IMG/VR virus record: IMGVR_UViG_3300028048_001169
Location: 161,071 to 225,070 of that record
Direction: 5' to 3' (one strand)
Length of the DNA stretch: 64,000 bases
Source: a virus
Taxonomy: Duplodnaviria; Caudoviricetes
Under the pieces are notes generated by a model, which made no database searches, was not told the DNA's origin, and saw nothing but the letters and a program-made list of their open reading frames with translations. Below are positions 1 to 64,000 of the stretch, in pieces (positions within the stretch are counted from its first letter, which is position 1; each line of letters opens with the position of its first letter). A program made the translations under genes and the position numbers.

Positions 1-2
1 AG

Positions 3-656
3 CATCCAGAATTCTTTGTACGTGCAAGAGAATTATATACACATATTTCTACAAAGGATAAGATTCAGATTGATGATGGAGAACAAGATGGCCATCTCAA
101 TACAAATTATCATCTAGAGATGAATGTTGTATTACATATGCCTATACCGCATTTCTATGCATATATGGCACAAATACCATTAGCAGATTCCATTACAATA
201 TCTGAGCGTAAACCATCTATGGGAATCTATACAATCAATAACTTTGATATCAAACCACAGAATGAACAAGGATGGCCTTCTATTATGGTTACTTCTTATT
301 TTGCAGAGAAGGATGAAAAGGTAATTGATATATCACCTGTATTTGATTCTAATACTTGGCCTGTAGCAAAAGTATTACATTATGATCAGAAATTAGGAAT
401 TACACCAGAAGGATATCTTGATATTCGTATCATGAGAAATGATATGATTGGTGGTAGAATGGCAGATGCTAGAATTGATTATCGTAATCTAAAGATATAT
501 TTAGATGAGAGTATTGATAAAGAGTGTATGTTTGATATTGTAATATATGCTGATATGGAATATGTAAATTCACAGCTTATTTCATTGGAATCTTATGATA
601 AGTCTCGAGTTAGCTCTGCTCAATTATCAAAACCAGATATTGGTGAAGAATCATAA
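3..656 (+). CDS. 5'-truncated hypothetical protein, possibly virion structural
   Basis: The frame of ORF 120..656 is open back to position 3, so the gene starts upstream of the window. It is followed by a hairpin terminator. Confidence 0.55.
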   Translation, partial: HPEFFVRARELYTHISTKDKIQIDDGEQDGHLNTNYHLEMNVVLHMPIPHFYAYMAQIPLADSITISERKPSMGIYTINNFDIKPQNEQGWPSIMVTSYFAEKDEKVIDISPVFDSNTWPVAKVLHYDQKLGITPEGYLDIRIMRNDMIGGRMADARIDYRNLKIYLDESIDKECMFDIVIYADMEYVNSQLISLESYDKSRVSSAQLSKPDIGEES

Positions 657-661
657 ACAAT

Positions 662-704
662 ATTTAGTCTAGGTTTTTATTGAACCTAGGCTAAATTTAT
701 TTTT
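662..704 (+). terminator. Intrinsic terminator
   Basis: ATTTAGTCTAGGTT (662-675) pairs with AACCTAGGCTAAAT (683-696) with one G-U pair, followed by a T-rich tail. Confidence 0.75.
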
Positions 705-718
705 AATCATATATTATA
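705..718 (+). promoter_or_regulatory. Early-type phage promoter motif AATCATATATTATA
   Basis: One of six intergenic copies of A(A/G)TCATATATTATA; resembles the phiKZ-family early TATATTA core. Confidence 0.7.
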
Positions 719-757
719 AAATGTGTGTGGAAAGAATTAAAAATTATTTAAACCCTT

Positions 758-769
758 ACATCATTATAA
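758..769 (+). promoter_or_regulatory. Late-type promoter motif ACA-N6-TAA
   Basis: ACA TCATTA TAA upstream of the RBS of 795..1574; the motif recurs about 15 times in intergenic regions. Confidence 0.55.
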
Positions 770-794
770 AGATATAAATGGAGGGCTCAATAAT

Positions 795-1574
795 ATGACA
801 GATGAAGAAATAATGATGCTTGAGGGTATTGAGGAAAAACGTGAACGTTGGTCTCAATACACTTGTAATGGTATAAAGGTTCCTAGAGTTAGTGCTATCT
901 TATCAGCAACCATTGGTAAACCATATTTAGAAAGATGGGCTGCAAATCTAGGTTCTAATTATGATATTGAAAAGAAAAAGATTCTTGCTACAGGAACATT
1001 AGCACATGAGATGATTGAAGATTTCTTGATGATTGGACATATAAGAGATCAATATAATATACCAAATTCTAATTTATTAAAAGCTATGAATTGCTATCAT
1101 AACTTTGTAATCTGGTGGAATCATATGAAAGATAATGGGTTTATTATTAAACCATTATTCATAGAGAAACAACTTGTTTGTCCTTTATATGGTGGTACTT
1201 GTGATTTAATTGCAGCTATTACAAATCCATATAATCATATTACAAAGAATTATATTCTAGATTTCAAATCATCAAAAGCTATATCTCCGGATTATTTTAT
1301 ACAAACAGTTCTTTATATGAAAGCAGTTGACTATCAGAGATCAATTGGTAATATAGAACTTCCTGAGATTAGTGGTGTAGGAATTATTCGTGTTGATAAA
1401 GAAAAACAGAATAATTATGAGTTCCTATTAGCAGATAAAGGTACAGATTTTACATTCTTAAATAATATTTCCGCATATGCTGATAATATGGTATACTGGT
1501 TCTACCAGTATCAAAGTATCGAATATCAGTATAAACAATTCAAGAAGAATTTTAAAAATGGAAAGGATGTATAA
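795..1574 (+). CDS. PD-(D/E)XK family exonuclease (lambda-exonuclease/Cas4-like)
   Basis: Motifs PRVSAIL, GTLAHEMIE, YGGTCDL, ILDFKSS and QTVLY. Confidence 0.85.
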   Translation: MTDEEIMMLEGIEEKRERWSQYTCNGIKVPRVSAILSATIGKPYLERWAANLGSNYDIEKKKILATGTLAHEMIEDFLMIGHIRDQYNIPNSNLLKAMNCYHNFVIWWNHMKDNGFIIKPLFIEKQLVCPLYGGTCDLIAAITNPYNHITKNYILDFKSSKAISPDYFIQTVLYMKAVDYQRSIGNIELPEISGVGIIRVDKEKQNNYEFLLADKGTDFTFLNNISAYADNMVYWFYQYQSIEYQYKQFKKNFKNGKDV

Positions 1575-2117
1575 ATGCTACAATCATTTATGGATGCTGC
1601 AAACGATATTGCAGGGATGTACTATAAAAGTAGATTACCAAAGTTCATAAAGAAAAAGCGAATGGATAATGAGTATGTAAAGCTTCAAGAAATTGTAGAT
1701 AATTATTTCAAATTACAGCACGAAGGTGAATTTCATGAATGGGTTAATATATTAGAAGAGAAGAATTTAAAATCTTATGGTATATGTAATCGTATAATGA
1801 ATAATTATATACAGTTTCAGTTTAATATGAGACATGATGATACAGACTATAATGTTATCGTATATGCAACAAAACGATTTATTGTAGGCTATGAATTTAC
1901 ATTCTATATTGTATCACTGAAAACCATGGATACAAATATATCGTTTAATTGTAAATTAGATGATATATTAAATATAAATTCTGGCAAACCACATCACATT
2001 ACATCTGTAAGAGAAAAATTATCCATGTTAGCTAGAAATGAATTTGGTATTCATATTTATAGCAATATGAAGCAATATATTGATACCTATATTAATGATC
2101 TTAAAAAATCAGTATAA
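1575..2117 (+). CDS. Hypothetical protein
   Basis: 180 aa ORF abutting the upstream stop, with an AAGGA RBS. Confidence 0.7.
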   Translation: MLQSFMDAANDIAGMYYKSRLPKFIKKKRMDNEYVKLQEIVDNYFKLQHEGEFHEWVNILEEKNLKSYGICNRIMNNYIQFQFNMRHDDTDYNVIVYATKRFIVGYEFTFYIVSLKTMDTNISFNCKLDDILNINSGKPHHITSVREKLSMLARNEFGIHIYSNMKQYIDTYINDLKKSV

Positions 2118-2125
2118 GTGAGGTA

Positions 2126-2803
2126 ATGATAATGGAAGATACTAATTACACAAGTTACAACCTGTGGATAGAATTATGTAAAGAGGTACAAATGAAACTC
2201 ATTGATCACAGTGAGTATATTCAAGTAGAACAAGAAGTTGAACATGTAGATTACAATCTTTTTGGCAAGCTTCGTAATACAAAGAAAAAGATACTTGTTG
2301 AAGCTAATGACCCAGAGCTTCAAAAAGCAATTGATAATTATACAAAACATGTAAATCATGTTGTAAAATCTCCTATTAAATGGATAGATTTATGGACATT
2401 CTGCCAATTTGTTCGATGGGCTGAGAAATCTATTTTCTTTGTGAATGATAAAGATAATGAATTATATGTAGACTCAGATATCGATAATGTTGATGTGCGA
2501 AGACTTGTTGTTAATGCTACACCAAATGTAATGATTCAGTTAGAGTTAAAACGACAAGTAACTCCTGTGGAAACATTAGAGATCATTGTCATTCAGGTAA
2601 GTCGTAATTATGGAAAGCAGCTAAAGAATCGATATATGGTTGTCAATGGAGAAGTGGATTATCCAGATGGATCAGATCGAGATTTAATGTTAACAATAAA
2701 CACTTATCTCAATAATGCAGTCAAGACTATATCAGATAATATACTAGACTGTATGCTGCATGATTTCAGAGATAAATTAATACATTCAAAGTTTCATTGC
2801 TAG
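2126..2803 (+). CDS. Hypothetical protein
   Basis: 225 aa ORF with a GAGG RBS, in an operon. Confidence 0.7.
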   Translation: MIMEDTNYTSYNLWIELCKEVQMKLIDHSEYIQVEQEVEHVDYNLFGKLRNTKKKILVEANDPELQKAIDNYTKHVNHVVKSPIKWIDLWTFCQFVRWAEKSIFFVNDKDNELYVDSDIDNVDVRRLVVNATPNVMIQLELKRQVTPVETLEIIVIQVSRNYGKQLKNRYMVVNGEVDYPDGSDRDLMLTINTYLNNAVKTISDNILDCMLHDFRDKLIHSKFHC

Positions 2804-2818
2804 AAGGGAGATCAAAAT

Positions 2819-3322
2819 ATGCTATTCAGATTCTACAACAAGGGACTCGTCGATATCAGTACATTGAAGCCAGGGTGGAAGATTGTTTCCACCTTGTATT
2901 TTGAGTATGATAAGATGAATGAATCTTCTGATCATTTAGGAGAACGTGATGTTATAGTAGATATACACTCCGATGTATATGATAATAAACAAGTTCACAA
3001 ACTACAGTCTAATGGTATTCTACTTCTTACAGCAGCTAATAGAGATTCAAATTCAGAATTGAATTGTGATAATGAGCATGATAAAATTATTTTATCAAAA
3101 TTTGTAGAGCCTCTACATGACACTCTAAGTTCTATGTTGTTAGATGATAGTACCATTGATACAATAGTAAATCCACTTGTAGAAAGCTATAGTAGATATG
3201 CTACTGGTAATACTGGAGTTACGGTTGTCTTAGAGTATAATTTTAATAAGCCTGTAACTAACGATGTAAAAGATATTTCTGAAATAGCAACAGTTAAGCA
3301 CTTTATACGTAGAATGGAATAA
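2819..3322 (+). CDS. Hypothetical protein
   Basis: 167 aa ORF with a GGGAG RBS. Confidence 0.7.
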   Translation: MLFRFYNKGLVDISTLKPGWKIVSTLYFEYDKMNESSDHLGERDVIVDIHSDVYDNKQVHKLQSNGILLLTAANRDSNSELNCDNEHDKIILSKFVEPLHDTLSSMLLDDSTIDTIVNPLVESYSRYATGNTGVTVVLEYNFNKPVTNDVKDISEIATVKHFIRRME

Positions 3323-3327
3323 GGAAA

Positions 3328-4440
3328 ATGGAATCTAGAGGTATATTTATAGCAGTTCATATAGCAGATATTCACTTTGCAGCTTTTAATCCCAAGGAAC
3401 AATATGAGATTTTGAAAGAACAATTCTTAGATAAGATTATTAATTATCCTAGAATTGATTGTATCTCTGTTAATGGAGATACATTTGATCATAAGTTGAT
3501 GGGTAATTCTGATGGTATATATTACGCAAGTTTATTTATCGATCAGCTAGTACAGATTGCGAGATCGAAGCATTGTACCTTATTGCTGATCCATGGTACA
3601 TATTCGCATGATGCTGATCAGCTAAAACTGTTTTATCATTATATGGACGATCCTACGGTGGATGTAAGAATCGTAACACAGATACAGTTCGAACAGATTG
3701 GCAATGCTCGAATCTTATGTATTCCTGAATTATATGGTGTTAATGAAGCTGTATATCAAAATGCATTTCATCATGATGGATGGTATGATGAATGCTATCT
3801 TCATGGAACATTTGAAGGATCTGTTTATGGTAATACAGTTGGTAATGGTCGCTTATTCACTATGCAGGATTTCGATCTATGTAAAGGCTTTATGATTGGT
3901 GGTCATGTACATAAACCGCAGGTATTACAAGGATACTTCTATTATTGTGGTAATCCATATCGATGGAAATTTGGTGAGGAAGAAGATAAGGGATTTTTCA
4001 TCACCATTCATGATCTTGATATGAATACGCATGATGTACACTTTGAGAAGATCATGAGTAAATCATATATTACGATAAACTTAGAGGATATTAAGATGAG
4101 TGATCCTCAAGAGATTATTCGTTATATTGATGATTATAAGAAGAATAAAGGAATTGATTTCTTAAAGGTAAAATTTAAGTATGCTTTAGAAGGAGCGAAT
4201 AAAGTTATTGTTAATAACTATTATCGTAATTCTAGAACCGTATTTATTGAATTCTTATCCATTATGGAAGAACAGAAAGCAAAAGCTGAGGCGACTGGGG
4301 AGATCGATGAAGGATATGCTTTCTTATTAGACGACAAATTATCCGATGAAGAAAAGTTTGTGCATTACTGTAATATGCAAGAAGGTTCAGAATTTATTAC
4401 AGTTGATAAACTAAAGGAAATTCTCTCGGAAACATTATAA
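3328..4440 (+). CDS. SbcD/Mre11-like metallophosphoesterase nuclease
   Basis: Calcineurin-like motifs ADIHF, NGDTFD, HGTYSHD, LHG and GGHVHK, plus YCGNP. Confidence 0.9.
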   Translation: MESRGIFIAVHIADIHFAAFNPKEQYEILKEQFLDKIINYPRIDCISVNGDTFDHKLMGNSDGIYYASLFIDQLVQIARSKHCTLLLIHGTYSHDADQLKLFYHYMDDPTVDVRIVTQIQFEQIGNARILCIPELYGVNEAVYQNAFHHDGWYDECYLHGTFEGSVYGNTVGNGRLFTMQDFDLCKGFMIGGHVHKPQVLQGYFYYCGNPYRWKFGEEEDKGFFITIHDLDMNTHDVHFEKIMSKSYITINLEDIKMSDPQEIIRYIDDYKKNKGIDFLKVKFKYALEGANKVIVNNYYRNSRTVFIEFLSIMEEQKAKAEATGEIDEGYAFLLDDKLSDEEKFVHYCNMQEGSEFITVDKLKEILSETL

Positions 4441-4471
4441 TAAATATATACTAGATGGAGGCGATATTCAT

Positions 4472-4873
4472 ATGGTGATATTTATTAGAGAGTTTTTCAC
4501 ATTCATTGGAATATTTAGTACTTTAAACTTCTTCTATAAGATATTCATTGCATATCTTGATATTAAAGAAGGAAGAATTCAATTAGAAGATGAATATTAC
4601 GAAGAAGATTTAGACAAAGATATTCGGTGCAAGAACGGATATCTAGGTGTCTATAAATGTCCATATTGTGATGAAGAGAAAGAAGTAGTATATAACGGTA
4701 TATACCCTAAAACAATTAACTATGCAATTATTCATGTAAAGGAGCATGACTGCAAGTTAAATAAGTTAGAGGATTCCGATACGGTAACTTATGCTTTCCG
4801 ATTAGAATACTACAAAGAACTGACAAAAACAGAATTGGAGAACTACTTAGATAAAGCAAAGCAAGAAGGGTAA
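4472..4873 (+). CDS. Hypothetical membrane-anchored protein with CxxC
   Basis: N-terminal hydrophobic helix, CPYC motif and a GGAGG RBS. Confidence 0.6.
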   Translation: MVIFIREFFTFIGIFSTLNFFYKIFIAYLDIKEGRIQLEDEYYEEDLDKDIRCKNGYLGVYKCPYCDEEKEVVYNGIYPKTINYAIIHVKEHDCKLNKLEDSDTVTYAFRLEYYKELTKTELENYLDKAKQEG

Positions 4874-4907
4874 AATTCCCTTCTTGTTATAATTTATCAC
4901 TGCGATA

Positions 4908-4919
4908 ACACTATGATAA
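4908..4919 (+). promoter_or_regulatory. Late-type promoter AACA-N6-TAA
   Basis: ACA CTATGA TAA between the hairpin at 4862-4886 and the helicase gene. Confidence 0.55.
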
Positions 4920-4961
4920 TTATGTATATTATCTGAGTAGAAATGAAAGAGACAACGGAAT

Positions 4962-6749
4962 ATGAAGATACAAAAGAAAAGTATATCGAAACCAAAGATA
5001 GAAAATCCTAATAGCATGAATATTAGTATTACTTATCTTGATATATTTTGCAAGTATGTCATTACTGATCCTAATAGTGTTAGTATTGCAAACATTGCAA
5101 ATCTTAATCGTATGATGAATGCATTAGATCCTAAAACATATACAACTGATCCGGAAAAGAATAAACGTGTTCAGTTTATTATGCAAGCAATTAATGCACG
5201 ACTAAATCATAACTTAACTGATCGTCAAATGATACTTGCAGAGATTCAATCAAATCTAAAATATGATTTAGATTTCATTGATCCAAATGTAAATCTATCG
5301 GCAGATGAAATTGCAAGAGTAAATGATACAATTGCTGAAGGTTTAAAATATGCATTTGTATTCAAATATGTCGATAAGATTATTGGGGTTTGTACAGATA
5401 TTAAAACATCAGACTTTGATCATAGAGGTCAAGTAATGCCAACTTTGGAGCACATTATTGATGAGACAAAGAATGAGTTCCGTAAAGCAACAGTAAACGA
5501 TGATATTACTGATATGGTATTCTCATTAGATGATGGAGCTTTTGAGGATGTCATGAAACGTATCTATGACTTAAATGCAAATCCTAATAGAAGATTAGTA
5601 ACTGGTATGCAGGGCTTGAATATTATGACCGGTGGTGGATTTGAATCAAGTCGTTGTTATGTTATTCTTGGTATTACAGGTGGTGGTAAATCATTGGTAT
5701 TACTGAATTTAGCATATCAGATTAAGAAGTATAATAAAACATATCAGACAAAAGATCCTACAAAGAGACCAACTGTTACATATCTCACCATGGAGAATAC
5801 AGTATTAGAGACAACCAATAGATTGTTTGATCTAGTAACAGAATCTCAATATAGTATGACAAGTTATAGTTATGAGGAAGTATTACACAAGATGAGAGAA
5901 GAGGGACAGTTAAAAGTAACTGAGAATTCTCCAATCGATATTACAATTATCTATAAACCAAACTTGTCAGTTGATACCGGATATCTATATACATTATATG
6001 ATAATCTTATGGATCAAGGAAAAGAAATGATTTGTTTGATTCAGGATCACTTGATGAGAATTCGTTCTGTCATGTCATCAAATGAACCTCGATTTGAGTT
6101 AGGTAATATCACGAATGAGATTAAGACATTTGGTATCAAGAAAGATATTCCTACAATCACAAACTTCCATCTGAATCGAGATGCCATGATGAAAGTAGAA
6201 AATTCATCTAAGATATCAAAGATTGATGTCACACAGAAATTGGGAAAATCAAATGTCAGTGAGTCAACAATGATTCTGAATAACTGTGATGTAAGTATTA
6301 TCATTAACAAAGATGAAGATGATAAAGGTCAGAGCTATATGGGATTCAATCTGATCAAAATGAGGGATAAGACTAACTTATTCTATTTTGCTCAACCATT
6401 TGCGTATAATAGTACCATCCGATTAATTCAAGATATCAATGGTCCTGCTATGTATAAAGAGCATCTTCATGGAGCTCCTACTAGTACACCAAAAGTTGCA
6501 AATATACGAACTTCTTCTAGTAATATTATGGGATCAATCAATAATATTACATCATTCACAACACCAACAGATGCAACCTTTTCACAAAATCAACCAACCG
6601 ATATTGATGAAGATGAAGAAGAAACAATCATCAAACCAGTAGCAAGAGATCCGTTTATTCGAGGTCTTCCAAAAGTTGATCCTAGAAAAGAAGCAGAAGA
6701 TAAAATGAATGATTTGAAAAGTAAGTTAGCAGCTCGTAGGAACACATAA
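4962..6749 (+). CDS. DnaB-like (SF4) replicative helicase
   Basis: Walker A GITGGGKS, YLTMEN, Walker B-like LIQDHL, HLNR, and K-x-R finger (IKMRD). Confidence 0.88.
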   Translation: MKIQKKSISKPKIENPNSMNISITYLDIFCKYVITDPNSVSIANIANLNRMMNALDPKTYTTDPEKNKRVQFIMQAINARLNHNLTDRQMILAEIQSNLKYDLDFIDPNVNLSADEIARVNDTIAEGLKYAFVFKYVDKIIGVCTDIKTSDFDHRGQVMPTLEHIIDETKNEFRKATVNDDITDMVFSLDDGAFEDVMKRIYDLNANPNRRLVTGMQGLNIMTGGGFESSRCYVILGITGGGKSLVLLNLAYQIKKYNKTYQTKDPTKRPTVTYLTMENTVLETTNRLFDLVTESQYSMTSYSYEEVLHKMREEGQLKVTENSPIDITIIYKPNLSVDTGYLYTLYDNLMDQGKEMICLIQDHLMRIRSVMSSNEPRFELGNITNEIKTFGIKKDIPTITNFHLNRDAMMKVENSSKISKIDVTQKLGKSNVSESTMILNNCDVSIIINKDEDDKGQSYMGFNLIKMRDKTNLFYFAQPFAYNSTIRLIQDINGPAMYKEHLHGAPTSTPKVANIRTSSSNIMGSINNITSFTTPTDATFSQNQPTDIDEDEEETIIKPVARDPFIRGLPKVDPRKEAEDKMNDLKSKLAARRNT

Positions 6750-6755
6750 TAATTT

Positions 6756-6781
6756 TCCCAGTAGTGTTGTTACTACTGGGA
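6756..6781. terminator. Bidirectional terminator hairpin (CCCAGTAG family)
   Basis: TCCCAGTAGT/ACTACTGGGA perfect stem between convergent genes. Confidence 0.75.
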
Positions 6782-6791
6782 TATTATAACC

Positions 6792-7223
6792 TTAGTTAGA
6801 TCCTTGCTTAATATATGTATTTTCTGAAGACAATACATCTGATAAGAACTGTGGTAATAACTCTGGTGATGGCATATATAGATAACGGAATTCAAAATCA
6901 AATTCCTTTGGATCAATAATGCCATTACAAATCAATACAATGAAGTCTAATTGAGTAGATCCGTAGAAATCATACGCAATAATATCTGGAGAATAACGAT
7001 ATCGTGCTTTTTCAGATACAGTGATATTCTCAACTGGAATTCGAAAGCAGATCTTTTTCAGTTCGTCGATATATAAATTTAGAATATTATCGTCAACGAA
7101 CTTACCATTAGGAGTATTACGTATAACACTAAAATTTGGATAAGACGTTTCATCAGAAGCTTTACCTTCTTTGATAAAATCTGATATAGTATACGTCATT
7201 TCTGGGTTTGATACTGTTGCCAT
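6792..7223 (-). CDS. Baseplate wedge protein, T4 gp53-like (LysM-like)
   Basis: The signature RYSPDIIAYDFYGSTQLDFIVLICNGIIDP, an AGGAGG RBS and a late promoter motif. Confidence 0.7.
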   Translation of the reverse strand: MATVSNPEMTYTISDFIKEGKASDETSYPNFSVIRNTPNGKFVDDNILNLYIDELKKICFRIPVENITVSEKARYRYSPDIIAYDFYGSTQLDFIVLICNGIIDPKEFDFEFRYLYMPSPELLPQFLSDVLSSENTYIKQGSN

Positions 7224-7236
7224 ATAGATACCTCCT

Positions 7237-7248
7237 TTAATTAGATGT
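7237..7248 (-). promoter_or_regulatory. Late-type promoter ACA-N6-TAA
   Basis: Minus strand reads TTC ACA TCTAAT TAA immediately before AGGAGG. Confidence 0.6.
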
Positions 7249-7263
7249 GAAAAAGAATAAATC

Positions 7264-7277
7264 AGTCATATATTATA
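7264..7277 (+). promoter_or_regulatory. Early-type promoter AGTCATATATTATA
   Basis: Copy of the 14-mer motif upstream of the beta'/helicase operon. Confidence 0.72.
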
Positions 7278-7295
7278 GATATAAGGAGGAAAGTC

Positions 7296-7445
7296 ATGAA
7301 GAATAAACCACCAATATTTCCACCAATCTTTTTCTATATATTAGTTATCATATTATGTATTGTCTTAGCAGTTGCGGGATTTCATTTATGGAAACTAATT
7401 ATAGAATCAGATTTACCACTATGGTTGAAGTTTTTACTTAGTTAA
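7296..7445 (+). CDS. Small membrane protein, 49 aa (not in the ORF track)
   Basis: AAGGAGG RBS, then MKNKPPIFPPIFFYILVIILCIVLAVAGFHLWKLIIESDLPLWLKFLLS*. Confidence 0.7.
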   Translation: MKNKPPIFPPIFFYILVIILCIVLAVAGFHLWKLIIESDLPLWLKFLLS

Positions 7446-7465
7446 TATTTGTAAAGGAGAGCAAA

Positions 7466-9568
7466 ATGCATTTAGAGAATTATGGTATCTATAAGGATCT
7501 TGTAGAAAATGGTGAAATCAATATCGATACAAGTATATTGAATACAACAAATATTGATGATCATTTTAAATGGATTCACAATATTTTATCTGATGGTATT
7601 GAGAAACCAGAGATACAGAGCTTAAAGATTCACATTACATTTGTAGATGGTGTAAAGATTAATCTCTTTATAGAAGATTATATGTTTAATCTAATCTTCT
7701 GGAGCATTAGTCTATCTGCAAATCATCCAGTGTCCTCATTCTATTTCTTTAATTGTGTAACAGAACCAGTTACAAAAGGTAGTATAAAGAAATGGATTGA
7801 TCAAAAATTTATTGCTATCAATTTAAAATCAATGGATAATATCCATATGAATCAGTCAATCGATAGAGGTATTTATAAGTTTACTCTGTTAGAGAACTTC
7901 CAGATGTATTTGGCAAATACAGTAAACTTGGAAGATACGATTGCCTTGATGGAGAAGTATCCGGAATTCAACGATACAGTTCACTTTGATCCTACAGGTA
8001 TTCCTATTGAGGATGTAAAAGAAGAAGGTATGAAAGCAACCAACATTCAGATCAATTATATTAAGAATTCTGATCACTGTTTGAAAGATGCTTTTATTGC
8101 TGGTGAAGGAATTAATGCAAAGCAGTATAAAGAAGTATCTGTTAATATTGGTCCTAAACCAGATGGTCAAGGTGGTGTATTCCCGCATCCAATCATGGGA
8201 TCATTTATCAATGGTGGATTAAAGAATGCAGAAGAAATCATTGTAGAATCATCCATTGGTAGAATTGCTCAGATATTACAGAAACAGAACGTTGGTCAAT
8301 CTGGAGCATTTGCTAGAAACCTTGGTCTTAATAACCAAGATTCTAGTCTATATCCAGATCCAGATTATGTATGTAATACCAGAAACTTTGAGGTAATCGA
8401 GATTGTAAATAAGGATATGCTCGATGAATTAAATATGCGGTATTATCGAACAAACCCTAGAGGTATCGATTATTGTATCAATGCGTCAAAAGATAAGCAT
8501 TTGATTGGTCAGACAATTTATCTTCGATCCCCAATGACATGTGCATCTGCTGCTAGAGGTCAGGGTATCTGCTATAAGTGTTATGGTGATTTAGCATATG
8601 TTAATCGCGATATCAATATAGGACAGATTGCATCAGAGCAGTTATCTGCTGTATATACTCAGACATTATTATCAGCAAAGCATCTGTTAGAATCAGCAAT
8701 CGTTAAGATGAACTGGACAGAAGGATTCTTCAATGTCTTTGATGTAGAGTATAACCAGATTACATTCAAAGAGGATATGAATTATCGTGGTTATAAGTTA
8801 ATCATTAATGATTATTATGATGACGATGATGAAGAAGGTGATAATGGAGATCTTACTACATATGTAAATTCTTTTGATATCAAGTTTCCAGATGGTGGCA
8901 TTGTTACAATGAGAACTACATCAGATAATGATGCTGAATTTGATCAGATCTTTATTCATGATGAATTACTTGAATATATGCAGCGTGTAGGAACTGTAGA
9001 TGATGAGAGTGATCGTTATGAGTTAGATCTAAACAAGATGCAGGATTTATCTGCTCTGTTTGTAGTAGAGGTTAAGAACAATGAGTTGTCTAAGACTATG
9101 AAATCTATTAAGAATATTATTGATAATAAGAAGATAACAAAGTCTTATGATCGTAATTCTATCTTATCCGATTTCATTACAACAAACTTAGCTGGAAATA
9201 TCAAAATGGATTCTGTGCATTTTGAGGTATTGCTAATGAATCAGATTCGAGCAGCTGATGATATTTTAGAGTTACCGGATTGGTCATTAGAGAATGAGCC
9301 TTGCCAGATTCTTACATTGAATGAGTCATTGACAAATAACCGTTCTATTTCTGTACGTCTACAGTCTTCTAAGATTGCTCGTACATTAACATCACCATCT
9401 AATCGTCAATTATCACAGCCTTCTAATATGGATCTATTCTACATGGAGCAGCCTCAGAAATTCATGACAGATGAGTATGTAAAGTCAACATATGATCCTA
9501 ATAAGAAGAATAAGAGAGTTATTAAGAAACCTCTCTATAAGATTGTTGACGACACTGAGATTAAATAA
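7466..9568 (+). CDS. Split RNA polymerase beta' C-terminal subunit, probably of the non-virion RNAP
   Basis: Bridge helix (KQNVGQSGAFARNL), beta' Zn site (LRSPMTC...GICYKCYG) and trigger loop (IGQIASEQLSAVYTQTLLSAKH). No DxDGD. Preceded by the early promoter. Confidence 0.88.
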   Translation: MHLENYGIYKDLVENGEINIDTSILNTTNIDDHFKWIHNILSDGIEKPEIQSLKIHITFVDGVKINLFIEDYMFNLIFWSISLSANHPVSSFYFFNCVTEPVTKGSIKKWIDQKFIAINLKSMDNIHMNQSIDRGIYKFTLLENFQMYLANTVNLEDTIALMEKYPEFNDTVHFDPTGIPIEDVKEEGMKATNIQINYIKNSDHCLKDAFIAGEGINAKQYKEVSVNIGPKPDGQGGVFPHPIMGSFINGGLKNAEEIIVESSIGRIAQILQKQNVGQSGAFARNLGLNNQDSSLYPDPDYVCNTRNFEVIEIVNKDMLDELNMRYYRTNPRGIDYCINASKDKHLIGQTIYLRSPMTCASAARGQGICYKCYGDLAYVNRDINIGQIASEQLSAVYTQTLLSAKHLLESAIVKMNWTEGFFNVFDVEYNQITFKEDMNYRGYKLIINDYYDDDDEEGDNGDLTTYVNSFDIKFPDGGIVTMRTTSDNDAEFDQIFIHDELLEYMQRVGTVDDESDRYELDLNKMQDLSALFVVEVKNNELSKTMKSIKNIIDNKKITKSYDRNSILSDFITTNLAGNIKMDSVHFEVLLMNQIRAADDILELPDWSLENEPCQILTLNESLTNNRSISVRLQSSKIARTLTSPSNRQLSQPSNMDLFYMEQPQKFMTDEYVKSTYDPNKKNKRVIKKPLYKIVDDTEIK

Positions 9569-9593
9569 TTAGTTTTACGAAGGAGAGCATATC

Positions 9594-9812
9594 ATGAAAA
9601 CCATTGCATGGATTGTACTAGCAGGTACAATATTAATCAATATAATTGTTCAGCTTATCTTATATCTAGTATTAGGTAGAAAGTTAAAGCAGAAAGAAGC
9701 ATTAACTATCAATATCGTTAAATGGTTATCATTCATTGGTACAATCGATATGCTCTTCTTTGTAGCTAGTTTAGTTATTCTGATTATGTATCAAGCTAAG
9801 GGGATTATGTAA
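9594..9812 (+). CDS. Small two-TM membrane protein
   Basis: Two hydrophobic helices and a GGAG RBS. Confidence 0.65.
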   Translation: MKTIAWIVLAGTILINIIVQLILYLVLGRKLKQKEALTINIVKWLSFIGTIDMLFFVASLVILIMYQAKGIM

Positions 9813-11380
9813 TGCCTAAGATTATTATTCGCAATAGTTGTATTATGATTAGGGATTATGTGTTAGGAAGTTGTCCTCAATTGGAGCGCAACTTCATGGT
9901 ATATGATCCCATCAGACACACTAAAGATGTTCTAGGAATGTATTATAGTGCAAAAACATCTACTTTATATATTCCTAGAGGATTAGATATTCCATACATT
10001 AAGCATTGTCTTCATATACATGATCATGAAAATGAGCAACCTAGTAAGTTCAAAGAAACGGATTATATTGGTATGAAATATAAACCAAGAGATAAAGAAC
10101 AAGAGGAAGCTCTTAAGTTCATGATCGGTATTGGAGAACATGAGCAAAATCTATACGAACCTCAATTATCTGTAAATCTGAATACTGGTAAAGGAAAAAC
10201 ATATTGTAGTATTGCTACAATATCGTATATGAGAATTAAGAGTATTGTTATTACAGGTAGTATCACATTACTTCATCAGTGGGAACGTGATATTGAGGAG
10301 TATACACAGTTACGTAGAAAAGATATTCTATTTATCAATGGATCTGATATGATGAATATGATTTATCAAGGTAAATCAAAACGTGCAGAAGAAGCAAGTA
10401 TTTTCTTATGTACTCATGGTACTATACGTTCATATTGTGATACCAATGGTTGGAGTCGATTAAATACAATCTTTGAGAATTTAGGAATTGGTATGAAATT
10501 TATCGATGAAGCTCATACAAACTTTGTCAATATGCTGATGATTGATTTCTTCTCAAATGTATTTAAGACTTACTACGTAACAGCAACACCTGGACGATCT
10601 AGTCGACAAGAAGATAAGATTTATCAATTATCAATTAAGAATGTACCTGGTATTGATTTATTTGATGAGAATAAAGATCCTCATACAGATTATATTGCAA
10701 TGAAGTATAATTCTCATCCATCTGCATTGGTATTATCATCTTGTCGTAACAAGTATGGATTGGATCGTATGAAGTATGTAGATTTCATCACACAGAATGA
10801 ATATTTCTATCAGATGATGCGTATTGTCATGGAAATGTTTTTGAAGTGTGGAGGAAGAGGATTATTCTACGTTGGTACAAATGCTGGTATCGTAAGAGTG
10901 TATCATTGGATTTGTACGAATTATCCTCAGTTGTTAGGACTTGTTGGTATTTATACATCCATTATGTCTAAAGAGGATAAGTTAAAAGAACGAGAAAAGA
11001 AACTCATCTTATCTACTACAAAGTCTGCTGGTTTAGGTGAAGATATAAAAGGATTAAAAATGACTGTTGTATTAGCAGAGCCATTTAAATCCGAAGTATT
11101 GACAAGGCAGACTTTAGGACGTACAAGAGATGATAATACAATGTATATTGAGTTAGTAGATTTAGGATTCCGTAATATTAGATCCTTCTACTATAGTAAG
11201 TTACCAACACTCAATAAGTATGCAAAATCTGTATCAGATACAACTTTCGATCAATATGAATTATCCAATAGATCAAAGATACTAGAGGATAAACAGAATA
11301 AGAAACATTCACCATTTGTATTATATGATGAACGATTTTTTGATTATACGCAAAAGGAGAGTGAAGAAGATGAATCATAA
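9812..11380 (+). CDS. Superfamily 2 helicase (DEAH, UvsW/Rad25-like)
   Basis: TGKGKT, FIDEAH, TATPGRS, GEDIKGL and QTLGRTR motifs. Confidence 0.88.
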   Translation: MPKIIIRNSCIMIRDYVLGSCPQLERNFMVYDPIRHTKDVLGMYYSAKTSTLYIPRGLDIPYIKHCLHIHDHENEQPSKFKETDYIGMKYKPRDKEQEEALKFMIGIGEHEQNLYEPQLSVNLNTGKGKTYCSIATISYMRIKSIVITGSITLLHQWERDIEEYTQLRRKDILFINGSDMMNMIYQGKSKRAEEASIFLCTHGTIRSYCDTNGWSRLNTIFENLGIGMKFIDEAHTNFVNMLMIDFFSNVFKTYYVTATPGRSSRQEDKIYQLSIKNVPGIDLFDENKDPHTDYIAMKYNSHPSALVLSSCRNKYGLDRMKYVDFITQNEYFYQMMRIVMEMFLKCGGRGLFYVGTNAGIVRVYHWICTNYPQLLGLVGIYTSIMSKEDKLKEREKKLILSTTKSAGLGEDIKGLKMTVVLAEPFKSEVLTRQTLGRTRDDNTMYIELVDLGFRNIRSFYYSKLPTLNKYAKSVSDTTFDQYELSNRSKILEDKQNKKHSPFVLYDERFFDYTQKESEEDES

Positions 11381-11564
11381 TAATGAAGATCAGTCTGTTA
11401 GTCAACTTGAAAAGAAATATATTAAGAATAATAATATGTCTGGTCATGTTATTACAGAAGAGCAGGCAAAGATTCGAGAACAAGTGATCGAAGAAGCTAG
11501 TAAATCAAGATCAAACAATGATGATATTTTCTGGCAGAAGTATATGGATCAGCATGATTACTAA
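11370..11564 (+). CDS. Hypothetical protein
   Basis: ATG at 11370 after AAGGAG, overlapping the helicase stop. Confidence 0.5.
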   Translation: MNHNNEDQSVSQLEKKYIKNNNMSGHVITEEQAKIREQVIEEASKSRSNNDDIFWQKYMDQHDY

Positions 11565-11641
11565 GTAAATTAACTTCCTCATAGTATAATCTATATTATG
11601 GGGAGGTAAAATAATTATGGATAAGGAGAGATACATATATT

Positions 11642-12037
11642 ATGAACAATAAAGAGCGATTAGTTGCTAAAATTAAAGATGAACGATTTTCTAGATTTAG
11701 ATTTCCCAATAGAGAAGCAGGAACAATTTCATTCTATGCTAATTGTCTAGATGATACAATTGTGGATAGTGAAGATGAAACTATTAGCTCAGCTGATGCT
11801 ATTCGGGAACTTTGTAAGTTAACTGGTTCTTTTAATGAGGATAAAGCATTCTATAAAATCAAACCACAAGAAGGAACATCTTACAAATGTACGATGTATT
11901 TCAGATTAAGTACATCAGAAGAATGTAAGACTATTAGTTATATAGGAGTTGGACATACTCCAGAGGAATCACTGAGAGTAGCGAGATCTGTCTATGATTA
12001 TTACTATTATAAATATCTAAAAGAATATAGTAAGTAA
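11642..12037 (+). CDS. Hypothetical protein
   Basis: 131 aa ORF with an AAGGAG RBS. Confidence 0.65.
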   Translation: MNNKERLVAKIKDERFSRFRFPNREAGTISFYANCLDDTIVDSEDETISSADAIRELCKLTGSFNEDKAFYKIKPQEGTSYKCTMYFRLSTSEECKTISYIGVGHTPEESLRVARSVYDYYYYKYLKEYSK

Positions 12038-12071
12038 AAATAAGATATTTTAGAAAGATGATATAGATAAC

Positions 12072-12287
12072 ATGGAAGATATTAGAGTTATGACCGATAT
12101 TAGTAAGCTTATTAAGCGCAAAAACATGGCATATGATATTTTATCAGCTATTCGCAATATGAAGGCTAGAGGTTTTAACCTTCCTATTGTAACTGGTAAA
12201 AAGGCAGAGGAAGAAGAAAAGAGATTACGCCAAGAGATCATTACATGTAATGAACGTATAAAGATATTGACGGAGTATAACTGTTAA
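12072..12287 (+). CDS. Hypothetical protein
   Basis: 71 aa ORF with coiled-coil-like composition. Confidence 0.5.
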   Translation: MEDIRVMTDISKLIKRKNMAYDILSAIRNMKARGFNLPIVTGKKAEEEEKRLRQEIITCNERIKILTEYNC

Positions 12288-12339
12288 TAGTAATAAGCAA
12301 TAATGGACATATCTCGCTATTTCAAATATAAAATAAAGT

Positions 12340-12364
12340 CCCAGTAGGTATTGAGCCTACTGGG
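12340..12364. terminator. Bidirectional terminator (CCCAGTAG family)
   Basis: CCCAGTAGG/CCTACTGGG stem flanked by A-rich and T-rich tracts between convergent genes. Confidence 0.78.
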
Positions 12365-12378
12365 TTTCTTTATTTTTT

Positions 12379-14169
12379 CTAAAATACTGGATTTGTAATC
12401 TTCTTTTTATCATCATTAAGAATCTTAGTCAAGTTATAGAGACTCTGTACAACATCACCATCTACAACTCTCATATTCTTAGCACCAAATCCTATGAAGT
12501 TCTTTTTACTATTATGGAATTTATGTAATTCATCATTCGCTTCATCTGTAAATACACCTCTAATTACAACCTGGTCTCCATCATAATCTCCACCCATTCC
12601 CTTCAAATACAAATTTGACATATTGAGTGTATCAATGAAAGTATCAGATGTATCTTTTCCAATATCGCTATCAGAGAATTTAGGATAATATGGATAATAC
12701 TCATTCTCTACATACATTGGTTCTGTTTCATTGGTTGTTAATATATCAATACCTGTTGTGATTTGGTTTGTTCTAGTATCAACCGGGAAACGTGTAATCA
12801 ATACCATTTTATTTTTTGTAGCTCGTAATGCGGAAATATACAATACATCCAGCCAAGTTAAACGACGATTATAAATTGCCTCTGGATTATCTCCTTCATT
12901 ATAAGTACCTTTGAAGTTCATATAAGCTTTTGAACCATCTTCCAGTTCTACTTCAATTGGTACAAATCTATTATTATATCCATGAATGAAATGATTCATC
13001 TCGGAACGAATTTTATCATCAGAGAACTGTATCATTGGATCTTTAACAACACGATATTCTACTTTACCATTCTCCATAACAACTGGATATTGTTCTGTAC
13101 CTACAAATTCTGTTTCAAACCAACGTCTTACGTTAAACTGAACAAATGGAGCAAAACATGCAATCGCTGCTGATAATGGTACTAGAGAAGTATCAAAGTT
13201 AGCTCTCATATCTTTAGGGCTATTTGCTTTTAACTCTGGTGATGAGATTACTAATCGAGCAGCATAATCAGTTGTTTTTGATTGGTTTGCTCTTCTCAGA
13301 ATACCAAACTTACCAGTTACACCATAACCTTTTTCATCCTTCTTAATATTTGCATTATTTGTACCAGAGAACCAATCGTAAACCTGAAGTAATAGTTCCT
13401 GAGTTCTAAGATCTTGAGGACCACTCATATCGAAACCATATTCCTGTGTTGTTTTTACACCAACAGCAGATAGAATTAATTGCTGATATAACTTATTAAT
13501 CTTACCAACACCAACGGAACCTTTTTTAGAATTCTGATTGTTTGTATCACGATAGAATGGTGGGATAACTAAGAATTTATTTGTAAAGATTAAGTTACGG
13601 TTCTTCTCCAAGAAATCTAACTTAATATCTCTTCTCAAAGAAGCAGCACCCGTATCTCTGAAACGAATCTTAGAAATATTCTTCTTTAAGAATTCAATAC
13701 CTGTTTCTCCATTAGGATCTTTTACTAAGTATCCTTTACGATCCAAAGAATATTTATCTATCTTTGCAATAATATCTTTGATTCTTCTATCCAATTTGAA
13801 CCATGCTTTATAACAAACAGGATTCATAAAGTATTTGCCTAAATTAATATAAGCAAAGATAGAGGAACGATCCTTCTGTGTAGCACCAAAAATACGATAT
13901 GATAACAATCCGTCATCATTTGGTTCACCTGGACGGTTAAAGAAAATTGGATTGGTAACCTCTTGCCAATTATTTACTTTAATAAAACGATCAATATCTA
14001 ATACTTCTAATTTCAGATGATTAGTAATAGCAACAATATCTTTCTTTTCTGTAATTGCTGCATCATTCACCATGTCATTAACGTTCTCTATGATATCAAT
14101 AAGTTCTACTCCTTTAGATTCCATTAAATCAATAGCGTCTATAATATAAGAACGATCCATAAGTTTCAT
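12379..14169 (-). CDS. Split RNA polymerase beta' N-terminal/catalytic subunit, probably virion RNAP
   Basis: GLLSYRIFG, LVIPPFYR, GKFGILRRANQSKTTDYAARLVI, TRFP and the catalytic loop GGDYDGDQ. Confidence 0.92.
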   Translation of the reverse strand: MKLMDRSYIIDAIDLMESKGVELIDIIENVNDMVNDAAITEKKDIVAITNHLKLEVLDIDRFIKVNNWQEVTNPIFFNRPGEPNDDGLLSYRIFGATQKDRSSIFAYINLGKYFMNPVCYKAWFKLDRRIKDIIAKIDKYSLDRKGYLVKDPNGETGIEFLKKNISKIRFRDTGAASLRRDIKLDFLEKNRNLIFTNKFLVIPPFYRDTNNQNSKKGSVGVGKINKLYQQLILSAVGVKTTQEYGFDMSGPQDLRTQELLLQVYDWFSGTNNANIKKDEKGYGVTGKFGILRRANQSKTTDYAARLVISSPELKANSPKDMRANFDTSLVPLSAAIACFAPFVQFNVRRWFETEFVGTEQYPVVMENGKVEYRVVKDPMIQFSDDKIRSEMNHFIHGYNNRFVPIEVELEDGSKAYMNFKGTYNEGDNPEAIYNRRLTWLDVLYISALRATKNKMVLITRFPVDTRTNQITTGIDILTTNETEPMYVENEYYPYYPKFSDSDIGKDTSDTFIDTLNMSNLYLKGMGGDYDGDQVVIRGVFTDEANDELHKFHNSKKNFIGFGAKNMRVVDGDVVQSLYNLTKILNDDKKKITNPVF

Positions 14170-14184
14170 TCTCCTTTCTTATGA

Positions 14185-14196
14185 TTATCTTAATGT
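14185..14196 (-). promoter_or_regulatory. Late-type promoter ACA-N6-TAA
   Basis: Minus strand reads TCC ACA TTAAGA TAA, upstream of the AAAGGAG RBS of the beta' gene. Confidence 0.6.
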
Positions 14197-14247
14197 GGAC
14201 TCTGTAAATTGTTTTGTAATTAATAAATAAACAACGTACATCTTTAT

Positions 14248-14664
14248 AATAGAAATTAGTTAGTAGTTATTTGATCAGAAATGATTCATTTACCGTTGTT
14301 GGGGTTGCTGTATTATAAGTTATTCTAAATCGTAAAGAATAGGCACGATTTATTTTTATAAATCGTGGAATAAATATAAAAGGAGAATTGTTATAACACA
14401 GTATTCGCTAACTTTATTTCTAAAATACTTTTATTATTTATCCAATGATATCATAGACAATCTTTAATTCTAAGACCAAGGATCTTTTCCTATTTTATAA
14501 AAAGTTGAGAAAGTGGATTGGATATGATGGAACAATGTTAATAGAAACAGATAAACTAAGCAAATATTTTCTATTTATTGTTATATATGAATGCAGATAA
14601 AACAACAAAACAGATTCTTTGTGTCAAATTCTCCCTTAAGGTCCCAACCCTTAAGGGAGTTTTT
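14248..14664 (+). ncRNA. Candidate structured non-coding RNA, about 400 nt
   Basis: Late promoter motif at 14238-14249, no credible ORF, four helices and a strong terminator at 14631-14664. Confidence 0.4.
14631..14664 (+). terminator. Intrinsic terminator
   Basis: CTCCCTTAAGG/CCTTAAGGGAG 11-bp stem followed by TTTTT. Confidence 0.8.
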
Positions 14665-14673
14665 ATGCCTTTC

Positions 14674-14685
14674 ACATAAGTATAA
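14674..14685 (+). promoter_or_regulatory. Late-type promoter ACA-N6-TAA
   Basis: TTC ACA TAAGTA TAA upstream of the RNAP beta RBS. Confidence 0.62.
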
Positions 14686-14711
14686 TTTATTAAGATTAGG
14701 GAGGAAAGCAT

Positions 14712-17700
14712 ATGATTTTCACGAAAGACGTTAAGAATCTTAAGATTTATAAACGCCAAATGTACTTGCCTACATTAGAGAATGATAGGACAAGTCCTAA
14801 TAAGAAAACAAATTCTGCTATATTTCTTTTAACTCCTAATAGAAGATCATCTGTTGCTTTAATGCAACATCCGTTACTTGTGAATAAGTTACGTTATTCT
14901 TCTTATTATATTGAAAGAGATATTATGTACTTTATAGACTCTAAGTATATGTCAGAAGATGAGTCTTTAGATGAAGCTTACTTATATGAAGATACAACAG
15001 ATCAGAGTCCAGTTCAATATACTGGATTCGCACCAGATGTAGAGAAGATTAAATCTATCTTTACAGTAGAAGATTTTAATAATATTCTACAAGATTTAGG
15101 AATCAATCATCGTGTATCACTTGTATTAGAGGTAGGAGATTTTCCAGGAATCGATGAATACTTTGAATTTAGTGTTGCTGATATTGATGATCATACCGTT
15201 GTTCGTGTCCATGTTCCTAGACATAATTTATCAGAAGGTCTAGAAATGTACAGTCGTCGTATTTTAAACTTTGTATATAAAGCTATTTATATTGCATTTC
15301 ATCAGGATGAGTATGAAACAAATAATGCATCAATTGTTGCTGATACCTATACTGATGCAGATACAAGTTTCAACGGTAGAGACTTAGAAAAGATTATTCG
15401 AAATGAAGCAAAATCTGCTCCTATTACAATGGATAATCTTGCTAAGAAATTCCGGTATGCAACAACATCGAAGTTCAAACGTCAGTATTCCAAAAAGTTA
15501 AATACACTTAAGAGAAATATGGATCAAATTAGTGATTCTATGAAGATATCACTAAATATTCCTACAGTGGGCTCTACAGCGTCTTCTGGAACTTCCGAGA
15601 GTGTTTACACTAAAAACCTCGAAAATCTTCTCATACGACTTGATGAGGGTGCTGATTATATGAGATTTGGGGCTTCTACGATAGCTTTCTCTGAAGCTAG
15701 CTATGCAAAGTATGATATGCAGTTAAAACGAATGCTGTTTAAAGATCGTATCAAGAAGAGAAAAACAATTCTTGATTTAGATGATCAAATGAAAGCAGAG
15801 ATTCCTGATATCAAGTTTGCTTATCCAGAATTAGGTCGTTATAATAAGAAGAATTTATTCGTAGATCTTTATTATTATAATCAGAGTTTCTTCAAGAATA
15901 ATACATGGAAGATGAAGAGAGGTTTTGATTTATATCTTGATTTATTGGATCGTATTATTAATGATAATCGTATTACAGAAGCTGGTTATAAAAAGAAGAC
16001 AATCTTCATTCCTATTATGGATTGGACTAATAATCCAAATACGAGGATGTGGCTATATAAAGAGACAATTAATCCAATGAGTATTATCTATGAATTAATG
16101 CTAAAAGATCCTCAGAAGATTAAGAAGGTATTTGGTGATAAAGATGTATTCTTCTTTTCTAAAGATAAATACTTTAAGTTGAACTTTATGGATATAGTAA
16201 CTCCTAGAGAGATGAAAGCTGCTTCTAATAAGTTCCGTGTATTTATTCAGAAGATTGTTGCTAATAGTGATTTTGAACCAGAAGATCTAGATTCTGATGT
16301 AAGTAATTCACCAGATGCAGTAAAAACTGCTATATATGATAAGATTGAAGTAGCTAAGGGTGTTGATCTTACTGGTAAAGAAAAAGCATCAAAAGCTGAT
16401 TTAGAAGCATTAGCAAAGCATAATCCTAAAGTGGCAGCTAAGAATCTTCCATTTGATACTTCGGTAATCTCTAAGAATAATTCTGCTGTTGATGCTAAAA
16501 CATCAGGTGAGAAAGAATTAGAAAAAGAAGAAAAAGATGGCGAAGTAACAGCTTCTGTTGATACATTAAAGAAGTTAGAGCGAGAAGATGATTTACAACG
16601 ATTAGCTTCTAAGATCGATCATCTTAGTACTGATGCAGTAGATGCTGAAGAAGTATTAAATAAGATGGATAATGATCAAGATATCAAAGAACTTATTATG
16701 GCTCTGGATAAGAGTAATAATGATAGTGTTGATATTTCTGCTACAAGAGCTGCTCGTATTAATAAATTATCTGATGATTTGATGACAAAAGAAATCAATG
16801 GTGTATCAGTAAAAGATTTATTAAACACAAAGTCAAATAAGCAGACAATAAAGACTTCTAGTCTACCAGTAAATTCTGTTAGTGATAGTTGGCAGAATAT
16901 GACCTATATGAACTTTGATAAGAACTATAATATTGATCAGGATGTTGTAGCTTGCTTTAATCATTTTGCTACGGTTAGTATGCCATTTGCTATTCGAGAT
17001 ATTACAGTAGAAGATACATCTACATCGGAAGATCGTATTGAAACTTATAATGTCAAGATTGAGGATTTTAGAGATAAAAATAATCGTCAGACAATTAAGT
17101 TAGATATACCAATAATAGAAGATAACCGTTTCTTATTAAGAGGAAATGCAAAGGTTATCTCTACACAGTTCTTGAATATGCCTGTATTAAAGACAGACTT
17201 AGATACAGCACAGATTATTACAAACTATCAGAAAATCTTTATAAGAAGATTTAGAACATCAACAGGCCGTTCTAATCCAATCGCTTCTTCTTTAATCAAA
17301 GCTCTTCAGAAGTATAAGGGTAGAGATTTAAAGATTAGCTTTGGTGATAATAGCCGTATCTCTAACTCTTATCAATTACCAATAGATTATATTGATATCT
17401 CTGGTGTTATTAATAGTATTGAATATCCTGAAAAGAATATTAAGATCTATTTCTCACAGAAAGAGATTCATAATGATTATCCAAATATTAACGATGCGAA
17501 GGGTGTTCCTTACATGGTTAATACAAAGACAAAAGCAATTACATACTATAACGATATGCATGAATTCTTTGCTAGTAAAGTGGTTGATGCTTTGTCCAGT
17601 TCAAAAGGATTTATGGAATTATACAGTACAACAAAACCTACAATGTCTGGTACTTATACTCGTTGTTCTATTTTGAATTGTGAAATTCCATTGGTTGTAA

Positions 17701-19802
17701 TTGCTGGTTATGTCGATGGTTTGGATAAGTTATTAAAGAGAGCTGGTATTGAATTCCATTGGCAGGAATCTATTAATAATGAGATTCGTCAAGATCCATT
17801 ATTAGCAACCATTCGATTCAAAGATGGATACTTAGTATACAGAATTTCATATTCTGCATGTCTATTATTGAATGGGTTGAAAGATTGCGGTACAGAAAAT
17901 TACTCTATGGCTGATATGAATTCTAAATATACTTATATTGAATTCTTAGATAATTTTGGAGGTAGAGTAAAAGCTGATGGTATTGAGAACTTTAATGACT
18001 GTTTAGTAGACCCTATATCAAAAGAAATCATGGAGTATTATAAGATGCCAACAGATTTTGTAGGATTATTACTCTATGTCAATACACTTTTAGCAGATAA
18101 TAAATACATTCGTCATACAGATACTTCTTCTAGAAGAATTCGTAGAGCAGAATTAGTTGCTGCTTATGTATATGAAGCATTAACTGAATCTTATGCTATT
18201 TGGACAAGACAGATTCGTCATGGAAGAAAGAATGTAAAGTTTGTTATCAAACAGTCTGCTGTTATTGACAAGATCTTACAGTCTCCAATTTCTCAGGATG
18301 ATTCTATTAATAATGCCTTAGGTGCAGTAGAAGCTACAAATGCTATTTCTTATAAGGGTAAATCTGGTCTTAATAATGATCGTTCCTATTCATTGGATAA
18401 GCGAGGATTTGATGAGACAATGTTGAATGTTATGGGTTGCTCTACAACATTCGCTCCTAGTGCTGGTATTACTCGTATTGCTACAATGAATATGAATGTT
18501 GATGGTCCGAGAGGATTTATCAAACAGATTAATTCTGATACTTCTAAGATGGATACTGCTAATACATTATCAGCTACAGAAGCTATGATTCCTTTTGAAG
18601 CAACACATGATGATAATACCCGTGTATTAATGTCATTTGTACAGACAGCAAAGCATCAGGTAAGAGTTAATAAATCTGATCCTTTACTTGTTACATCTGG
18701 AGTAGATGAAGCATTACCTTATCTTACAACAGATAAGTTTGCTTATAAAGCAAAGGGTAAAGGTAAAGTATTATCCATATCAGAAAAGGGAATGATTATT
18801 CAGTATTCTGATAATAAGAAAGATTATATTAGTTTTGAAGATACCATTGAGAAGAATTCAGATGGTGGATATTATGTACCTATGAAGCTTCAACCGAATA
18901 AGGGATTAAAAGCCGGTTCTACATTTAAAGACGGTGAAGTATTGGCATACGATCCAGCAAGCTTTTCTAATTCTTTAGGAGAAGATGATAATATAGCTTA
19001 CAATGCAGGTACATTAGCTAAAGTAGCAATCATCAATTCTGATGAAGGATATGAAGATTCTGGTGTATGTACCAAGAAGTTATCTAATGAATTGATTACT
19101 CAGGTTATCTATAAATTTGAGCATGTAATCGAGAAAGATGCTATTATTTATCGTACACCAGAAATTGGTAAATATGTCAATGTAGGAGATCCTCTTCTTG
19201 TATGGCAAGATCCATTTGAAGATTCTGACGCTAATTCTATTTTACGTGTTATGGGAAAAGATACAGAGATATCTGATCTTGGACGTAGAAAGATTGAATC
19301 TGAAACAACCGGTACAATTGTAGGTGTTAAAGTATATCGTACATGTGAGTTAGCTGATATGAGTGAATCTGTACGGAAGTTCGTTAGTGCTTATGAGAAA
19401 CCAATTAAAGCATTAAAGAAAGAACTTGAAGCTCAAGGAATTGATACAAAGACAATGCCGGCTACTTATGCACTACCAACAACTGGTAAGTTAAAGAAAG
19501 CAGAAGATGCTATCTATGTAGAAGTTTATGTTCAGCATCAGGATGTTCCTGGTATTGGAGATAAGATTACATACTTTGCTGCAAATAAAGCTGTATTACG
19601 TTCTATTATTCCAGAAGGTAAAGAGCCATATACAGACTTTAGACCAAATGAAGAAGTATCAGCTATGCTTTCTGTATCGTCTATTAATAAGCGAATGGTT
19701 ACTTCTATTCTAATGAATGGCTCTCTAAATAAGTTAATGATCGAATTGGATCGATCTGTTAAAGATATCTTAGGCATATCTTACGATGAGTCTGAATTAT
19801 AA
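14712..19802 (+). CDS. RNA polymerase beta subunit with long N-terminal extension, probably virion RNAP
   Basis: FLLRGNAKVI, MIPFEATHDDNTRVLMSFVQTAKHQV, GYEDSGV, GDKITYFAANKAV and SSINKRM match conserved beta regions. Confidence 0.92.
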   Translation: MIFTKDVKNLKIYKRQMYLPTLENDRTSPNKKTNSAIFLLTPNRRSSVALMQHPLLVNKLRYSSYYIERDIMYFIDSKYMSEDESLDEAYLYEDTTDQSPVQYTGFAPDVEKIKSIFTVEDFNNILQDLGINHRVSLVLEVGDFPGIDEYFEFSVADIDDHTVVRVHVPRHNLSEGLEMYSRRILNFVYKAIYIAFHQDEYETNNASIVADTYTDADTSFNGRDLEKIIRNEAKSAPITMDNLAKKFRYATTSKFKRQYSKKLNTLKRNMDQISDSMKISLNIPTVGSTASSGTSESVYTKNLENLLIRLDEGADYMRFGASTIAFSEASYAKYDMQLKRMLFKDRIKKRKTILDLDDQMKAEIPDIKFAYPELGRYNKKNLFVDLYYYNQSFFKNNTWKMKRGFDLYLDLLDRIINDNRITEAGYKKKTIFIPIMDWTNNPNTRMWLYKETINPMSIIYELMLKDPQKIKKVFGDKDVFFFSKDKYFKLNFMDIVTPREMKAASNKFRVFIQKIVANSDFEPEDLDSDVSNSPDAVKTAIYDKIEVAKGVDLTGKEKASKADLEALAKHNPKVAAKNLPFDTSVISKNNSAVDAKTSGEKELEKEEKDGEVTASVDTLKKLEREDDLQRLASKIDHLSTDAVDAEEVLNKMDNDQDIKELIMALDKSNNDSVDISATRAARINKLSDDLMTKEINGVSVKDLLNTKSNKQTIKTSSLPVNSVSDSWQNMTYMNFDKNYNIDQDVVACFNHFATVSMPFAIRDITVEDTSTSEDRIETYNVKIEDFRDKNNRQTIKLDIPIIEDNRFLLRGNAKVISTQFLNMPVLKTDLDTAQIITNYQKIFIRRFRTSTGRSNPIASSLIKALQKYKGRDLKISFGDNSRISNSYQLPIDYIDISGVINSIEYPEKNIKIYFSQKEIHNDYPNINDAKGVPYMVNTKTKAITYYNDMHEFFASKVVDALSSSKGFMELYSTTKPTMSGTYTRCSILNCEIPLVVIAGYVDGLDKLLKRAGIEFHWQESINNEIRQDPLLATIRFKDGYLVYRISYSACLLLNGLKDCGTENYSMADMNSKYTYIEFLDNFGGRVKADGIENFNDCLVDPISKEIMEYYKMPTDFVGLLLYVNTLLADNKYIRHTDTSSRRIRRAELVAAYVYEALTESYAIWTRQIRHGRKNVKFVIKQSAVIDKILQSPISQDDSINNALGAVEATNAISYKGKSGLNNDRSYSLDKRGFDETMLNVMGCSTTFAPSAGITRIATMNMNVDGPRGFIKQINSDTSKMDTANTLSATEAMIPFEATHDDNTRVLMSFVQTAKHQVRVNKSDPLLVTSGVDEALPYLTTDKFAYKAKGKGKVLSISEKGMIIQYSDNKKDYISFEDTIEKNSDGGYYVPMKLQPNKGLKAGSTFKDGEVLAYDPASFSNSLGEDDNIAYNAGTLAKVAIINSDEGYEDSGVCTKKLSNELITQVIYKFEHVIEKDAIIYRTPEIGKYVNVGDPLLVWQDPFEDSDANSILRVMGKDTEISDLGRRKIESETTGTIVGVKVYRTCELADMSESVRKFVSAYEKPIKALKKELEAQGIDTKTMPATYALPTTGKLKKAEDAIYVEVYVQHQDVPGIGDKITYFAANKAVLRSIIPEGKEPYTDFRPNEEVSAMLSVSSINKRMVTSILMNGSLNKLMIELDRSVKDILGISYDESEL

Positions 19803-19811
19803 TTAACCAAG

Positions 19812-19846
19812 TACCCAGAGGAGTATGATTTCCTCTGGGTATTTTA
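19812..19846 (+). terminator. Intrinsic terminator
   Basis: TACCCAGAGGA/TCCTCTGGGTA stem followed by TTTT. Confidence 0.78.
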
Positions 19847-19922
19847 TTGTAAAATATTATTTTATAGTAAACTCTTAAATAAAAAAAATATAGTTCTAAA
19901 TCTTTAAAGGAGGTAAACATAT

Positions 19923-20696
19923 ATGGCTATAAATTCTGATATTGTAGGAATCTCTACAGATTTAGAGGTTGCTACAATATTGAGTAACTTTTCTGATGAT
20001 ATGATTGAAGACGTCATCAGAGAATCAATTATGGAATATCGATTCCGACCATTTACATCAAGAGGTCCAAATTACCCAGAAATTCTTAATAATCAAATTT
20101 TGAATATTAAGTATCACAGTACGGGACATGATGATGAAATTGAGCAAAAGAGGATCGATGTTCAGAGAACCATCATTGATGCAATTTGTAAAGCGTATAA
20201 TCTTTCTCTATCAGATGATATTCCAGATGAGAAAGTATATACAATTTCTTATATTATGTATCAATTGTTTGTATCAGAGTTTACGATTCGATCTGCTAAT
20301 TTCTATACACAGTTTATTGTAAATCATATGCATGAAATGATTAAGCAGCTTGATTTAAAAGATAAGAATATTAAGAGTGTATATTCTAAGAAGATCTATA
20401 CAGATACAAACTATATTATCATATATGATAATATTGATAAGATAACCGATATTCTTTGTACATTGGATATCGAGTTACCAGATTTAATTGAATATTTATC
20501 TGATAAGAATACCTCTGATTTATTATCAGAATACTTGGTAGATAATGGTGATTGCTATCAGGAACAATTTGCACCATTCTTAGTAGGTGAAGATACTAGA
20601 GCAGCTATGATCACTCAGATACGTTTCAACTTTGTATCATTAACACAAGATCATAGATCAGAATATGGATTAAATAATATAGTTAAAGGAGAGTAA
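19923..20696 (+). CDS. Hypothetical (late) protein
   Basis: AAGGAGG RBS and a variant late motif ACT-N6-TAA at 19871-19882. Confidence 0.7.
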   Translation: MAINSDIVGISTDLEVATILSNFSDDMIEDVIRESIMEYRFRPFTSRGPNYPEILNNQILNIKYHSTGHDDEIEQKRIDVQRTIIDAICKAYNLSLSDDIPDEKVYTISYIMYQLFVSEFTIRSANFYTQFIVNHMHEMIKQLDLKDKNIKSVYSKKIYTDTNYIIIYDNIDKITDILCTLDIELPDLIEYLSDKNTSDLLSEYLVDNGDCYQEQFAPFLVGEDTRAAMITQIRFNFVSLTQDHRSEYGLNNIVKGE

Positions 20697-20700
20697 TAAC

Positions 20701-21846
20701 ATGGAAAATCAGAACGCAGAAACAATCGTAAATGGCTTGGAGAATGGAGAACTTCAGTTTGATCCAGAGATAGTAGATGGTAAGATCGTTAGTATGGGTA
20801 TGATAACAAGTATGGATATTGCCAGAGGAGCAGAAGTTCAATGCGAAGAATCAGATGATGAAATCGAAGAATCTGAAGAAGACTTTGATGAGGAAGATGA
20901 AGTTGTAGAGCTTGTAAAAGCAGAGCCTCTTACAACAGAAGAGAAGCTGGCGAATCTTGGCGAAGCTGCTATGGATGATGATGTAGAAATTACAGCAGAT
21001 GATATCAAGAATGAATATAAGAATTCTTCTTATATGAGTGGAGTAGATCTTAATGATGATGAGATTCTTAAGATCTTGAATATAGTTAATCGTATTAAGA
21101 ATAAAGAGAATGTTAATGTCTATGCTGAGTTACCAGATAGTGTTCGTTCTGCTATTAATAAATACTTAGCAGATAATGGTATCGTCGGATTCACTCCAGC
21201 AGGAAATGCTGCTCGTAAAGAAATTGCTCATGCAATGATTAATGAGTTTATCGCAGATATCTCTGTAGAGAAGACAATTGATGGCTTTAATGATCAGATG
21301 GAGAATATGTTTGAGAAGGCTGGTAAGGAATTATCTGCTATGTATGCTGATTATGAGAAGGAGCGTACTTCTTACTTAGAATCTCTATTAGAAAAAGTTC
21401 CAGAGGACGATCCTAAGAGAGAAACTCTCATTAAGACATTAGACTCCATCTATGATGCATTTAAGTTAGAGCGATTAAAAGAAGTTGCTGCTAAGTTCCG
21501 TAAGGTAAAACCGATCGAATTAGAAAAGCCTCAGCAGAGAGTATTCTCTTATTTTGAGAATAAGTACAAGGATGTAGATTATCATATGTATTCTCTTTCT
21601 ATGTGCTTAGGTATTCTTGATAAGCATAATACTGGAGTATCTCATAATGATAACTTGAAATTCTTAATTGCATTTGCTAAGTTCTGTAAGAACTATGATC
21701 CTTCTGTATCATATGAGCACGCTTTCATGTATTATGTAACTTACAATATCGTACTCTTAGATATCTATAAGGGTGAGGAGTTAGAAGATTACGCTCCAAA
21801 GCTTTTAGAGAATATTAATGCCGTTATTGCTATACTGAATAGCTGA
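20701..21846 (+). CDS. Hypothetical acidic helical protein
   Basis: 381 aa ORF with an AAGGAG RBS, followed by a hairpin at about 21852-21887. Confidence 0.7.
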   Translation: MENQNAETIVNGLENGELQFDPEIVDGKIVSMGMITSMDIARGAEVQCEESDDEIEESEEDFDEEDEVVELVKAEPLTTEEKLANLGEAAMDDDVEITADDIKNEYKNSSYMSGVDLNDDEILKILNIVNRIKNKENVNVYAELPDSVRSAINKYLADNGIVGFTPAGNAARKEIAHAMINEFIADISVEKTIDGFNDQMENMFEKAGKELSAMYADYEKERTSYLESLLEKVPEDDPKRETLIKTLDSIYDAFKLERLKEVAAKFRKVKPIELEKPQQRVFSYFENKYKDVDYHMYSLSMCLGILDKHNTGVSHNDNLKFLIAFAKFCKNYDPSVSYEHAFMYYVTYNIVLLDIYKGEELEDYAPKLLENINAVIAILNS

Positions 21847-21896
21847 TTTCGTTTACTCTTAGGATTAGAAATTTTCCTAAGAGTAAATTTTGTTTT

Positions 21897-21910
21897 AATC
21901 ATATATTATA
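21897..21910 (+). promoter_or_regulatory. Early-type promoter AATCATATATTATA
   Basis: Exact motif copy upstream of RNase H. Confidence 0.72.
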
Positions 21911-21928
21911 TACTAGAAAGGAGGTTTC

Positions 21929-22639
21929 ATGTCATTTATATCATCAGAATTTATCAATGAATACACACTGAATATTTTTACAGATGCAAGCTTTACAAAA
22001 GTCCAAGGTAGAGATTATACTTGTGGTGGTGCTGTTGTTACAATCAATGGTTCTATTGTGGATATAGAATATCGGATTTATAATGATAGCACTAGTAATT
22101 ATGGAGAACTAGAGGCATTATCTCTCGGTGTAGGATTAGCTAGTAAATGGAGAAACAGAGTAAATTGTATTAATATCTTTTCTGATTCTCAGGTATCTGT
22201 ATTTGGTATTCGAGATAGAATTCATAATTGGACACTTGGTAAAGATGGTAAGTTGCATGGGTATGGTGGAACAGTTATTAAGAACCAAGATCTATTTGTA
22301 GAGATGGTTTATATTATTACACGTAACCAATTACCAATTAATTTCTATCATCAAAAAGGTCATGTCTCAGTAAACAATTACGATAGCCTTAACAATGCTA
22401 TACACGTATTCTGTTCGTCTAATGGTATTAGAGAACAGGTTGATATTAATCTAATCAAGTTTATTACAGACATGAATAATTACGTTGATAAATATACACG
22501 TAAAAAGCTACATACAGAAGAGTTAAATGTATCAATCAAACCGGCATTTCATTTCACTCCAATGGATGGATTTGATATGACGAGAGAATATTTCAGTAAC
22601 CTAACAAATCAAGGAGGACTTAACAATGAAGAAAAATGA
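21929..22639 (+). CDS. Ribonuclease HI-like protein
   Basis: Catalytic pattern FTDAS, SNYGELEAL, FSDSQ, QKGH and NNYVD. Confidence 0.88.
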   Translation: MSFISSEFINEYTLNIFTDASFTKVQGRDYTCGGAVVTINGSIVDIEYRIYNDSTSNYGELEALSLGVGLASKWRNRVNCINIFSDSQVSVFGIRDRIHNWTLGKDGKLHGYGGTVIKNQDLFVEMVYIITRNQLPINFYHQKGHVSVNNYDSLNNAIHVFCSSNGIREQVDINLIKFITDMNNYVDKYTRKKLHTEELNVSIKPAFHFTPMDGFDMTREYFSNLTNQGGLNNEEK

Positions 22640-23552
22640 AGTAAAGAAGCAGCCACATGATCCGTTTATTCGACTTGATGCTATTGGAGTAGAATTTCAA
22701 GAGCCTAAGGATCTAGTTGGAGAGAATGGATCCATGATATACTTTCAGTCATCAGATCCAAAACGTAATTCTCAAGTTGTAACGACAGAAGATGCACTTA
22801 CGAGACCATTGAATGAGAATATGGAGCTCATGAAAATGATCATTACGCATAATATGGATCAGAATTTAGCTCAGTATTATACAAAACAGTATAATGCTAA
22901 TTTAGCTTCATTACTGGCTTATCGTATCAAGAATTCTGTTATTAGTAATGCAAATATTATTTATGAGCAAGGTTTAGGATCTTTTATTACACCATACCTC
23001 ATTAATATTTCTTCTGATAAATTTGGACCATGGAATCATGTATGTACCAAGAAACCAGATTTCAATAATATTAGAGTAAACGCTCAAGATTTCTCTACAG
23101 ATTTCATATATCAGGAGCGATATACAAAGGATCCTAATTATATCTATACAGATGCTGAAGCATATATGGGAGCACAGTCATTAGTTACCAATATTTCAAA
23201 ACAGGTTGCAGATGACTATATGTACTTTATTAATGATATTTTCTATATAAATGCAATGGATATACATGCATTTGTTAAATCTGTATCTGATATGAATATT
23301 CCTCAGGAGAATGAATTAGCTTATGCGATGTCAGTTATTAATGAGATTGTATCTCGAGATGTAGACCGCATTACTGACATGATCCTCAGTATTTGTATGA
23401 ATGTATTCTATGAGTTTACGAATAAGCAGGTTAATATTAAGTCTGCTTTAGGGCAGGCTATTATGAATCCAAAAGATCAGATAATTGATCAAGAGGAACA
23501 GTCTATTCATAGAACGCTTCCTAAGATTGATAGAGAGCAAAATGATTTTTAA
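22626..23552 (+). CDS. Hypothetical protein
   Basis: 308 aa ORF with an AGGAGG RBS. Confidence 0.7.
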   Translation: MKKNEVKKQPHDPFIRLDAIGVEFQEPKDLVGENGSMIYFQSSDPKRNSQVVTTEDALTRPLNENMELMKMIITHNMDQNLAQYYTKQYNANLASLLAYRIKNSVISNANIIYEQGLGSFITPYLINISSDKFGPWNHVCTKKPDFNNIRVNAQDFSTDFIYQERYTKDPNYIYTDAEAYMGAQSLVTNISKQVADDYMYFINDIFYINAMDIHAFVKSVSDMNIPQENELAYAMSVINEIVSRDVDRITDMILSICMNVFYEFTNKQVNIKSALGQAIMNPKDQIIDQEEQSIHRTLPKIDREQNDF

Positions 23553-23564
23553 TCATATATTATA
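23551..23564 (+). promoter_or_regulatory. Early-type promoter AATCATATATTATA
   Basis: Exact motif copy upstream of the Q/Y/G-rich gene. Confidence 0.72.
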
Positions 23565-23622
23565 AATATGGATAGGTAATAGCACTATAAGCTAAATAGT
23601 CCAGAAAAGGAGGCAAGAAAAT

Positions 23623-25140
23623 TTGCAACAGTATAATTATTATACTGGTCAAGCGACATCAGTTTCAAACATGACAGATCCGAATGATCAGTCAGGTCAG
23701 TTTGCTCTGGATATGAGTCAGTATTATCCTCAGCAACCAGTACAACAACAAGCAACTTATCAACAACAGCAATTTCCCATGAATCAGCCGATGCAGTATC
23801 AGCAACCAAATTATCCACAACAACAGCCAATGTGGAACAATGGTTACGGATATCAGCAGCAGTCACCAATGATGAACAATGGATATGGATATCAACAACA
23901 GCCAATGATGAATTCATACCAGCAACCTCAAATGCAGCCTTGGGGTTATCAAGCACCACAGCCAGGTGCACCTATGAATACACCTACAATGCAAGTTGGT
24001 AATCCAGTATTCAGAGTTGGAACAAAACCTATGGGTCCTATGACACAGCCAGTAGGAACTTATAACCCATATACACAACAGGCTATGTTTGCAGTAAACA
24101 CTCAGCCACAGGACAAAGTTGTGCATGTTCCAGGTTATGCCCCATTTGGTTCTGCTGGAGTTCTCAGTGACAATCTGATGGAACAGTGTGAACAAATGCA
24201 GGTCGACATGATGGTTGACATGGAGAAAGCAATCGCAGCTAGAGAAGCCAGATCCCAAGGTACATTCTATAACAATGGATGGGGTGGATATTTTGGCTAT
24301 CAGAGTAATCCATATTTTGATCAAGGTGTCTATAATCAGTATATGGATAAAGTAAAAGAGATGGCAAATTCTATGATGGTTCGTAGAAAAGAATTATCTA
24401 AAGGTATTTCTCAGATGGTTCACAGCTATCTCAATGATGGTGTAACAGAAGAACAAATCAATGATTTGTACGATGGATATACATATATCATTCCAGGATC
24501 TACAATCCAGGAACAGTATAATCAAAATCGATTTGCTCGTATGAAACCATTCAACAATGCATATCTCTATCAGAAACATAGTGAAGAAGTATCAAAAGCT
24601 TATCATATGCTGGCACCAGCTGGAAGAAATATGAATGAGTTCTTTGAAGATTGTGGAATGCTGATCTTAGCAGATAAGTTAGAGCAGCAATGCCATGTAA
24701 ATCGTGATACTTCAAGAGTTTATAATGGAGATGCATATCATCGTTATTTAAGAAAATACGCTGCTGCTAATCATTTGGGTGAGAAGCAGAAACTACAGGA
24801 GGAGCTTGAGAGAAGACAGAAGAATTTAGTAGACCAGATAAAACAAGGAGATTTCAGTAATTTACCTACAACACATTATGAAGCAGCAAAGATGCTCTTA
24901 GGAGATAAGGCTGCCGAAAGTTACATGCGAGTTGGCAAAATGTTAGGCTTTGATGTTGGCGAAGCACCACTTGAAGTCTTAGGACCACCAGATCAATATG
25001 GTACACCTGTCACAGATACAGGACCTATCCTCACAGATGAAGAAGAAGCCAAGTTTAATATGCGGCGAGATAATTTTGTAAATAGTATATGGCAACGAGA
25101 ATCGTATGCTGAAAGAAATTACAAAGGAGGTATTACATGA
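23623..25140 (+). CDS. Protein with N-terminal Q/P/Y/G/N-rich low-complexity (prion-like) domain
   Basis: TTG start after AGGAGG; about 150 aa of QQP and MMNNGYGYQQQ-type repeats. Confidence 0.75.
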   Translation: MQQYNYYTGQATSVSNMTDPNDQSGQFALDMSQYYPQQPVQQQATYQQQQFPMNQPMQYQQPNYPQQQPMWNNGYGYQQQSPMMNNGYGYQQQPMMNSYQQPQMQPWGYQAPQPGAPMNTPTMQVGNPVFRVGTKPMGPMTQPVGTYNPYTQQAMFAVNTQPQDKVVHVPGYAPFGSAGVLSDNLMEQCEQMQVDMMVDMEKAIAAREARSQGTFYNNGWGGYFGYQSNPYFDQGVYNQYMDKVKEMANSMMVRRKELSKGISQMVHSYLNDGVTEEQINDLYDGYTYIIPGSTIQEQYNQNRFARMKPFNNAYLYQKHSEEVSKAYHMLAPAGRNMNEFFEDCGMLILADKLEQQCHVNRDTSRVYNGDAYHRYLRKYAAANHLGEKQKLQEELERRQKNLVDQIKQGDFSNLPTTHYEAAKMLLGDKAAESYMRVGKMLGFDVGEAPLEVLGPPDQYGTPVTDTGPILTDEEEAKFNMRRDNFVNSIWQRESYAERNYKGGIT

Positions 25141-27092
25141 TACCTGCTGACCAAAGAGTTCTTCAGACATTACAAAGTCGTGTCGTAACGCAAGATGAAT
25201 TTGATTTCGATCATCTGTACGCAAGACCATTATATAGTCTATTAACCCAATACGATATTGATCGGTTAAACAACATTGCAACGAGCAATCGTTATGCAGG
25301 AAATGCTAGGAAGAAATTCAATGCTATTTCTGAGATTATGCACGCTAGAGGATTTCGTAAGTTATCTTCTGGTACTAATCGAATTGCATATAGCTATTTT
25401 GAAGATCCTAGTATCGTAGTTAAGGTGGCTGCTGATAAAACAGCAATACATGACAATCCAAGAGAATTTTGTAACCAGAAATTCCTAAAACCATTTTGTA
25501 CAAAAGTATTTGAAGTATCACCAGATGGTACTGTTGGTCTTTTCGAAAGAGTAAGACCTATTACATCAAGAGAAGAATTCTCTACATGTGCTGAAGATGT
25601 ATTTCTGTTATTGGATCTTATTACAGAAAAATATATTCTAGCAGATATTGGTACAAAGTATTTCATGAATTATGGTATTCGTGAACGTAATAACTTTGGT
25701 CCAGTATTATTAGATTTTCCATATCTATATGAACCAGATGGAAATAAATTAGTATGCCATAAGCAAGACCCAGAAAGTCCTATGGGATTTTGTGGTGGTT
25801 TGATTGATTATGACCCAGGTTATAATAGTCTATATTGTACAAAATGTGGTGCAAGATATAGAGCAGTAGAATTAGGAAAGTATTTGGCCAAGAATCAGAT
25901 TGTTAGGAAAGGAAGCAAGAAAATGAGTTTAAGAGTTGGTTATAGTTGGAACGGTAAGAAGTATACTAATAGTGAGCCTGGTAATGATAACGTAATGCAG
26001 AATGCATCACCTGTTATTGAGACTCAGACTAAGAAATCAGAAGAGACTCATGGAGGTCTTAAGGTTACCTATCGTAAAGGTAATAAGGTAGCTCCAGTTG
26101 TTACTCCTGAGAAGATTGAGGAGAATGAGAAGTTAGCAAATGCTAATGGAAGAAAGCTGAGAGCTAAGGGTAAGTATAACAACAAGAATAAGTCTTATAA
26201 TAATGACAGAAGAAAGAATGACTATAGAGATCGTCGTTCCGACAACCGAAATAATTCTCAGGGTTCGAGAAATTCTCATATCGAACGTAAGGGAAATATC
26301 TATGATAAGAAGACTATCTCTTATGATGATATCAAAGAGAAGAAATTTGAGTTCTCTAGCTTTGATGCAGAGAATGGGTTGATCTTCTTTAAGAGTGGTG
26401 GTATTACAATCAGTATCCCAACTAAGGAAGTTCCGCAGGATGTAATTGATACATTAGTTCCTACAGTAGAAGTAGATGAAAATGTTGTGACTGAATTAGA
26501 GCAGGCAAAAGCTGATATTTCAGTAGCAAAAGATACTATTGATGATCTTAAGAAAACTGTAGCAGAGCTTACAGAATTAAAGAAAGCTCAGCAGGAGACT
26601 ATTGATAACTATGCATCTAGTGCACAGGCTGAAGCTGATAGCTACGAGGAACTTCAGAGAAAATATGACGAGCTGAAAGAAGATCGTGATAGTCTTGGTA
26701 AAGATTATGATAAACTTGCAAACGAAAATGAGACTTATGCAAATGAAGTTGAAAAATTAAAGAAAGAACTTGAGAGTGTGTCGAATGTTGAGGATGAAAA
26801 AGCTTCAGACGACTCATTATTTGAAGAAGAAGATGAATACGATGAGTATATCCCACCGGTAGGATTCACAAAGTTATCTGGTACAATGCATGTATTAGGA
26901 GACCTAGCTCAGTCATTACAGCTTACTGTAGATGATGAGTCTAAGGATGACAAGGTTATTGCATTCCGCATTGATCCAGAAGATCCAGCAAGTGGATATT
27001 ATATTGATGGTGACAATAAGGTAATTGTTGTAGATACCATTAATAATAATAACGTTAATGATATTAAGATCGTTAAGTCATCTAGTAATTAG
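25137..27092 (+). CDS. Protein kinase-like domain + Zn ribbon + coiled coil
   Basis: LSSGTNRIAY (Gly loop), VVKVA, NPREF, ADIG...MNYG and VLLDF; CTKC; heptad-rich C-terminal half. Confidence 0.65.
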   Translation: MIPADQRVLQTLQSRVVTQDEFDFDHLYARPLYSLLTQYDIDRLNNIATSNRYAGNARKKFNAISEIMHARGFRKLSSGTNRIAYSYFEDPSIVVKVAADKTAIHDNPREFCNQKFLKPFCTKVFEVSPDGTVGLFERVRPITSREEFSTCAEDVFLLLDLITEKYILADIGTKYFMNYGIRERNNFGPVLLDFPYLYEPDGNKLVCHKQDPESPMGFCGGLIDYDPGYNSLYCTKCGARYRAVELGKYLAKNQIVRKGSKKMSLRVGYSWNGKKYTNSEPGNDNVMQNASPVIETQTKKSEETHGGLKVTYRKGNKVAPVVTPEKIEENEKLANANGRKLRAKGKYNNKNKSYNNDRRKNDYRDRRSDNRNNSQGSRNSHIERKGNIYDKKTISYDDIKEKKFEFSSFDAENGLIFFKSGGITISIPTKEVPQDVIDTLVPTVEVDENVVTELEQAKADISVAKDTIDDLKKTVAELTELKKAQQETIDNYASSAQAEADSYEELQRKYDELKEDRDSLGKDYDKLANENETYANEVEKLKKELESVSNVEDEKASDDSLFEEEDEYDEYIPPVGFTKLSGTMHVLGDLAQSLQLTVDDESKDDKVIAFRIDPEDPASGYYIDGDNKVIVVDTINNNNVNDIKIVKSSSN

Positions 27093-27104
27093 GAGGGATA
27101 ATTT

Positions 27105-27806
27105 ATGCAGCCAATCCTGACAGGTAACATCATCTTTACAGATGATAAACTATTTGTTATGGATATGATTCATCAGATGGCTCCAGTTGTAATCCTAAAT
27201 CTCGATGAATTTGATCGAGAGATTCAAGGTCAGAACGTAGCTCAGGGGCAGGTATTGCTACCTCCTCCTGAGGCTTGTATGGCTGAAGCGGACGGTGATG
27301 CCCAATTATATGACATGATACTTGATAATTATTATGGTACCGAAGATATTATCATGTTTGTCAAAGGTATTATCACAAACCTACATCATGGAAGAACAAT
27401 CTATCTATACTATCCAGATCTAAATCCTAATGAATCTGCTACGATTCCGAAGTTAGAAGAATTATGGATGAGAAAGTTTGGTATTCGTATTGGTATGCAA
27501 CCTAAAATACCAAATGGTATAGATATACACTTTGGAACTCCAAATGTTTTTCCAATGGATTGCGCTTGTGATAATAACTATCGTCATATATGGCTGAACC
27601 TGATGCTAGGAGTATCAATGGATGCATATGAATTTCTGACATTATATCCTGCAGAAATGCAAATTGGTAATCTTCAAATGAGAATTCTATTTGATGAATT
27701 ATGGCCACCATTTGATGATTATAACAAGAATGTAGAATTCATTTATGATTTAAGCAAGAAGCTTAAGAAGAAACCTGAAACAAAGATCGCTTTGCATAAG
27801 CTATAG
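27105..27806 (+). CDS. Hypothetical protein
   Basis: 233 aa ORF with a GGAGG RBS. Confidence 0.7.
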   Translation: MQPILTGNIIFTDDKLFVMDMIHQMAPVVILNLDEFDREIQGQNVAQGQVLLPPPEACMAEADGDAQLYDMILDNYYGTEDIIMFVKGIITNLHHGRTIYLYYPDLNPNESATIPKLEELWMRKFGIRIGMQPKIPNGIDIHFGTPNVFPMDCACDNNYRHIWLNLMLGVSMDAYEFLTLYPAEMQIGNLQMRILFDELWPPFDDYNKNVEFIYDLSKKLKKKPETKIALHKL

Positions 27807-27816
27807 GAGAAAGCAT

Positions 27817-28311
27817 ATGTTATTATATGGAACAGCTATAGCTGCAAATCTTGTAGTTGATAGTAACAAGGTGATGGTTTATAATCTAACCTCTATGTCA
27901 GAAGCGTATTCTAGATCGAATCTGAATATTATTCCACCGAATAATTTAGGATCTCAGTCAGAGTATGAATTTGATGTAAAGTATATGAATTGGATCTTTC
28001 AAAATGATTCGATATTTGTAGAGTTTATGAAGATTATTGATAGCTTGTATAAAGGAGTAGACGTATTCCTGGTTATGAGTAATAATGATTGGTCAGAAAC
28101 TTTAGTTGAATCATTATTGAAATTGATCCAGCAACGCTATGGTGTCAATGCAACCCATATCGAAACAATGGAAGATTTATTCTATGCAGAAGAATCTAAC
28201 TTTGCTGAAGGATATGGAATAGCAAATCTTGATATGGATATGGATCGTTATACATATCTCACAAATCAAGATATTGCTTCAAAAGATATTAATTCAGGGG
28301 TGGTTTCATAA
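27817..28311 (+). CDS. Hypothetical protein
   Basis: 164 aa ORF with an AGGAG RBS. Confidence 0.7.
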   Translation: MLLYGTAIAANLVVDSNKVMVYNLTSMSEAYSRSNLNIIPPNNLGSQSEYEFDVKYMNWIFQNDSIFVEFMKIIDSLYKGVDVFLVMSNNDWSETLVESLLKLIQQRYGVNATHIETMEDLFYAEESNFAEGYGIANLDMDMDRYTYLTNQDIASKDINSGVVS

Positions 28312-28383
28312 ACCACTCCTTTATTTTTAATTCTACAATCAAATTTACATTATAATACTAAAAAGAAATGAGGAATTGGTATT

Positions 28384-29181
28384 ATGAGTATAAAACAATT
28401 AGCTCACAAGCATAATTATTTATCACCAGATGTAAATTGTATCTTTGATTATAAGATTTGGGAATATGATATACGTCAAGCAAATATCAATGCATTGAAA
28501 TCTATGGGTAGGATCGATGATACTACTTATAACTTACTTCAAACATCACCAAAGCAATTACGAGAAGTTCGTATTGGTAAGATGATACAACGAGATCGAT
28601 CATTACAAACATCAATCTATGATGGAATAGAGAAAGCAAAATTAGAATTCTTAACACAGAATAATATTAATGAAAGTCAGGTATTAAGAATAGCGAATGA
28701 TAGTATCTATGTTATAGCACCATTACCTCAGAAAATAACTAAAATTAATATTAATGGTCATGTATTAGAATTTGTATTGAAGAATGTATTTGGTTCTTAT
28801 ATTAAAATTAATAAGAATATCCAAATATTTATATCAACTGATTCTGATAATTGGACTATTGATATAAAAGGTATCAATGATTCTAAATTACCATTGCATG
28901 AATCATTCTTAGGATTCTTATGTCAATTGATTGATTACTATAATAATGCTGGTAGAGAATTAGCAATCCAAATGCTATCAGAATTCTTTCAGAATTATGT
29001 CAATCGTAGATTGCCCATTGTATATTATAGAGAATTAAATTCAGAATCTGGATTTAGAATCAATGGTCCATATGAAACTTTTATTCTCTCAGATCCAAAT
29101 TGTATTCCGATAGATATCGTTGATATTTCTTGGAATTTATATATCTTGAGAAATATTTATTCATACCTGATGACAAAATAG
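28384..29181 (+). CDS. Minimal family-B DNA polymerase-like palm protein
   Basis: WEYDIRQAN (motif A-like), IANDSIYV (motif C-like) and IDIKGI; no exonuclease domain. Confidence 0.55.
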   Translation: MSIKQLAHKHNYLSPDVNCIFDYKIWEYDIRQANINALKSMGRIDDTTYNLLQTSPKQLREVRIGKMIQRDRSLQTSIYDGIEKAKLEFLTQNNINESQVLRIANDSIYVIAPLPQKITKININGHVLEFVLKNVFGSYIKINKNIQIFISTDSDNWTIDIKGINDSKLPLHESFLGFLCQLIDYYNNAGRELAIQMLSEFFQNYVNRRLPIVYYRELNSESGFRINGPYETFILSDPNCIPIDIVDISWNLYILRNIYSYLMTK

Positions 29182-29220
29182 ATAGGGCTCTAGGAATTTA
29201 ATCCTAGAACCTTTTCTTTT

Positions 29221-29694
29221 TTATATTAAACTATTATATTGTGCTGAGAAATTAATCATAAAGATATTGACATGAAGACGAATTAGATTTGAAAGATCAT
29301 CAGAAGTCTCAATGATATGAACCAACTTGATAGTCTCTAACATTTCGTCTGTCATTTGTTTCATCGTCATTGCATAGAGATAATCACACATTCTCTTCTT
29401 ATCATCTGGAGTTAAAAAGTTATTCTCATTTTTTACTAGCTCTAGCACTGTATAGATATTAGCAGCATCTGCAATACAATCATCGATTAATTTATTAATA
29501 CGATTGATGGTTTCTGGCTCTGCTAAAAATCGCATTGTTTCAATTGATACAGTATTTTCTTTTTTATTTTTTGAATGATTAATTCGTCTAATATATGTTT
29601 CCATTTCTTTAAATCGAAATTCGACATAGGCTACAAATAATAATACAACTGCAATCAAAATAACTAAAGCAATATTATATACATTCATATTCAT
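29221..29694 (-). CDS. Hypothetical membrane-anchored protein
   Basis: N-terminal TM helix and an AAGGAG RBS. Confidence 0.65.
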   Translation of the reverse strand: MNMNVYNIALVILIAVVLLFVAYVEFRFKEMETYIRRINHSKNKKENTVSIETMRFLAEPETINRINKLIDDCIADAANIYTVLELVKNENNFLTPDDKKRMCDYLYAMTMKQMTDEMLETIKLVHIIETSDDLSNLIRLHVNIFMINFSAQYNSLI

Positions 29695-29709
29695 AATATA
29701 TCTTCTCCT

Positions 29710-30471
29710 TTAATATGGTAATTGTGCTGGTGACATTGGCTGGAAATCGTACTCCGATACTGGAGCGCCGTATTCATTATAATAAGCAAAATTTAGAATT
29801 TGCTCTTGTGGTAAAATCTGAATTGTCGTAGGCATTTCATTCTGATACTTCTCAATATAACGATTAATTTTATTCGCTATATCATAAGTAATACCATAAC
29901 GATAATTTGATAATAGCTCCCACCATTTACCAAATGTCATATTTGGTGGTATATATGCATCTGGATTATTTGTAAACATTTCATGTGCTGTAGTGGATAA
30001 GAAACAACATGGTATACGGTTAGCAAAATGCTCATTGATTAATAATTGAATCAAATCAAAGGTACTAATATAGCCAATCGTATTCAATACATGCTCACAA
30101 ATCAAAATACAATCATCTTTTAGATTTAAAATATTATGATGCAATTCAACATCCACTTTTCCATTCTTTTCATAAGATGCTTCAATATTACCCATAATCA
30201 TACAATGATCAAATCCTAATTCCATTAAGTAAGATTTATACAATTTATACTCTTTACTAGCACGAAATCGTCGTTCTACATTTCGTATAAAATTATTATA
30301 AACCTCTGGATCAGATAATGTATCTTTTGTTTGATAGAAAGATATATCGATTGTTGAATTTGGTACTCGTATAGTAGGATTCTTTTCTCCTAGAGTAATA
30401 ATATCACCACTAATATTTGTCTCCATTTCTTCTAATTCCTCTATCGGAATTAGAGCTCGTTTTATTTCCAT
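29710..30471 (-). CDS. Hypothetical protein with HNH-like His/Cys pattern
   Basis: Start reassigned to ATG 30471 after AGGAGG; pattern C...VELHH...LSTTAHEMF. Confidence 0.55.
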   Translation of the reverse strand: MEIKRALIPIEELEEMETNISGDIITLGEKNPTIRVPNSTIDISFYQTKDTLSDPEVYNNFIRNVERRFRASKEYKLYKSYLMELGFDHCMIMGNIEASYEKNGKVDVELHHNILNLKDDCILICEHVLNTIGYISTFDLIQLLINEHFANRIPCCFLSTTAHEMFTNNPDAYIPPNMTFGKWWELLSNYRYGITYDIANKINRYIEKYQNEMPTTIQILPQEQILNFAYYNEYGAPVSEYDFQPMSPAQLPY

Positions 30472-30523
30472 TATAAAACCTCCTTTTATCTTAGAGTTAA
30501 GCGTATAAAAATCAATCTTCTTC

Positions 30524-30535
30524 ACATATTAATAA
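30524..30535 (+). promoter_or_regulatory. Late-type promoter ACA-N6-TAA
   Basis: TTC ACA TATTAA TAA upstream of AAGGAGGT. Confidence 0.62.
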
Positions 30536-30560
30536 ATTTACGAAGGAGGTGAGAACATAG

Positions 30561-33500
30561 ATGGCTTATACGGTAAATGGTAAAGTGTATACCGATCATG
30601 CTTTGATGGATGAAATCGTATATAATTGTAAAATTATATTAGATGGAATCGTATTAAAGAATTCGAAATTAGCGAATTATTATGAAACAGATAAATCATT
30701 TAAGATGTCTGATCTTTTCATTGAGTGTACAAATGATTCTGTACGCCCTAGCTTTTTTCCGAAGGATATGCAATGGCAATATTACATTGATTTCGGTTAT
30801 ACACAAGACCAAGCAAGCTTCTATTGTGATAATCCCGAGAAAATACCAGCAGATGAATATGATAGAATATTAGCATATTTTAAACAGAGATTCTTAAGTG
30901 AATACGAAGAAGAAAATGATTACTATCGTATGCTGATTGGATTGCCTGCTTTTGATACATCTGATTATGATGTATATTTATCAAAAGAAGAATATGGTGA
31001 TATAACGAGTTTCGAGAATACTGGAGTGGAATTTGATTATGAAAAACCAATTCATGAGTATTCAACAAATGAAATTACAACACTGGATACACTCGGTATT
31101 ATTGATGCATTGAAAGATAAGTATATTACAAATAATAAGTATACAGCATCAAACTACCGTTATTTGAATTACTTAGGATCAAATAGAATTGATTTATATA
31201 CAGCTCGTACTGCTGAGAAATATGATATCTTATATATCCCACCAGTAGAGTATATTGTATTGAGTCGATTTCAAGAACTATTTGCTATCAATAGAGAAAT
31301 CTATCTTAGACGATTAGATCAACAAGCTTATAGTGTTAGCTCTGAGTATTATGATGAGATTATCATGTTTATGATTGTTTGTCAGACATTCAATGATATG
31401 ATTGTTGATACTCCTGAGTGGTATATCCGTAGAGATATTATTGATTTGCGATCAGCAAAATATTTCTTAGACTCTCAAGGAATCCAATTCTTTGAGGATA
31501 TTCCTCTGCGTTATCAGATTCTTATTGTTAAGAATATGAATAAATTAATTCGTTATAAATCAACGGATGTAGATATTCAAAATATCTTAGATATATTCTC
31601 TGCAGATGATGCTGTTGTTTATAACTATTATTTGTTAAAACGCTATAAGAAGACAGATAAAGAAAATACAATTATCCCTCAGCCACCTACTCCAGAAGAA
31701 TGGACAATGGCTGATGAATATGACTTTGGTGACGATGATGCTTCTGATATCATTAACAATACCGGTGATGGTGAAGGTAATGATATGGAGTATGATCCTA
31801 ATGGAGAAAAGAATGAGTTATTTGACTTTAACTTAGACGAAATTCCAAGTAAGATATTTAATTATGACTTTGGTAATCTTGATTCTGATGAAGTTGATGA
31901 TACTGAAGAAACAGATGAAAAAGAAGAGCAGGATCAATCTGATAAAGTTATCAAAGATTCAAATGATAATATCTATGACTTAGAGTTTATCAAAGTACCA
32001 ATCAGTGAAAACTATGATGACTATATCAAAGATCCTTTATATCGAGTTGATTATGATGCTGTAACAGCACAAGATAGATATTGGGATGGCCAAGATGTTC
32101 ATTCTTATATAAAGAATCAGCATCTAAACAGAGAGTTTACAATTGAAGATACAAAGTTTATGGGTATTGAATATAATACCTCTATGTCTGAGTATACTTA
32201 CGAACGTGAATATTATCTTGGTATGATTTTTAACAATAAGATCAAATTAGACGATATTATGATCTCTGTTCCTAGTATTAAGCAAAATGCTTACTTCAAT
32301 CTACGAAATATCTTCTTATTCTTATACTGTTGTAATGGATTATACTCAGGAGAAGACATCAATGTCAATAATCCACTGGATGCTCTTGAGAAGAGAACAG
32401 ATCCTAAACCAGATTTCAATCCATATGGTGATGAAGATGGTGGGCATCCATGGGATCGTGGTAATTACGATGGTCCTATCGATCCAGATGAACCTGTTCC
32501 TGTATGGGAATTACCATCTTTAGATTTCGGTGCATTAGAGAATGAAGATGATGATGTTGAATTATACTACGATTTTGGTGAAGTTGGTGATAGCAGTGGT
32601 GATATTGACGAGATATATAACTACGGTATCATGGAACGCCAGGATGAAAATGGTAATAAGATACCACCAGAAATTGATACTATTGCTACAGATATAGATT
32701 TTGGTGATCTGGATAATATCGATATATACGATGACGATGATGATAGTGTTAAGATTATCGTAGACTATGGTATCATGGAATATGAAGATGCATCTGAACC
32801 TGAAGAATATGACTACGGTCCAATGGATCTAGAATATTATGATGACGATGATGAGGATGACAAGATTGCTTATGATGATCCTGATTATCACTATAAGTAT
32901 GATGCTATCATTACAGTTAATGAAATCAATTATAAGACATTCTTAGGATGTTATTATATTGATCAAGAGACTGGCGAATATACTCAAATAACAGAAAATA
33001 ATGCTGCTGATTATATTGGTCAAACAATTACGATTCGTTATAAGTGGTATAATATATTACCATCTGAATTAACTGAAGATGCTGATGGACATGGTCCTTA
33101 TGGTCAAATTTGGGATATGTATCACGATGTCATCAATGGTGGTGATATTAAATACAGTGCAGAATTAACCAAAGCATCTTATTATGATTATATTCGTACA
33201 GATCATCCATATATCTTTAAGACAACCTATGGTAGAATCTATGGATTCAATATGAATGTCAACTTAGACAAATTAAGAGAAGATATCGGATTCAGACATT
33301 CTCAATTTGGATTTGAACGTGGTTATACTTTGGAAGATCTTGGTTGTGATACCTTTATCGTTCAGACAGAGTTCCATGATTTAAAAGAACTCTATAATGT
33401 CTATGTCAATAATACAAAGTGCTATAACAATTTAACCAAGTTAATTGAAGGTGGAAGTACTAGAGATGAAAAACGTGTTTACGATTACGTATTTAATTCT

Positions 33501-34985
33501 CTATTCACTACGGTTTATGATAGTGACTTCTATACATTAGCAAATGGTGATATGGCAAAGACCTATGATCAAGTATTAAAGAAGTACGATTATACTCTTT
33601 ATAGGAAATATGAAGAGTTAATGAGTGAACCAGATCCAGATACACGTACATTCAATGTAAGAAATATCTTGAATGATATTGTAGATACATTGAACTACTA
33701 TATCAGTGGTGATAATCTGAAGTACGTATTAACCTTTGTTTATACAAACTCTTTAGATGCAAAACTTCACTATATCTATGAGATGATGAATTTCTTTAAG
33801 TCTTGGAAAGTAAATTTCTTAGATTCTAAGGTTGTATATCGTGTTGATGATAAGAGTAACCATAAGATTACCTATGGTGATCAACTAGAAGAAATGAAAG
33901 TATCTTATCACGATACAGAGAATGTTCGTCTTAGAGATTCTATCTTTATCAAACCAATTTATACCTTTGAAGAGTATAAAGACTTGAGCAAGGATGATTT
34001 TAACCATAAAGCATCAGTTGTAGATATGGCATCTCATTATATGGATGATGATATCTTTGCAGACAGACTCATTGATTTCAATGATGACATTGAAGATGAT
34101 GAAGTATATGATGGTGGTAATATCACAGAACAATCTACTTTACCGGTATCAGAATTCAATGGTGGTAATTTAGGATATATCTATGAGAAGGAATTAAAAG
34201 ATCTTGATGGTGGAAAACCAGTTATTCGAGATAGTTTTAATGATTTCGATGGTAAAGGTCCTAATGAGCGTAGTGAAGAGTCTGAAGAGAACTCTACTGA
34301 AATTGAATGTGGTAGAGCAAACATTCGTTACATTCCATCTCATACAACAATTACAGAAGTTGATGAATTTAATAATGTAAAGGTTCATGCTCGTATAAAT
34401 CAATATCCAACCAATGGTTTAGAAAATCGTAAGAGTTGGGATGGAGAACCACCAGTATGGCCATTTAGAAATCTTGACTTCGGTGAGCTTCCAGAGAAGA
34501 ATTCTCCTAATACGGTTGTATATGAATTCGGTGATATGGAAGCTGAAAAAGATGGTATTGAGATTGCTGATGAAGATAACGGAGAAGTTCGTTTATATGA
34601 CTTTGGTGAAATAACGGAAACATCGGTTGATACAAACGATTCTGACGCATTGATAGCCGATTCTGGACTCTACTTCGATACTCGCGTTTATACACTAACG
34701 TCAGATATTGAAAACTCAATAGCTGCGAACGGTGTATATGCAAAAGAAACAAAAGATTTATTGATTGATCTATATAGAACGTTATTAATCTATACCGATA
34801 TCAACTTAGCAAGACGTATTATTACAGAGACTTATGAAAGTTATCTGGGACATGCAATTGAAGTTGTTACTAAATTGAGTACCACTATTTATGATACAAA
34901 TATAAAGAATACGGTTGATGAAAAATCGGATGATTTACGTAAATGGTTTAAGCAAAATGATCCTTATGCTTGGGGTACTTTTTAA
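30561..34985 (+). CDS. Large virion structural protein (baseplate-wedge-like scaffold) with acidic D(F/Y)G-motif inserts
   Basis: 1474 aa under a late promoter; NKLIRYKST wedge-like segment; 11 [DEN][FY]G motifs in acidic loops. Confidence 0.6.
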   Translation: MAYTVNGKVYTDHALMDEIVYNCKIILDGIVLKNSKLANYYETDKSFKMSDLFIECTNDSVRPSFFPKDMQWQYYIDFGYTQDQASFYCDNPEKIPADEYDRILAYFKQRFLSEYEEENDYYRMLIGLPAFDTSDYDVYLSKEEYGDITSFENTGVEFDYEKPIHEYSTNEITTLDTLGIIDALKDKYITNNKYTASNYRYLNYLGSNRIDLYTARTAEKYDILYIPPVEYIVLSRFQELFAINREIYLRRLDQQAYSVSSEYYDEIIMFMIVCQTFNDMIVDTPEWYIRRDIIDLRSAKYFLDSQGIQFFEDIPLRYQILIVKNMNKLIRYKSTDVDIQNILDIFSADDAVVYNYYLLKRYKKTDKENTIIPQPPTPEEWTMADEYDFGDDDASDIINNTGDGEGNDMEYDPNGEKNELFDFNLDEIPSKIFNYDFGNLDSDEVDDTEETDEKEEQDQSDKVIKDSNDNIYDLEFIKVPISENYDDYIKDPLYRVDYDAVTAQDRYWDGQDVHSYIKNQHLNREFTIEDTKFMGIEYNTSMSEYTYEREYYLGMIFNNKIKLDDIMISVPSIKQNAYFNLRNIFLFLYCCNGLYSGEDINVNNPLDALEKRTDPKPDFNPYGDEDGGHPWDRGNYDGPIDPDEPVPVWELPSLDFGALENEDDDVELYYDFGEVGDSSGDIDEIYNYGIMERQDENGNKIPPEIDTIATDIDFGDLDNIDIYDDDDDSVKIIVDYGIMEYEDASEPEEYDYGPMDLEYYDDDDEDDKIAYDDPDYHYKYDAIITVNEINYKTFLGCYYIDQETGEYTQITENNAADYIGQTITIRYKWYNILPSELTEDADGHGPYGQIWDMYHDVINGGDIKYSAELTKASYYDYIRTDHPYIFKTTYGRIYGFNMNVNLDKLREDIGFRHSQFGFERGYTLEDLGCDTFIVQTEFHDLKELYNVYVNNTKCYNNLTKLIEGGSTRDEKRVYDYVFNSLFTTVYDSDFYTLANGDMAKTYDQVLKKYDYTLYRKYEELMSEPDPDTRTFNVRNILNDIVDTLNYYISGDNLKYVLTFVYTNSLDAKLHYIYEMMNFFKSWKVNFLDSKVVYRVDDKSNHKITYGDQLEEMKVSYHDTENVRLRDSIFIKPIYTFEEYKDLSKDDFNHKASVVDMASHYMDDDIFADRLIDFNDDIEDDEVYDGGNITEQSTLPVSEFNGGNLGYIYEKELKDLDGGKPVIRDSFNDFDGKGPNERSEESEENSTEIECGRANIRYIPSHTTITEVDEFNNVKVHARINQYPTNGLENRKSWDGEPPVWPFRNLDFGELPEKNSPNTVVYEFGDMEAEKDGIEIADEDNGEVRLYDFGEITETSVDTNDSDALIADSGLYFDTRVYTLTSDIENSIAANGVYAKETKDLLIDLYRTLLIYTDINLARRIITETYESYLGHAIEVVTKLSTTIYDTNIKNTVDEKSDDLRKWFKQNDPYAWGTF

Positions 34986-34997
34986 CAGGAGGATACT

Positions 34998-35903
34998 ATG
35001 TCAAATAAAACAATATCAATGACCGATAAGGTTAATCATTTCGATAAGATCTTGATGGGAGATCATAGCTCTCCTAGAAAAACAAGAATTATTATCAAAG
35101 ATCATGATACTGGAGAAGTTCTCGGTGAGTATCATAATAAGGTTCTAGTTCCAGGTAGTCAGTTGACTGCTTGTAAAGAATTTGGATTAGATCCAGAGGT
35201 TAATTTCCCTACCTATAATACAGAATTAGGTTTACAGAATAGTAAACCACCATATCCAGAAACACAGCCAATTAATCAACCAATCGTTTGCTTATGGTGT
35301 GCTGGAAAGTCTGGTGCAGGTAGTTCCGCTAACGAGATCAATGTTGTATCTATTACAGACCGTATCGATCCAGGCTTAGTAGAAGGTACTCTGAATAAGT
35401 ATACAGATATCGTACCATTTCGATATGTAACAAAGAATGGTGATTTAGATCGTGATGAGCGTGATGTATACTTTGGACGTAAGGTATATGATGAAGGAAC
35501 TGCTTCTGAACGTTATGCATATTTCTTTAAAGCATTTGATACAGATCCAGTTTTACATGTAAGATATCTTGACGGTACAGAAGTTACAGATAAGATGTAT
35601 ACTGTAGATTCTTCTCAAGAAGTAGAGATTTATGTAGAGATGCGTTTATCTGTCACTCGTCAGGATTTCAGAGATTACTTTGATGATGTAACTGGATGGG
35701 GAGATGCAAATATATCTACTATATCTCTTCTTACAGGATGGTATGACAATACAATCTGTGAGAATCCAGAAGCTGAAGAGAGTGATAGAATTTACTATAA
35801 GTGGTATCAGGACGTTCTTCCATTCTCTAAGTTCAATTTTGGTCAGGAACAGCTGAGTAATCTGAATCGTGCACTTGATATGATTTATCAGGTATACTAT
35901 TAA
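34998..35903 (+). CDS. Putative virion structural (baseplate) protein
   Basis: Co-operonic with the large structural gene; beta-rich. Confidence 0.5.
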   Translation: MSNKTISMTDKVNHFDKILMGDHSSPRKTRIIIKDHDTGEVLGEYHNKVLVPGSQLTACKEFGLDPEVNFPTYNTELGLQNSKPPYPETQPINQPIVCLWCAGKSGAGSSANEINVVSITDRIDPGLVEGTLNKYTDIVPFRYVTKNGDLDRDERDVYFGRKVYDEGTASERYAYFFKAFDTDPVLHVRYLDGTEVTDKMYTVDSSQEVEIYVEMRLSVTRQDFRDYFDDVTGWGDANISTISLLTGWYDNTICENPEAEESDRIYYKWYQDVLPFSKFNFGQEQLSNLNRALDMIYQVYY

Positions 35904-35962
35904 GAATAATAAGGCTCCTACCATACAATGTAGGTAGGAGTCTTTATGAAAGGATTTGTTAT

Positions 35963-37279
35963 ATGGCTATAAGACAATCAAAAACTTGGGTATCTACTGG
36001 AGTAGAGATTACAGCTCAAGATATTGCTTCTGGTAATCCTACTGCTGAGAATTTGCCGGATTTCTTATTCGCAGTACATAAGGATGACATTAACTACAAT
36101 GTCATTATGAATATCTTTGGTGAATTTGATGGAAAACCTTTAGCACAGGCATATGATTTATTAGAAGTTCCAGTTGGTAAATGGTCTTATTATACTGATA
36201 TGGAACGTAAGAATTATAAATCAAATAAGAATAAATTCGTTACAACCGTTGGCTTATTTGTTTTTAATATATTCTTAAGAGATTTTAATTTCTCTCGTTT
36301 ATTTAACGGATATTTTAACGAGATGATTGATAGTGATGGCAGTGGCTTTATTGAGCAGACATTATCTTATGCACTATTGGAAGATGATATTGATACAATT
36401 ACATTTAAAGAATGGGAAGATACCATGCAATGGTTTATGCCATTTGAAACAATTCTATCTCCTAGTCATACAGAGACAATGCTTGCTTGTACGAAGAAAA
36501 TCGATGCTAAGAAAAAAGAATTAATTCGTAAGTATAAAGCAGAGTTAGATGTAGGATCACCATCGGCTGCTGAGAAAATGGAGAAGGAATTATTGGACTA
36601 TGCTGCAGAGCTATTAAAAGATGATCCATCAATGGATAGTATATTATCTGGTGCTTCTGGAGACTGGAAGAATAATTTCAAGAACATGTTTGTCATGAAA
36701 GGTGCGATTAGAAATCCAGATCCTAATGCAAAGCAATCCTATAACATTGTTACTGGTAACTATTTGGATGGTATCGATGCAAAAGATTATCCACTGGTTG
36801 CTGGTTCCGCTATATATGGTGCTTATTCTCGTGGTAAGAAAACAGAGAATGGTGGATATTACGAGAAGTTATTCATCTCAGCATTCCAGACTGTAAAGAT
36901 TGGACCTAAGAATTCTGACTGTGGTACTAAGAATCACATTACTGTATTCTTGACCAAGCGTAATATCAATGATTATATGTATAATTATATGATGAAGCCA
37001 AATGGTACATTAGAATTACTCACTTCTAAGAATAAAGATAAATTTATTAATAAGGTGGTTAATTTTAGATTTTCTTCTATGTGTAAGTCTAAGAACTATA
37101 TCTGTAATAAGTGTGCTGGTGAACTCTTCTATATGCTGGGAGAAGAATACGTTGGATTAGTTATTTCACAGATACCTGACCGATTAAAGTTGATATCAAT
37201 GAAAGCATTCCACGATTCAACAGTACAGACAACAAAATTTGATGCTGCAAAAGCATTCTATCCATTTGATGAAGATTAA
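35963..37279 (+). CDS. Split RNA polymerase beta' C-terminal subunit (second copy), probably virion RNAP
   Basis: KTENGGYYEKL (bridge helix), DCGT, RFSSMC...ICNKCAG (Zn site) and LISMKAFH (trigger loop). Confidence 0.9.
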   Translation: MAIRQSKTWVSTGVEITAQDIASGNPTAENLPDFLFAVHKDDINYNVIMNIFGEFDGKPLAQAYDLLEVPVGKWSYYTDMERKNYKSNKNKFVTTVGLFVFNIFLRDFNFSRLFNGYFNEMIDSDGSGFIEQTLSYALLEDDIDTITFKEWEDTMQWFMPFETILSPSHTETMLACTKKIDAKKKELIRKYKAELDVGSPSAAEKMEKELLDYAAELLKDDPSMDSILSGASGDWKNNFKNMFVMKGAIRNPDPNAKQSYNIVTGNYLDGIDAKDYPLVAGSAIYGAYSRGKKTENGGYYEKLFISAFQTVKIGPKNSDCGTKNHITVFLTKRNINDYMYNYMMKPNGTLELLTSKNKDKFINKVVNFRFSSMCKSKNYICNKCAGELFYMLGEEYVGLVISQIPDRLKLISMKAFHDSTVQTTKFDAAKAFYPFDED

Positions 37280-37335
37280 TAAGATTAATAAGAATTCCCC
37301 TGGAAAATAGTTCCAGGGGAGTTTTAATATACTTC

Positions 37336-37347
37336 ACATTATAGTAA
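37336..37347 (+). promoter_or_regulatory. Late-type promoter ACA-N6-TAA
   Basis: TTC ACA TTATAG TAA just after the terminator hairpin at about 37296-37325. Confidence 0.6.
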
Positions 37348-37384
37348 AATAAAGAATATCGTATAAAAGGAGGAATATCATTCT

Positions 37385-38011
37385 ATGGGAACTGTTTATT
37401 CAAACGGTATGAAAAGTAACGAGTCTACAATTAGTAAGAATCAAGAGTACTTAGATTACATTAAAGAGCATATTAACAACGTAAAGTTGGTATATGAAGA
37501 ACTATTCGGATCTGGGAGAGTTATTAAACTTCCAGAGGGAATTAGTTCTGTCGATTTTAAGAATGCTGTACATGCTGCTGGTATTGAAGTAGCATTCCAT
37601 GATTCTAGCAAGTTTTCAGAAGATGAATTTGATGCATATCGAAGACATTTTCATAGAACAGATGAGGAGATTCTTATAGATGATACGAACCCTGCTTCAG
37701 CTCAAGAGGCAGAGTCTAATTTTCAAAAAGCTTGGGAGCATCATTATATGAATAATAATCATCATCCTCAGTGGTGGTGTTATCATGATGCATCAGGAGT
37801 AAGAACATCAGAACGTGTTGATCCTAATCCTATGTCATTGGATGCTATCATTCATATGATATGTGATTGGAGTGCTATGAGTTTGAAATTTGATCACACA
37901 TACTCTCCTCTTTCATGGTATGCTACAGCAGATAAAGAGAAATCTTTTATGCATCCTGAAACAAAACGTATTGTAGAAGAGTTATTGAACAATCTTTTTG
38001 GTGAAAGTTAA
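37385..38011 (+). CDS. HD-superfamily protein (DUF5662-like)
   Basis: EHINNV, HDSSKF, AWEHHYMNNNHHPQWW and MICDW motifs. Confidence 0.78.
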   Translation: MGTVYSNGMKSNESTISKNQEYLDYIKEHINNVKLVYEELFGSGRVIKLPEGISSVDFKNAVHAAGIEVAFHDSSKFSEDEFDAYRRHFHRTDEEILIDDTNPASAQEAESNFQKAWEHHYMNNNHHPQWWCYHDASGVRTSERVDPNPMSLDAIIHMICDWSAMSLKFDHTYSPLSWYATADKEKSFMHPETKRIVEELLNNLFGES

Positions 38012-38022
38012 AGGTATAAGCC

Positions 38023-39570
38023 ATGGCAAACGATGTAATAGTAAATAAATATAACGTTACGATTAGTTTTACGGATTGTGAAGAAACAAACTATGAGATT
38101 CCTAATCTGTATATACGTTATATCATGTTGGAGAGTCGTTATACTGAGAGTTTAATCCCAGTTATCTATTTATCCATTGCATTAAACTCAGAATTATATC
38201 AATTAATTACTGATGAAGATAATGTAAAAGATGGTAAATTCATATTAAAAATTCAGCGATATAATGCATATTCTCGTATACCAATTTTTACAACTATTGT
38301 AAATGAAGCATTCAATTATATCGTATCAACATCAAATCCTGATTATTCAGAAAGCTTAGAAGGAGCATCTGAATCAGCCGATCCATCTTATCATCCTCTT
38401 ACCATTGCATTGATGAGTATGAATCTTATGAATGCTGTAAGATCAGAGAAGAATGAAATGGAAGGTATTCTGGTTAGTGATATCTTTGGTGATGTTGATG
38501 AGAGTACCATTATAGGAAAAATCTTTGAAGGGTTTAAGGATTATAAACTAAAGAGTATCATTACTCCACCAACACATAATAATTACTTTGACACATTGAT
38601 TATCCCACCAATGACAAGTCGTAGAGAATTATTACAATTCTTGTTTGATAAAGCACCATTCTATGATACTGGATTTACTTTCTTTATGGATTATAAGAAA
38701 GCATATTTATTGGATCAAAACAGGAATGGATACTATGTAAAAGATGAAGTATCAAGCTTGCATCATATCATATTCCAAATTAATGGTGTTATATCAGACG
38801 AGTCTTATGAAGAGGGATATCGTGTAGAAAATAATAGTATTATCATTAATATCAATCCAAATAATTCAAATATAACAAGAAATAAAGCACAAGATAAGTT
38901 GGCTAACCGATTAGTTGTTGTACAAGAAGATGGAGATATTAGTGTTGTACAGCTCAACGTTAACAACAGTAAAGATTCAGATCCTAAGTATACATTCCGA
39001 CGAGGTGGAAATGCAACGTTATATAAGAATATTATAGAGTCAAATAATGTCTACGTTAATCTTAGTAAAGAGGATATCGATGGTTCATTATTCACTCCAA
39101 ACCGTATGTATAGTATTCAGAATTATGTAGGTCATGAAGAGAATAATGGTGATTATATTCTTACTTCTAAGAGACAAATTATTCTAAATAATAATGGTGT
39201 ATTTCGAAGTTCTTGTGAATTAGGATTGCGTAAAGTTGGTAAGATTAAGAATATTGGTATGACCAATACTGGTGATATTGGTACCATTCAAAATTCTACT
39301 ATGGGATATCGGTATACAAAGACATATAGTCGTTCTAAGAAGAAAAAGAATACAGTAAAATTAGTATCAACGGCTAAGAAAGGTATTATTCCGATAAATA
39401 AGAATGCAGAGGTTAAAATGCTTGCATCTTCTCAATTAGATCTATTAGAAGAAGCAGAATTGAATCGAGTTCCTAGGACATCATCAAAGAATATTAATGC
39501 AGACTATTCTGGTCCTGAAAATGATGCTAATTACTCTAAAAATGGTATTACAAAAAAGTCACTAAAGTAA
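38023..39570 (+). CDS. Putative virion structural protein (baseplate hub-like)
   Basis: 515 aa beta-rich protein in the late cluster; the hub call is inference only. Confidence 0.4.
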   Translation: MANDVIVNKYNVTISFTDCEETNYEIPNLYIRYIMLESRYTESLIPVIYLSIALNSELYQLITDEDNVKDGKFILKIQRYNAYSRIPIFTTIVNEAFNYIVSTSNPDYSESLEGASESADPSYHPLTIALMSMNLMNAVRSEKNEMEGILVSDIFGDVDESTIIGKIFEGFKDYKLKSIITPPTHNNYFDTLIIPPMTSRRELLQFLFDKAPFYDTGFTFFMDYKKAYLLDQNRNGYYVKDEVSSLHHIIFQINGVISDESYEEGYRVENNSIIININPNNSNITRNKAQDKLANRLVVVQEDGDISVVQLNVNNSKDSDPKYTFRRGGNATLYKNIIESNNVYVNLSKEDIDGSLFTPNRMYSIQNYVGHEENNGDYILTSKRQIILNNNGVFRSSCELGLRKVGKIKNIGMTNTGDIGTIQNSTMGYRYTKTYSRSKKKKNTVKLVSTAKKGIIPINKNAEVKMLASSQLDLLEEAELNRVPRTSSKNINADYSGPENDANYSKNGITKKSLK

Positions 39571-39636
39571 ATTAACTTTAATATAATGACCTAGAAAAGT
39601 CATGTAAGACATATTAAGAAAGGAGTACAAAAACCT

Positions 39637-40287
39637 ATGGTAATGAAAATTGGCATTGAAGTTGACGAGACACTCATTATCACATTGACATATGATGATT
39701 GCACTTCAAAAACAGAAGCTCTATCTGTAGGAGATTACATATCAATTGATTATAATAAGAATGGTGCTAGAAGACGTACCACGGGATTCGTTAATACTAT
39801 CCATGCAGATCCATCGAATGCAATCCCTCGTAGAGATCAATATATCATCGTAATGAGTGACAATCCTAGCGATATGAATCCGGCTATTAAGATTAGTCTT
39901 AATAATATCCTTGATGTTGTCGTTATTCGTAAGCATGAGCCTACTGTACCTATTAGTACAACGGAAGGTCCAATGAGAATTACTCATCTTCGTTATAATG
40001 CTGGATATCTTCAGTTCTCTACTAATAATGGAAAGTCTTGGTACACAATCCCATTAGAGGTTAAAGAGATGCAGGTTGGAGAAGCAAAGACAATCGAGGA
40101 AAAGGTTGAGGCTATGATTGGTGATGATCAGTATGCAGATTCAGATGAATTTGTAGATGGTATTGTTAGAATCATTCAGGAAGAGGTAGCAAAGAAGATT
40201 GCTCCATTCCAGCCTAATAACAGACCACCACATCCGCCAAAATTTGGACCGGGTAGTTGTCCAACGACACCTGAATCCAATGATTAG
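39637..40287 (+). CDS. Hypothetical late protein
   Basis: AAGGAG RBS; ACT-N6-TAA at 39575-39586; LQFSTNNGKSW motif. Confidence 0.6.
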   Translation: MVMKIGIEVDETLIITLTYDDCTSKTEALSVGDYISIDYNKNGARRRTTGFVNTIHADPSNAIPRRDQYIIVMSDNPSDMNPAIKISLNNILDVVVIRKHEPTVPISTTEGPMRITHLRYNAGYLQFSTNNGKSWYTIPLEVKEMQVGEAKTIEEKVEAMIGDDQYADSDEFVDGIVRIIQEEVAKKIAPFQPNNRPPHPPKFGPGSCPTTPESND

Positions 40288-40356
40288 TATATAATATTAA
40301 AGAAGATAGTATAAAGAGAAACTTAAAATACTAAAAAATATGAAAGGAAATGTAAA

Positions 40357-43300
40357 ATGGCTGATACAGAATTACTTATCAAAGCTTCGTATGGTTCCAA
40401 AGCCTCTACGTTAGCTGCTGCCGTTAATAACGGTACATTTAGAGTAACAGATACCGGTGAATTGTTTACTGATATCAATGATACTCGCGTTTCAGTTGGA
40501 AGTACTGTATACGATAAGACAGAGGAACAGATCAAAGCATTGGCTGTTGCTAATATCCTTCCAAAGATCTATGTATCTACAGATACGAATAAGCTCTTCT
40601 GGTACTCAACAGAGTTATCTAAGTGGGTTGTAGTCGGTGGAGACAGTGTTGATCATGCTGCAACTGCTGACAAAGCTACAGGTGATGAAGATGGTAATAG
40701 CATCAAGAGTACATATGAGACTAAGGCTGATGCTACAACCAAGAATAATAAGCTTGGTGAAGATATCGCATCTCTTAGGGCTTCTGTAGAAAAGATTAAT
40801 TCTTTCGAAATTAAGATCGCTGATACTGTAGCAAGTATGCCAGTTCCTGGTGCATCTAACGTTATGTACTTTGTACCTAACGACACCATCACAGGAAATT
40901 CCAATGTATACGATGAGTATATCTGGATTTCTGAGGCTACTGAGCAAGAACCTAACGCTGGTCATTATGAGAACATTGGTACTACTGAGGCTGCTCTTGG
41001 TAACTATTACACAAAGGCTGAAGTTGATGCTAAGATCGCTACATCTAGTGGTGATATTGCTACTGAGAGATCTGAGCGTGAAGCTGCAGATACAGCTCTT
41101 GGTGGACGTATCGATACACTGACAACTACTGTTGGTGATAATAAGACAGCTCTTGAGAATGCTGATACAGCACTCGGTGGACGTATCGATGCTGTTAACA
41201 CTGTCCTGAACGGTGATGGTACTGAGCAGAATCCTGGTCTTATCGCTAAGGAAGCTGCTGATGTTACTGCTCTTGGTGGACGTATTGATGCACTGACAAC
41301 TACTGTTACAAATAACAAGACTGCTGCTGATCAAACACAGACAGATCTCGATACACTCGAGGCTGATGTTGCTACGATCAATAGATTCAAGAAGGCTATT
41401 GTAGATCAGCTTCCAGATATTGCTGATGCTGATGAGTATACAATGTACTTTGTTCCTGAGAAGGGACTGGATGGAGCTACCAACAAATATGGTGAGTACA
41501 TCAAGGTTGATGCTCATGATATTACAGAGGTAGATCCTGAGACTGAGCAAGAAGTTACAACCACTATTCCAGTACACTTCGAGCGTATTGATTCTACAGT
41601 AGATTTCACCAACTACTACACAAAGGCTGAAGTTGATGCTATCAAGACTGCTCTCCAGGGCAATATTGGTACAAATGCTTCTGCTATCGAGACACTTACC
41701 AGTACAGTTAACTAGAATAGAACAGCTTTAGAGGCTGTTGATACTGGACTTGATAACCGTTTAAAGGCTGTTGAGAATGCTATTGGTGGTGAAGGTGGTG
41801 CCTCTATTGCTTCTCGTGTAGGAACTCTCGAGACAGCATTGAATGGTGATGGTACTGAGCAGAATCCTGGTTTGATTGCTAAAGAAGCTGCAGACGTTAC
41901 TGCTCTTGGTGGACGTATTGATGGTGTTAATACTGTTCTGAATGGTGATGGTACTGAGCAGAATCCTGGTGTCATTGCTAACGTTGCAGCTAATAAGACA
42001 GCTATCGAAGCTGTTGATGGTAAGGCTGATCAGATTAGAACAGATTTCGAAGCTGCCGATACAGCTCTTGATGGTCGCTTAGACACAGTTGAAGATGCTC
42101 TGAATAATGCTACTACAGGTCTTGCTGCTCGTGTTACAACAGCTGAGAGTGATATTGATGCTCTCGAGACAGCTGTAAATGGTGATGGAACTGAAGGATC
42201 AGGACTCGTTGCTAAGCAGGCTGCTGATGCTGCTGCTATCACTGCATTGACAACTACTGTTGCAAATAATAAGACTGCTTCTGATAATGCTGATACAGCT
42301 CTTTCTGGACGTCTTGATACTGTTGAGACAGCTCTTAACGGTGATGGAACAGAACAGAATCCAGGTATTATTGCTAAGGAAGCTGCTGATATTGCTACTG
42401 TTAATGCTGCTATTCAGGCACAGAAGACAGCTTATGAGGCTGCTGATACAGCACTCGGTGGACGTATTGATACACTTGTTCAAAGCATTGGCAATATCAA
42501 TCGTTTCGATATCAGGGTTCTTGATAGTAATGAAGGACTTCCAGAGAAGGGCGAAGTATACATTATCTACTTCGTACCTAATACCGGTGATGATAACAAT
42601 GGTAAGACTAAGTATATAGAATACATGTGGGTTGCTGATGTTGATCCTGAGACTCACGAAGACAATGGTTACTATGAGGAGATTGGTATTACAGAGGCTG
42701 ACCTTGACGAGTATTATACATCTGCTCAGGTTGATAACTTACTTAGCCCACTGACAGCATCTACAACAAAGCATGAGACAGCACTCTATGGTGATGGTAC
42801 TACAGCTAACCCTGGTTTAATCGCTAAGGAAACTGCAGATGTTACAACTCTTCAGGGTAATATCGATGGTGTATCTAATCGAGTAACAACTGTAGAGACA
42901 GCTCTCGGCTCATATCCTACAGAAGCAGGTACTAAGACAATTACCGAGCGACTTGCAAGCTTAGAGACTTCTGCTTCTGATACAACTGTTGCTAATCGTG
43001 TAACGAATCTTGAGACAGCTCTTAATGGTGATGGTACTGCTCAGAATCCTGGTCTTATTGCTAAGCAGGCTTCTGATGTTGCTACACTTGAAGCTGCAGA
43101 TACAGCTCTTGGTGGACGTATTGATGGTATTAACACTGTCCTGAATGGTGATGGTACTACAGCTAACCCTGGTTTAATTGCTAAAGAAGCTGCTGATGTT
43201 GCTGCTCTTAATACTCGTGTAACAGCTACAGAGACAGCATTGAATGGTGATGGAACAGAACAGAATCCGGGTATTATTGCTAAGGAAGCTGCAGACGTTA

Positions 43301-43593
43301 CAACTCTTCAGAGTAACATTGATGCTGTTGAAGACAAGATCGATGCTCACAGTTTCAACTATGCTGGATCTGATTCAGAGGGTGGAGCTGCTAACACTGT
43401 TAAGCAGTCTGTATCTAATACATCAGCAGATCAACATGTACTTCTTGCTTCTACAGACAATACAGGTGTAGAATATAGTGATAATATCAAGGTTAATGCT
43501 GCTAATGGTTCTATGATCCTAAATGCTATTAAGCTTGGCGATGCAACTATTACATTTGATGCTGCTACAGAATCTCTTGTATTCAATTTTTAA
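40357..43593 (+). CDS. Long repetitive tail/head fibre protein interrupted by one in-frame TAG (41713-41715)
   Basis: ORFs 40357..41715 and 41839..43593 are in the same frame, and the repeats (LNGDGTEQNPGLIAKEAADV, ADTALGGRID) continue across the TAG. Confidence 0.8.
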
Positions 43594-43618
43594 GATATAT
43601 AAGTTAGGAGGTTAGTAA

Positions 43619-45721
43619 ATGGCTCTTCAGGTAAGATTACCGTTGAGTGGTGATACTACTAACTATGGCTTAAATGGAACGGATGCTACAACACTGGGAA
43701 CAATGATGTATGCATCCGGTATCCTTGGTGGAAAATCATTCAACGCAGGTGATGGTACTGTTGTTGTATCTCTTGATAACGTACCTTCAAAATTTACACT
43801 TGCTATGTGGTTCTCTGGAGAATCTGCACCATCTAACTCCACAATGCTTGCATTTGGATCTACTGGTGCTCGTATCGATATTGCTACCGATACATTAAAC
43901 TACAAGTTTACAGGTTCTGCATCTGGACTGGTTGAGAACGATACAAATCTGTTCAGGGTAAACGATAGAACTTGGAACCATCTTGTTATTACAGCAAGTG
44001 GTACAGAAGTTAAAGTTTATCTAAACGGTGTATTAAATGGATCTTTCACACAGGCCAATAGTGTTGCTACTGTTTTCGGAACAGATAATACAATTTATAT
44101 TGGTTCAAAAGCTGATGGAACAAATGCTTGGAACGGTTTCATTGAGAACTTCATGTTCTATGATAATATCATTTCACAGAGAGAAATCTCTGAGTTGGCA
44201 AAGGGTATTGTTCTTGAGTATACCTTTAATCATAATGGTTTTGGTAATGAGAACTTACTTCAGGGTTCCGATGACTCTATGACTGTTAGCGGATCTGAGA
44301 AGATCAACCGTAAAGAAGATAAGCATTTCTATGCCGAACTCGAAGCCGGTACATATACTTTATCTGCTATTACATCTGGTACATGGTCAGAGTCTAACAA
44401 TGCTTCTACAGGAGCAACAATTGTTGCATCTGATAGTACAACATTCCCTACATCCTTAGAAGTCTATACAGTAGATGATAATGGTGATATAGATACAAGA
44501 ATATTCTACAATATGACAAAGGGTTATGCTACTGTAACAATTACAACTCCAGGTAGATACTATGTAGGTGGTATTGTATATGGTAATGGTGTTGATGAAG
44601 TAACAGCTATTTTCGATCAGCTCAAGATTGAGAAGGGTACAAAGTCTACCATATGGTGTCCTACTCGTGGATCTGAATATTATAATTGGTTAGAGATTGG
44701 TAAGGTTGAACAGGATACATCTGGTAATAAGCTTGATGCTGCAATCAGTGATCCTGAACCTATCTGGTCTAATGATTCTAGATTATATTCTGGAAGTTAT
44801 GACTTCTCTAACAATGCATACATTGCATCTCCAGTTATTGATGTAACAAATCTTGATCACTTTACTGTATCTATTTGGGCTAAAGCTGCTAATATGAGCA
44901 ATAAAGTATTATTCGGATTTGATACTGATCCTAAGTTCAACTTCTCTACTATTGGTGGAGTATTTGGTATCTATGATGTAGAGAATAATACACAAATTCC
45001 ATTTGGAGATGGTGTTGATGTATCTACATATGTATCAGAGTGGCATCAGTATACAATCACTGGTGATGGTACAACTGAGAAGTTATACATCGATGGTGAG
45101 TTTGTAGGTAATGCTTCTAAATACATTGCGTTTGGATTATCTAAACTCTATGTGAATGGATGGGATGCTACTACCAGCTATAACTTCAACGGTCTTCTGA
45201 GTGATATCAGAATTTATGCTACAACTTTCACAGCAGATGCTGTTAAGTCTCTGTATAGCACAAGATTAGCTGTTGATAATACTGGTAAACTCTACGGTAT
45301 TGAATTTATTGCAGGTATGGATGAACTTTCTTCTGCTAAGGCACAGGCTCCTATTATCTCTATTCCAGTTATGGGTAGTGATGAACCAAATCCTGTTAAG
45401 ATTGAAGTTGAAGAAGCATTTGATACAGATACTGGAACTGCATATAATGCAGAGTTCGTTGATACAACTTCCGGTGGTATCTATGGTGCTTCTAAAGAAT
45501 CTACTCCTGTAGTATACGGTGATGGAGAGGAGACTCCAGCAAATGGCGCTTCTACTTCTGCTAAAAAGACTCTGAAGTTCAGTAAGAGTGGAATTATTGA
45601 GTCTTCTAAGCTCACTGTATTCAATACGGATATTACTGACACTAGTACAACAACCGATGATGCTACAGCTCTAACACTTAGTGCTGGCGTCGTTAAGGCT
45701 GTTGATGTAATCGAAATGTAA
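43619..45721 (+). CDS. LamG/concanavalin A-like lectin-domain virion protein (two LamG domains)
   Basis: FTLAMW...WNHLVIT...VYLNG...WNGFIENFMFYD and FTVSIW...WHQYTIT...LYIDG...LSDIRIY. Confidence 0.8.
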   Translation: MALQVRLPLSGDTTNYGLNGTDATTLGTMMYASGILGGKSFNAGDGTVVVSLDNVPSKFTLAMWFSGESAPSNSTMLAFGSTGARIDIATDTLNYKFTGSASGLVENDTNLFRVNDRTWNHLVITASGTEVKVYLNGVLNGSFTQANSVATVFGTDNTIYIGSKADGTNAWNGFIENFMFYDNIISQREISELAKGIVLEYTFNHNGFGNENLLQGSDDSMTVSGSEKINRKEDKHFYAELEAGTYTLSAITSGTWSESNNASTGATIVASDSTTFPTSLEVYTVDDNGDIDTRIFYNMTKGYATVTITTPGRYYVGGIVYGNGVDEVTAIFDQLKIEKGTKSTIWCPTRGSEYYNWLEIGKVEQDTSGNKLDAAISDPEPIWSNDSRLYSGSYDFSNNAYIASPVIDVTNLDHFTVSIWAKAANMSNKVLFGFDTDPKFNFSTIGGVFGIYDVENNTQIPFGDGVDVSTYVSEWHQYTITGDGTTEKLYIDGEFVGNASKYIAFGLSKLYVNGWDATTSYNFNGLLSDIRIYATTFTADAVKSLYSTRLAVDNTGKLYGIEFIAGMDELSSAKAQAPIISIPVMGSDEPNPVKIEVEEAFDTDTGTAYNAEFVDTTSGGIYGASKESTPVVYGDGEETPANGASTSAKKTLKFSKSGIIESSKLTVFNTDITDTSTTTDDATALTLSAGVVKAVDVIEM

Positions 45722-45739
45722 CGAAAGGAGGAAATTACC

Positions 45740-46117
45740 ATGGCTCAGTTTAAAGAACTGCTCGTATTCGGTACAACCAAAGTTCTTGATACCGTTTATG
45801 CTAAGAGATTCGTTGGTAGGTTCGAGGGTGAAATTAAGGGTAATGCTGAAACCGCTACAAAGGCTTCACAGGATGCTCTTGGACAGAATATTGCTAGCAC
45901 ATATGTATCTGGTATCAGTACAGAAGGTACAACTATCACTATCACAAAGGGTGATGGAACTACTTCTACCATAAATACTCAGGATACTCATGTAGAGCTT
46001 GTAGATGATCTGACAACAGATGATGCTACAAAGGCTCTTACAGCATCCCAGGGTGTTGAGCTGAAGTCTCAGATTGATACTCTGAAGTCAGCTAGTACTT
46101 GGGAGATTCTTGCTTAA
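45740..46117 (+). CDS. Small fibre-associated protein
   Basis: N-terminus paralogous to 47053..48147; KALTASQG repeat. Confidence 0.65.
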   Translation: MAQFKELLVFGTTKVLDTVYAKRFVGRFEGEIKGNAETATKASQDALGQNIASTYVSGISTEGTTITITKGDGTTSTINTQDTHVELVDDLTTDDATKALTASQGVELKSQIDTLKSASTWEILA

Positions 46118-46197
46118 TTGTAAGAATTAATCTGCACCGAAATGTTTTGTGGCTATAGTAAAATATAGCCCCTTTTTAAATAAAGAAGGAGACGTAT

Positions 46198-46923
46198 ATG
46201 CCACTTATAGTAGATTCATCTGTTCGCCCTTCAGCTGCTACTGGGAGCGATGCAGGTGTTGTAAAATTATATTCTTCTGCTGGTTCTAATACGGATGGTG
46301 CAATGTCTCAGAATGCAACAACAACAGCTCTTAATAATAAACTTGATACATCATCAAGTAATTATATTAAGAACGTATCCATTACTGGACGTACTGTTAC
46401 ATTGACCTTCGGTGATGATTCAGAGCAGACAGTTATCACACAGGATAACGATACTACTTATGAAATTGGTACTGCAAATTCAGCAGGTGTAACAAAGTTA
46501 TACTCTGGTACAGGTACAAATGTAGATGGCACTATGACACAGAATGCTATCAATAATGAGATCAATACATTAAATACCAAGATTGAAGCTGTTGGTAGCT
46601 TTCATGTATCTGTAGTAAGTACTCTTCCAGAAGAAGGTGAGAGTAGCGTAATATACTTTGTACCTGAAGAGAATACTGGTGATAATCAACACTATATTGA
46701 ATACATCTGGATGGATGACGCTGGATATTTTGAAAGTATTGGTGTATCTAATACAGATCTTACCAATTACTATAATAAGTCTGAAATCGATACAAAGATA
46801 AGTAATATTACGAACGGTACAGTTACTGTTGGTAAAGCAACAACCGCTTCACAGATTAGCAATACAACAAATGCTGTAGCAGATGGTTGTGTTGTTGATT
46901 TTGGTGATATCGATGCCGAATAA
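46198..46923 (+). CDS. Fibre/adaptor protein with C-terminal DFG motif
   Basis: GSNTDGAMSQNA repeats, the shared LP..G....IYFVP..YIEYIW domain, and the terminus VVDFGDIDAE. Confidence 0.7.
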   Translation: MPLIVDSSVRPSAATGSDAGVVKLYSSAGSNTDGAMSQNATTTALNNKLDTSSSNYIKNVSITGRTVTLTFGDDSEQTVITQDNDTTYEIGTANSAGVTKLYSGTGTNVDGTMTQNAINNEINTLNTKIEAVGSFHVSVVSTLPEEGESSVIYFVPEENTGDNQHYIEYIWMDDAGYFESIGVSNTDLTNYYNKSEIDTKISNITNGTVTVGKATTASQISNTTNAVADGCVVDFGDIDAE

Positions 46924-46938
46924 CTATTAATCGCAAGG

Positions 46939-46975
46939 CTCAGTAGTAGAGTATTTCGCTACTACTGAGTTTTTT
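46939..46975 (+). terminator. Intrinsic terminator (CTCAGTAG family)
   Basis: CTCAGTAGTAG/CTACTACTGAG stem followed by T6. Confidence 0.8.
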
Positions 46976-47052
46976 AAGATTTTATAAGTAAGACATTAAT
47001 ATAATATACATATTACGAAGTTTTTACTATTAAGAATCTGAGAGGAGTTTCC

Positions 47053-48147
47053 ATGGCACAGTTAAAAGATTTAATTGTCTCTGGCTCGGCTAGAATAATC
47101 GGAACAATGTACGTGAAAGAATTACAAGTAGATGAATACAAAGGTACAGCAGAAAAAGCTACAAGTGATTCTTTAGGTAATGATCTTACTCGATATATTA
47201 ATGAATTGACTATTGATAATCGAACAATAACATTCAAACGAGGAGATGGTACAAGCGGTACAATCACCACTCCAGATTTTACTGTTAATGAAGCTACAGA
47301 TGCAACTACAGGTACTACAAAAGTATATAATACAACAGGTTCAAATATTGATGGAACAATGTCACAGTCAGCTATAACAACAGCATTAAATGCTAAATTA
47401 GATGATACTGACGTTTTGAATACAACTGGAGAGAGTACAACACGTACTATGAGCCAAAAGGCTATTACAGATGGATTAGGAACAAAGCTAAATGCAACTG
47501 CAACAGCAGTCGCTGCTACAAAAGATGGAAGTGATCAGAATATTGCATCTACATATGTAAAAGGTGTTGATATTAGTGGTCGCACCGTCACAATTACTAA
47601 GGGAGATGGTAGTTCATCTACGTTTGTTACACAAGACACTAATACAACGTATAACACAGCAACATCATCTACCGAAGGTTTGGTAAAGCTATATAATGAG
47701 AGTGGCTCTAATACAGATGGTGCAATGACACAGAGTGCAGTAAATTCTGCTATGTTAGCAATGCAACAGGATTTTGCTAATAGGATTGCTGCAATAGGAA
47801 GTCTTAATTTATCTATTGTTGAGCAACTTCCTGAGAGTGGTGCAAATGCAACTATCTATTTAGTTCCTGAGACGCCAGAACAAGTAAATGAGAAGTATAT
47901 TGAATATGTTTGGATTCCTGATGTAAATGAGGAGTCTGGTGAAGATCTTGGATATTTTGAGAAGATAGGTACAAGTTCAGCTGATCTTTCTAATTATTAT
48001 ACAAAAACAGAAGTTCAAAATCTATTAGCAACTACAACAGTAGCAAGTGCTACTACCGCTGCAACAGCAACTGCATTAGCATCAAGTACAAATAATGCTC
48101 TTGGTGCAAATGCACTGTTAGATTTTGGTGATTTGGATGATGATTAA
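47053..48147 (+). CDS. Fibre/adaptor protein with C-terminal DFG motif
   Basis: MSQKAIT-type repeats, the shared YIEYVW domain and the terminus LLDFGDLDDD; late motif at 46993-47004. Confidence 0.7.
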   Translation: MAQLKDLIVSGSARIIGTMYVKELQVDEYKGTAEKATSDSLGNDLTRYINELTIDNRTITFKRGDGTSGTITTPDFTVNEATDATTGTTKVYNTTGSNIDGTMSQSAITTALNAKLDDTDVLNTTGESTTRTMSQKAITDGLGTKLNATATAVAATKDGSDQNIASTYVKGVDISGRTVTITKGDGSSSTFVTQDTNTTYNTATSSTEGLVKLYNESGSNTDGAMTQSAVNSAMLAMQQDFANRIAAIGSLNLSIVEQLPESGANATIYLVPETPEQVNEKYIEYVWIPDVNEESGEDLGYFEKIGTSSADLSNYYTKTEVQNLLATTTVASATTAATATALASSTNNALGANALLDFGDLDDD

Positions 48148-48152
48148 CCTTT

Positions 48153-48184
48153 AAGCTCAGTAGTTACAATGCTACTGAGCTTTG
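48153..48184 (+). terminator. Intrinsic terminator (CTCAGTAG family)
   Basis: AAGCTCAGTAG/CTACTGAGCTT stem. Confidence 0.7.
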
Positions 48185-48268
48185 TTGTGGTTTATGGATT
48201 TCACATATAATTAATATTGCTAAATATTGTATTTACAATAAATTCTAAGGAAAGGAAGAAGACCAAGC

Positions 48269-49189
48269 ATGTCCAATACAGTATTTCAAAACATTGACTT
48301 TGGATTTCGTCGAGGATCTCATGATGGTTTAATGAACACATCAATTGAAAATGGTACGTTCAATGTATGTAAAGATACAGGTGAACTATACATTGATATT
48401 GATGGAGAACGTGTACCTACGAATGATATTATCATATATAATTCGGAAGCTGAGATTAGAGCATTATTAACTCCTGCTAAGAAAATCTATTATGCTAGAG
48501 ATACTTATAATCTCTTAACTTTCGAAACATCAGATCTTCAATGGAAAATTGTTGGTGGTGAGAATGTTAAATTCTCGCATTCTGCTGAAAAGGATAGCCT
48601 AGGAAATATTATTTCTGATCACTATCAATCAAAAGCAGAAGCTCAAAGTAATATTAATACAGTAAATGCATCTATTAATGATTTAAGAGCCATTGTATCA
48701 AATATCAATAGCTTTGAGATTAGTGTAGTAGAATCATTACCTGAAGAAGGTAAAGATCACATAATTTATTTTGTACATCAAAATGGTTCAGAAGATGAAG
48801 ATACACAGTATGATGAGTATATCTGGTTATTAGATCCTGGATATTTTGAGAAGATTGGTATTACAACATCAGATCTTGGTAATTATTATAATAAGACAGA
48901 AGTAGATAATCAAATCTCTAGTTTAAATTCAACCATTAGTAATAATCAGACTTTAAACAATCAGAAGTTTACAAACGTTAATTCAGAGATAGAAACACTA
49001 CGTTCTAATATTAATAATAGTGGATCTGATATTGAATATATCAATAGTGCACTTGCTGCTTTAAACGAGACTTATTACAATAAGACAGAGGTAGATGCAA
49101 TGTTTGAATCTTTCAAATCTTCAATGGGTATCACACAGACAGAATCAGGTGATACAGTTGTAGATTATGGTTCTATGGATGACGAATAA
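48269..49189 (+). CDS. Fibre/adaptor protein with C-terminal DYG motif
   Basis: N-terminus paralogous to the 40357 gene (DTGELYIDIDGERV), shared YDEYIW domain, terminus VVDYGSMDDE; late motif at 48203-48214. Confidence 0.7.
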   Translation: MSNTVFQNIDFGFRRGSHDGLMNTSIENGTFNVCKDTGELYIDIDGERVPTNDIIIYNSEAEIRALLTPAKKIYYARDTYNLLTFETSDLQWKIVGGENVKFSHSAEKDSLGNIISDHYQSKAEAQSNINTVNASINDLRAIVSNINSFEISVVESLPEEGKDHIIYFVHQNGSEDEDTQYDEYIWLLDPGYFEKIGITTSDLGNYYNKTEVDNQISSLNSTISNNQTLNNQKFTNVNSEIETLRSNINNSGSDIEYINSALAALNETYYNKTEVDAMFESFKSSMGITQTESGDTVVDYGSMDDE

Positions 49190-49203
49190 GGAGGTACAAT
49201 ATT

Positions 49204-52200
49204 ATGAGTGATGATAATAAAACAACCTCCGAATCATTATGGGCTCCAGATTTAGATTTTGGTGATTTGAATGTAGAGGAGAATACTAATAACAATACCT
49301 TTGATTTTGGTGATGAGAATGTTGTTATAGATCCAGAGACAACACTGAATTATAATTACGGTGTTATGGAAGCAGAACCTGCAGAGGAACCTGCTGCTAC
49401 TGGTATTGTTATTGGATCAATTGTAGATTATATCCGTATGGATAAACATATCTACCAACCAGCAGTTATTGTAATCTCTATATCTACTGTAGAGGGTAAT
49501 TCCACTTATACATTATTCGATACAGATGATCGTATTACATATAACAAGATACCAAAATCTGATATTACTGATACAGGTAAAGTCATTGAAATTGATCCTA
49601 TATTAAAAGAGTTTGACTTAATAGCAGCACCAGATTATAGTAAGAAACCAATTGAAGATGGTGATGTAATTGATCAGGATTCTGGCGATGTAAATGCTAT
49701 CTTGATCGATGGTGATGAAAAGACTTTTGATAATCTTACGATTAATAAATCAGGAGATTCACAATCACAATCAGAAACATCTAACAATGCCATTACGGTA
49801 AAGAATGCTGGTTCTCTTACTCTAACCAATTCAAATATCACAACAGAGGCAAACTACACCAATGGTATTGTAAGTATTGGCAGAGACTCTGTGGTAAATG
49901 TATCAAATACCAACGTTACAACAACAGGTGATAACTCTAATGCATTATTAGCATTAGACTATGGTACAATTACAGCAAAATATTGTAATCTAAAAGTATC
50001 AGGTGAAGATTCCTTTGCAATCAAGGCAAAGAATTACGGTGAAATTACAGTTCAAGGTGGAACCATTGAAGCAAAAGATTCACCAATTGTTGTTGAGAGT
50101 AATGGTAAGGTTACAGTTAGTAATGTATCTATTGATCCTAAAGATAATCAAGATATCATTGATATAACCGATGGTACAATTGAGCTATCTAATGTATCAA
50201 TTACTCAGCCACCATTTACCACAATCGAAGAAGTTGTTAACTTCCAACCATTATATATTCATGAGAATATTGATGGTGCAGGTGCAACTGTTACTTTTAA
50301 TGGTAGTACGATTACAACAGAAAATACTGCATTTTATGTAGAGAATGCTGATGCTAATATTACAGTAAATGATTCTATAATCAATGCAAAATCCATTCTT
50401 ACTACAGTAGATGATAATGATTCAGATGATCGTACAACTGATGTTACTATTACCTTTAATAATTCTACAATTGAAGGTACATTTGATATTACTCCATTAA
50501 ATTTCTTAACGATTAATTTAAATGGTGGTATGTTTACCGGTAGCATTGATAATGATCATATGGAAGAAGAAGCTTCTATATCAGTTGTTATGGATGACAA
50601 TGCTCATTGGAAATTAACAGCTGATTGCTATATCAATGCTTTTACCCCACCAACAGATGTTGACAATATTGATCGTAATGGATTCAATATTTATATCAAT
50701 GGAGAACGTTGGATACAGCATCCACCTGTTATTGTTGATATTGATACTGGATATGATAGTAACGGTGTTCCTACAACAAGGATCATGAAAGTATTAAAGA
50801 CAGAAGATCTTCCTCCAATTACAGAACGTAAAGCATCTTATATTTACTTTGTATATGATAAGATGGAATTATATCTGTATCAGAGTTATTATGCAGATCC
50901 ATTCTGTATTGTAGAAACACTACCTGATAAAGATCATATTGTAGAGAATATGCTCTATATCACATTAGAAGGTAAGTTATATACTTATACAAGTTATACT
51001 ATAAAAGAGATTGGTCATGTAGAAGAACTTGTAGAGGGAGAAGGAGTATATGATCCAGCTCAGTTAGAGATTCTTCGTCAAGCAGGTACAACCTACTTTA
51101 TGAATGCTGAATCTAGATATCTAGATCCTCAGACTTGTACATTGCAGTTACCATATAAGAACGGTAATTACCAGTTATCTCTTAATCTGGCAAATGATCT
51201 TGTAATTGATGAGGATACGATTATTAAGTATAATCCAAATACAAATCAATTTGAGATTATGGGTAAAGAATATCAATATCCAGATGAATTAAAGAATATT
51301 AACAAATATAAAGGATTTGTTACTGATACAGTATCTACCTATATTGATGGATATACATTCCGTAGCGATGTTAATATTAGTAATTCTGAGGGTAATGGTG
51401 TAGAAGTTCGTCCAGATGGTTTATATGTTGATGTATCTTTATTCGCTTCACAAGAACGGTATGAAAAACTGATTGTAGCTTTTGATCAGTATAAATCAAT
51501 CATCGATCATTATATCATACAATTACGTGATGGTATTAAAGCAGCAACTGGTGCTGTTACTGGAGAAACAATTTCTCAGATGATATTAGAAGCTTTGGAG
51601 AATTATAAAGACGATATTGATCTCATGGTAGAAGGATATGAAAATCTTTATAATCGTATCGCTATCATGGAAGATGAGGTGGATAATTTCGACGTTAAGT
51701 TAGACTTAGCAGAAATTGACATAAAGAATTTTGTTAATGAAACAAACTCTGCGTGGAGTTCGTTTACTAATGATAATCCTTATGTTCCATCAGAAGATAC
51801 ACAAGATGAATTAACTTTAAAAGGTTCTGTAATGGCAGAGTATCGTTCTAGTATTATAAAAATTCGAACTGATGATCCTGGTATACTTTATGATTATCAT
51901 ACTGGATTATCAACAACAGAATCCGAGATGATGGATAGAGTGGTATCATCTGTTGTATCGAAAGGACAATCACTCAATGGTTATAGTGAGACTTATTCTA
52001 GTCGTTGGGAGTTACCAGAGACTGGTATTGCAGGAATTACTTACTATGTAATCAAACACGATAGTGAGAATCCTTTATTCAGAATCTACTCATGGAATGG
52101 TGAAGAATATGTATTAGGTACAGATTTGTATCCAGATTCAAAAGATCCTAAACCTACACCACCAGAACCACCTGTAGATCCGACTCCAGATAATCCAGAA

Positions 52201-52290
52201 AACAATACTACAACAAATCCGGAGCCAGAATCTCCTGACGAAACACCTTCAGAAGATACAACTCCTACGGATAATACAGATACACCTTGA
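49204..52290 (+). CDS. Large virion protein with central right-handed beta-helix
   Basis: NSNITT/NTNVTT/GGTIE beta-helix repeats, an N-terminal DFG triplet and a Pro/Thr/Asp-rich tail. Confidence 0.65.
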   Translation: MSDDNKTTSESLWAPDLDFGDLNVEENTNNNTFDFGDENVVIDPETTLNYNYGVMEAEPAEEPAATGIVIGSIVDYIRMDKHIYQPAVIVISISTVEGNSTYTLFDTDDRITYNKIPKSDITDTGKVIEIDPILKEFDLIAAPDYSKKPIEDGDVIDQDSGDVNAILIDGDEKTFDNLTINKSGDSQSQSETSNNAITVKNAGSLTLTNSNITTEANYTNGIVSIGRDSVVNVSNTNVTTTGDNSNALLALDYGTITAKYCNLKVSGEDSFAIKAKNYGEITVQGGTIEAKDSPIVVESNGKVTVSNVSIDPKDNQDIIDITDGTIELSNVSITQPPFTTIEEVVNFQPLYIHENIDGAGATVTFNGSTITTENTAFYVENADANITVNDSIINAKSILTTVDDNDSDDRTTDVTITFNNSTIEGTFDITPLNFLTINLNGGMFTGSIDNDHMEEEASISVVMDDNAHWKLTADCYINAFTPPTDVDNIDRNGFNIYINGERWIQHPPVIVDIDTGYDSNGVPTTRIMKVLKTEDLPPITERKASYIYFVYDKMELYLYQSYYADPFCIVETLPDKDHIVENMLYITLEGKLYTYTSYTIKEIGHVEELVEGEGVYDPAQLEILRQAGTTYFMNAESRYLDPQTCTLQLPYKNGNYQLSLNLANDLVIDEDTIIKYNPNTNQFEIMGKEYQYPDELKNINKYKGFVTDTVSTYIDGYTFRSDVNISNSEGNGVEVRPDGLYVDVSLFASQERYEKLIVAFDQYKSIIDHYIIQLRDGIKAATGAVTGETISQMILEALENYKDDIDLMVEGYENLYNRIAIMEDEVDNFDVKLDLAEIDIKNFVNETNSAWSSFTNDNPYVPSEDTQDELTLKGSVMAEYRSSIIKIRTDDPGILYDYHTGLSTTESEMMDRVVSSVVSKGQSLNGYSETYSSRWELPETGIAGITYYVIKHDSENPLFRIYSWNGEEYVLGTDLYPDSKDPKPTPPEPPVDPTPDNPENNTTTNPEPESPDETPSEDTTPTDNTDTP

Positions 52291-52309
52291 TGGAAAGGAG
52301 AATATATAA

Positions 52310-52912
52310 ATGGGCTATAAGAAATTTCGTCCAGCAAGAGGAACAAAATATGAATGGGAAACGATCAATCCTGTCTTAGTAGAAGGTGAATGGGTTGTTG
52401 AAGTTCCAGATTCAGGTGTTGGTACTGGACTTAGTAAGTTTAAGATTGGTGATGGAACTAACAAATATGTTGATCTTCCATATGCATTTGATGGTACTGC
52501 TGCTGCAAGTTTTAATGGTGGTAATGCTGTTAATTATAACTTACTTCAGTTACGTGGTACTAGTGCTGCTAACTGGAGACAGGTTAATCCAGTTTTAGCA
52601 CAAAATGAAATTGGTTACGACGAAACCAATAGATCGTTTAAGATCGGTGATGGTAGCACTCGTTGGAATGATTTATTTTATATCAAAGCAGATTCTTTTG
52701 TAGTAGAAGATTATGATTTTGGTGATATGGACGAGGAAGCCATTGAAGCAACAGAGGAAGATGTATTAGATAATTCTGGATATCCAGATAATATTTTGGA
52801 TAATAATACTTCTAGCGATACTCCATCTAATAATAATAACTCTTCCTCTGAGGGTAATAATACATCATCTACTCCTGAGAGTAATGATAATACCTCTACT
52901 GAGGGTAACTAA
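52310..52912 (+). CDS. Tandem Mtd_N/hyaluronidase-N-like domain protein
   Basis: Two copies of RGT..W...NPVL..GE......FKIGDG....DL.Y, plus YDFGDMD. Confidence 0.78.
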   Translation: MGYKKFRPARGTKYEWETINPVLVEGEWVVEVPDSGVGTGLSKFKIGDGTNKYVDLPYAFDGTAAASFNGGNAVNYNLLQLRGTSAANWRQVNPVLAQNEIGYDETNRSFKIGDGSTRWNDLFYIKADSFVVEDYDFGDMDEEAIEATEEDVLDNSGYPDNILDNNTSSDTPSNNNNSSSEGNNTSSTPESNDNTSTEGN

Positions 52913-53170
52913 TTTCGTATGATTACGATACCATAAAATTCGTATGAGACGAAATTAGAAAACACTTGTGTAATTCTAAGAATATAATAAAACCCTAGGA
53001 TAGCATTATCCTAGGGTATCTTTTATTTTTAAAATCAGAACAAATATATAATGATTGTATAGATTGTGGTACTCAAGTACCGTCTCTTATTCTTTGTACA
53101 TCGGTAATAACGATCTATACAATATCTAATAAGAATAAAGAGATTATTCCAAATATAAAGGAGGACGTTT

Positions 53171-53569
53171 ATGTCAAAGATTTTTTGCCCTAAAAGAGCC
53201 AAATCTACAACTGTAGGTGTAGGAGGAGCAAAAGCAAATGTTGTTCTCGAACTTGGTGAGGCTTTATTTGTCGAGCCACCTGAGGGAGCAGGAAAAGGTA
53301 TCGGTGCAATCAAGATTGGTGATGGTTCTACTGCTGTTTCTAATCTTCCTATGTATATTGATGGTAATATCAGTAAAGTTGGTGTTACTGTTACAACCGA
53401 TACTTCTAGTACTGCTACTACAGCTGCTGGTAATGTTGTTACTGGTAAGACAGTTAGCTCTATTGTTGGAAGCTTAAAGCAGGCTGAAGCATTAAATGCT
53501 GCTAATATCGCTACAGCACAGAGTACAGTTAACAGTATCAAGACAAATTACCCAGGATGGGTTAGCTAA
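53171..53569 (+). CDS. Mtd_N-like domain protein without a receptor-binding domain
   Basis: VVLELGE...IKIGDGSTAVSNLPMY; late motif at 53040-53051. Confidence 0.72.
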   Translation: MSKIFCPKRAKSTTVGVGGAKANVVLELGEALFVEPPEGAGKGIGAIKIGDGSTAVSNLPMYIDGNISKVGVTVTTDTSSTATTAAGNVVTGKTVSSIVGSLKQAEALNAANIATAQSTVNSIKTNYPGWVS

Positions 53570-53590
53570 TATCAAGAGGAGGATGATATT

Positions 53591-54094
53591 ATGTCAAAGA
53601 TTTTTAAACCAAGAAGAGTTAAGTATTCATCTATAGCAGAAGGTGGATCTAAAGCTAATGTTGTATTAGCAAACGGTGAAACTGTATTTGTAATGCCAGA
53701 TACTGGAGCAGGTACAGGACTCGGTTCCATTATCATGGGTGATGGTACGACTGCTATTTCCAATCTTCCATATATGATTAACGGTAAGATATCAGAAAAT
53801 AAAATTGAAGTAGTAACCAACAGTAAAACTACCGCTAATGCAGCTTTAACTGATGTCATTAGTGAAAATACTTTAGGAACCGTTATAGGTGCCTTAAAGC
53901 AGGCATCTTCTCTGAATGCTTCCGCTGCTACAAATTTAAATAATGAAAGAAATACACTGCAGACCAAGTTGAATAGTGGACTCCAGCAGATTTATAATGC
54001 ATGTGTAGAAGCAGGGACAACTCCATCCAGCGCTTCTGTTAATGACATTAATGCTGCTTTGGAAGAAATATTTGGGGGGGGGGTACACGGCTGA
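53591..54094 (+). CDS. Receptor-binding protein 1, N-terminal Mtd_N/stalk part; frameshifted at G10
   Basis: Paralogous to the N-terminus of 55337..56590; terminates just after the G10 tract. Confidence 0.78.
   Translation: MSKIFKPRRVKYSSIAEGGSKANVVLANGETVFVMPDTGAGTGLGSIIMGDGTTAISNLPYMINGKISENKIEVVTNSKTTANAALTDVISENTLGTVIGALKQASSLNASAATNLNNERNTLQTKLNSGLQQIYNACVEAGTTPSSASVNDINAALEEIFGGGVHG
54074..54083 (+). repeat. Poly-G tract (G10) at a domain junction
   Basis: G9 or G12 would fuse EEIFGGG to YTAEQL in frame. Confidence 0.85.
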
Positions 54095-54815
54095 ACAGTT
54101 AAACACAAATAGTACTGGTACTAATAAATTACTGGCAACGTTCAATTCTTTATCAGATGCACAAGCATTTGTTGAAAAGTATATCAAGTCAAATGGTAAA
54201 TTTGATAAGAGTATACGTGTTGGTGATAAAATCCAGATCAATGATGGTACTTATAATAAAGAATGGATCATAGTAGGATTTAATACACAGAGCAGAGCTA
54301 CATCACAACCACATATTAGTTTAATTCCAACATATTCATTGGGTGATTATAAAATGAATAGCAGTGATACTAATAGTGGTGGATATGCTGGTTCAGCAGC
54401 ATTTACGACGTGTAATAGTATGGCGAATAACTTAGCAAGAGTATTAGGAGATTACTTATTAACTAGAAACGAATTACTTGGTAATTCTGGTTATTCATCA
54501 TACACAACAGCATCAAAATCAGTTAGAGTAAATCTGTTGAATGAAATTCAAGTATTCGGTAGTAGAACTTATTCTGTAGCTAGTGAAGATGGATACGACA
54601 CTACACAGTTACCTGGATTCAGATTAAATAAAGTATCTAAAACTATTACCTCGAACAATAATTGGTGGTGGCTGCGCTCTGCTGGTAGTGGCTACAGCCG
54701 CGACTTCTGCTATATCTACAACGGCAGTCCCTCCCACACCAGCGCCAACTACAACACCTTTGCTTTTCGCCCGCTTATTACGATTGGACGTCCTGAGAAC
54801 GGGGGGGTCCAGTAA
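54084..54815 (+). CDS. Receptor-binding protein 1, DUF6273-like (C-type lectin fold) domain, DGR-target-like
   Basis: WIIVGFN, NSGGYAGS and WWWLRSA...FRPLITIG; no RBS of its own. Confidence 0.75.
   Translation, partial: YTAEQLNTNSTGTNKLLATFNSLSDAQAFVEKYIKSNGKFDKSIRVGDKIQINDGTYNKEWIIVGFNTQSRATSQPHISLIPTYSLGDYKMNSSDTNSGGYAGSAAFTTCNSMANNLARVLGDYLLTRNELLGNSGYSSYTTASKSVRVNLLNEIQVFGSRTYSVASEDGYDTTQLPGFRLNKVSKTITSNNNWWWLRSAGSGYSRDFCYIYNGSPSHTSANYNTFAFRPLITIGRPENGGVQ
54663..54776 (+). other. DGR-like variable region VR1
   Basis: Of the 29 codons from after WLRSA up to the Arg of RP, 22 end in C and all end in a pyrimidine, unlike the rest of the genome. Confidence 0.65.
54801..54807 (+). repeat. 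Poly-G tract (G7) at a domain junction
   Basis: G8 would read ENGGGPVTQQFTFDALTGQ into the downstream domain. Confidence 0.85.
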
Positions 54816-55237
54816 CTCAGCAGTTCACGTTTGATGCATTGACTGGTCAAACTTCTAGTAAATTAACACGTTCACTTGATGTTTCATTAGCTGGTTATAC
54901 TCCTGTATCAGTGCAAGATGTAGAGTTTACTCCTGCAACTTCAGCATATTGCCATCCCACTGGTCCTTCTGAGAGAGTTGAAGATGCTTATGGCAATGAT
55001 GTTACAATATATGACACTGTTGGTGATCTAAATTCAGAGGAGTCTGCTTCTAGTATAAGTTTATCTAGTAATACGATTACTTATACATCACAAGGAGCTA
55101 AGCATAATACAGCACATTATGCAACATGGCATTATGGTCATAATAATCCCGGTAATACTTTTGGTTATAGTATATCTGACGATACTTATAACTATGGTAA
55201 ACGTGTTGTTTCAGTTACTTATCGTAAGAATTCATAA
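54808..55237 (+). CDS. Receptor-binding protein 1, C-terminal extension domain (in frame only with G8)
   Basis: Paralogous to 56557..57083 with conserved ends and a divergent middle; no RBS. Confidence 0.65.
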
Positions 55238-55279
55238 ATTCTATTGTTGTTTATATATCGTTTATATAGTAGTCTATTT
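55184..55279 (+). repeat. Direct repeat with about 57030..57125 (cassette duplication)
   Basis: Identical TYNYGKRVVSVTYRKNS coding end plus downstream sequence in both cassettes. Confidence 0.8.
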
Positions 55280-55336
55280 AGTCTATATATTCTCTATTTA
55301 GACTACTATTATCATTTTAAAAGAAAGGAAATCTTT

Positions 55337-56590
55337 ATGGCTAAGATTTTTAAACCAAGAAGAGTAAAAGCTTCTTCTATCGCACAAGGTGGCTCTAAAG
55401 CTAATGTTGTATTAGCAAATGGAGAAGTGGTTTTTGTAATGCCTTCTACTGGATCTGGTACTGGTATCGGTGGAATTATTATGGGAGATGGTAGAACAGC
55501 TATCTCTAATCTTCCATATATGATTAACGGTAATGTATCCGATGGTAAAGTTACTGTTACTACTGATATTAGTAATAATCCTATTAGTAATGTCGTATCA
55601 AATAAGACATTAGGAGATATTACAGGATCATTGAAGGCTAGTAGTATTAAGAATGCTACAACAATTAGTAATATTGATGTAACTTCATTAAGCAATGGCT
55701 TTAATGGTATTAATAGCATTGTAAATAAATTATCCGGATATGGTGCAACACCAGTGAATAATAGTCCTAGTGCTATATGTGATGCTATATTAACAGGTGC
55801 TGTTAAATGGGTAAGTGCAGATGTACTTAATAATGATTATACTAATGCTTATAATGATGATGGTAGGCTAATTGCAACATTTAGCAGTGTCAACGATACA
55901 AGAAATTTCATCAAATCCAACGTATCAACAAAAGGATTCAATGAAAAAGTTAAACCTGGTGATAAGATCCAAATCAATGATGGTACATATAATAAAGAAT
56001 GGATTATTGTAGGATTTAATACACAGAACAGAGCTACATCGCAGCCACATATTAGTTTAATTCCAACAGATTCGTTAGGTGATTTTGTAATGAATAGCAC
56101 TGCTACTAATAGTGGTGGATATGTTGGTTCAGAAGCATTTGCAATATGTAATAATATAGCTAATAACTTAGCAAGAGTATTAGGAGATTATCTGTTAACC
56201 AGGAATGAATTACTTGGTAATTCTGGATATCCATCATACACAACAACATCAAAATCAGTTAGAGTAAATCTGCTAAATGAAATGCAAATACGTGGTAGAA
56301 GAGAATACTCTGTAGATAGTGAAGATGGATACGATACCACACAATTGCCTGGTTTTATAATAAATTATAGATATAGACGTCCTTACGATCGCATTCTTTG
56401 TTGGCTGCGCTCTGCTTCGAAAGACAGCAACGACTCCTTCTGCATTGGCTACGACTATACTCTGTTATCCGTCAACGAAGCCAACAAAATCAAAAACATC
56501 GACACCTACGAAATTGGTTTTTGCCCGCTTATTACAATTGGTCTTCCGGGGGGGGGCAGCAGTAACAGCAACTCGACAGTTCACGTTTGA
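55337..56590 (+). CDS. Receptor-binding protein 2: Mtd_N + stalk + DUF6273-like domain
   Basis: Start at ATG 55337 after AAAGGA; long near-identity to RBP1; CWLRSA...FCPLITIG. Confidence 0.8.
   Translation: MAKIFKPRRVKASSIAQGGSKANVVLANGEVVFVMPSTGSGTGIGGIIMGDGRTAISNLPYMINGNVSDGKVTVTTDISNNPISNVVSNKTLGDITGSLKASSIKNATTISNIDVTSLSNGFNGINSIVNKLSGYGATPVNNSPSAICDAILTGAVKWVSADVLNNDYTNAYNDDGRLIATFSSVNDTRNFIKSNVSTKGFNEKVKPGDKIQINDGTYNKEWIIVGFNTQNRATSQPHISLIPTDSLGDFVMNSTATNSGGYVGSEAFAICNNIANNLARVLGDYLLTRNELLGNSGYPSYTTTSKSVRVNLLNEMQIRGRREYSVDSEDGYDTTQLPGFIINYRYRRPYDRILCWLRSASKDSNDSFCIGYDYTLLSVNEANKIKNIDTYEIGFCPLITIGLPGGGSSNSNSTVHV
56402..56530 (+). other. DGR-like variable region VR2
   Basis: Shares the anchors TGGCTGCGCTCTGCT, TTCTGC, GCCAAC and GCCCGCTT with VR1; 22 of 36 intervening codons are NNC. 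Confidence 0.6.
56548..56556 (+). repeat. Poly-G tract (G9) at a domain junction
   Basis: G8 or G11 would read LPGG(G)AAVTATRQFTFDELTGQ into the downstream domain. Confidence 0.85.
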
Positions 56591-57083
56591 TGAATTGACT
56601 GGTCAAACTTCTAGTAATTTAACACGTTCACTTGATGTTTCATTCGCTGGTTATACTCCTGTATCTGTAGAAGATGTAGAGTTTACCCCTGCAACTGCAA
56701 GTTATTATACCCCAAACTACAACAACGACGGCTACACCCATGAATACAGTAGGTATAGATATACATGTATACCAGTAGAATATCCTAATAGAGGCGATTA
56801 TTCTTATAATCATTGTTTTGAAGGATACGTTATAATTGATCATAGCATCTCTACTGAGAATGCTCGTAATCTGATTATATCTGGTAATACGATTACTTAT
56901 GAAACAGATGGAGCTGCACATAATACAGAAAGAATGTCAGGAGATTGTTATCCAGTTATTGATGTAGATGGATATAGTAATGTATCTGTTGACGCTAGAG
57001 CTACAAATCGTCATATTATATCTGGTTCTACTTATAACTATGGTAAACGTGTTGTTTCAGTTACTTATCGTAAGAATTCATAA
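56557..57083 (+). CDS. Receptor-binding protein 2, C-terminal extension domain (in frame only with G8/G11)
   Basis: Paralog of 54808..55237. Confidence 0.65.
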
Positions 57084-57320
57084 ATTCTATTGTTGTTTAT
57101 ATATCGTTTATATAGTAGTCTATTTGGTAGTATATCTTCTATTTAGACTACTATATATTATTTTTAAAAGAAATAGCAAAAACTTTAGGTATTTTTATAA
57201 ATTATATAAAATAAAACCTTGGAAATAAAAATATCAGATAGTCGCTGAATGTCGACTATCTGCTATTTAATCTTCTAAATAATTATACTAAATTGTGAGT
57301 CTGTATTGCACACTACTCAT

Positions 57321-57551
57321 TTAAACTATATAATCGACTAATAAGTCCTTAATTTGATTAATCCGACCTTCATCTTCTGTATGAATGATCAATTCCAATG
57401 GTTCTGCTAAATTTAAAGAAAAAATTCCTAAAATAGACTTTGCATTGACAATATATCTACCACCCTTAATGTCTATATCTTCCTCAATATTGTCAACGAT
57501 TTTTGTAAACTTATTAACTTTATTTACACTATTTAATAACACATATGTCAT
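57321..57551 (-). CDS. HPr-family phosphocarrier-like protein lacking His15
   Basis: VNAKSILGIFSL (Ser46 motif), no GLHARP; AAGGAGG RBS; late motif at 57581-57592 (-). Confidence 0.82.
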   Translation of the reverse strand: MTYVLLNSVNKVNKFTKIVDNIEEDIDIKGGRYIVNAKSILGIFSLNLAEPLELIIHTEDEGRINQIKDLLVDYIV

Positions 57552-57682
57552 ATATTTTGCCTCCTTTTAACTAAAATCTATTATAATAATGTGAAGTCTT
57601 ATTGTTTTCACAATTTAGTAATAGTATGTTTGTTTTAACAAGTTTATAATATGAATTTACAGTTAAGGAGGTTATATATCAT

Positions 57683-58489
57683 ATGACAGAAATGGAACTG
57701 AGAAAGAAATATGTATCAACTATTAAGTCTTGGCATGGACGTAAAGAGTCCAATGGTACACATAAGCCAATTATTGATATCTATAATAACGATAAACCAT
57801 TACCAAGATCTTATAAAGTAAAGTATACTGATTCTTGGTGTGCAACAACGGTATCAGCAGCTGCTATTAAGGCAGAGAAGGAAACTGGTATTAAGTTTAC
57901 ATCAATTATTCCTAAGGAATGCTCTTGTAATTATCAGATTCACTTATTCCAGAAATTAGGACGTTGGGAAGAAAGAGATTCCTATGTACCTCAGATTGGT
58001 GATATTATCTATTATGACTGGAATGATAACGGTGTAGGTGATGATAAAGGATCATCTGAACACGTTGGTGTTGTAATCGAGGTTACATCTACTCATATTA
58101 AAGTAGAAGAAGGTAACAAGTCTGATGCTGTTGGTACTAGAACCATTGCGATTAATGGTCGATATATTCGAGGATTTGGTAAGCCAAATTATAAGAGTCT
58201 TGCTACTTCTAGTAAAAAGAAAGATGATTCTAAGGATAAAAAGAAATCAGATCCTAAGAAGAAAGAAATTACAAAGAAGACTCCTAAGAAGGGTGATAAG
58301 ATTGTCTTAAAGAATGCGTCTCTTTATAAGGCATCTACCTCTACAAAGGCGTCTGATCATATTACTGGAACTTATTATTTCTGGGACGCTAAAAACTACA
58401 ATGGTAAAACCCGCATAACAACATCTCCTAAATATGTGGGTAATACAAAGCAGATTACTGGCTGGATTTCAGCTGTTCATTTAAAGTAG
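57683..58489 (+). CDS. CHAP-domain endolysin/peptidoglycan hydrolase with C-terminal SH3-like domain
   Basis: WCATTVS (Cys), GDIIYYDW, HVGVV (His) and EEGN; Lys-rich linker; late motifs at 57610-57621 and 57638-57649. Confidence 0.85.
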   Translation: MTEMELRKKYVSTIKSWHGRKESNGTHKPIIDIYNNDKPLPRSYKVKYTDSWCATTVSAAAIKAEKETGIKFTSIIPKECSCNYQIHLFQKLGRWEERDSYVPQIGDIIYYDWNDNGVGDDKGSSEHVGVVIEVTSTHIKVEEGNKSDAVGTRTIAINGRYIRGFGKPNYKSLATSSKKKDDSKDKKKSDPKKKEITKKTPKKGDKIVLKNASLYKASTSTKASDHITGTYYFWDAKNYNGKTRITTSPKYVGNTKQITGWISAVHLK

Positions 58490-58539
58490 TTGATAGTACC
58501 CAACCATCTAAGCCATTTTTTATTCCTATAAAAGAAAAG

Positions 58540-58565
58540 CCCAGTAGGATGTTATTCCTACTGGG
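58540..58565. terminator. Terminator-like hairpin (CCCAGTAG family)
   Basis: CCCAGTAGGA/TCCTACTGGG stem. Confidence 0.65.
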
Positions 58566-58592
58566 TGAATAATTGTTATTAGACTATTTTTT

Positions 58593-58606
58593 AGTCATAT
58601 ATTATA
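58593..58606 (+). promoter_or_regulatory. Early-type promoter AGTCATATATTATA
   Basis: Exact motif copy. Confidence 0.72.
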
Positions 58607-58696
58607 TAGGGGTAAACATATAGTTGAAAGGATGTGATTTTATGTTTGTAATTAGATAATATGTTTATTTGAAACTGATGATGATTATATTTAGAA

Positions 58697-60010
58697 ATGA
58701 GGATTAAAATGGCAACAAGATTATCAGACGACGAAAAGATTGAAGCATTAAAAAGAATCTCAAGTGGCGAAAGTGCTACATCTGTAGCAAATGACATCGG
58801 AGTATCTGTACAAACTGTTTGTAACTGGAAAAAGAAGGCTAGTAACGATACTACTGCCAATGCATTGTCTAGCCGATATAAGTCATTCTTAAATGGTTAC
58901 ATGGATGGAGATAATGGGAAAATTACCGATGATGCTGCTGCAATTGAGCCAACAACAATCGAAATTGAATCAGCACCGGCATCTAATGCAAAAGTGGACA
59001 ATCACCAGATTACATTAGATGAATATGTAGACGGTAAAGCTATTAAGTCTGATTCGAAGGTTGAAACTCCAAAGGAAAATATTGATAATACTACAAAGAA
59101 GGGTAAGAGAGTAGTTTCACTACAATTTCATCCTTCTACTGAAAAGGAGAACAGAATGGGACAAGTAAACAGAATGGTGAATGGTTCATTTAAGCCACGA
59201 ATGCAACCTTCTGATGAAAAAGAGAATAATATAGTGGAAGAAAAACAGAATGATGAGAAGAAGGTAGATATTCCTGAATACTTAGAGATTACAACAAACA
59301 TTTGTAAAGCAGGTATGTTCAAAGATCGTCACGATATGCCTGTAACTCTCTATGTATTTAGAGAAGCATTTACTTCTTATATGCTTTTTAGTTTCAAGAA
59401 GCAGGAGGAAATTGTTAATCGATTCATTGACAATTATGTATGGGACAAAGCGAATAATCGCTATAAAAAGTTCTGCGTTTATGTGTCTGGATTGACTATA
59501 GCTTGCGCTACAATTATTAAGGTATGTGCAGAGCGTAAGATATCTTTATCATTAATGCATTACAATACAGATAAAGATAGCTATGTTGAGCAGGTTATTT
59601 TTGATAATGGAGATGATGGAGCTCTTCCACATTCTAAGTGGTTTAATTTCTTAAACAACTATGAGGGAGAACATAAAGCATTATATCAGACAACCTATGA
59701 TATGCTGGCTGAAGCTAATACATTGTATCAGGTTGTTGTTGTCAATGAAGGATCTGGCTATGATAAGAATTATCGTCAAACCTGGATGTATGTTACATCA
59801 TCTATGACAGCTGCTTGGCATTTGTATGCTGAGAAGGTATCTAAGATTATGAATACGAAGAAGCAGATTCAGAAAGTATTCATGAATCAGCTGGACTATA
59901 ATCCAATAACAAAGTATATTGATAAGTCCAATTTATCTCAGTCATATAATTCTCCAAATCCTAATAGTGGAAATAACTTCAAGAAGAAGAATGATTATGA
60001 TGAGGATTAA
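58697..60010 (+). CDS. HTH-domain protein with a central Rossmann-like domain
   Basis: N-terminal HTH (ESATSVANDIGVSVQTVCNW); central RHDMP...VYVSGLT...LMHYN segment. Confidence 0.65.
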   Translation: MRIKMATRLSDDEKIEALKRISSGESATSVANDIGVSVQTVCNWKKKASNDTTANALSSRYKSFLNGYMDGDNGKITDDAAAIEPTTIEIESAPASNAKVDNHQITLDEYVDGKAIKSDSKVETPKENIDNTTKKGKRVVSLQFHPSTEKENRMGQVNRMVNGSFKPRMQPSDEKENNIVEEKQNDEKKVDIPEYLEITTNICKAGMFKDRHDMPVTLYVFREAFTSYMLFSFKKQEEIVNRFIDNYVWDKANNRYKKFCVYVSGLTIACATIIKVCAERKISLSLMHYNTDKDSYVEQVIFDNGDDGALPHSKWFNFLNNYEGEHKALYQTTYDMLAEANTLYQVVVVNEGSGYDKNYRQTWMYVTSSMTAAWHLYAEKVSKIMNTKKQIQKVFMNQLDYNPITKYIDKSNLSQSYNSPNPNSGNNFKKKNDYDED

Positions 60011-60070
60011 CGAGGATTAATTAAACAAATGGGGAAGGTAGGTGATATAAATTCACCTACCTTTCTTTTT

Positions 60071-61273
60071 TTAATCCTCTACGGCTGGCTTACGATCTAA
60101 TGCATCTAATGCATCATAATCAATATTCAAGAAAGCATTGAAATTCTTACTAGCACTCTGGAACTTCTTCTTACCTACTTCATATCGAAGCATACGATAT
60201 TGATCCATAACACTCATCCAATGTTCTCTCTCACGATCACCCACTTCATTATTATCTAAGTAATCTTCTAAGATACCAAGTCTTGTATTGATACAACGAA
60301 GAATATAGATAGCATCTTCCTGCTCTGTACAGTTCTTGATGCGTACTTTATACTCAAAAAGATCATCTTCAATACCGCGTAAACCATTCTTCTTTAATGA
60401 TTTGAATAATGAAAATCCTTTTTCATGAAGCATATCATACTGTACAGATTCAGCAATGCTCTCAGAAGAAGCTCTACGCAATGCCTTTACAACTTTATCA
60501 ACTTCATCTTTCTCTACCTGAGAACCAGTTGATGATTTTGCATTGGTTAATACTTCAATTGCTTCCTTGTATTCTGTATCAAGGTTACGATAAATGAGCA
60601 AGCACCACGCTAAGATGCCCATTTCTGGGCTCTGTACGACACTTGAAAGTGCAGGAACAGCTCTCTTGATAGTATCTACTACTGTACCAAGGCGAGAAGA
60701 CGAGAGAGCCTTATCATTAAGATTATAGGATAATGCTGTTAATTGACGCATAGTATGCTTAATACCATAGATTAGAATATTACTATAATTAATACTATTC
60801 TTTAAATCAATAGAATCATCCTGTTTTGCTAATAGAATATCAAGATATGCTCGTACATCAGCAATAGCACCTTTATTCATCATAGCATCAATATCTCTTA
60901 CAAGATATACAGCAAGATCATCCGGATCTAATAAGCAAACAGCTTTAGAATCAATCTCTACAACATATCGATCTAAATCCACATCATCTGTATCTACTAA
61001 GATACTCATAAGATCTACATTTGTAATTGTAGGGTTTACAATAACACCAAAGAACATATTATCTGTATTCTTTGTGAGAATAACATCAATACATTGATTC
61101 TCTGGAAAGATTTCATTTAATACATCTGCAACCATTGGCTGGCTAGAGTTGAAAGGAACGCCTGAAGTTATTATATCTTTTAACTGAGCACAAACTCCAG
61201 TAAGCTTATCATTAATTAATGATATCCTGTCTACATACTCCTTAGCAGTATCTTCTTCTCTTAAATTAATCAT
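60071..61273 (-). CDS. Putative virion (head) protein
   Basis: 400 aa with an AAGGAG RBS; late motif AACA-N6-TAA at 61323-61334 (-); bidirectional hairpin at about 60034-60070. Confidence 0.55.
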   Translation of the reverse strand: MINLREEDTAKEYVDRISLINDKLTGVCAQLKDIITSGVPFNSSQPMVADVLNEIFPENQCIDVILTKNTDNMFFGVIVNPTITNVDLMSILVDTDDVDLDRYVVEIDSKAVCLLDPDDLAVYLVRDIDAMMNKGAIADVRAYLDILLAKQDDSIDLKNSINYSNILIYGIKHTMRQLTALSYNLNDKALSSSRLGTVVDTIKRAVPALSSVVQSPEMGILAWCLLIYRNLDTEYKEAIEVLTNAKSSTGSQVEKDEVDKVVKALRRASSESIAESVQYDMLHEKGFSLFKSLKKNGLRGIEDDLFEYKVRIKNCTEQEDAIYILRCINTRLGILEDYLDNNEVGDREREHWMSVMDQYRMLRYEVGKKKFQSASKNFNAFLNIDYDALDALDRKPAVED

Positions 61274-61368
61274 ACTTATATCTCCTTCATTGTATATTTT
61301 AAAGGCTTATTTAACACATTCATTATTAGAGTGTTCAAAGCCTTTCGATTGTAATAAATAATATTTTC

Positions 61369-61382
61369 AGTCATATATTATA
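61369..61382 (+). promoter_or_regulatory. Early-type promoter AGTCATATATTATA
   Basis: Exact motif copy heading the operon that runs into the pentamer array. Confidence 0.72.
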
Positions 61383-61435
61383 TAGATGTAGCAATATGGT
61401 GTGTAATAGTAGAAAAATCAAGGAGGAAAATAATT

Positions 61436-61969
61436 ATGACACCAGAGAAAATTGAAGTAGCAAAAAAGTTAGCACCTTATGTAGGAAGAATTGTAGATCC
61501 ACCTACAAATTCAACATTCATGGAAGAGTTAGATTACTATAATAATGTAGCTGCAATTGTTGTGGAATGCTGCCACAATGAGTTGGATAGTGAAACAGAG
61601 TTCAATGCTAGAAAGAACTTGTTAGAACATGAGTTTGAGTTGTTTGATTCCTACTTCGATACAGGTAAAATCAATCGTATGGAAGCTAATTTACTGAGGT
61701 TGTGGAGAGACTCTGTTGTTATTGCAATGGATCGTACTTGCACCGGATACTACTGCTGTAAATTCTACAATAATCCAGAGGCAAACCCATTACCTTTAAA
61801 TGCAGATTCTTATAAGGAGCATTTCGCTTCATGTTTAGAAACTATTCGTCATGATATTGACGAGGCTCTTAAATATGAGAAAGAGGTAAAGAAACCTCAT
61901 AGCCCATTTGTTATCACTGACCCGGAGAAGTATAAGAAAGCGATGGCTGATCAGGGAATTGAGGTATAA
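61436..61969 (+). CDS. Hypothetical early protein
   Basis: AAGGAGG RBS. Confidence 0.7.
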   Translation: MTPEKIEVAKKLAPYVGRIVDPPTNSTFMEELDYYNNVAAIVVECCHNELDSETEFNARKNLLEHEFELFDSYFDTGKINRMEANLLRLWRDSVVIAMDRTCTGYYCCKFYNNPEANPLPLNADSYKEHFASCLETIRHDIDEALKYEKEVKKPHSPFVITDPEKYKKAMADQGIEV

Positions 61970-61988
61970 TTGAAAGGAGATATAGATA

Positions 61989-62828
61989 ATGAAAAATAAT
62001 GATTGGCGTCCTGCTTGGATGAACGTAGAAGATGCACCTGGTATTATGAAAGATCATGGATGTGTAACTTGTTTATTACGATTTGAACATGATCAGTATA
62101 GCAGTAGTTTTCTGGATGACGATGATGAAATCCCATTATCAGCCGAAGATCCAGATGGTGATTTTTACGTATCATTGCTTCCAGAAGCAGATGATATAAA
62201 GTGGAGAGACTACACTAAGTCTACATTCTTAAACCCATGTACTAGCTATATTGTATTATCCACAGATGATTTTATTTTCTGTACTTCAACGCGCGATAAC
62301 GGACGATTCAGAAAAGGCTACAATATGGATGTATTAAAGTATATGGAGATTCCTGAATCTGACGATCCATTCCATCCAATTTGTAAAGATGAAAAGCCTG
62401 AAGATTACGTGCTTCAGACTGTTATTGATAGGATGGTGCAGCAGCCGCAGCCAAAGTCTTTAATGCTGTACAGTATCATCGCAAACGCAGAGAGTAATAT
62501 TATTGTGCCAAATGTATCAAATGTCGAAACGATGTTGTTTAATCATAACTTCTTTTTATGTAATATTACATTACATGGTGAAGGTGAAGTTGATAAGATT
62601 ACATATCGTTTTATCAATACTATATATGATCTCGAGATCGAATCTGATGCATGGGTAGATGATAACGGATACTTCAGATTTACTTCAAAACCAGTTCGCA
62701 TTGCTGACAATGATATTGTATCAATATCAACATCATTGAATCATTTTGTAAGCAAAATTGAACCAATCGTAATAGCAACGTCTAAGAAACTTTTTGGACT
62801 AGAAGAGGAGTCTATTAATGTCTTCTAA
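61989..62828 (+). CDS. Hypothetical early protein
   Basis: AAAGGAG RBS. Confidence 0.7.
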   Translation: MKNNDWRPAWMNVEDAPGIMKDHGCVTCLLRFEHDQYSSSFLDDDDEIPLSAEDPDGDFYVSLLPEADDIKWRDYTKSTFLNPCTSYIVLSTDDFIFCTSTRDNGRFRKGYNMDVLKYMEIPESDDPFHPICKDEKPEDYVLQTVIDRMVQQPQPKSLMLYSIIANAESNIIVPNVSNVETMLFNHNFFLCNITLHGEGEVDKITYRFINTIYDLEIESDAWVDDNGYFRFTSKPVRIADNDIVSISTSLNHFVSKIEPIVIATSKKLFGLEEESINVF

Positions 62829-63024
62829 AATGAAAGACGAATACCGTACTAATCGTGATGATCCTTGTGCACAGTGTAATAAACATGCACCGGGATGCAA
62901 ATCAACCTGCGCAGAGCATGTAGCATATGCAATTCTACAAGTACCAAAACTTGAAGAGAGAAAGCGTCAACAGCAGTTAGCTATGAACTTAAGAGGTATG
63001 GAAGAACATCGTTATAGACGATAA
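62818..63024 (+). CDS. Small Cys-rich putative Zn-binding protein
   Basis: PCAQCNKHAPGCKSTCAEH motif; GAGGAG RBS. Confidence 0.65.
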   Translation: MSSKMKDEYRTNRDDPCAQCNKHAPGCKSTCAEHVAYAILQVPKLEERKRQQQLAMNLRGMEEHRYRR

Positions 63025-63036
63025 TTCCATCATAAT

Positions 63037-64000
63037 GTATCGTAAAGTTAAGTTCAGCGATGACAAGCATTGGTAAAGTGATGCTCTCTATTGTATCGGT
63101 ATAGTGGAGCGCCGTAATGTGAAGGTTTTGTCCTGTTTCGTAAAGTATTGGTGAAGTAACGTGTGGTTTTGCTATGGTATGGTACGGTGGAGTTTTGTAT
63201 AGTAGTGTCACGGTAAAGCTATGTACTGCAATGGTAAAGTATAGTATGGTCTTGTATAGGTGGAGTAACGTGGGGTTGTGCTTTGTCATGGTATCGTGCA
63301 GTAACGTAGTGCTATGGTAGAGTGTAGTAACGTCAAGTTATGGTATGGTTGAGTGTTGTTAAGGTAAAGTCAAGCATCGTTATGGTATAGTAACGTAATG
63401 CTGTGTCACGGTAAAGTATGGTAAAGTGCGGTATTGGTGAAGTGGAGTGATGTTTTGTTTTGTTATGGTAAAGTAAAGTTGTTTATTGTAATGGTATGGT
63501 AAAGTTAAGCACTGTTTTGTTGGGTTATGGTGGAGTAACGTGGGGTTGTGCTTAGTCATGGTATAGTGCGGTAATGTAGCGTTATGGTAGAGCGATGTAA
63601 ATTCTTGATTTGCAATGTTATGGTATAGTAACGTATTGTATCGGTAAAGTCGTGTGTCGTATTGCTATGGTATGGTGCAGTATGGTGCAGTACTGTATTG
63701 TGTTGTACAGTAATGGTAAAGTATTGTGGTGTAACGTGTAGTTGTGCTATGGTCTAGCGAAGCAGCGTATAGTAATGCAACGGTAAGGTATGGTTAATTG
63801 TTGTAATGGTAGAGCACTGTGAAGTGATGATTTGTATTGGCATTGTATAGTCGAGTGAAGTGATGTGAAGCTTTGTTATGGTATAGTAACGTATTGTATC
63901 GGTAAAGTCGTGTGTCGTATTGCTATGGTATGGTGCAGTATGGTGCAGTACTGTATTGTGTTGTACAGTAATGGTAAAGTATTGTGGTGTAACGTGTAGT
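63037..64000 (+). repeat. Non-coding G(T/C)NNN pentamer array punctuated by single Gs (runs off the window end)
   Basis: 186 pentamers + 32 single-G spacers + 2 nt = 964 nt exactly; 179 of 186 pentamers begin GT or GC. Confidence 0.92.

What the first reader, a model, noticed from the sequence alone, without database searches (positions are those of the whole stretch)
30561..56590. D(F/Y)G short-motif 'plug-and-socket' system linking the baseplate scaffold and fibres
Seen: the 1474-aa protein has 11 [DEN][FY]G motifs in acidic inserts, often as Trp-preceded triplets (VWELPSLDFG..YDFG..YNYGIME; VWPFRNLDFG..YEFG..YDFG), plus several [DN]GG motifs. The same triplet opens 49204 (LWAPDLDFG..FDFG..YNYGVME). 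Three consecutive fibre genes end in a single copy (VVDFGDIDAE, LLDFGDLDDD, VVDYGSMDDE), and 52310 has YDFGDMD. At least five Mtd_N-like domains lie nearby (52310 twice, 53171, 53591, 55337; degenerate versions in 40357 and 48269). Inference: three motifs, from one tandem triplet or from the tips of a trimeric fibre, dock one trimeric Mtd_N-like domain, building a branched, cellulosome-like adhesin tree.
Basis: partly seen in the sequence, partly recalled or inferred. Interest (0 to 1): 0.7.

Follow-up and report, generated by a model that had tools for sequence, protein, structure and literature searches.

The report
Peptide plugs joining baseplate and fibres
A giant phage from a gut or rumen metagenome repeats a short acidic peptide (hydrophobic-Asp-Phe/Tyr-Gly-acidic) in floppy loops of a baseplate wedge protein and at the ends of its fibre proteins, most likely as standard connectors for clipping fibres together, though the partner they clip into has not been shown.

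Summary
The motif Φ-[DN]-[FY]-G-x-Φ-[DE] occurs 11 times in three acidic inserts of the 1474-aa protein. Two further matches lie in its folded core and do not count. It also occurs as a triplet at the N-terminus of 49204, 6-8 residues before the stop of three consecutive fibre genes, and after the second Mtd_N domain of 52310.

The 1474-aa protein belongs to a family whose AlphaFold model matches phiKZ gp128, the alpha-rich baseplate wedge subunit. That subunit is the T4 gp7 equivalent by inference from the Goslar paper. So "baseplate scaffold" is right. The inserts are predicted disordered. In 120 homologues the motif count runs from 0 to 23 and rises with insert length, and spacing peaks at 16-21 residues.

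The 52310 family (two Mtd_N domains plus ΦDFGDED) is widespread: 30 of the 37 best cluster representatives keep the motif at the same place.

Docking onto Mtd_N trimers is not shown. It is supported indirectly by gene order, by genome-level co-occurrence, and by natural fusions: the motif is kept in 4 of 4 fusions that retain a third Mtd_N and lost in 8 of 8 fusions made straight to a shaft. Against it, a monomer model shows no docking, and Mtd_N fibres of other phages lack the motif.

Verdict: a real, apparently undescribed peptide connector system whose socket is unproven. Other notes of this scan cover this genome, but none that I retrieved covers this motif.

The parts
30561..34985 (+). 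1474-aa baseplate wedge protein (phiKZ gp128 / T4 gp7 type) with acidic motif-bearing inserts
   Evidence: Family of more than 120 homologues. The AF2 model of homologue P0086 matches 9xqs_C = PHIKZ128: Foldseek E 8.4e-11, VIA Z 10.7, 547 aa aligned. AR9 gp259 'virion structural protein' is a sequence relative.
31686..31970 (+). Insert 1 (residues 376-470), 37% Asp+Glu, with motifs at 388 and 436
32406..32930 (+). Insert 2 (residues 616-790), 34% Asp+Glu, with two motif triplets: 655/671/687 (Trp-preceded) and 713/735/751
   Evidence: The equivalent insert of P0086 has pLDDT < 50.
34011..34280 (+). Conserved [DN]GG repeat stretch, period 16 (1184/1200/1216/1230)
   Evidence: Conserved in 19-26 of 32 homologues. 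The equivalent region of the model has pLDDT 30-45.
34446..34655 (+). Insert 3 (residues 1296-1365), triplet 1306/1322/1347 opening with PPVWPFRNLDFG
   Evidence: The EPP[VI]WPxRN[LIV]DFG opening recurs in homologues P0002-P0008.
46894..46920 (+). C-terminal plug VDFGDIDAE of the 241-aa fibre protein (gene 46198-46923)
   Evidence: Unchanged in 12 relatives that are 89-99% identical.
48118..48144 (+). C-terminal plug LDFGDLDDD of the 364-aa fibre protein (gene 47053-48147)
   Evidence: Shares phrog_24103 (read here as a foldon-like domain) with 46198 and 48269.
49160..49186 (+). C-terminal plug VDYGSMDDE of the 306-aa protein (gene 48269-49189)
   Evidence: All 8 relatives with this type of N-terminus carry a D[FY]G motif in the C-terminal region, within 16 residues of the end in 7 and 87 from the end in G001.
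49237..49374 (+). N-terminal Trp-preceded motif triplet (18/34/51) of the 1028-aa protein (gene 49204-52290)
   Evidence: The C-terminal module of this protein is conserved in relatives, which lack the triplet.
52310..52912 (+). Adaptor: Mtd_N (residues 1-62), Mtd_N (76-126), YDFGDMDEE (134-143), a second conserved piece GYPDNILDN, then a Ser/Asn-rich tail
   Evidence: Pfam PF18454. AF2 gives both domains pLDDT > 90 and the motif region 56-60. Matches the HylP and Mtd N-terminal domains. Family conservation of the motif is 30 of 37.
53171..53569 (+). 132-aa protein with an N-terminal Mtd_N-like domain (KIFCPKR type); candidate socket
   Evidence: Family HMM E 2.9e-10; phrog_27786 tail spike.
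53591..54094 (+). 167-aa protein with an N-terminal Mtd_N-like domain (KIFKPRR type) and a stalk; candidate socket
   Evidence: Family HMM E 3.6e-13. Its counterpart follows the adaptor gene in G001, G004 and L072-L078; in G002 a 764-aa Mtd_N fibre comes between.
55337..56590 (+). Receptor-binding protein: N-terminal Mtd_N-like domain, stalk and a C-terminal part like the DUF6273 protein 54042; candidate socket, with no plug
   Evidence: Family HMM E 4e-12. Its C-terminal part is closely similar to 54042-54815, which hits DUF6273.

Best explanation
The D[FY]G motif is a short, acidic, intrinsically disordered connector peptide (a 'plug'). A clade of AR9-like jumbo phages from gut and rumen metagenomes uses it to join the parts of the baseplate periphery and fibre network without covalent bonds.

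The wedge protein, which is phiKZ gp128-like and present once per wedge, carries the plug as tandem arrays in loops inserted into its folded core. Fibre segments and a small adaptor made of two Mtd_N domains carry one copy at or near the C-terminus, so a trimer presents three. Terminal receptor-binding proteins carry none.

The most likely socket is the N-terminal Mtd_N-type beta-prism trimer, with its basic K-I-F-K-P-R-R arm, of the next fibre or receptor-binding protein. Three plugs, from one tandem triplet or from three chain ends, would then seat one trimer.

Shown here: the motif, its enrichment, its conservation, its disorder, and the identity of its carriers. Inferred: that it is a binding peptide, and what it binds.
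For: Motif and enrichment.

Wedge identity: AF2 plus Foldseek E 8.4e-11 and VIA Z 10.7 against 9xqs_C, which is PHIKZ128. In phiKZ, gp128 is the alpha-rich subunit of the wedge heterotrimer and touches the outer, fibre-bearing periphery (PMC13250141). In Goslar the corresponding single-copy wedge subunit is equated with T4 gp7 (PMC13742148); the gp128 = gp7 equivalence is my inference from the two papers.

Disorder: the insert has pLDDT < 50 in the wedge model and 56-60 in 52310. Inserts are 29-37% acidic against 16-17% in the core.

Conservation typical of a linear motif: homologues of about 1040-1100 aa have 0-2 copies, while longer ones have up to 23. Linkers vary, and spacing peaks at 16-21 residues.

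Adaptor family: D136 is at least 90% conserved. D[FY]G sits right after the second Mtd_N in 30 of 37 representatives.

Relatives: adaptors end ΦDFGD[IL]D[DE]x about 7-8 residues before the stop. The next gene, 65-230 nt on, starts with an Mtd_N-like domain in every family locus with a free adaptor (L072-L078). Other fibre-like proteins there also end in the tail.

Polarity: the wedge has plugs only, intermediates have an N-terminal Mtd_N(-like) domain plus a C-terminal plug, and proteins with a lectin-like head have Mtd_N only (same calls).

Fusions: the motif is kept in 4 of 4 fusions with a third Mtd_N, and lost or degenerate in 8 of 8 fusions made directly to a shaft.

Genome level: four records with the Mtd_N adaptor module all have plugs. 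Three records of the same wedge family without Mtd_N have no tails or arrays.
Against: No binding was tested or modelled, because only monomer prediction was available. In the monomer model of 52310 the motif does not pack on either Mtd_N domain.

Mtd_N-type fibres in 37 more distant phage loci have almost no motif: 2 in 166,045 aa. The pairing is therefore clade-specific at best.

G004 has plug-tailed adaptors but no plug on its wedge. G003 has one motif in its wedge and a doublet elsewhere, with no Mtd_N hit.

In most loci the gene after a 48269-type plug protein is not an Mtd_N protein.

The exact tail DFGDEDE-stop also ends four small non-fibre ORFs from five IMG/VR records, and none of the five extra records from that scan has a Pfam Mtd_N hit.

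The genome and fusion counts are small and not phylogenetically independent.
Confidence: 0.5

Rival explanations
1. A self-assembling threefold clasp. Three copies of the motif, from three chains of a trimer or from a tandem triplet in one chain, fold together, perhaps around Ca2+ or Mg2+ held by the Asp and Glu side chains. The result is a small cap that closes fibre ends. On the wedge it would form pseudo-trimeric pedestals. No separate socket is needed.
For: Single copies sit on presumed trimers and triplets on presumed monomers, with a regular 16-21-residue spacing. The flanks are strongly acidic. The motif is lost when a trimeric shaft is fused directly, which would make a cap unnecessary. 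A related period-16 [DN]GG array lies in the same protein.
Against: AF2 does not fold the triplet or the DGG array, even though the DGG stretch is present in most of the 61 aligned sequences (pLDDT 30-50). The motif is kept in 4 of 4 fusions where a trimeric Mtd_N and stalk follow, so a cap should be dispensable. No Pfam Ca-binding repeat is detected. This reading does not explain doublets, or arrays of up to 23 copies.
Confidence: 0.2
2. A plug for a different socket. The peptide binds a repeated subunit of the peripheral baseplate, for example a T4 gp8 / phiKZ gp139-like spoke protein, or the 49204-type module, or the lectin-like heads. Wedge arrays would then staple the spoke, and fibre tails would hang on it.
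For: In phiKZ and Goslar the gp7-like wedge protein extends outward to a filament of five gp8-like dimers that carries the fibre platform, and flexible N-terminal extensions make repeated contacts there (PMC13250141; PMC13742148 section 11). Arrays of 11-23 copies fit a many-subunit target better than a few trimers. The 48269-type plug gene is followed directly by the 49204-type module gene in G000, G002 and G004, and in L073 and L074 with only a glycosyltransferase-like gene between them.
Against: No gp8/gp139 homologue was identified in the window. This reading does not explain the joint loss of motif and Mtd_N in fusions. It does not explain the adaptor-to-Mtd_N gene order either.
Confidence: 0.17
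3. Not a structural joint. The peptide would be a general acidic tail recognised by an assembly chaperone or another factor. Alternatively it is a charged, flexible spacer whose aromatic-Gly core is kept for solubility or cation binding.
For: DFGDEDE-stop tails also end small ORFs with no fibre features in other phage records. No partner has been shown.
Against: Within this clade the motif is confined to baseplate and fibre genes: 16 of 20 strict hits lie in six proteins. It keeps a fixed position after Mtd_N across at least 30 clusters at 50% identity. It co-varies with the architecture of the neighbouring genes.
Confidence: 0.1
4. A compositional accident of Asp/Glu/Gly/aromatic-rich low-complexity sequence.
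For: The inserts are 29-37% acidic, which raises the chance rate of D-x-G words.
Against: Shuffles that preserve composition reach 13 copies in 0 of 2000 trials. The motif recurs at aligned positions in distant homologues and in unrelated proteins.
Confidence: 0.03

Closest known systems
phiKZ gp128 / Goslar gp35 / T4 gp7 baseplate wedge subunit
   Same: The core fold matches over about 550 residues. It is the alpha-rich, single-copy member of the wedge heterotrimer and the part that reaches outward to the fibre-bearing periphery (PMC13250141; PMC13742148).
   Different: Sequence identity is only 10-13%. The window protein is twice as long. It carries three acidic disordered inserts with 11 D[FY]G motifs, a [DN]GG array and an extra C-terminal helical domain, none of which is described for gp128.
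Branched receptor-binding complexes of Ackermannviridae (CBA120 TSP1-4), G7C gp63.1/gp66 and RaK2-like phages
   Same: Several receptor-binding proteins hang on one another and on the baseplate through dedicated attachment modules, and adaptor proteins create branch points (PMC8825819, PMC11414711, PMC10253068).
   Different: Those joints are folded domain-to-domain contacts (T4 gp10-like/XD domains and N-terminal anchor domains). Here the proposed joint is a roughly 7-residue disordered peptide, repeated in tandem on the wedge itself. No gp10-like domain was detected by Pfam or PHROGs.
Cohesin-dockerin assembly of cellulosomes (an analogy only)
   Same: A scaffold bears many copies of one connector, allowing modular, multivalent attachment of different subunits.
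   Different: A dockerin is a folded domain of about 70 residues with a duplicated EF-hand, and cohesin is a beta-sandwich. Neither is present here (no Pfam hit). The polarity is also reversed: here the scaffold carries the peptide.
Mtd_N-type N-terminal domain of phage fibres (Bordetella phage BPP-1 Mtd; streptococcal phage HylP)
   Same: The two domains of 52310 superpose on the HylP N-terminus at 1.3 Å over 48 residues with 33% identity, and on Mtd 1yu0. In those proteins the domain is the trimeric end near the virion.
   Different: What this domain binds on a virion is not known for any phage, as far as I know. A tandem pair followed by a conserved acidic peptide does not appear to have been described.

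Membership tests
phiKZ gp128 / T4 gp7-type baseplate wedge protein | Fold similarity to a solved wedge subunit over most of the chain | tested here: met
   Model of family member P0086 against 9xqs_C (= PHIKZ128): Foldseek E 8.4e-11, probability 1.0; VIA Z 10.7, 547 of 610 residues aligned, rmsd 10.9 Å. The next five VIA rows are all baseplate chains, at Z 4.6-7.7.
phiKZ gp128 / T4 gp7-type baseplate wedge protein | Detectable sequence homology to gp128 or gp7 | tested here: not met
   A profile of 33 homologues against all PDB sequences gave no hit at E <= 1. tblastn finds only the AR9/PBS1, phiR1-37 and Fusobacterium phage 'virion structural protein'.
phiKZ gp128 / T4 gp7-type baseplate wedge protein | One copy per wedge, forming a heterotrimer with two gp6/gp87-like chains | not testable with these tools
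   Needs virion proteomics or cryo-EM.
Mtd_N (PF18454) | Pfam score above the gathering threshold | tested here: met
   52310 residues 80-117 score 48.1 bits against a cut-off of 26.3. The six-frame genome search finds the same single place.
Mtd_N (PF18454) | Structural match to the Mtd/HylP N-terminal domain | tested here: met
   AF2 domains have pLDDT > 90. HylP 2yvv/2c3f rmsd 1.3 Å over 48 aa; Mtd 1yu0-1yu4 probability 1.0.
Mtd_N (PF18454) | Membership of 53171, 53591 and 55337 | tested here: met
   Below Pfam reporting, but HMMs built from the 52310 family give E 2.9e-10, 3.6e-13 and 4.3e-12.
Mtd_N (PF18454) | Membership of the 48269 and 40357 N-termini ('degenerate versions') | tested here: inconclusive
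   HMM E 0.19-0.82 for both. For 48269-type N-termini, hhalign gives probability 3.6%, E 0.012, with the alignment in register (RG...N..L..GE).
Short linear motif (SLiM) as usually defined | A short conserved core in a disordered region with variable flanks, recurring in unrelated proteins | tested here: met
   pLDDT < 50 and 56-60. Motif kept while linkers vary. Found in the wedge, foldon-like fibres, 48269-type proteins, the adaptor and 49204.
Short linear motif (SLiM) as usually defined | A defined folded binding partner | not testable with these tools
   No multimer prediction or experiment was available. Only indirect evidence from gene order and fusions.
Dockerin / EF-hand / RTX-type Ca-binding repeats | Match to the family profile or its Dx[DN]xDG / GGxGxD consensus | tested here: not met
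   No Pfam family at E <= 0.01 on any carrier. The motif's Φ-D-[FY]-G-x-Φ-[DE] does not fit those consensus loops, by my own reading of the sequences. This does not exclude metal binding as such.
T4 gp10-like branching domain (CBA120/G7C type) | Presence of a gp10-like/XD domain in an adaptor protein | tested here: inconclusive
   No such Pfam or PHROG hit in 19 proteins between 30561 and 56590. Structure was not examined for most of them.

The most novel reading that the evidence does not exclude
These phages build their host-recognition apparatus from standard parts joined by a peptide-in-socket joint. Tandem triplets in disordered loops of the monomeric wedge protein mimic the three chain ends of a trimeric fibre. 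Any protein with an N-terminal Mtd_N-type trimer can therefore be seated on the wedge, on an adaptor, or on the end of another fibre. That would give a cellulosome-like, freely re-wirable adhesin tree whose valency evolves simply by gaining or losing 16-residue repeats: 0 to 23 per wedge protein among relatives.
Probability: 0.35. Interest if true: 0.8.

Novelty: new variant of a known kind. Interest (0 to 1): 0.62.

Why it matters
How extra fibres and receptor-binding proteins are attached to the very large baseplates of jumbo phages is largely unresolved. Even the 2026 phiKZ and Goslar structures leave much of the periphery unmodelled.

A 7-residue connector that can be copied, moved and counted in sequence would have three uses:
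- It would give a readable code for which proteins sit on which.
- It would explain how these phages change the number and kind of receptor-binding proteins so quickly.
- It would offer a simple handle for laboratory studies of fibre attachment.

It would also be, as far as my literature searches show, the first linear-motif-based joint described in a phage tail.

Tried and rejected
- Megablast of 19 kb against 50,697 phage records: no match.
- The search for related loci with the single 1474-aa and 1028-aa proteins: nothing. With 48269, only distant hits to its shared phrog_24103 (foldon-like) region, none carrying the motif in a comparable way.
The metagenome contigs of P0002-P0120 could not be read, so relatives came from IMG/VR only.
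- Profile search of the wedge family against PDB sequences: none. phmmer of 34998, 38023 and 40357 against PDB: nothing useful. No gp8/gp139-like spoke protein was identified.
- ESM Atlas: only a weak lead to baseplate wedge families (0.81), later borne out by the fold search.
- AF2 monomer of 52310 was a test for docking in cis. The motif stays at pLDDT 56-60, so there is no support either way for a trimer.
- Homologues of 46198: only near-identical copies, so this gives no independent test of its tail.
- A scan of IMG/VR for DFGDEDE followed by a stop gave 8 loci, which I estimate to be above chance. Five of those loci end four unrelated small ORFs. I did not follow these further.
- Considered and dropped: a prohead-protease cleavage site (the pattern does not fit, and the carriers are tail proteins); an autocleaving C-terminal chaperone (only 6-8 residues follow the motif); the kinase 'DFG' motif (irrelevant).
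- Plug-to-socket counts per genome looked balanced in some records (G004 2:2), but they depend on arbitrary choices. I do not rely on them.


Full report
**Setting.** The window is the last 64 kb of a 225,070-bp virus record with 33% G+C. Its virion RNA polymerase beta subunit is closest to those of Bacillus phages AR9, PBS1 and BpSp, at about 34% identity. Earlier notes of this scan call it a cattle-rumen AR9-like jumbo phage. I confirmed the AR9 kinship but did not test the source. The finding spans a late structural block: a 1474-aa protein, a virion RNAP subunit, several unknowns, and then a run of fibre-like genes.

**Is the motif there?** Yes.
- [DEN][FY]G occurs 13 times in the 1474-aa protein. 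The mean in composition-preserving shuffles is 2.8, and none of 2000 shuffles reaches 13.
- Two of the 13 (residues 77 and 144) lie in the conserved folded core and should be discounted. The other 11 lie in three inserts that are 29-37% Asp+Glu, against 16-17% in the rest of the protein.
With that pattern the whole genome (234 ORFs, 68,325 aa) has 20 hits, and 16 fall in six proteins: 30561, 46198, 47053, 48269, 49204 and 52310.
- The triplets, the Trp 6-8 residues before the first copy, the three C-terminal copies and the copy in 52310 are all as quoted.
- The [DN]GG motifs form a period-16 quartet at 1184/1200/1216/1230. This array is the older feature: it is present in 19-26 of 32 homologues, including ones without any D[FY]G.

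**What is the 1474-aa protein?**
- It has more than 120 homologues in gut and rumen metagenomes. None has a name or a Pfam domain.
- I folded a full-length 1120-aa member, P0086, with 61 aligned sequences. The helical core is confident (pLDDT 80-92). The motif insert (residues 513-590) and the DGG stretch (836-1028) are below 50.
- Foldseek gives one strong hit, 9xqs chain C (E 8.4e-11, probability 1.0). VIA-align gives Z 10.7 with 547 of 610 residues aligned. The next five VIA rows are all small baseplate chains from phages A-1(L), P1 and phiCD508 and from a Streptomyces contractile injection system.
- Chain C is PHIKZ128. In phiKZ, gp128 is the alpha-rich subunit of the wedge heterotrimer (one gp128, two gp87), and it contacts the first gp139 dimer of the outer, fibre-bearing periphery (PMC13250141).
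- In Goslar the single-copy wedge subunit, gp35, is equated with T4 gp7 (PMC13742148, section 11). That gp128 corresponds to gp35 and gp7 is my inference from the two papers.
- Sequence searches alone do not show this. The assignment rests on a model of a relative that is 38% identical in the alignment.

**How does the motif behave in the wedge family?**
- Homologues of about 1040-1100 aa have 0-2 copies. Longer ones have more, up to 23 in a 2393-aa protein.
- The copies sit in inserts at the same three or four places. Each insert opens with W-x(4-7)-D-F-G; EPPVWPMRNLDFG recurs in many.
- Triplets often follow a fixed order...LDFG.E, then ...VYDFGYQN.ID, then ...YDYGEIT..S.
- The distance between successive copies peaks sharply at 16-21 residues.
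- A conserved core, free linkers, copy-number change and predicted disorder are the usual signature of a short linear binding motif.

**The other carriers.**
- 46198, 47053 and 48269 share fibre repeats and the family phrog_24103, which from the sequence I read as a foldon-like domain. They are almost certainly trimers. Each ends with the motif 6-8 residues before the stop.
- 52310 consists of two Mtd_N domains followed by YDFGDMDEE. Pfam gives 48.1 bits, AF2 gives pLDDT > 90, and the HylP N-terminus superposes at 1.3 Å.
- An exhaustive HMMER search with 52310 found 7668 relatives of the Mtd_N domain. The 37 best (E <= 1e-30) share the whole architecture. Thirty of them have D[FY]G directly after the second Mtd_N, and two more have DCG. 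The Asp is at least 90% conserved in the alignment.
- A second conserved piece, DYPDxILPExW[DN], follows about 25 residues later.

**Related genomes.**
- I read eight IMG/VR records of the wedge family in full and eight loci of the adaptor family.
- The fibre module keeps its gene order across them. It runs: a 39637-like gene; an Mtd_N protein with SAYxxWL repeats; a 48269-type protein; sometimes glycosyltransferase-like genes; the C-terminal module of 49204; the 2xMtd_N adaptor; then a protein that starts with a KIFKPRRG-type Mtd_N-like domain and usually ends in a head.
- All eight 48269-type proteins (59 to 1381 aa) carry a D[FY]G motif in the C-terminal region. It is within 16 residues of the end in seven, and 87 residues from the end in G001.
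- Free adaptors mostly end ΦDFGD[IL]D[DE]x, about 7-8 residues before the stop.
- The gene after a free adaptor, 65-230 nt on, begins with an Mtd_N-like domain in every such locus (L072-L078).
- In 37 loci of more distant Mtd_N fibres there are 2 motifs in 166,045 aa. The family loci have 15 in 32,893 aa.
- At genome level, four records with the adaptor module (G000, G001, G002, G004) all have plugs. Three without any Mtd_N-like hit (G003, which is complete, and the fragments G005 and G012) have no tails or arrays. G011 is cut inside the module.

Three indirect results favour it.
- Polarity. The most proximal protein, the wedge, has plugs and no Mtd_N. Intermediates have an N-terminal Mtd_N(-like) domain and a C-terminal plug. 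Proteins with a lectin-like head have the N-terminal domain and no plug. In HylP and Mtd this domain is the virion-proximal end (established knowledge).
- Gene order, as described above.
- Natural fusions. In four representatives the adaptor is fused to the next protein with its Mtd_N kept, and the motif is retained 10-25 residues before it (P0138, P0146, P0153, P0165). In eight the adaptor is fused straight to a shaft without that Mtd_N, and the motif is absent or degenerate; examples are YDNKSE and YDNMTE in P0166 and P0167, and L079 8013-9740. Motif and partner domain are thus kept or lost together, as expected for the two halves of a non-covalent joint.

The acidic plug and the basic K-I-F-K-P-R-R arm are also complementary in charge. 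That is inference only.

**Evidence against, or missing.**
- The monomer model of 52310 leaves the motif undocked. This is a weak test, since the domain works as a trimer.
- Mtd_N is common without the motif.
- G004 has plugs on its adaptors but none on its wedge.
- G003 has a few motifs without Mtd_N.
- In most loci the 48269-type plug gene is followed by the 49204-type module, not by an Mtd_N gene.
- DFGDEDE-stop also ends small unrelated ORFs elsewhere.
- All counts are small, and the genomes are related to one another.
- The '48269 and 40357 are degenerate Mtd_N' idea is not supported statistically.

**Rivals.**
- A threefold self-associating, possibly metal-binding clasp explains the 'one per trimer, three per monomer' rule without any socket. 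It fits poorly with the four fusions that keep the motif, and with AF2's failure to fold the arrays.
- A different socket, such as a repeated spoke subunit as in phiKZ and Goslar, fits arrays of 11-23 copies well. It has no candidate protein here.
- A chaperone tag or a plain spacer is less likely, given the fixed position of the motif and its co-variation with architecture.
- Chance is excluded.

**Novelty.** Branched, modular receptor-binding complexes are known (CBA120, G7C, RaK2; PMC8825819, PMC11414711, PMC10253068). Their joints are folded domains. Full-text searches for linear motifs in baseplates or fibres, and for Mtd_N attachment, found nothing comparable. I therefore class this as a new variant of a known kind: real at the level of sequence and comparative genomics, with a plausible but untested mechanism.

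**Confidence.**
- That the motif is a protein-protein connector of the baseplate and fibre network: about 0.65-0.7.
- That its socket is the Mtd_N-type trimer: about 0.4-0.45.

Noticed in passing
window 34011-34280 (wedge residues 1151-1240): A period-16 array of [DN]GG (YDGGN, FNGGN, LDGGK, FDGKG) is conserved in most wedge homologues, including those without any D[FY]G motif. AF2 leaves it unfolded. It may be the ancestral repeat from which the D[FY]G arrays arose, or a second connector.
   Followed up: partly
window 52709-52830 (52310 residues 134-175) and alignment A5: The adaptor family has a second conserved linear piece, about 25 residues after the motif: (D/E)-Y-P-D-x-I-L-P-E-x-W-(D/N). 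In the window it is GYPDNILDN. It is followed by a variable acidic or Ser/Asn-rich tail.
   Followed up: no
L073 5725-6906; L074 5763-6920; L078 2574-7064 (four copies); G001 79100-80185: Genes with the RPFFSIIIPCYNS opening, which from memory I take to be typical of family-2 glycosyltransferases, sit inside the fibre modules of relatives, up to four in tandem. No ORF with this opening was found in the window's own genome. They may glycosylate fibres or modify the host surface.
   Followed up: no
L065 512-814; L067 8411-8677; L070 5484-5744; L071 592-864: Small ORFs of 86-100 aa in other IMG/VR phage records, with no fibre features, end in exactly DFGDEDE-stop. I estimate this to be above chance (about 0.2-0.4 expected). 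The tail may be a more general phage peptide signal.
   Followed up: partly
window 45740-45830 and 47053-47143: 45740 and 47053 share a roughly 30-residue N-terminus (MAQFKELLVFG... and MAQLKDLIVSG...). 46198, 47053 and 48269 share the C-terminal phrog_24103 (foldon-like) region plus tail. The fibre genes look assembled from exchangeable end modules.
   Followed up: no
window 53035-53541 (-) versus 53171-53569 (+): A 168-aa ORF on the minus strand overlaps the plus-strand gene 53171, which has a clear Mtd_N-like domain. The minus-strand ORF is probably spurious.
   Followed up: partly
L079 9862-15332: A run of at least five small paralogous ORFs (118-146 aa) all end in ...FTTTDGKVHTADNLNY, directly after the receptor-binding genes of a related phage. 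They may be a cassette of exchangeable tip or chaperone proteins.
   Followed up: no
window -4960..-4529 (G000 156110-156541), just upstream of the window: Another small protein (143 aa) with an N-terminal Mtd_N-like domain (HMM E 1.7e-14) is encoded far from the fibre module.
   Followed up: no
G002 228737-230251: A 504-aa protein far from the fibre module of a relative carries four D[FY]G-type motifs in an acidic stretch (residues 214-349). Its role is unknown.
   Followed up: no

Follow-up and report, generated by a model that had tools for sequence, protein, structure and literature searches.

The locus described here raises the question of how two phage genes can carry variable regions (VRs) of the type written by diversity-generating retroelements (DGRs) with no reverse transcriptase (RT) or template repeat (TR) nearby. 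The genes, A and B, lie in a window of 64,000 nucleotides (the whole stretch analysed, positions 161,071 to 225,070 of IMG/VR record IMGVR_UViG_3300028048_001169), and all features given below are on its + strand. The window belongs to a rumen phage contig of about 225 kb (225,070 bp) and 33% GC, which CheckV rates as 92% complete, so that, by this estimate, about 8% of the genome (about 19 kb) lies outside it. The phage is an AR9-like jumbo phage, and A and B are two paralogues that encode modular tail-fibre (receptor-binding) proteins. Gene A starts with a fibre anchor module (53591..54094; repeat family D4) carrying the motif GDG.T.ISNLPY; this anchor module recurs in the genes that start at 52310, 53171 and 55337 and, as assembled in gene A, runs into a stop codon 8 codons past a tract of ten G. 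It is followed by a DUF6273, C-type-lectin-fold receptor-binding domain (54084..54815; Pfam PF19789, E 1.5e-5) and by an all-beta C-terminal module of 146 aa (54797..55237), whose frame opens across a tract of seven G and which lacks both a start codon and a ribosome-binding site of its own. In gene B, the anchor module and the lectin domain are in a single frame (55337..56590) that ends just past a tract of nine G, and the homologous C-terminal module (56547..57083) has 178 aa. The C-terminal modules of the two genes are 47% identical, with conserved ends, and gave no family match in Pfam or PHROG and no atlas match; the AF2 model of the gene A module was all beta, with a pLDDT of 51.5, a confidence too low for searching by fold.

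The two VRs are bounded by identical anchors, TGGCTGCGCTCTGC at 54669 and 56402 and GCCCGCTTATTAC at 54769 and 56523. With its anchors, VR1 spans 54669..54781 (variable core 54683..54767) and VR2 spans 56402..56535 (core 56416-56522), VR2 being 21 nt (7 codons) longer, as originally predicted. The predicted counts of NNC codons were reproduced exactly: 22/29 (76%) in VR1 and 22/36 (61%) in VR2, versus 8-17% elsewhere in the two genes and gene-wide fractions of 0.17 (A) and 0.14 (B). Sliding counts peaked at 21/25 in VR1 and 17/25 in VR2, the scaffold typically giving 1-3/25, and our own arithmetic from these rates puts the binomial chance of such counts at about 1e-11 and 1e-10, respectively. 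The upstream scaffolds had been described as near-identical, and this is true of the central 300 nt (89% identity) but not of the scaffolds as a whole, which differ at 32% of amino acids. VR1 belongs to a class (class 1) that is also represented in strain variants and in a paralogue on a related contig, Ga0256405_10005462 (L003). VR2 forms a class of its own: its core cannot be aligned with class-1 VRs, it holds three AAA and two GAA codons in addition to its NNC codons, and its A content is 34%. VR1 and VR2 cannot share one template, in line with the earlier suspicion that different templates may be involved. We also considered VR2 as an unmutated, template-like copy (A 0.34 versus 0.31 in a TR) and rejected this, since such a composition is indistinguishable from drift to the 37% A background.

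The domain that carries the VRs is recognizable by sequence in gene A, which scored 25.4 bits against Pfam DUF6273 (cut-off 23.5) and 25.9 bits in a six-frame search; gene B, 61% identical to gene A across the domain, stayed below the cut-off when searched alone. AF2 modelled the lectin domain with high confidence (pLDDT 94.7, 243 residues), and the VR corresponds to residues 194-235 of this model, that is, to the last strands at the C-terminal end of a C-type-lectin fold. Foldseek by itself was weak on this domain and VIA-align was needed, which gave Z scores of 14 for the N-domain of the T. ramosa IgA peptidase, 7.2 for Lcl and 6.3 for TvpA, with about 40 C-type lectins at 4.6-5.8. Searching solved structures with a sequence profile yielded no match. 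Within the protein library, 987 representatives match it at E<=1e-3, and VR-like C-termini occur throughout the family. Published DGR targets include proteins in which the VR lies at the C-terminal end of DUF6273 (PMC11792537, PMC10743442), among them targets of the Faecalibacterium phages Lelie, Roos and Pioen (PMC11792537) and the tentaclins and target2 proteins (PMC10743442). The window genes resemble these targets of gut Firmicutes phages in the Pfam domain, the C-type-lectin fold, the C-terminal VR displayed as a surface beta-hairpin with loops, the receptor-binding role and the presence of several targets per genome. They differ in that RT, Avd and TR adjoin the targets in gut Firmicutes phages and none was found in the 225 kb of the window phage, and in that the window genes lack a hairpin after the VR and continue through poly-G into a further module. 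The resemblance to the prototype target, Mtd of Bordetella phage BPP-1, lies in the tail-fibre nature of the protein, its C-terminal C-type-lectin VR and AAC-derived codons, and extends to an Mtd_N-like N-terminal motif in the window gene cluster (Pfam Mtd_N matches the neighbouring gene at 52310-52912). However, the window lectin domain has no detectable sequence homology with Mtd, which is not among the structural matches listed, and BPP-1, unlike the window, has a complete cassette with IMH and hairpin. The analysis supports the prediction that these are DGR-type variable regions in receptor-binding domains of the DUF6273 family and C-type-lectin fold.

Relatives that keep the whole system place the VRs in context. 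In two of them (L001 and L005; 30-35% identical), the target stands in a full target-Avd-TR-RT cassette with the VR at the homologous position, and the VR/TR pairs differ at template adenines only. A GC stem follows the VR in both (9 bp in L001 and 7 bp in L005, loop CTTGT; z -2.4 and -6.0), and the conserved 3' end of the window VRs, TTCGCCCG, is the TR/VR boundary of L005. About 54% of codons are NNC in the active VR of L005, so that the bias of VR1 is equal or stronger; in four large-phage relatives (L006-L009) the counterpart of the VR is invariant and mostly NNT-coded. Among class-1 homologues, 24 of 27 VR columns vary (89%), versus 46% of scaffold columns, and residue states that NNC cannot encode (K, E, Q, M and W) make up 2/88 in the VR and 26/197 in the scaffold (p 0.004). 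Between gene A and the first L003 gene (VRa), VR differences amount to 0.43 at codon positions 1-2 and 0.15 at position 3, the scaffold values being 0.14 and 0.34. This inversion of the usual codon-position pattern was found in the VRs of two paralogue pairs, A/L3a and L3b/L3c (positions 1-2, p 3e-6 and 0.009; position 3, p 0.048 and 0.033). Three proxies of a putative adenine specificity are seen, namely NNC codons, variation confined to positions 1-2 with position 3 conserved, and an NNC-encodable repertoire; the AAA and GAA codons of VR2 make it a poorer fit. On account of the relatives' cassettes, the NNC-limited column variation and the codon positions, we consider it well supported that VR1 would have been written by a DGR, and supported less cleanly that VR2 would have been.

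Comparisons at shorter range bear on when this happened. With scaffolds about 10% diverged, the strain variants P0004-7, P0015 and P0016 have different VRs, and P0002, an ortholog of gene B, carries a class-1 VR in place of VR2. P0004 and P0016 share the same VR despite 9% scaffold divergence, VR variation in the P0004 clade is confined to the 5' half, and P0013, from a separately recorded contig, is identical to gene B from about residue 55, VR2 included. The strong NNC bias of VR1 and the VR differences among strain variants therefore indicate that writing is recent or may continue.

The absence of RT and TR, predicted for the neighbourhood, holds across the whole 225,070-bp contig. No RT was detected there by PF00078 in six frames (E<=1), tblastn with the RTs of L001, L005 and G003 (see below) returned chance hits alone (E>=0.2), and a motif scan revealed nothing RT-like. 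Likewise, the contig contained no Avd by PF05635 (E<=1) or by tblastn with the Avds of L001 and G003, and beside genes A and B no RT or Avd remnant and, in the window, no scar was present. By blastn-short, no second copy of VR1, VR2 or the patch at 56709 exists in the genome, and scans for period-3 C and AAC density, in which high scores of antisense frames in acidic genes create noise, disclosed no AAC-rich, template-like stretch. Anchor-pattern scans found no TR in IMG/VR; among 185,579 species-representative genomes of GTDB they gave seven matches, none of which was accepted as a template, two from low-GC genomes (L011 and L016) being unrelated coding sequence on reading and the remaining five, all from high-GC genomes, being taken as chance with their sequences unread. 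L003, which carries P0004 and three more VR genes (VRa-c) and probably represents much of the missing genome stretch, has no RT, Avd or TR within 18 kb. We rejected the proposal that this contig abuts the genome start through its 706-aa ORF because the genome starts inside a different gene, that of an AAA+ ATPase of about 450-520 aa; the GGTA repeats that occur at the window's end are also missing from the L003 3' end, and the ORF had no match among GenBank phages. Finally, the post-VR GC hairpin is absent after VR1, VR2 and VRa-c (z about 0). A cis hairpin 3' of the VR is not present in every DGR.

A distantly related jumbo phage (G003; IMGVR_UViG_3300021256_001754; 249,585 bp), rated 100% complete and 47% identical in RNAP beta, offers a further comparison. 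It resembles the window phage in that its multisubunit RNAP genes are split, in the NNC-rich tip (about 56% versus 7%) of its homologous lectin gene, and in having no working RT. It differs in keeping a DGR scar, since beside the homologous gene (L023 1187-1839) half an Avd (residues 15-102) and the last 65 or so residues of an RT (340-404) are left, and in having no poly-G tracts in that gene. To judge from these remains, the G003 DGR is one killed by deletion.

The explanation that we favour, at somewhat better than even confidence, is that genes A and B bear orphan (fossil) VRs written by a DGR that was lost, and that poly-G tracts switch their modules. The fibre protein would comprise, in this order, an N-terminal virion anchor, the DUF6273/C-type-lectin domain, whose last beta-hairpin and loops would be the VR, and the all-beta C-terminal module. 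The VRs would have been written through mutagenic retrohoming from AAC-rich templates, and the phage would no longer encode RT, Avd and TR, which would make the VRs orphans, frozen products of a DGR lost by the lineage. Alternatively, the module may have been gained by recombination from a DGR-bearing phage, the DGR being left behind. Present variation would come from several paralogues, each with a different frozen tip, from recombination among them, and from slipped-strand changes in the length of three poly-G tracts, which would decide whether anchor, lectin and C-terminal modules form one chain. We infer that the DGR was lost, as opposed to missed by incomplete sampling. Fossil or horizontally acquired segments are the outcome that the original prediction had named as its refutation, and the evidence points to it but, with about 8% of the genome lying outside the contig, falls short of proof.

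An active DGR encoded in that 8%, or in a strain-variable cassette, and acting remotely in cis would agree with the very strong NNC bias retained in the VRs, with the VR differences between closely related strains and with the homogeneity of the paralogues at position 3, which suggests rewriting after duplication; the contig is incomplete, and another of 244,118 bp carries P0001, P0009 and P0004. We nevertheless find it unlikely, given that L003 provides no RT, Avd or TR, that such a DGR would have to reach five targets, all at a distance, with three or more templates, that the post-VR hairpin is absent, and that the VR shared by P0004 and P0016 and the VR2 shared with P0013 have stayed the same. 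The original prediction favoured remote or trans targeting by a DGR elsewhere in phage or host, and the trans form, in which infection would expose the phage VRs to rewriting by a DGR that belongs to the host or to a co-resident prophage, is improbable in our estimation. The TR-RNA/RT complex of the Bordetella phage system can diffuse; by our alignment, the translated TR of prophage L001 agrees with the G003 VR framework at nearly all non-Asn positions, and the identity of the VR 3' end with the L005 boundary also speaks for the trans form. At the nucleotide level, however, the G003 VR and the L001 TR differ at many non-adenine positions, no TR with the window's anchors was obtained from IMG/VR or accepted from GTDB, the cis hairpin is missing, and three VR classes would require three helper templates. 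The deletion-killed DGR of the complete G003 genome likewise disfavours remote targeting. Also improbable to us is a two-tier scheme in which RT-less jumbo phages keep VRs still competent for retrohoming and these are rewritten in trans by prophage DGRs of a shared host, with poly-G switching of modules as a faster layer; if true, the phage would diversify its host range on two tiers with a borrowed mutator.

A non-DGR origin, whether by ordinary selection for diversity in a binding loop or by transfer of a patch from a GC-richer donor, appears to us very improbable. VR2, with its AAA and GAA codons and K and E residues, aligns with no known template, and the P0004 clade varies in the 5' half of the VR only, the bias expected of partial retrohoming being towards 3'. 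Yet selection explains neither an invariant third-position C at 33% GC nor the exclusion of K, E, Q, M and W, the segment sits just where homologous bona fide DGR targets have their VR, and VR-like C-termini occur across the whole family. The reading of orphan VRs has a consequence for surveys: since these start from the RT, VRs left after the loss of a DGR go uncounted. Two such genes in the contig and three in L003, perhaps the same genome, represent three VR classes. Together with the dead cassette of G003, the orphan VRs suggest a course of events in jumbo phages by which DGR-diversified tips are inherited and the mutator is lost afterwards; if confirmed, they would offer a natural case for asking what replaces a lost DGR.

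A further feature of genes A and B lies at the joints between modules. The predicted poly-G downstream of each VR is present as G7 (54801..54807), 20 nt after VR1 at the joint of the gene A lectin domain and C-terminal module, and as G9 (56548..56556), 13 nt after VR2 at the equivalent joint of gene B. A further tract, G10 (54074..54083), which had escaped the original prediction, lies at the joint of anchor module and lectin domain in gene A. The three are the sole G/C runs of at least 6 in 225 kb and all fall within 2.5 kb, in a genome depleted in G runs of at least 5 (12 observed versus 39 expected) and using GGG for 1.9% of its Gly codons. All three are exactly one base off a fused frame. 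G9 or G12 at the first tract would fuse anchor and lectin frames; by frame arithmetic, G8 at the second would fuse the gene A lectin domain to its C-terminal module, G6 or G9 giving a short end ...SSNSAVHV, and G8 or G11 at the third would fuse gene B to its C-terminal module. The in-frame state of the first joint is seen in the ortholog P0003, where the anchor module runs into the lectin domain (EEIF-RGG-YTAEQL). These features make the tracts likely as putative contingency (frameshift) switches, and slippage at them is probably real.

The frameshifts might instead be artefacts of sequencing or assembly, or mark slippage in transcription or translation, and not be heritable switches in DNA. 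Homopolymers are error-prone, the length of one in an assembly may reflect a consensus or an error, each tract is a single base off, and the protein database yielded no longer protein in which lectin and C-terminal modules are fused. The tracts themselves are no artefacts, since they are the only three in 225 kb that avoid G/C runs and all sit at domain joints, and the same G10 is implied by gene calls on both the 225,070-bp and the 244,118-bp contigs; we regard this reading as doubtful, though it deserves some weight. The suggestion that the G tracts serve as an IMH or homing signal was rejected: the first tract adjoins no VR, the canonical relatives L001 and L005 have the hairpin and no G tract, and the VR 3' end already matches the TR/VR boundary of L005.

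That the sole poly-G tracts of the genome lie at these joints suggests that the fibre may be varied by another, cheaper switch. Hypermutable poly-G tracts have been described in Campylobacter Fletchervirus phages (Sorensen et al. 2021, Cell Rep 35:109214, as cited in 10.1101/2025.10.21.683753), and the likeness lies in homopolymeric G that can switch the frame in phage structural or receptor-binding genes. The phage group and host are other ones, and the window tracts, known from the assembly alone, sit at the joints of genes with DGR-type VRs. If confirmed by reads, they would widen the range of phage contingency loci, which so far takes in Campylobacter phages and T-even coliphages. In coliphage tail fibres such repeats are under-represented (bioRxiv 10.1101/2025.10.21.683753).

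Four plus-strand genes in a row (starts 52310, 53171, 53591 and 55337) have a fibre-anchor motif at the N-terminus in common (repeat family D4), and the one starting at 52310 matches Pfam Mtd_N and many tail-fibre PHROGs. They lie in the final 64 kb of a 225,070-bp IMG/VR phage contig (33% GC), a stretch that also codes for several split RNA-polymerase beta-subunit genes, helicases and a tape-measure-like protein. The last two are the paralogous tail-fibre genes A and B. As assembled, gene A is in three frames: an anchor module (53591-54094), a lectin domain (54084-54815) and a C-terminal module (54797-55237), with a G10 tract (54074-54083) at the first joint and a G7 tract (54801-54807) at the second. 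Gene B carries anchor and lectin domain in a single frame (55337-56590), and a G9 tract (56548-56556) precedes its C-terminal module, which ends at 57083 and is homologous to that of gene A (47% identity, the ends being strongly conserved and the centre variable). Neither C-terminal module has its own start codon or ribosome-binding site, and both frames open across the G tracts.

The original prediction that the lectin domains end in DGR-type variable regions (VRs) rested on NNC codon counts between shared anchors. Anchors and counts were both confirmed exactly: 22/29 in VR1 (core 54683-54767, gene A) and 22/36 in VR2 (core 56416-56522, gene B). Windows of 25 codons reached 21 NNC in VR1 and 17 in VR2, the scaffold usually having 1-3. 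Gene A exceeded the Pfam DUF6273 threshold, and an AF2 model of the lectin domain (65-sequence alignment, pLDDT 94.7) matched the T. ramosa IgA-peptidase N-domain (Z 14), a Bacteroides fimbrial protein (7.5), the Legionella Lcl C-terminal domain (7.2), the DGR variable protein TvpA (6.3) and about 40 C-type lectin domains (Z 4.6-5.8). In this model the VR spans the final strands and loops, the placement described for DUF6273 DGR targets (PMC10743442, PMC11792537). The family is large (987 representatives at E<=1e-3), and most members among the matches listed have VR-like C-termini. Two relatives with 30-35% identity, L001 and L005, possess complete DGR cassettes of the same arrangement, which in L001 consists of the target gene (9782-10705), Avd (10720-11307), template repeat (TR, 11321-11417) and reverse transcriptase (RT, 11513-12748); the L001 VR/TR pair (97 nt, 80% identity) differs only at template adenines.

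Among close homologues from metagenomes (P0002-P0009, P0014-P0016), 24 of 27 VR columns were variable, compared to 78 of 171 in the scaffold, and residue states of K, E, Q, M or W were rarer in the VR (2 of 88) than in the scaffold (26 of 197; Fisher p 0.004). When gene A was compared with a paralogue in the related locus L003, differences at codon positions 1-2 and 3 were 0.14 and 0.34 in the scaffold, and 0.43 and 0.15 in the VR; for L003 paralogues b and c, the values were 0.21 and 0.32 (scaffold) and 0.37 and 0.13 (VR). Such an inversion in the VR is the expected outcome of rewriting from a shared AAC-rich template. With the NNC signature, the fold, the DGR-bearing relatives and these residue and codon-position patterns, it is well supported that VR1 was written by a DGR. 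VR2 is less clean: it contains three AAA and two GAA codons (34% A) and a 7-codon insertion, its upstream flank is replaced too, and P0002, an ortholog of gene B, has a VR of the VR1 class in its place. Therefore, either another template is needed or VR2 is older and drifting. Its writing by a DGR is plausible.

A six-frame search of the 225,070-bp contig yielded no RVT_1 match (E<=1), and neither DGR RTs and Avds used as tblastn queries nor the Avd family profile matched it; no second copy of either VR and no AAC-rich template-like stretch was found in the genome. A cognate DGR was not found in the contig. P0004, which shares 65% identity with gene B and 74% with gene A, is encoded together with P0001 and P0009 on one 244,118-bp contig, and also on L003, which covers 18 kb of a 21.9-kb contig (33% GC). 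Downstream of it L003 carries two further paralogues with NNC-rich tips, and no RT, Avd or TR was found in these 18 kb. Whereas L001 and L005 have a GC hairpin (loop CTTGT) about 25 nt 3' of the VR, this is absent at the VRs of the window and of L003. One adjacency model joining L003 to this genome was refuted. Outside any shared gene, L003 15967-16059 and genome 140204-140297 match over 94 nt (91% identity); this may be a regulatory element common to both, and gives a hint that the two come from one phage lineage.

A distant relative, the 249,585-bp jumbo phage G003 (completeness rated 100%; RNAP beta subunit 47% identical), illustrates how a DGR can be lost. It has no RVT_1 match, and its homologous lectin gene has about 56% NNC in the tip versus 7% elsewhere. 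Directly downstream (L023 1187-1839; G003:C1:143273-143925) are degenerate remnants: only Avd residues 15-102 (E 3e-28), which amount to half an Avd gene, and RT residues 340-404 (E 2e-18), the last ~65 codons. This layout fits a single ~1.5-kb deletion that took the TR and the RT catalytic domain. In the large-phage relatives L006-L009, the counterpart of the VR is invariant, mostly NNT-coded, and contains K and W. Comparable phages therefore offer documented cases of orphan VRs arising from DGR decay, and we consider it the best reading, and a moderately probable one, that the VRs of the window are orphans as well. Since the contig is 92% complete (CheckV), an active DGR might lie in the unsampled 8%, which we regard as unlikely. 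The predicted targeting in trans is not supported, because no cognate DGR was found, the hairpin is absent and a relative has lost its DGR; we hold it to be quite improbable. A very old fossil is disfavoured by the undiminished NNC bias of VR1 and by VR differences between strains ~10% apart; however, P0004 and P0016 have identical VRs despite 9% scaffold divergence, and VR2 is identical in P0013.

The three tracts are the only G runs of at least 6 in 225 kb (lengths 7, 9 and 10), all within 2.5 kb, and there is no C run of that length. Runs of at least 5 are depleted (G, 12 observed vs 39 expected; C, 1 vs 13), GGG makes up 1.9% of Gly codons, and about 0.03-0.05 G runs of at least 9 are expected by chance. 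All three tracts lie at domain joints and code for Gly linkers. Fusion into a single chain is predicted for lengths of G9 or G12 (tract 1), G8 (tract 2) and G8 or G11 (tract 3), so that all are 1 base from the fused state. P0003 shows the in-frame fused state at joint 1, and fused forms at joints 2 and 3 were not found in the protein database. On these sequence grounds, we read the tracts as candidate contingency switches. Structural genes of Campylobacter phages are known to hold poly-G contingency tracts (Sorensen et al. 2021, as cited in bioRxiv 10.1101/2025.10.21.683753), and contingency loci are known in T-even phages (same preprint). Such a pairing of probably orphan DGR tips with poly-G joints unique in the genome would be a new variation on kinds already known. 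A role of the tracts as homing signals, as had been proposed, is unlikely because no VR is close to tract 1, the DGR-bearing relatives lack G tracts, and the 3' end of the VR already has a conserved TTCGCCCG that matches the L005 TR/VR boundary. Single G7 runs occur a few kb from lectin genes in other large AT-rich phage contigs (L002 15810 and L008 6568).

The variable centre of the gene B C-terminal module holds a short A/C-rich patch (56709-56747) of mostly NNC codons (ACC CCA AAC TAC AAC AAC GAC GGC TAC ACC), which has no second copy in the genome and shares the 9-mer AACTACAAC with VR1. P0013, a metagenomic gene B variant, is identical to gene B from about residue 55 onward, its first ~50 residues matching the gene A/P0003-type anchor; this mosaic (compared with 55337-55500 and 53591-53750) points to recombination between the paralogues inside the N-terminal module that they share. 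The fibre genes are immediately followed by a small HPr-like ORF in reverse orientation (57321-57551, minus; weak Pfam match, below cut-off) and a CHAP-domain lysin (57683-58489, plus). At 40357-43593, two neighbouring genes are made of many diverged repeats of 33-123 nt, both tandem and dispersed (families D1, D6, D7, D9 and D11), probably coiled-coil or fibre shaft repeats. The assembly terminates inside a non-coding, strongly C-poor region of ~1 kb (63040-64000; 8-9% C, 30% G) dense in GGTA and ATGGTA motifs (30 GGTA, no TACC), with imperfect direct repeats such as 63575-63742 and 63833-64000 (88%), which may represent an origin, a packaging region or a terminal region.
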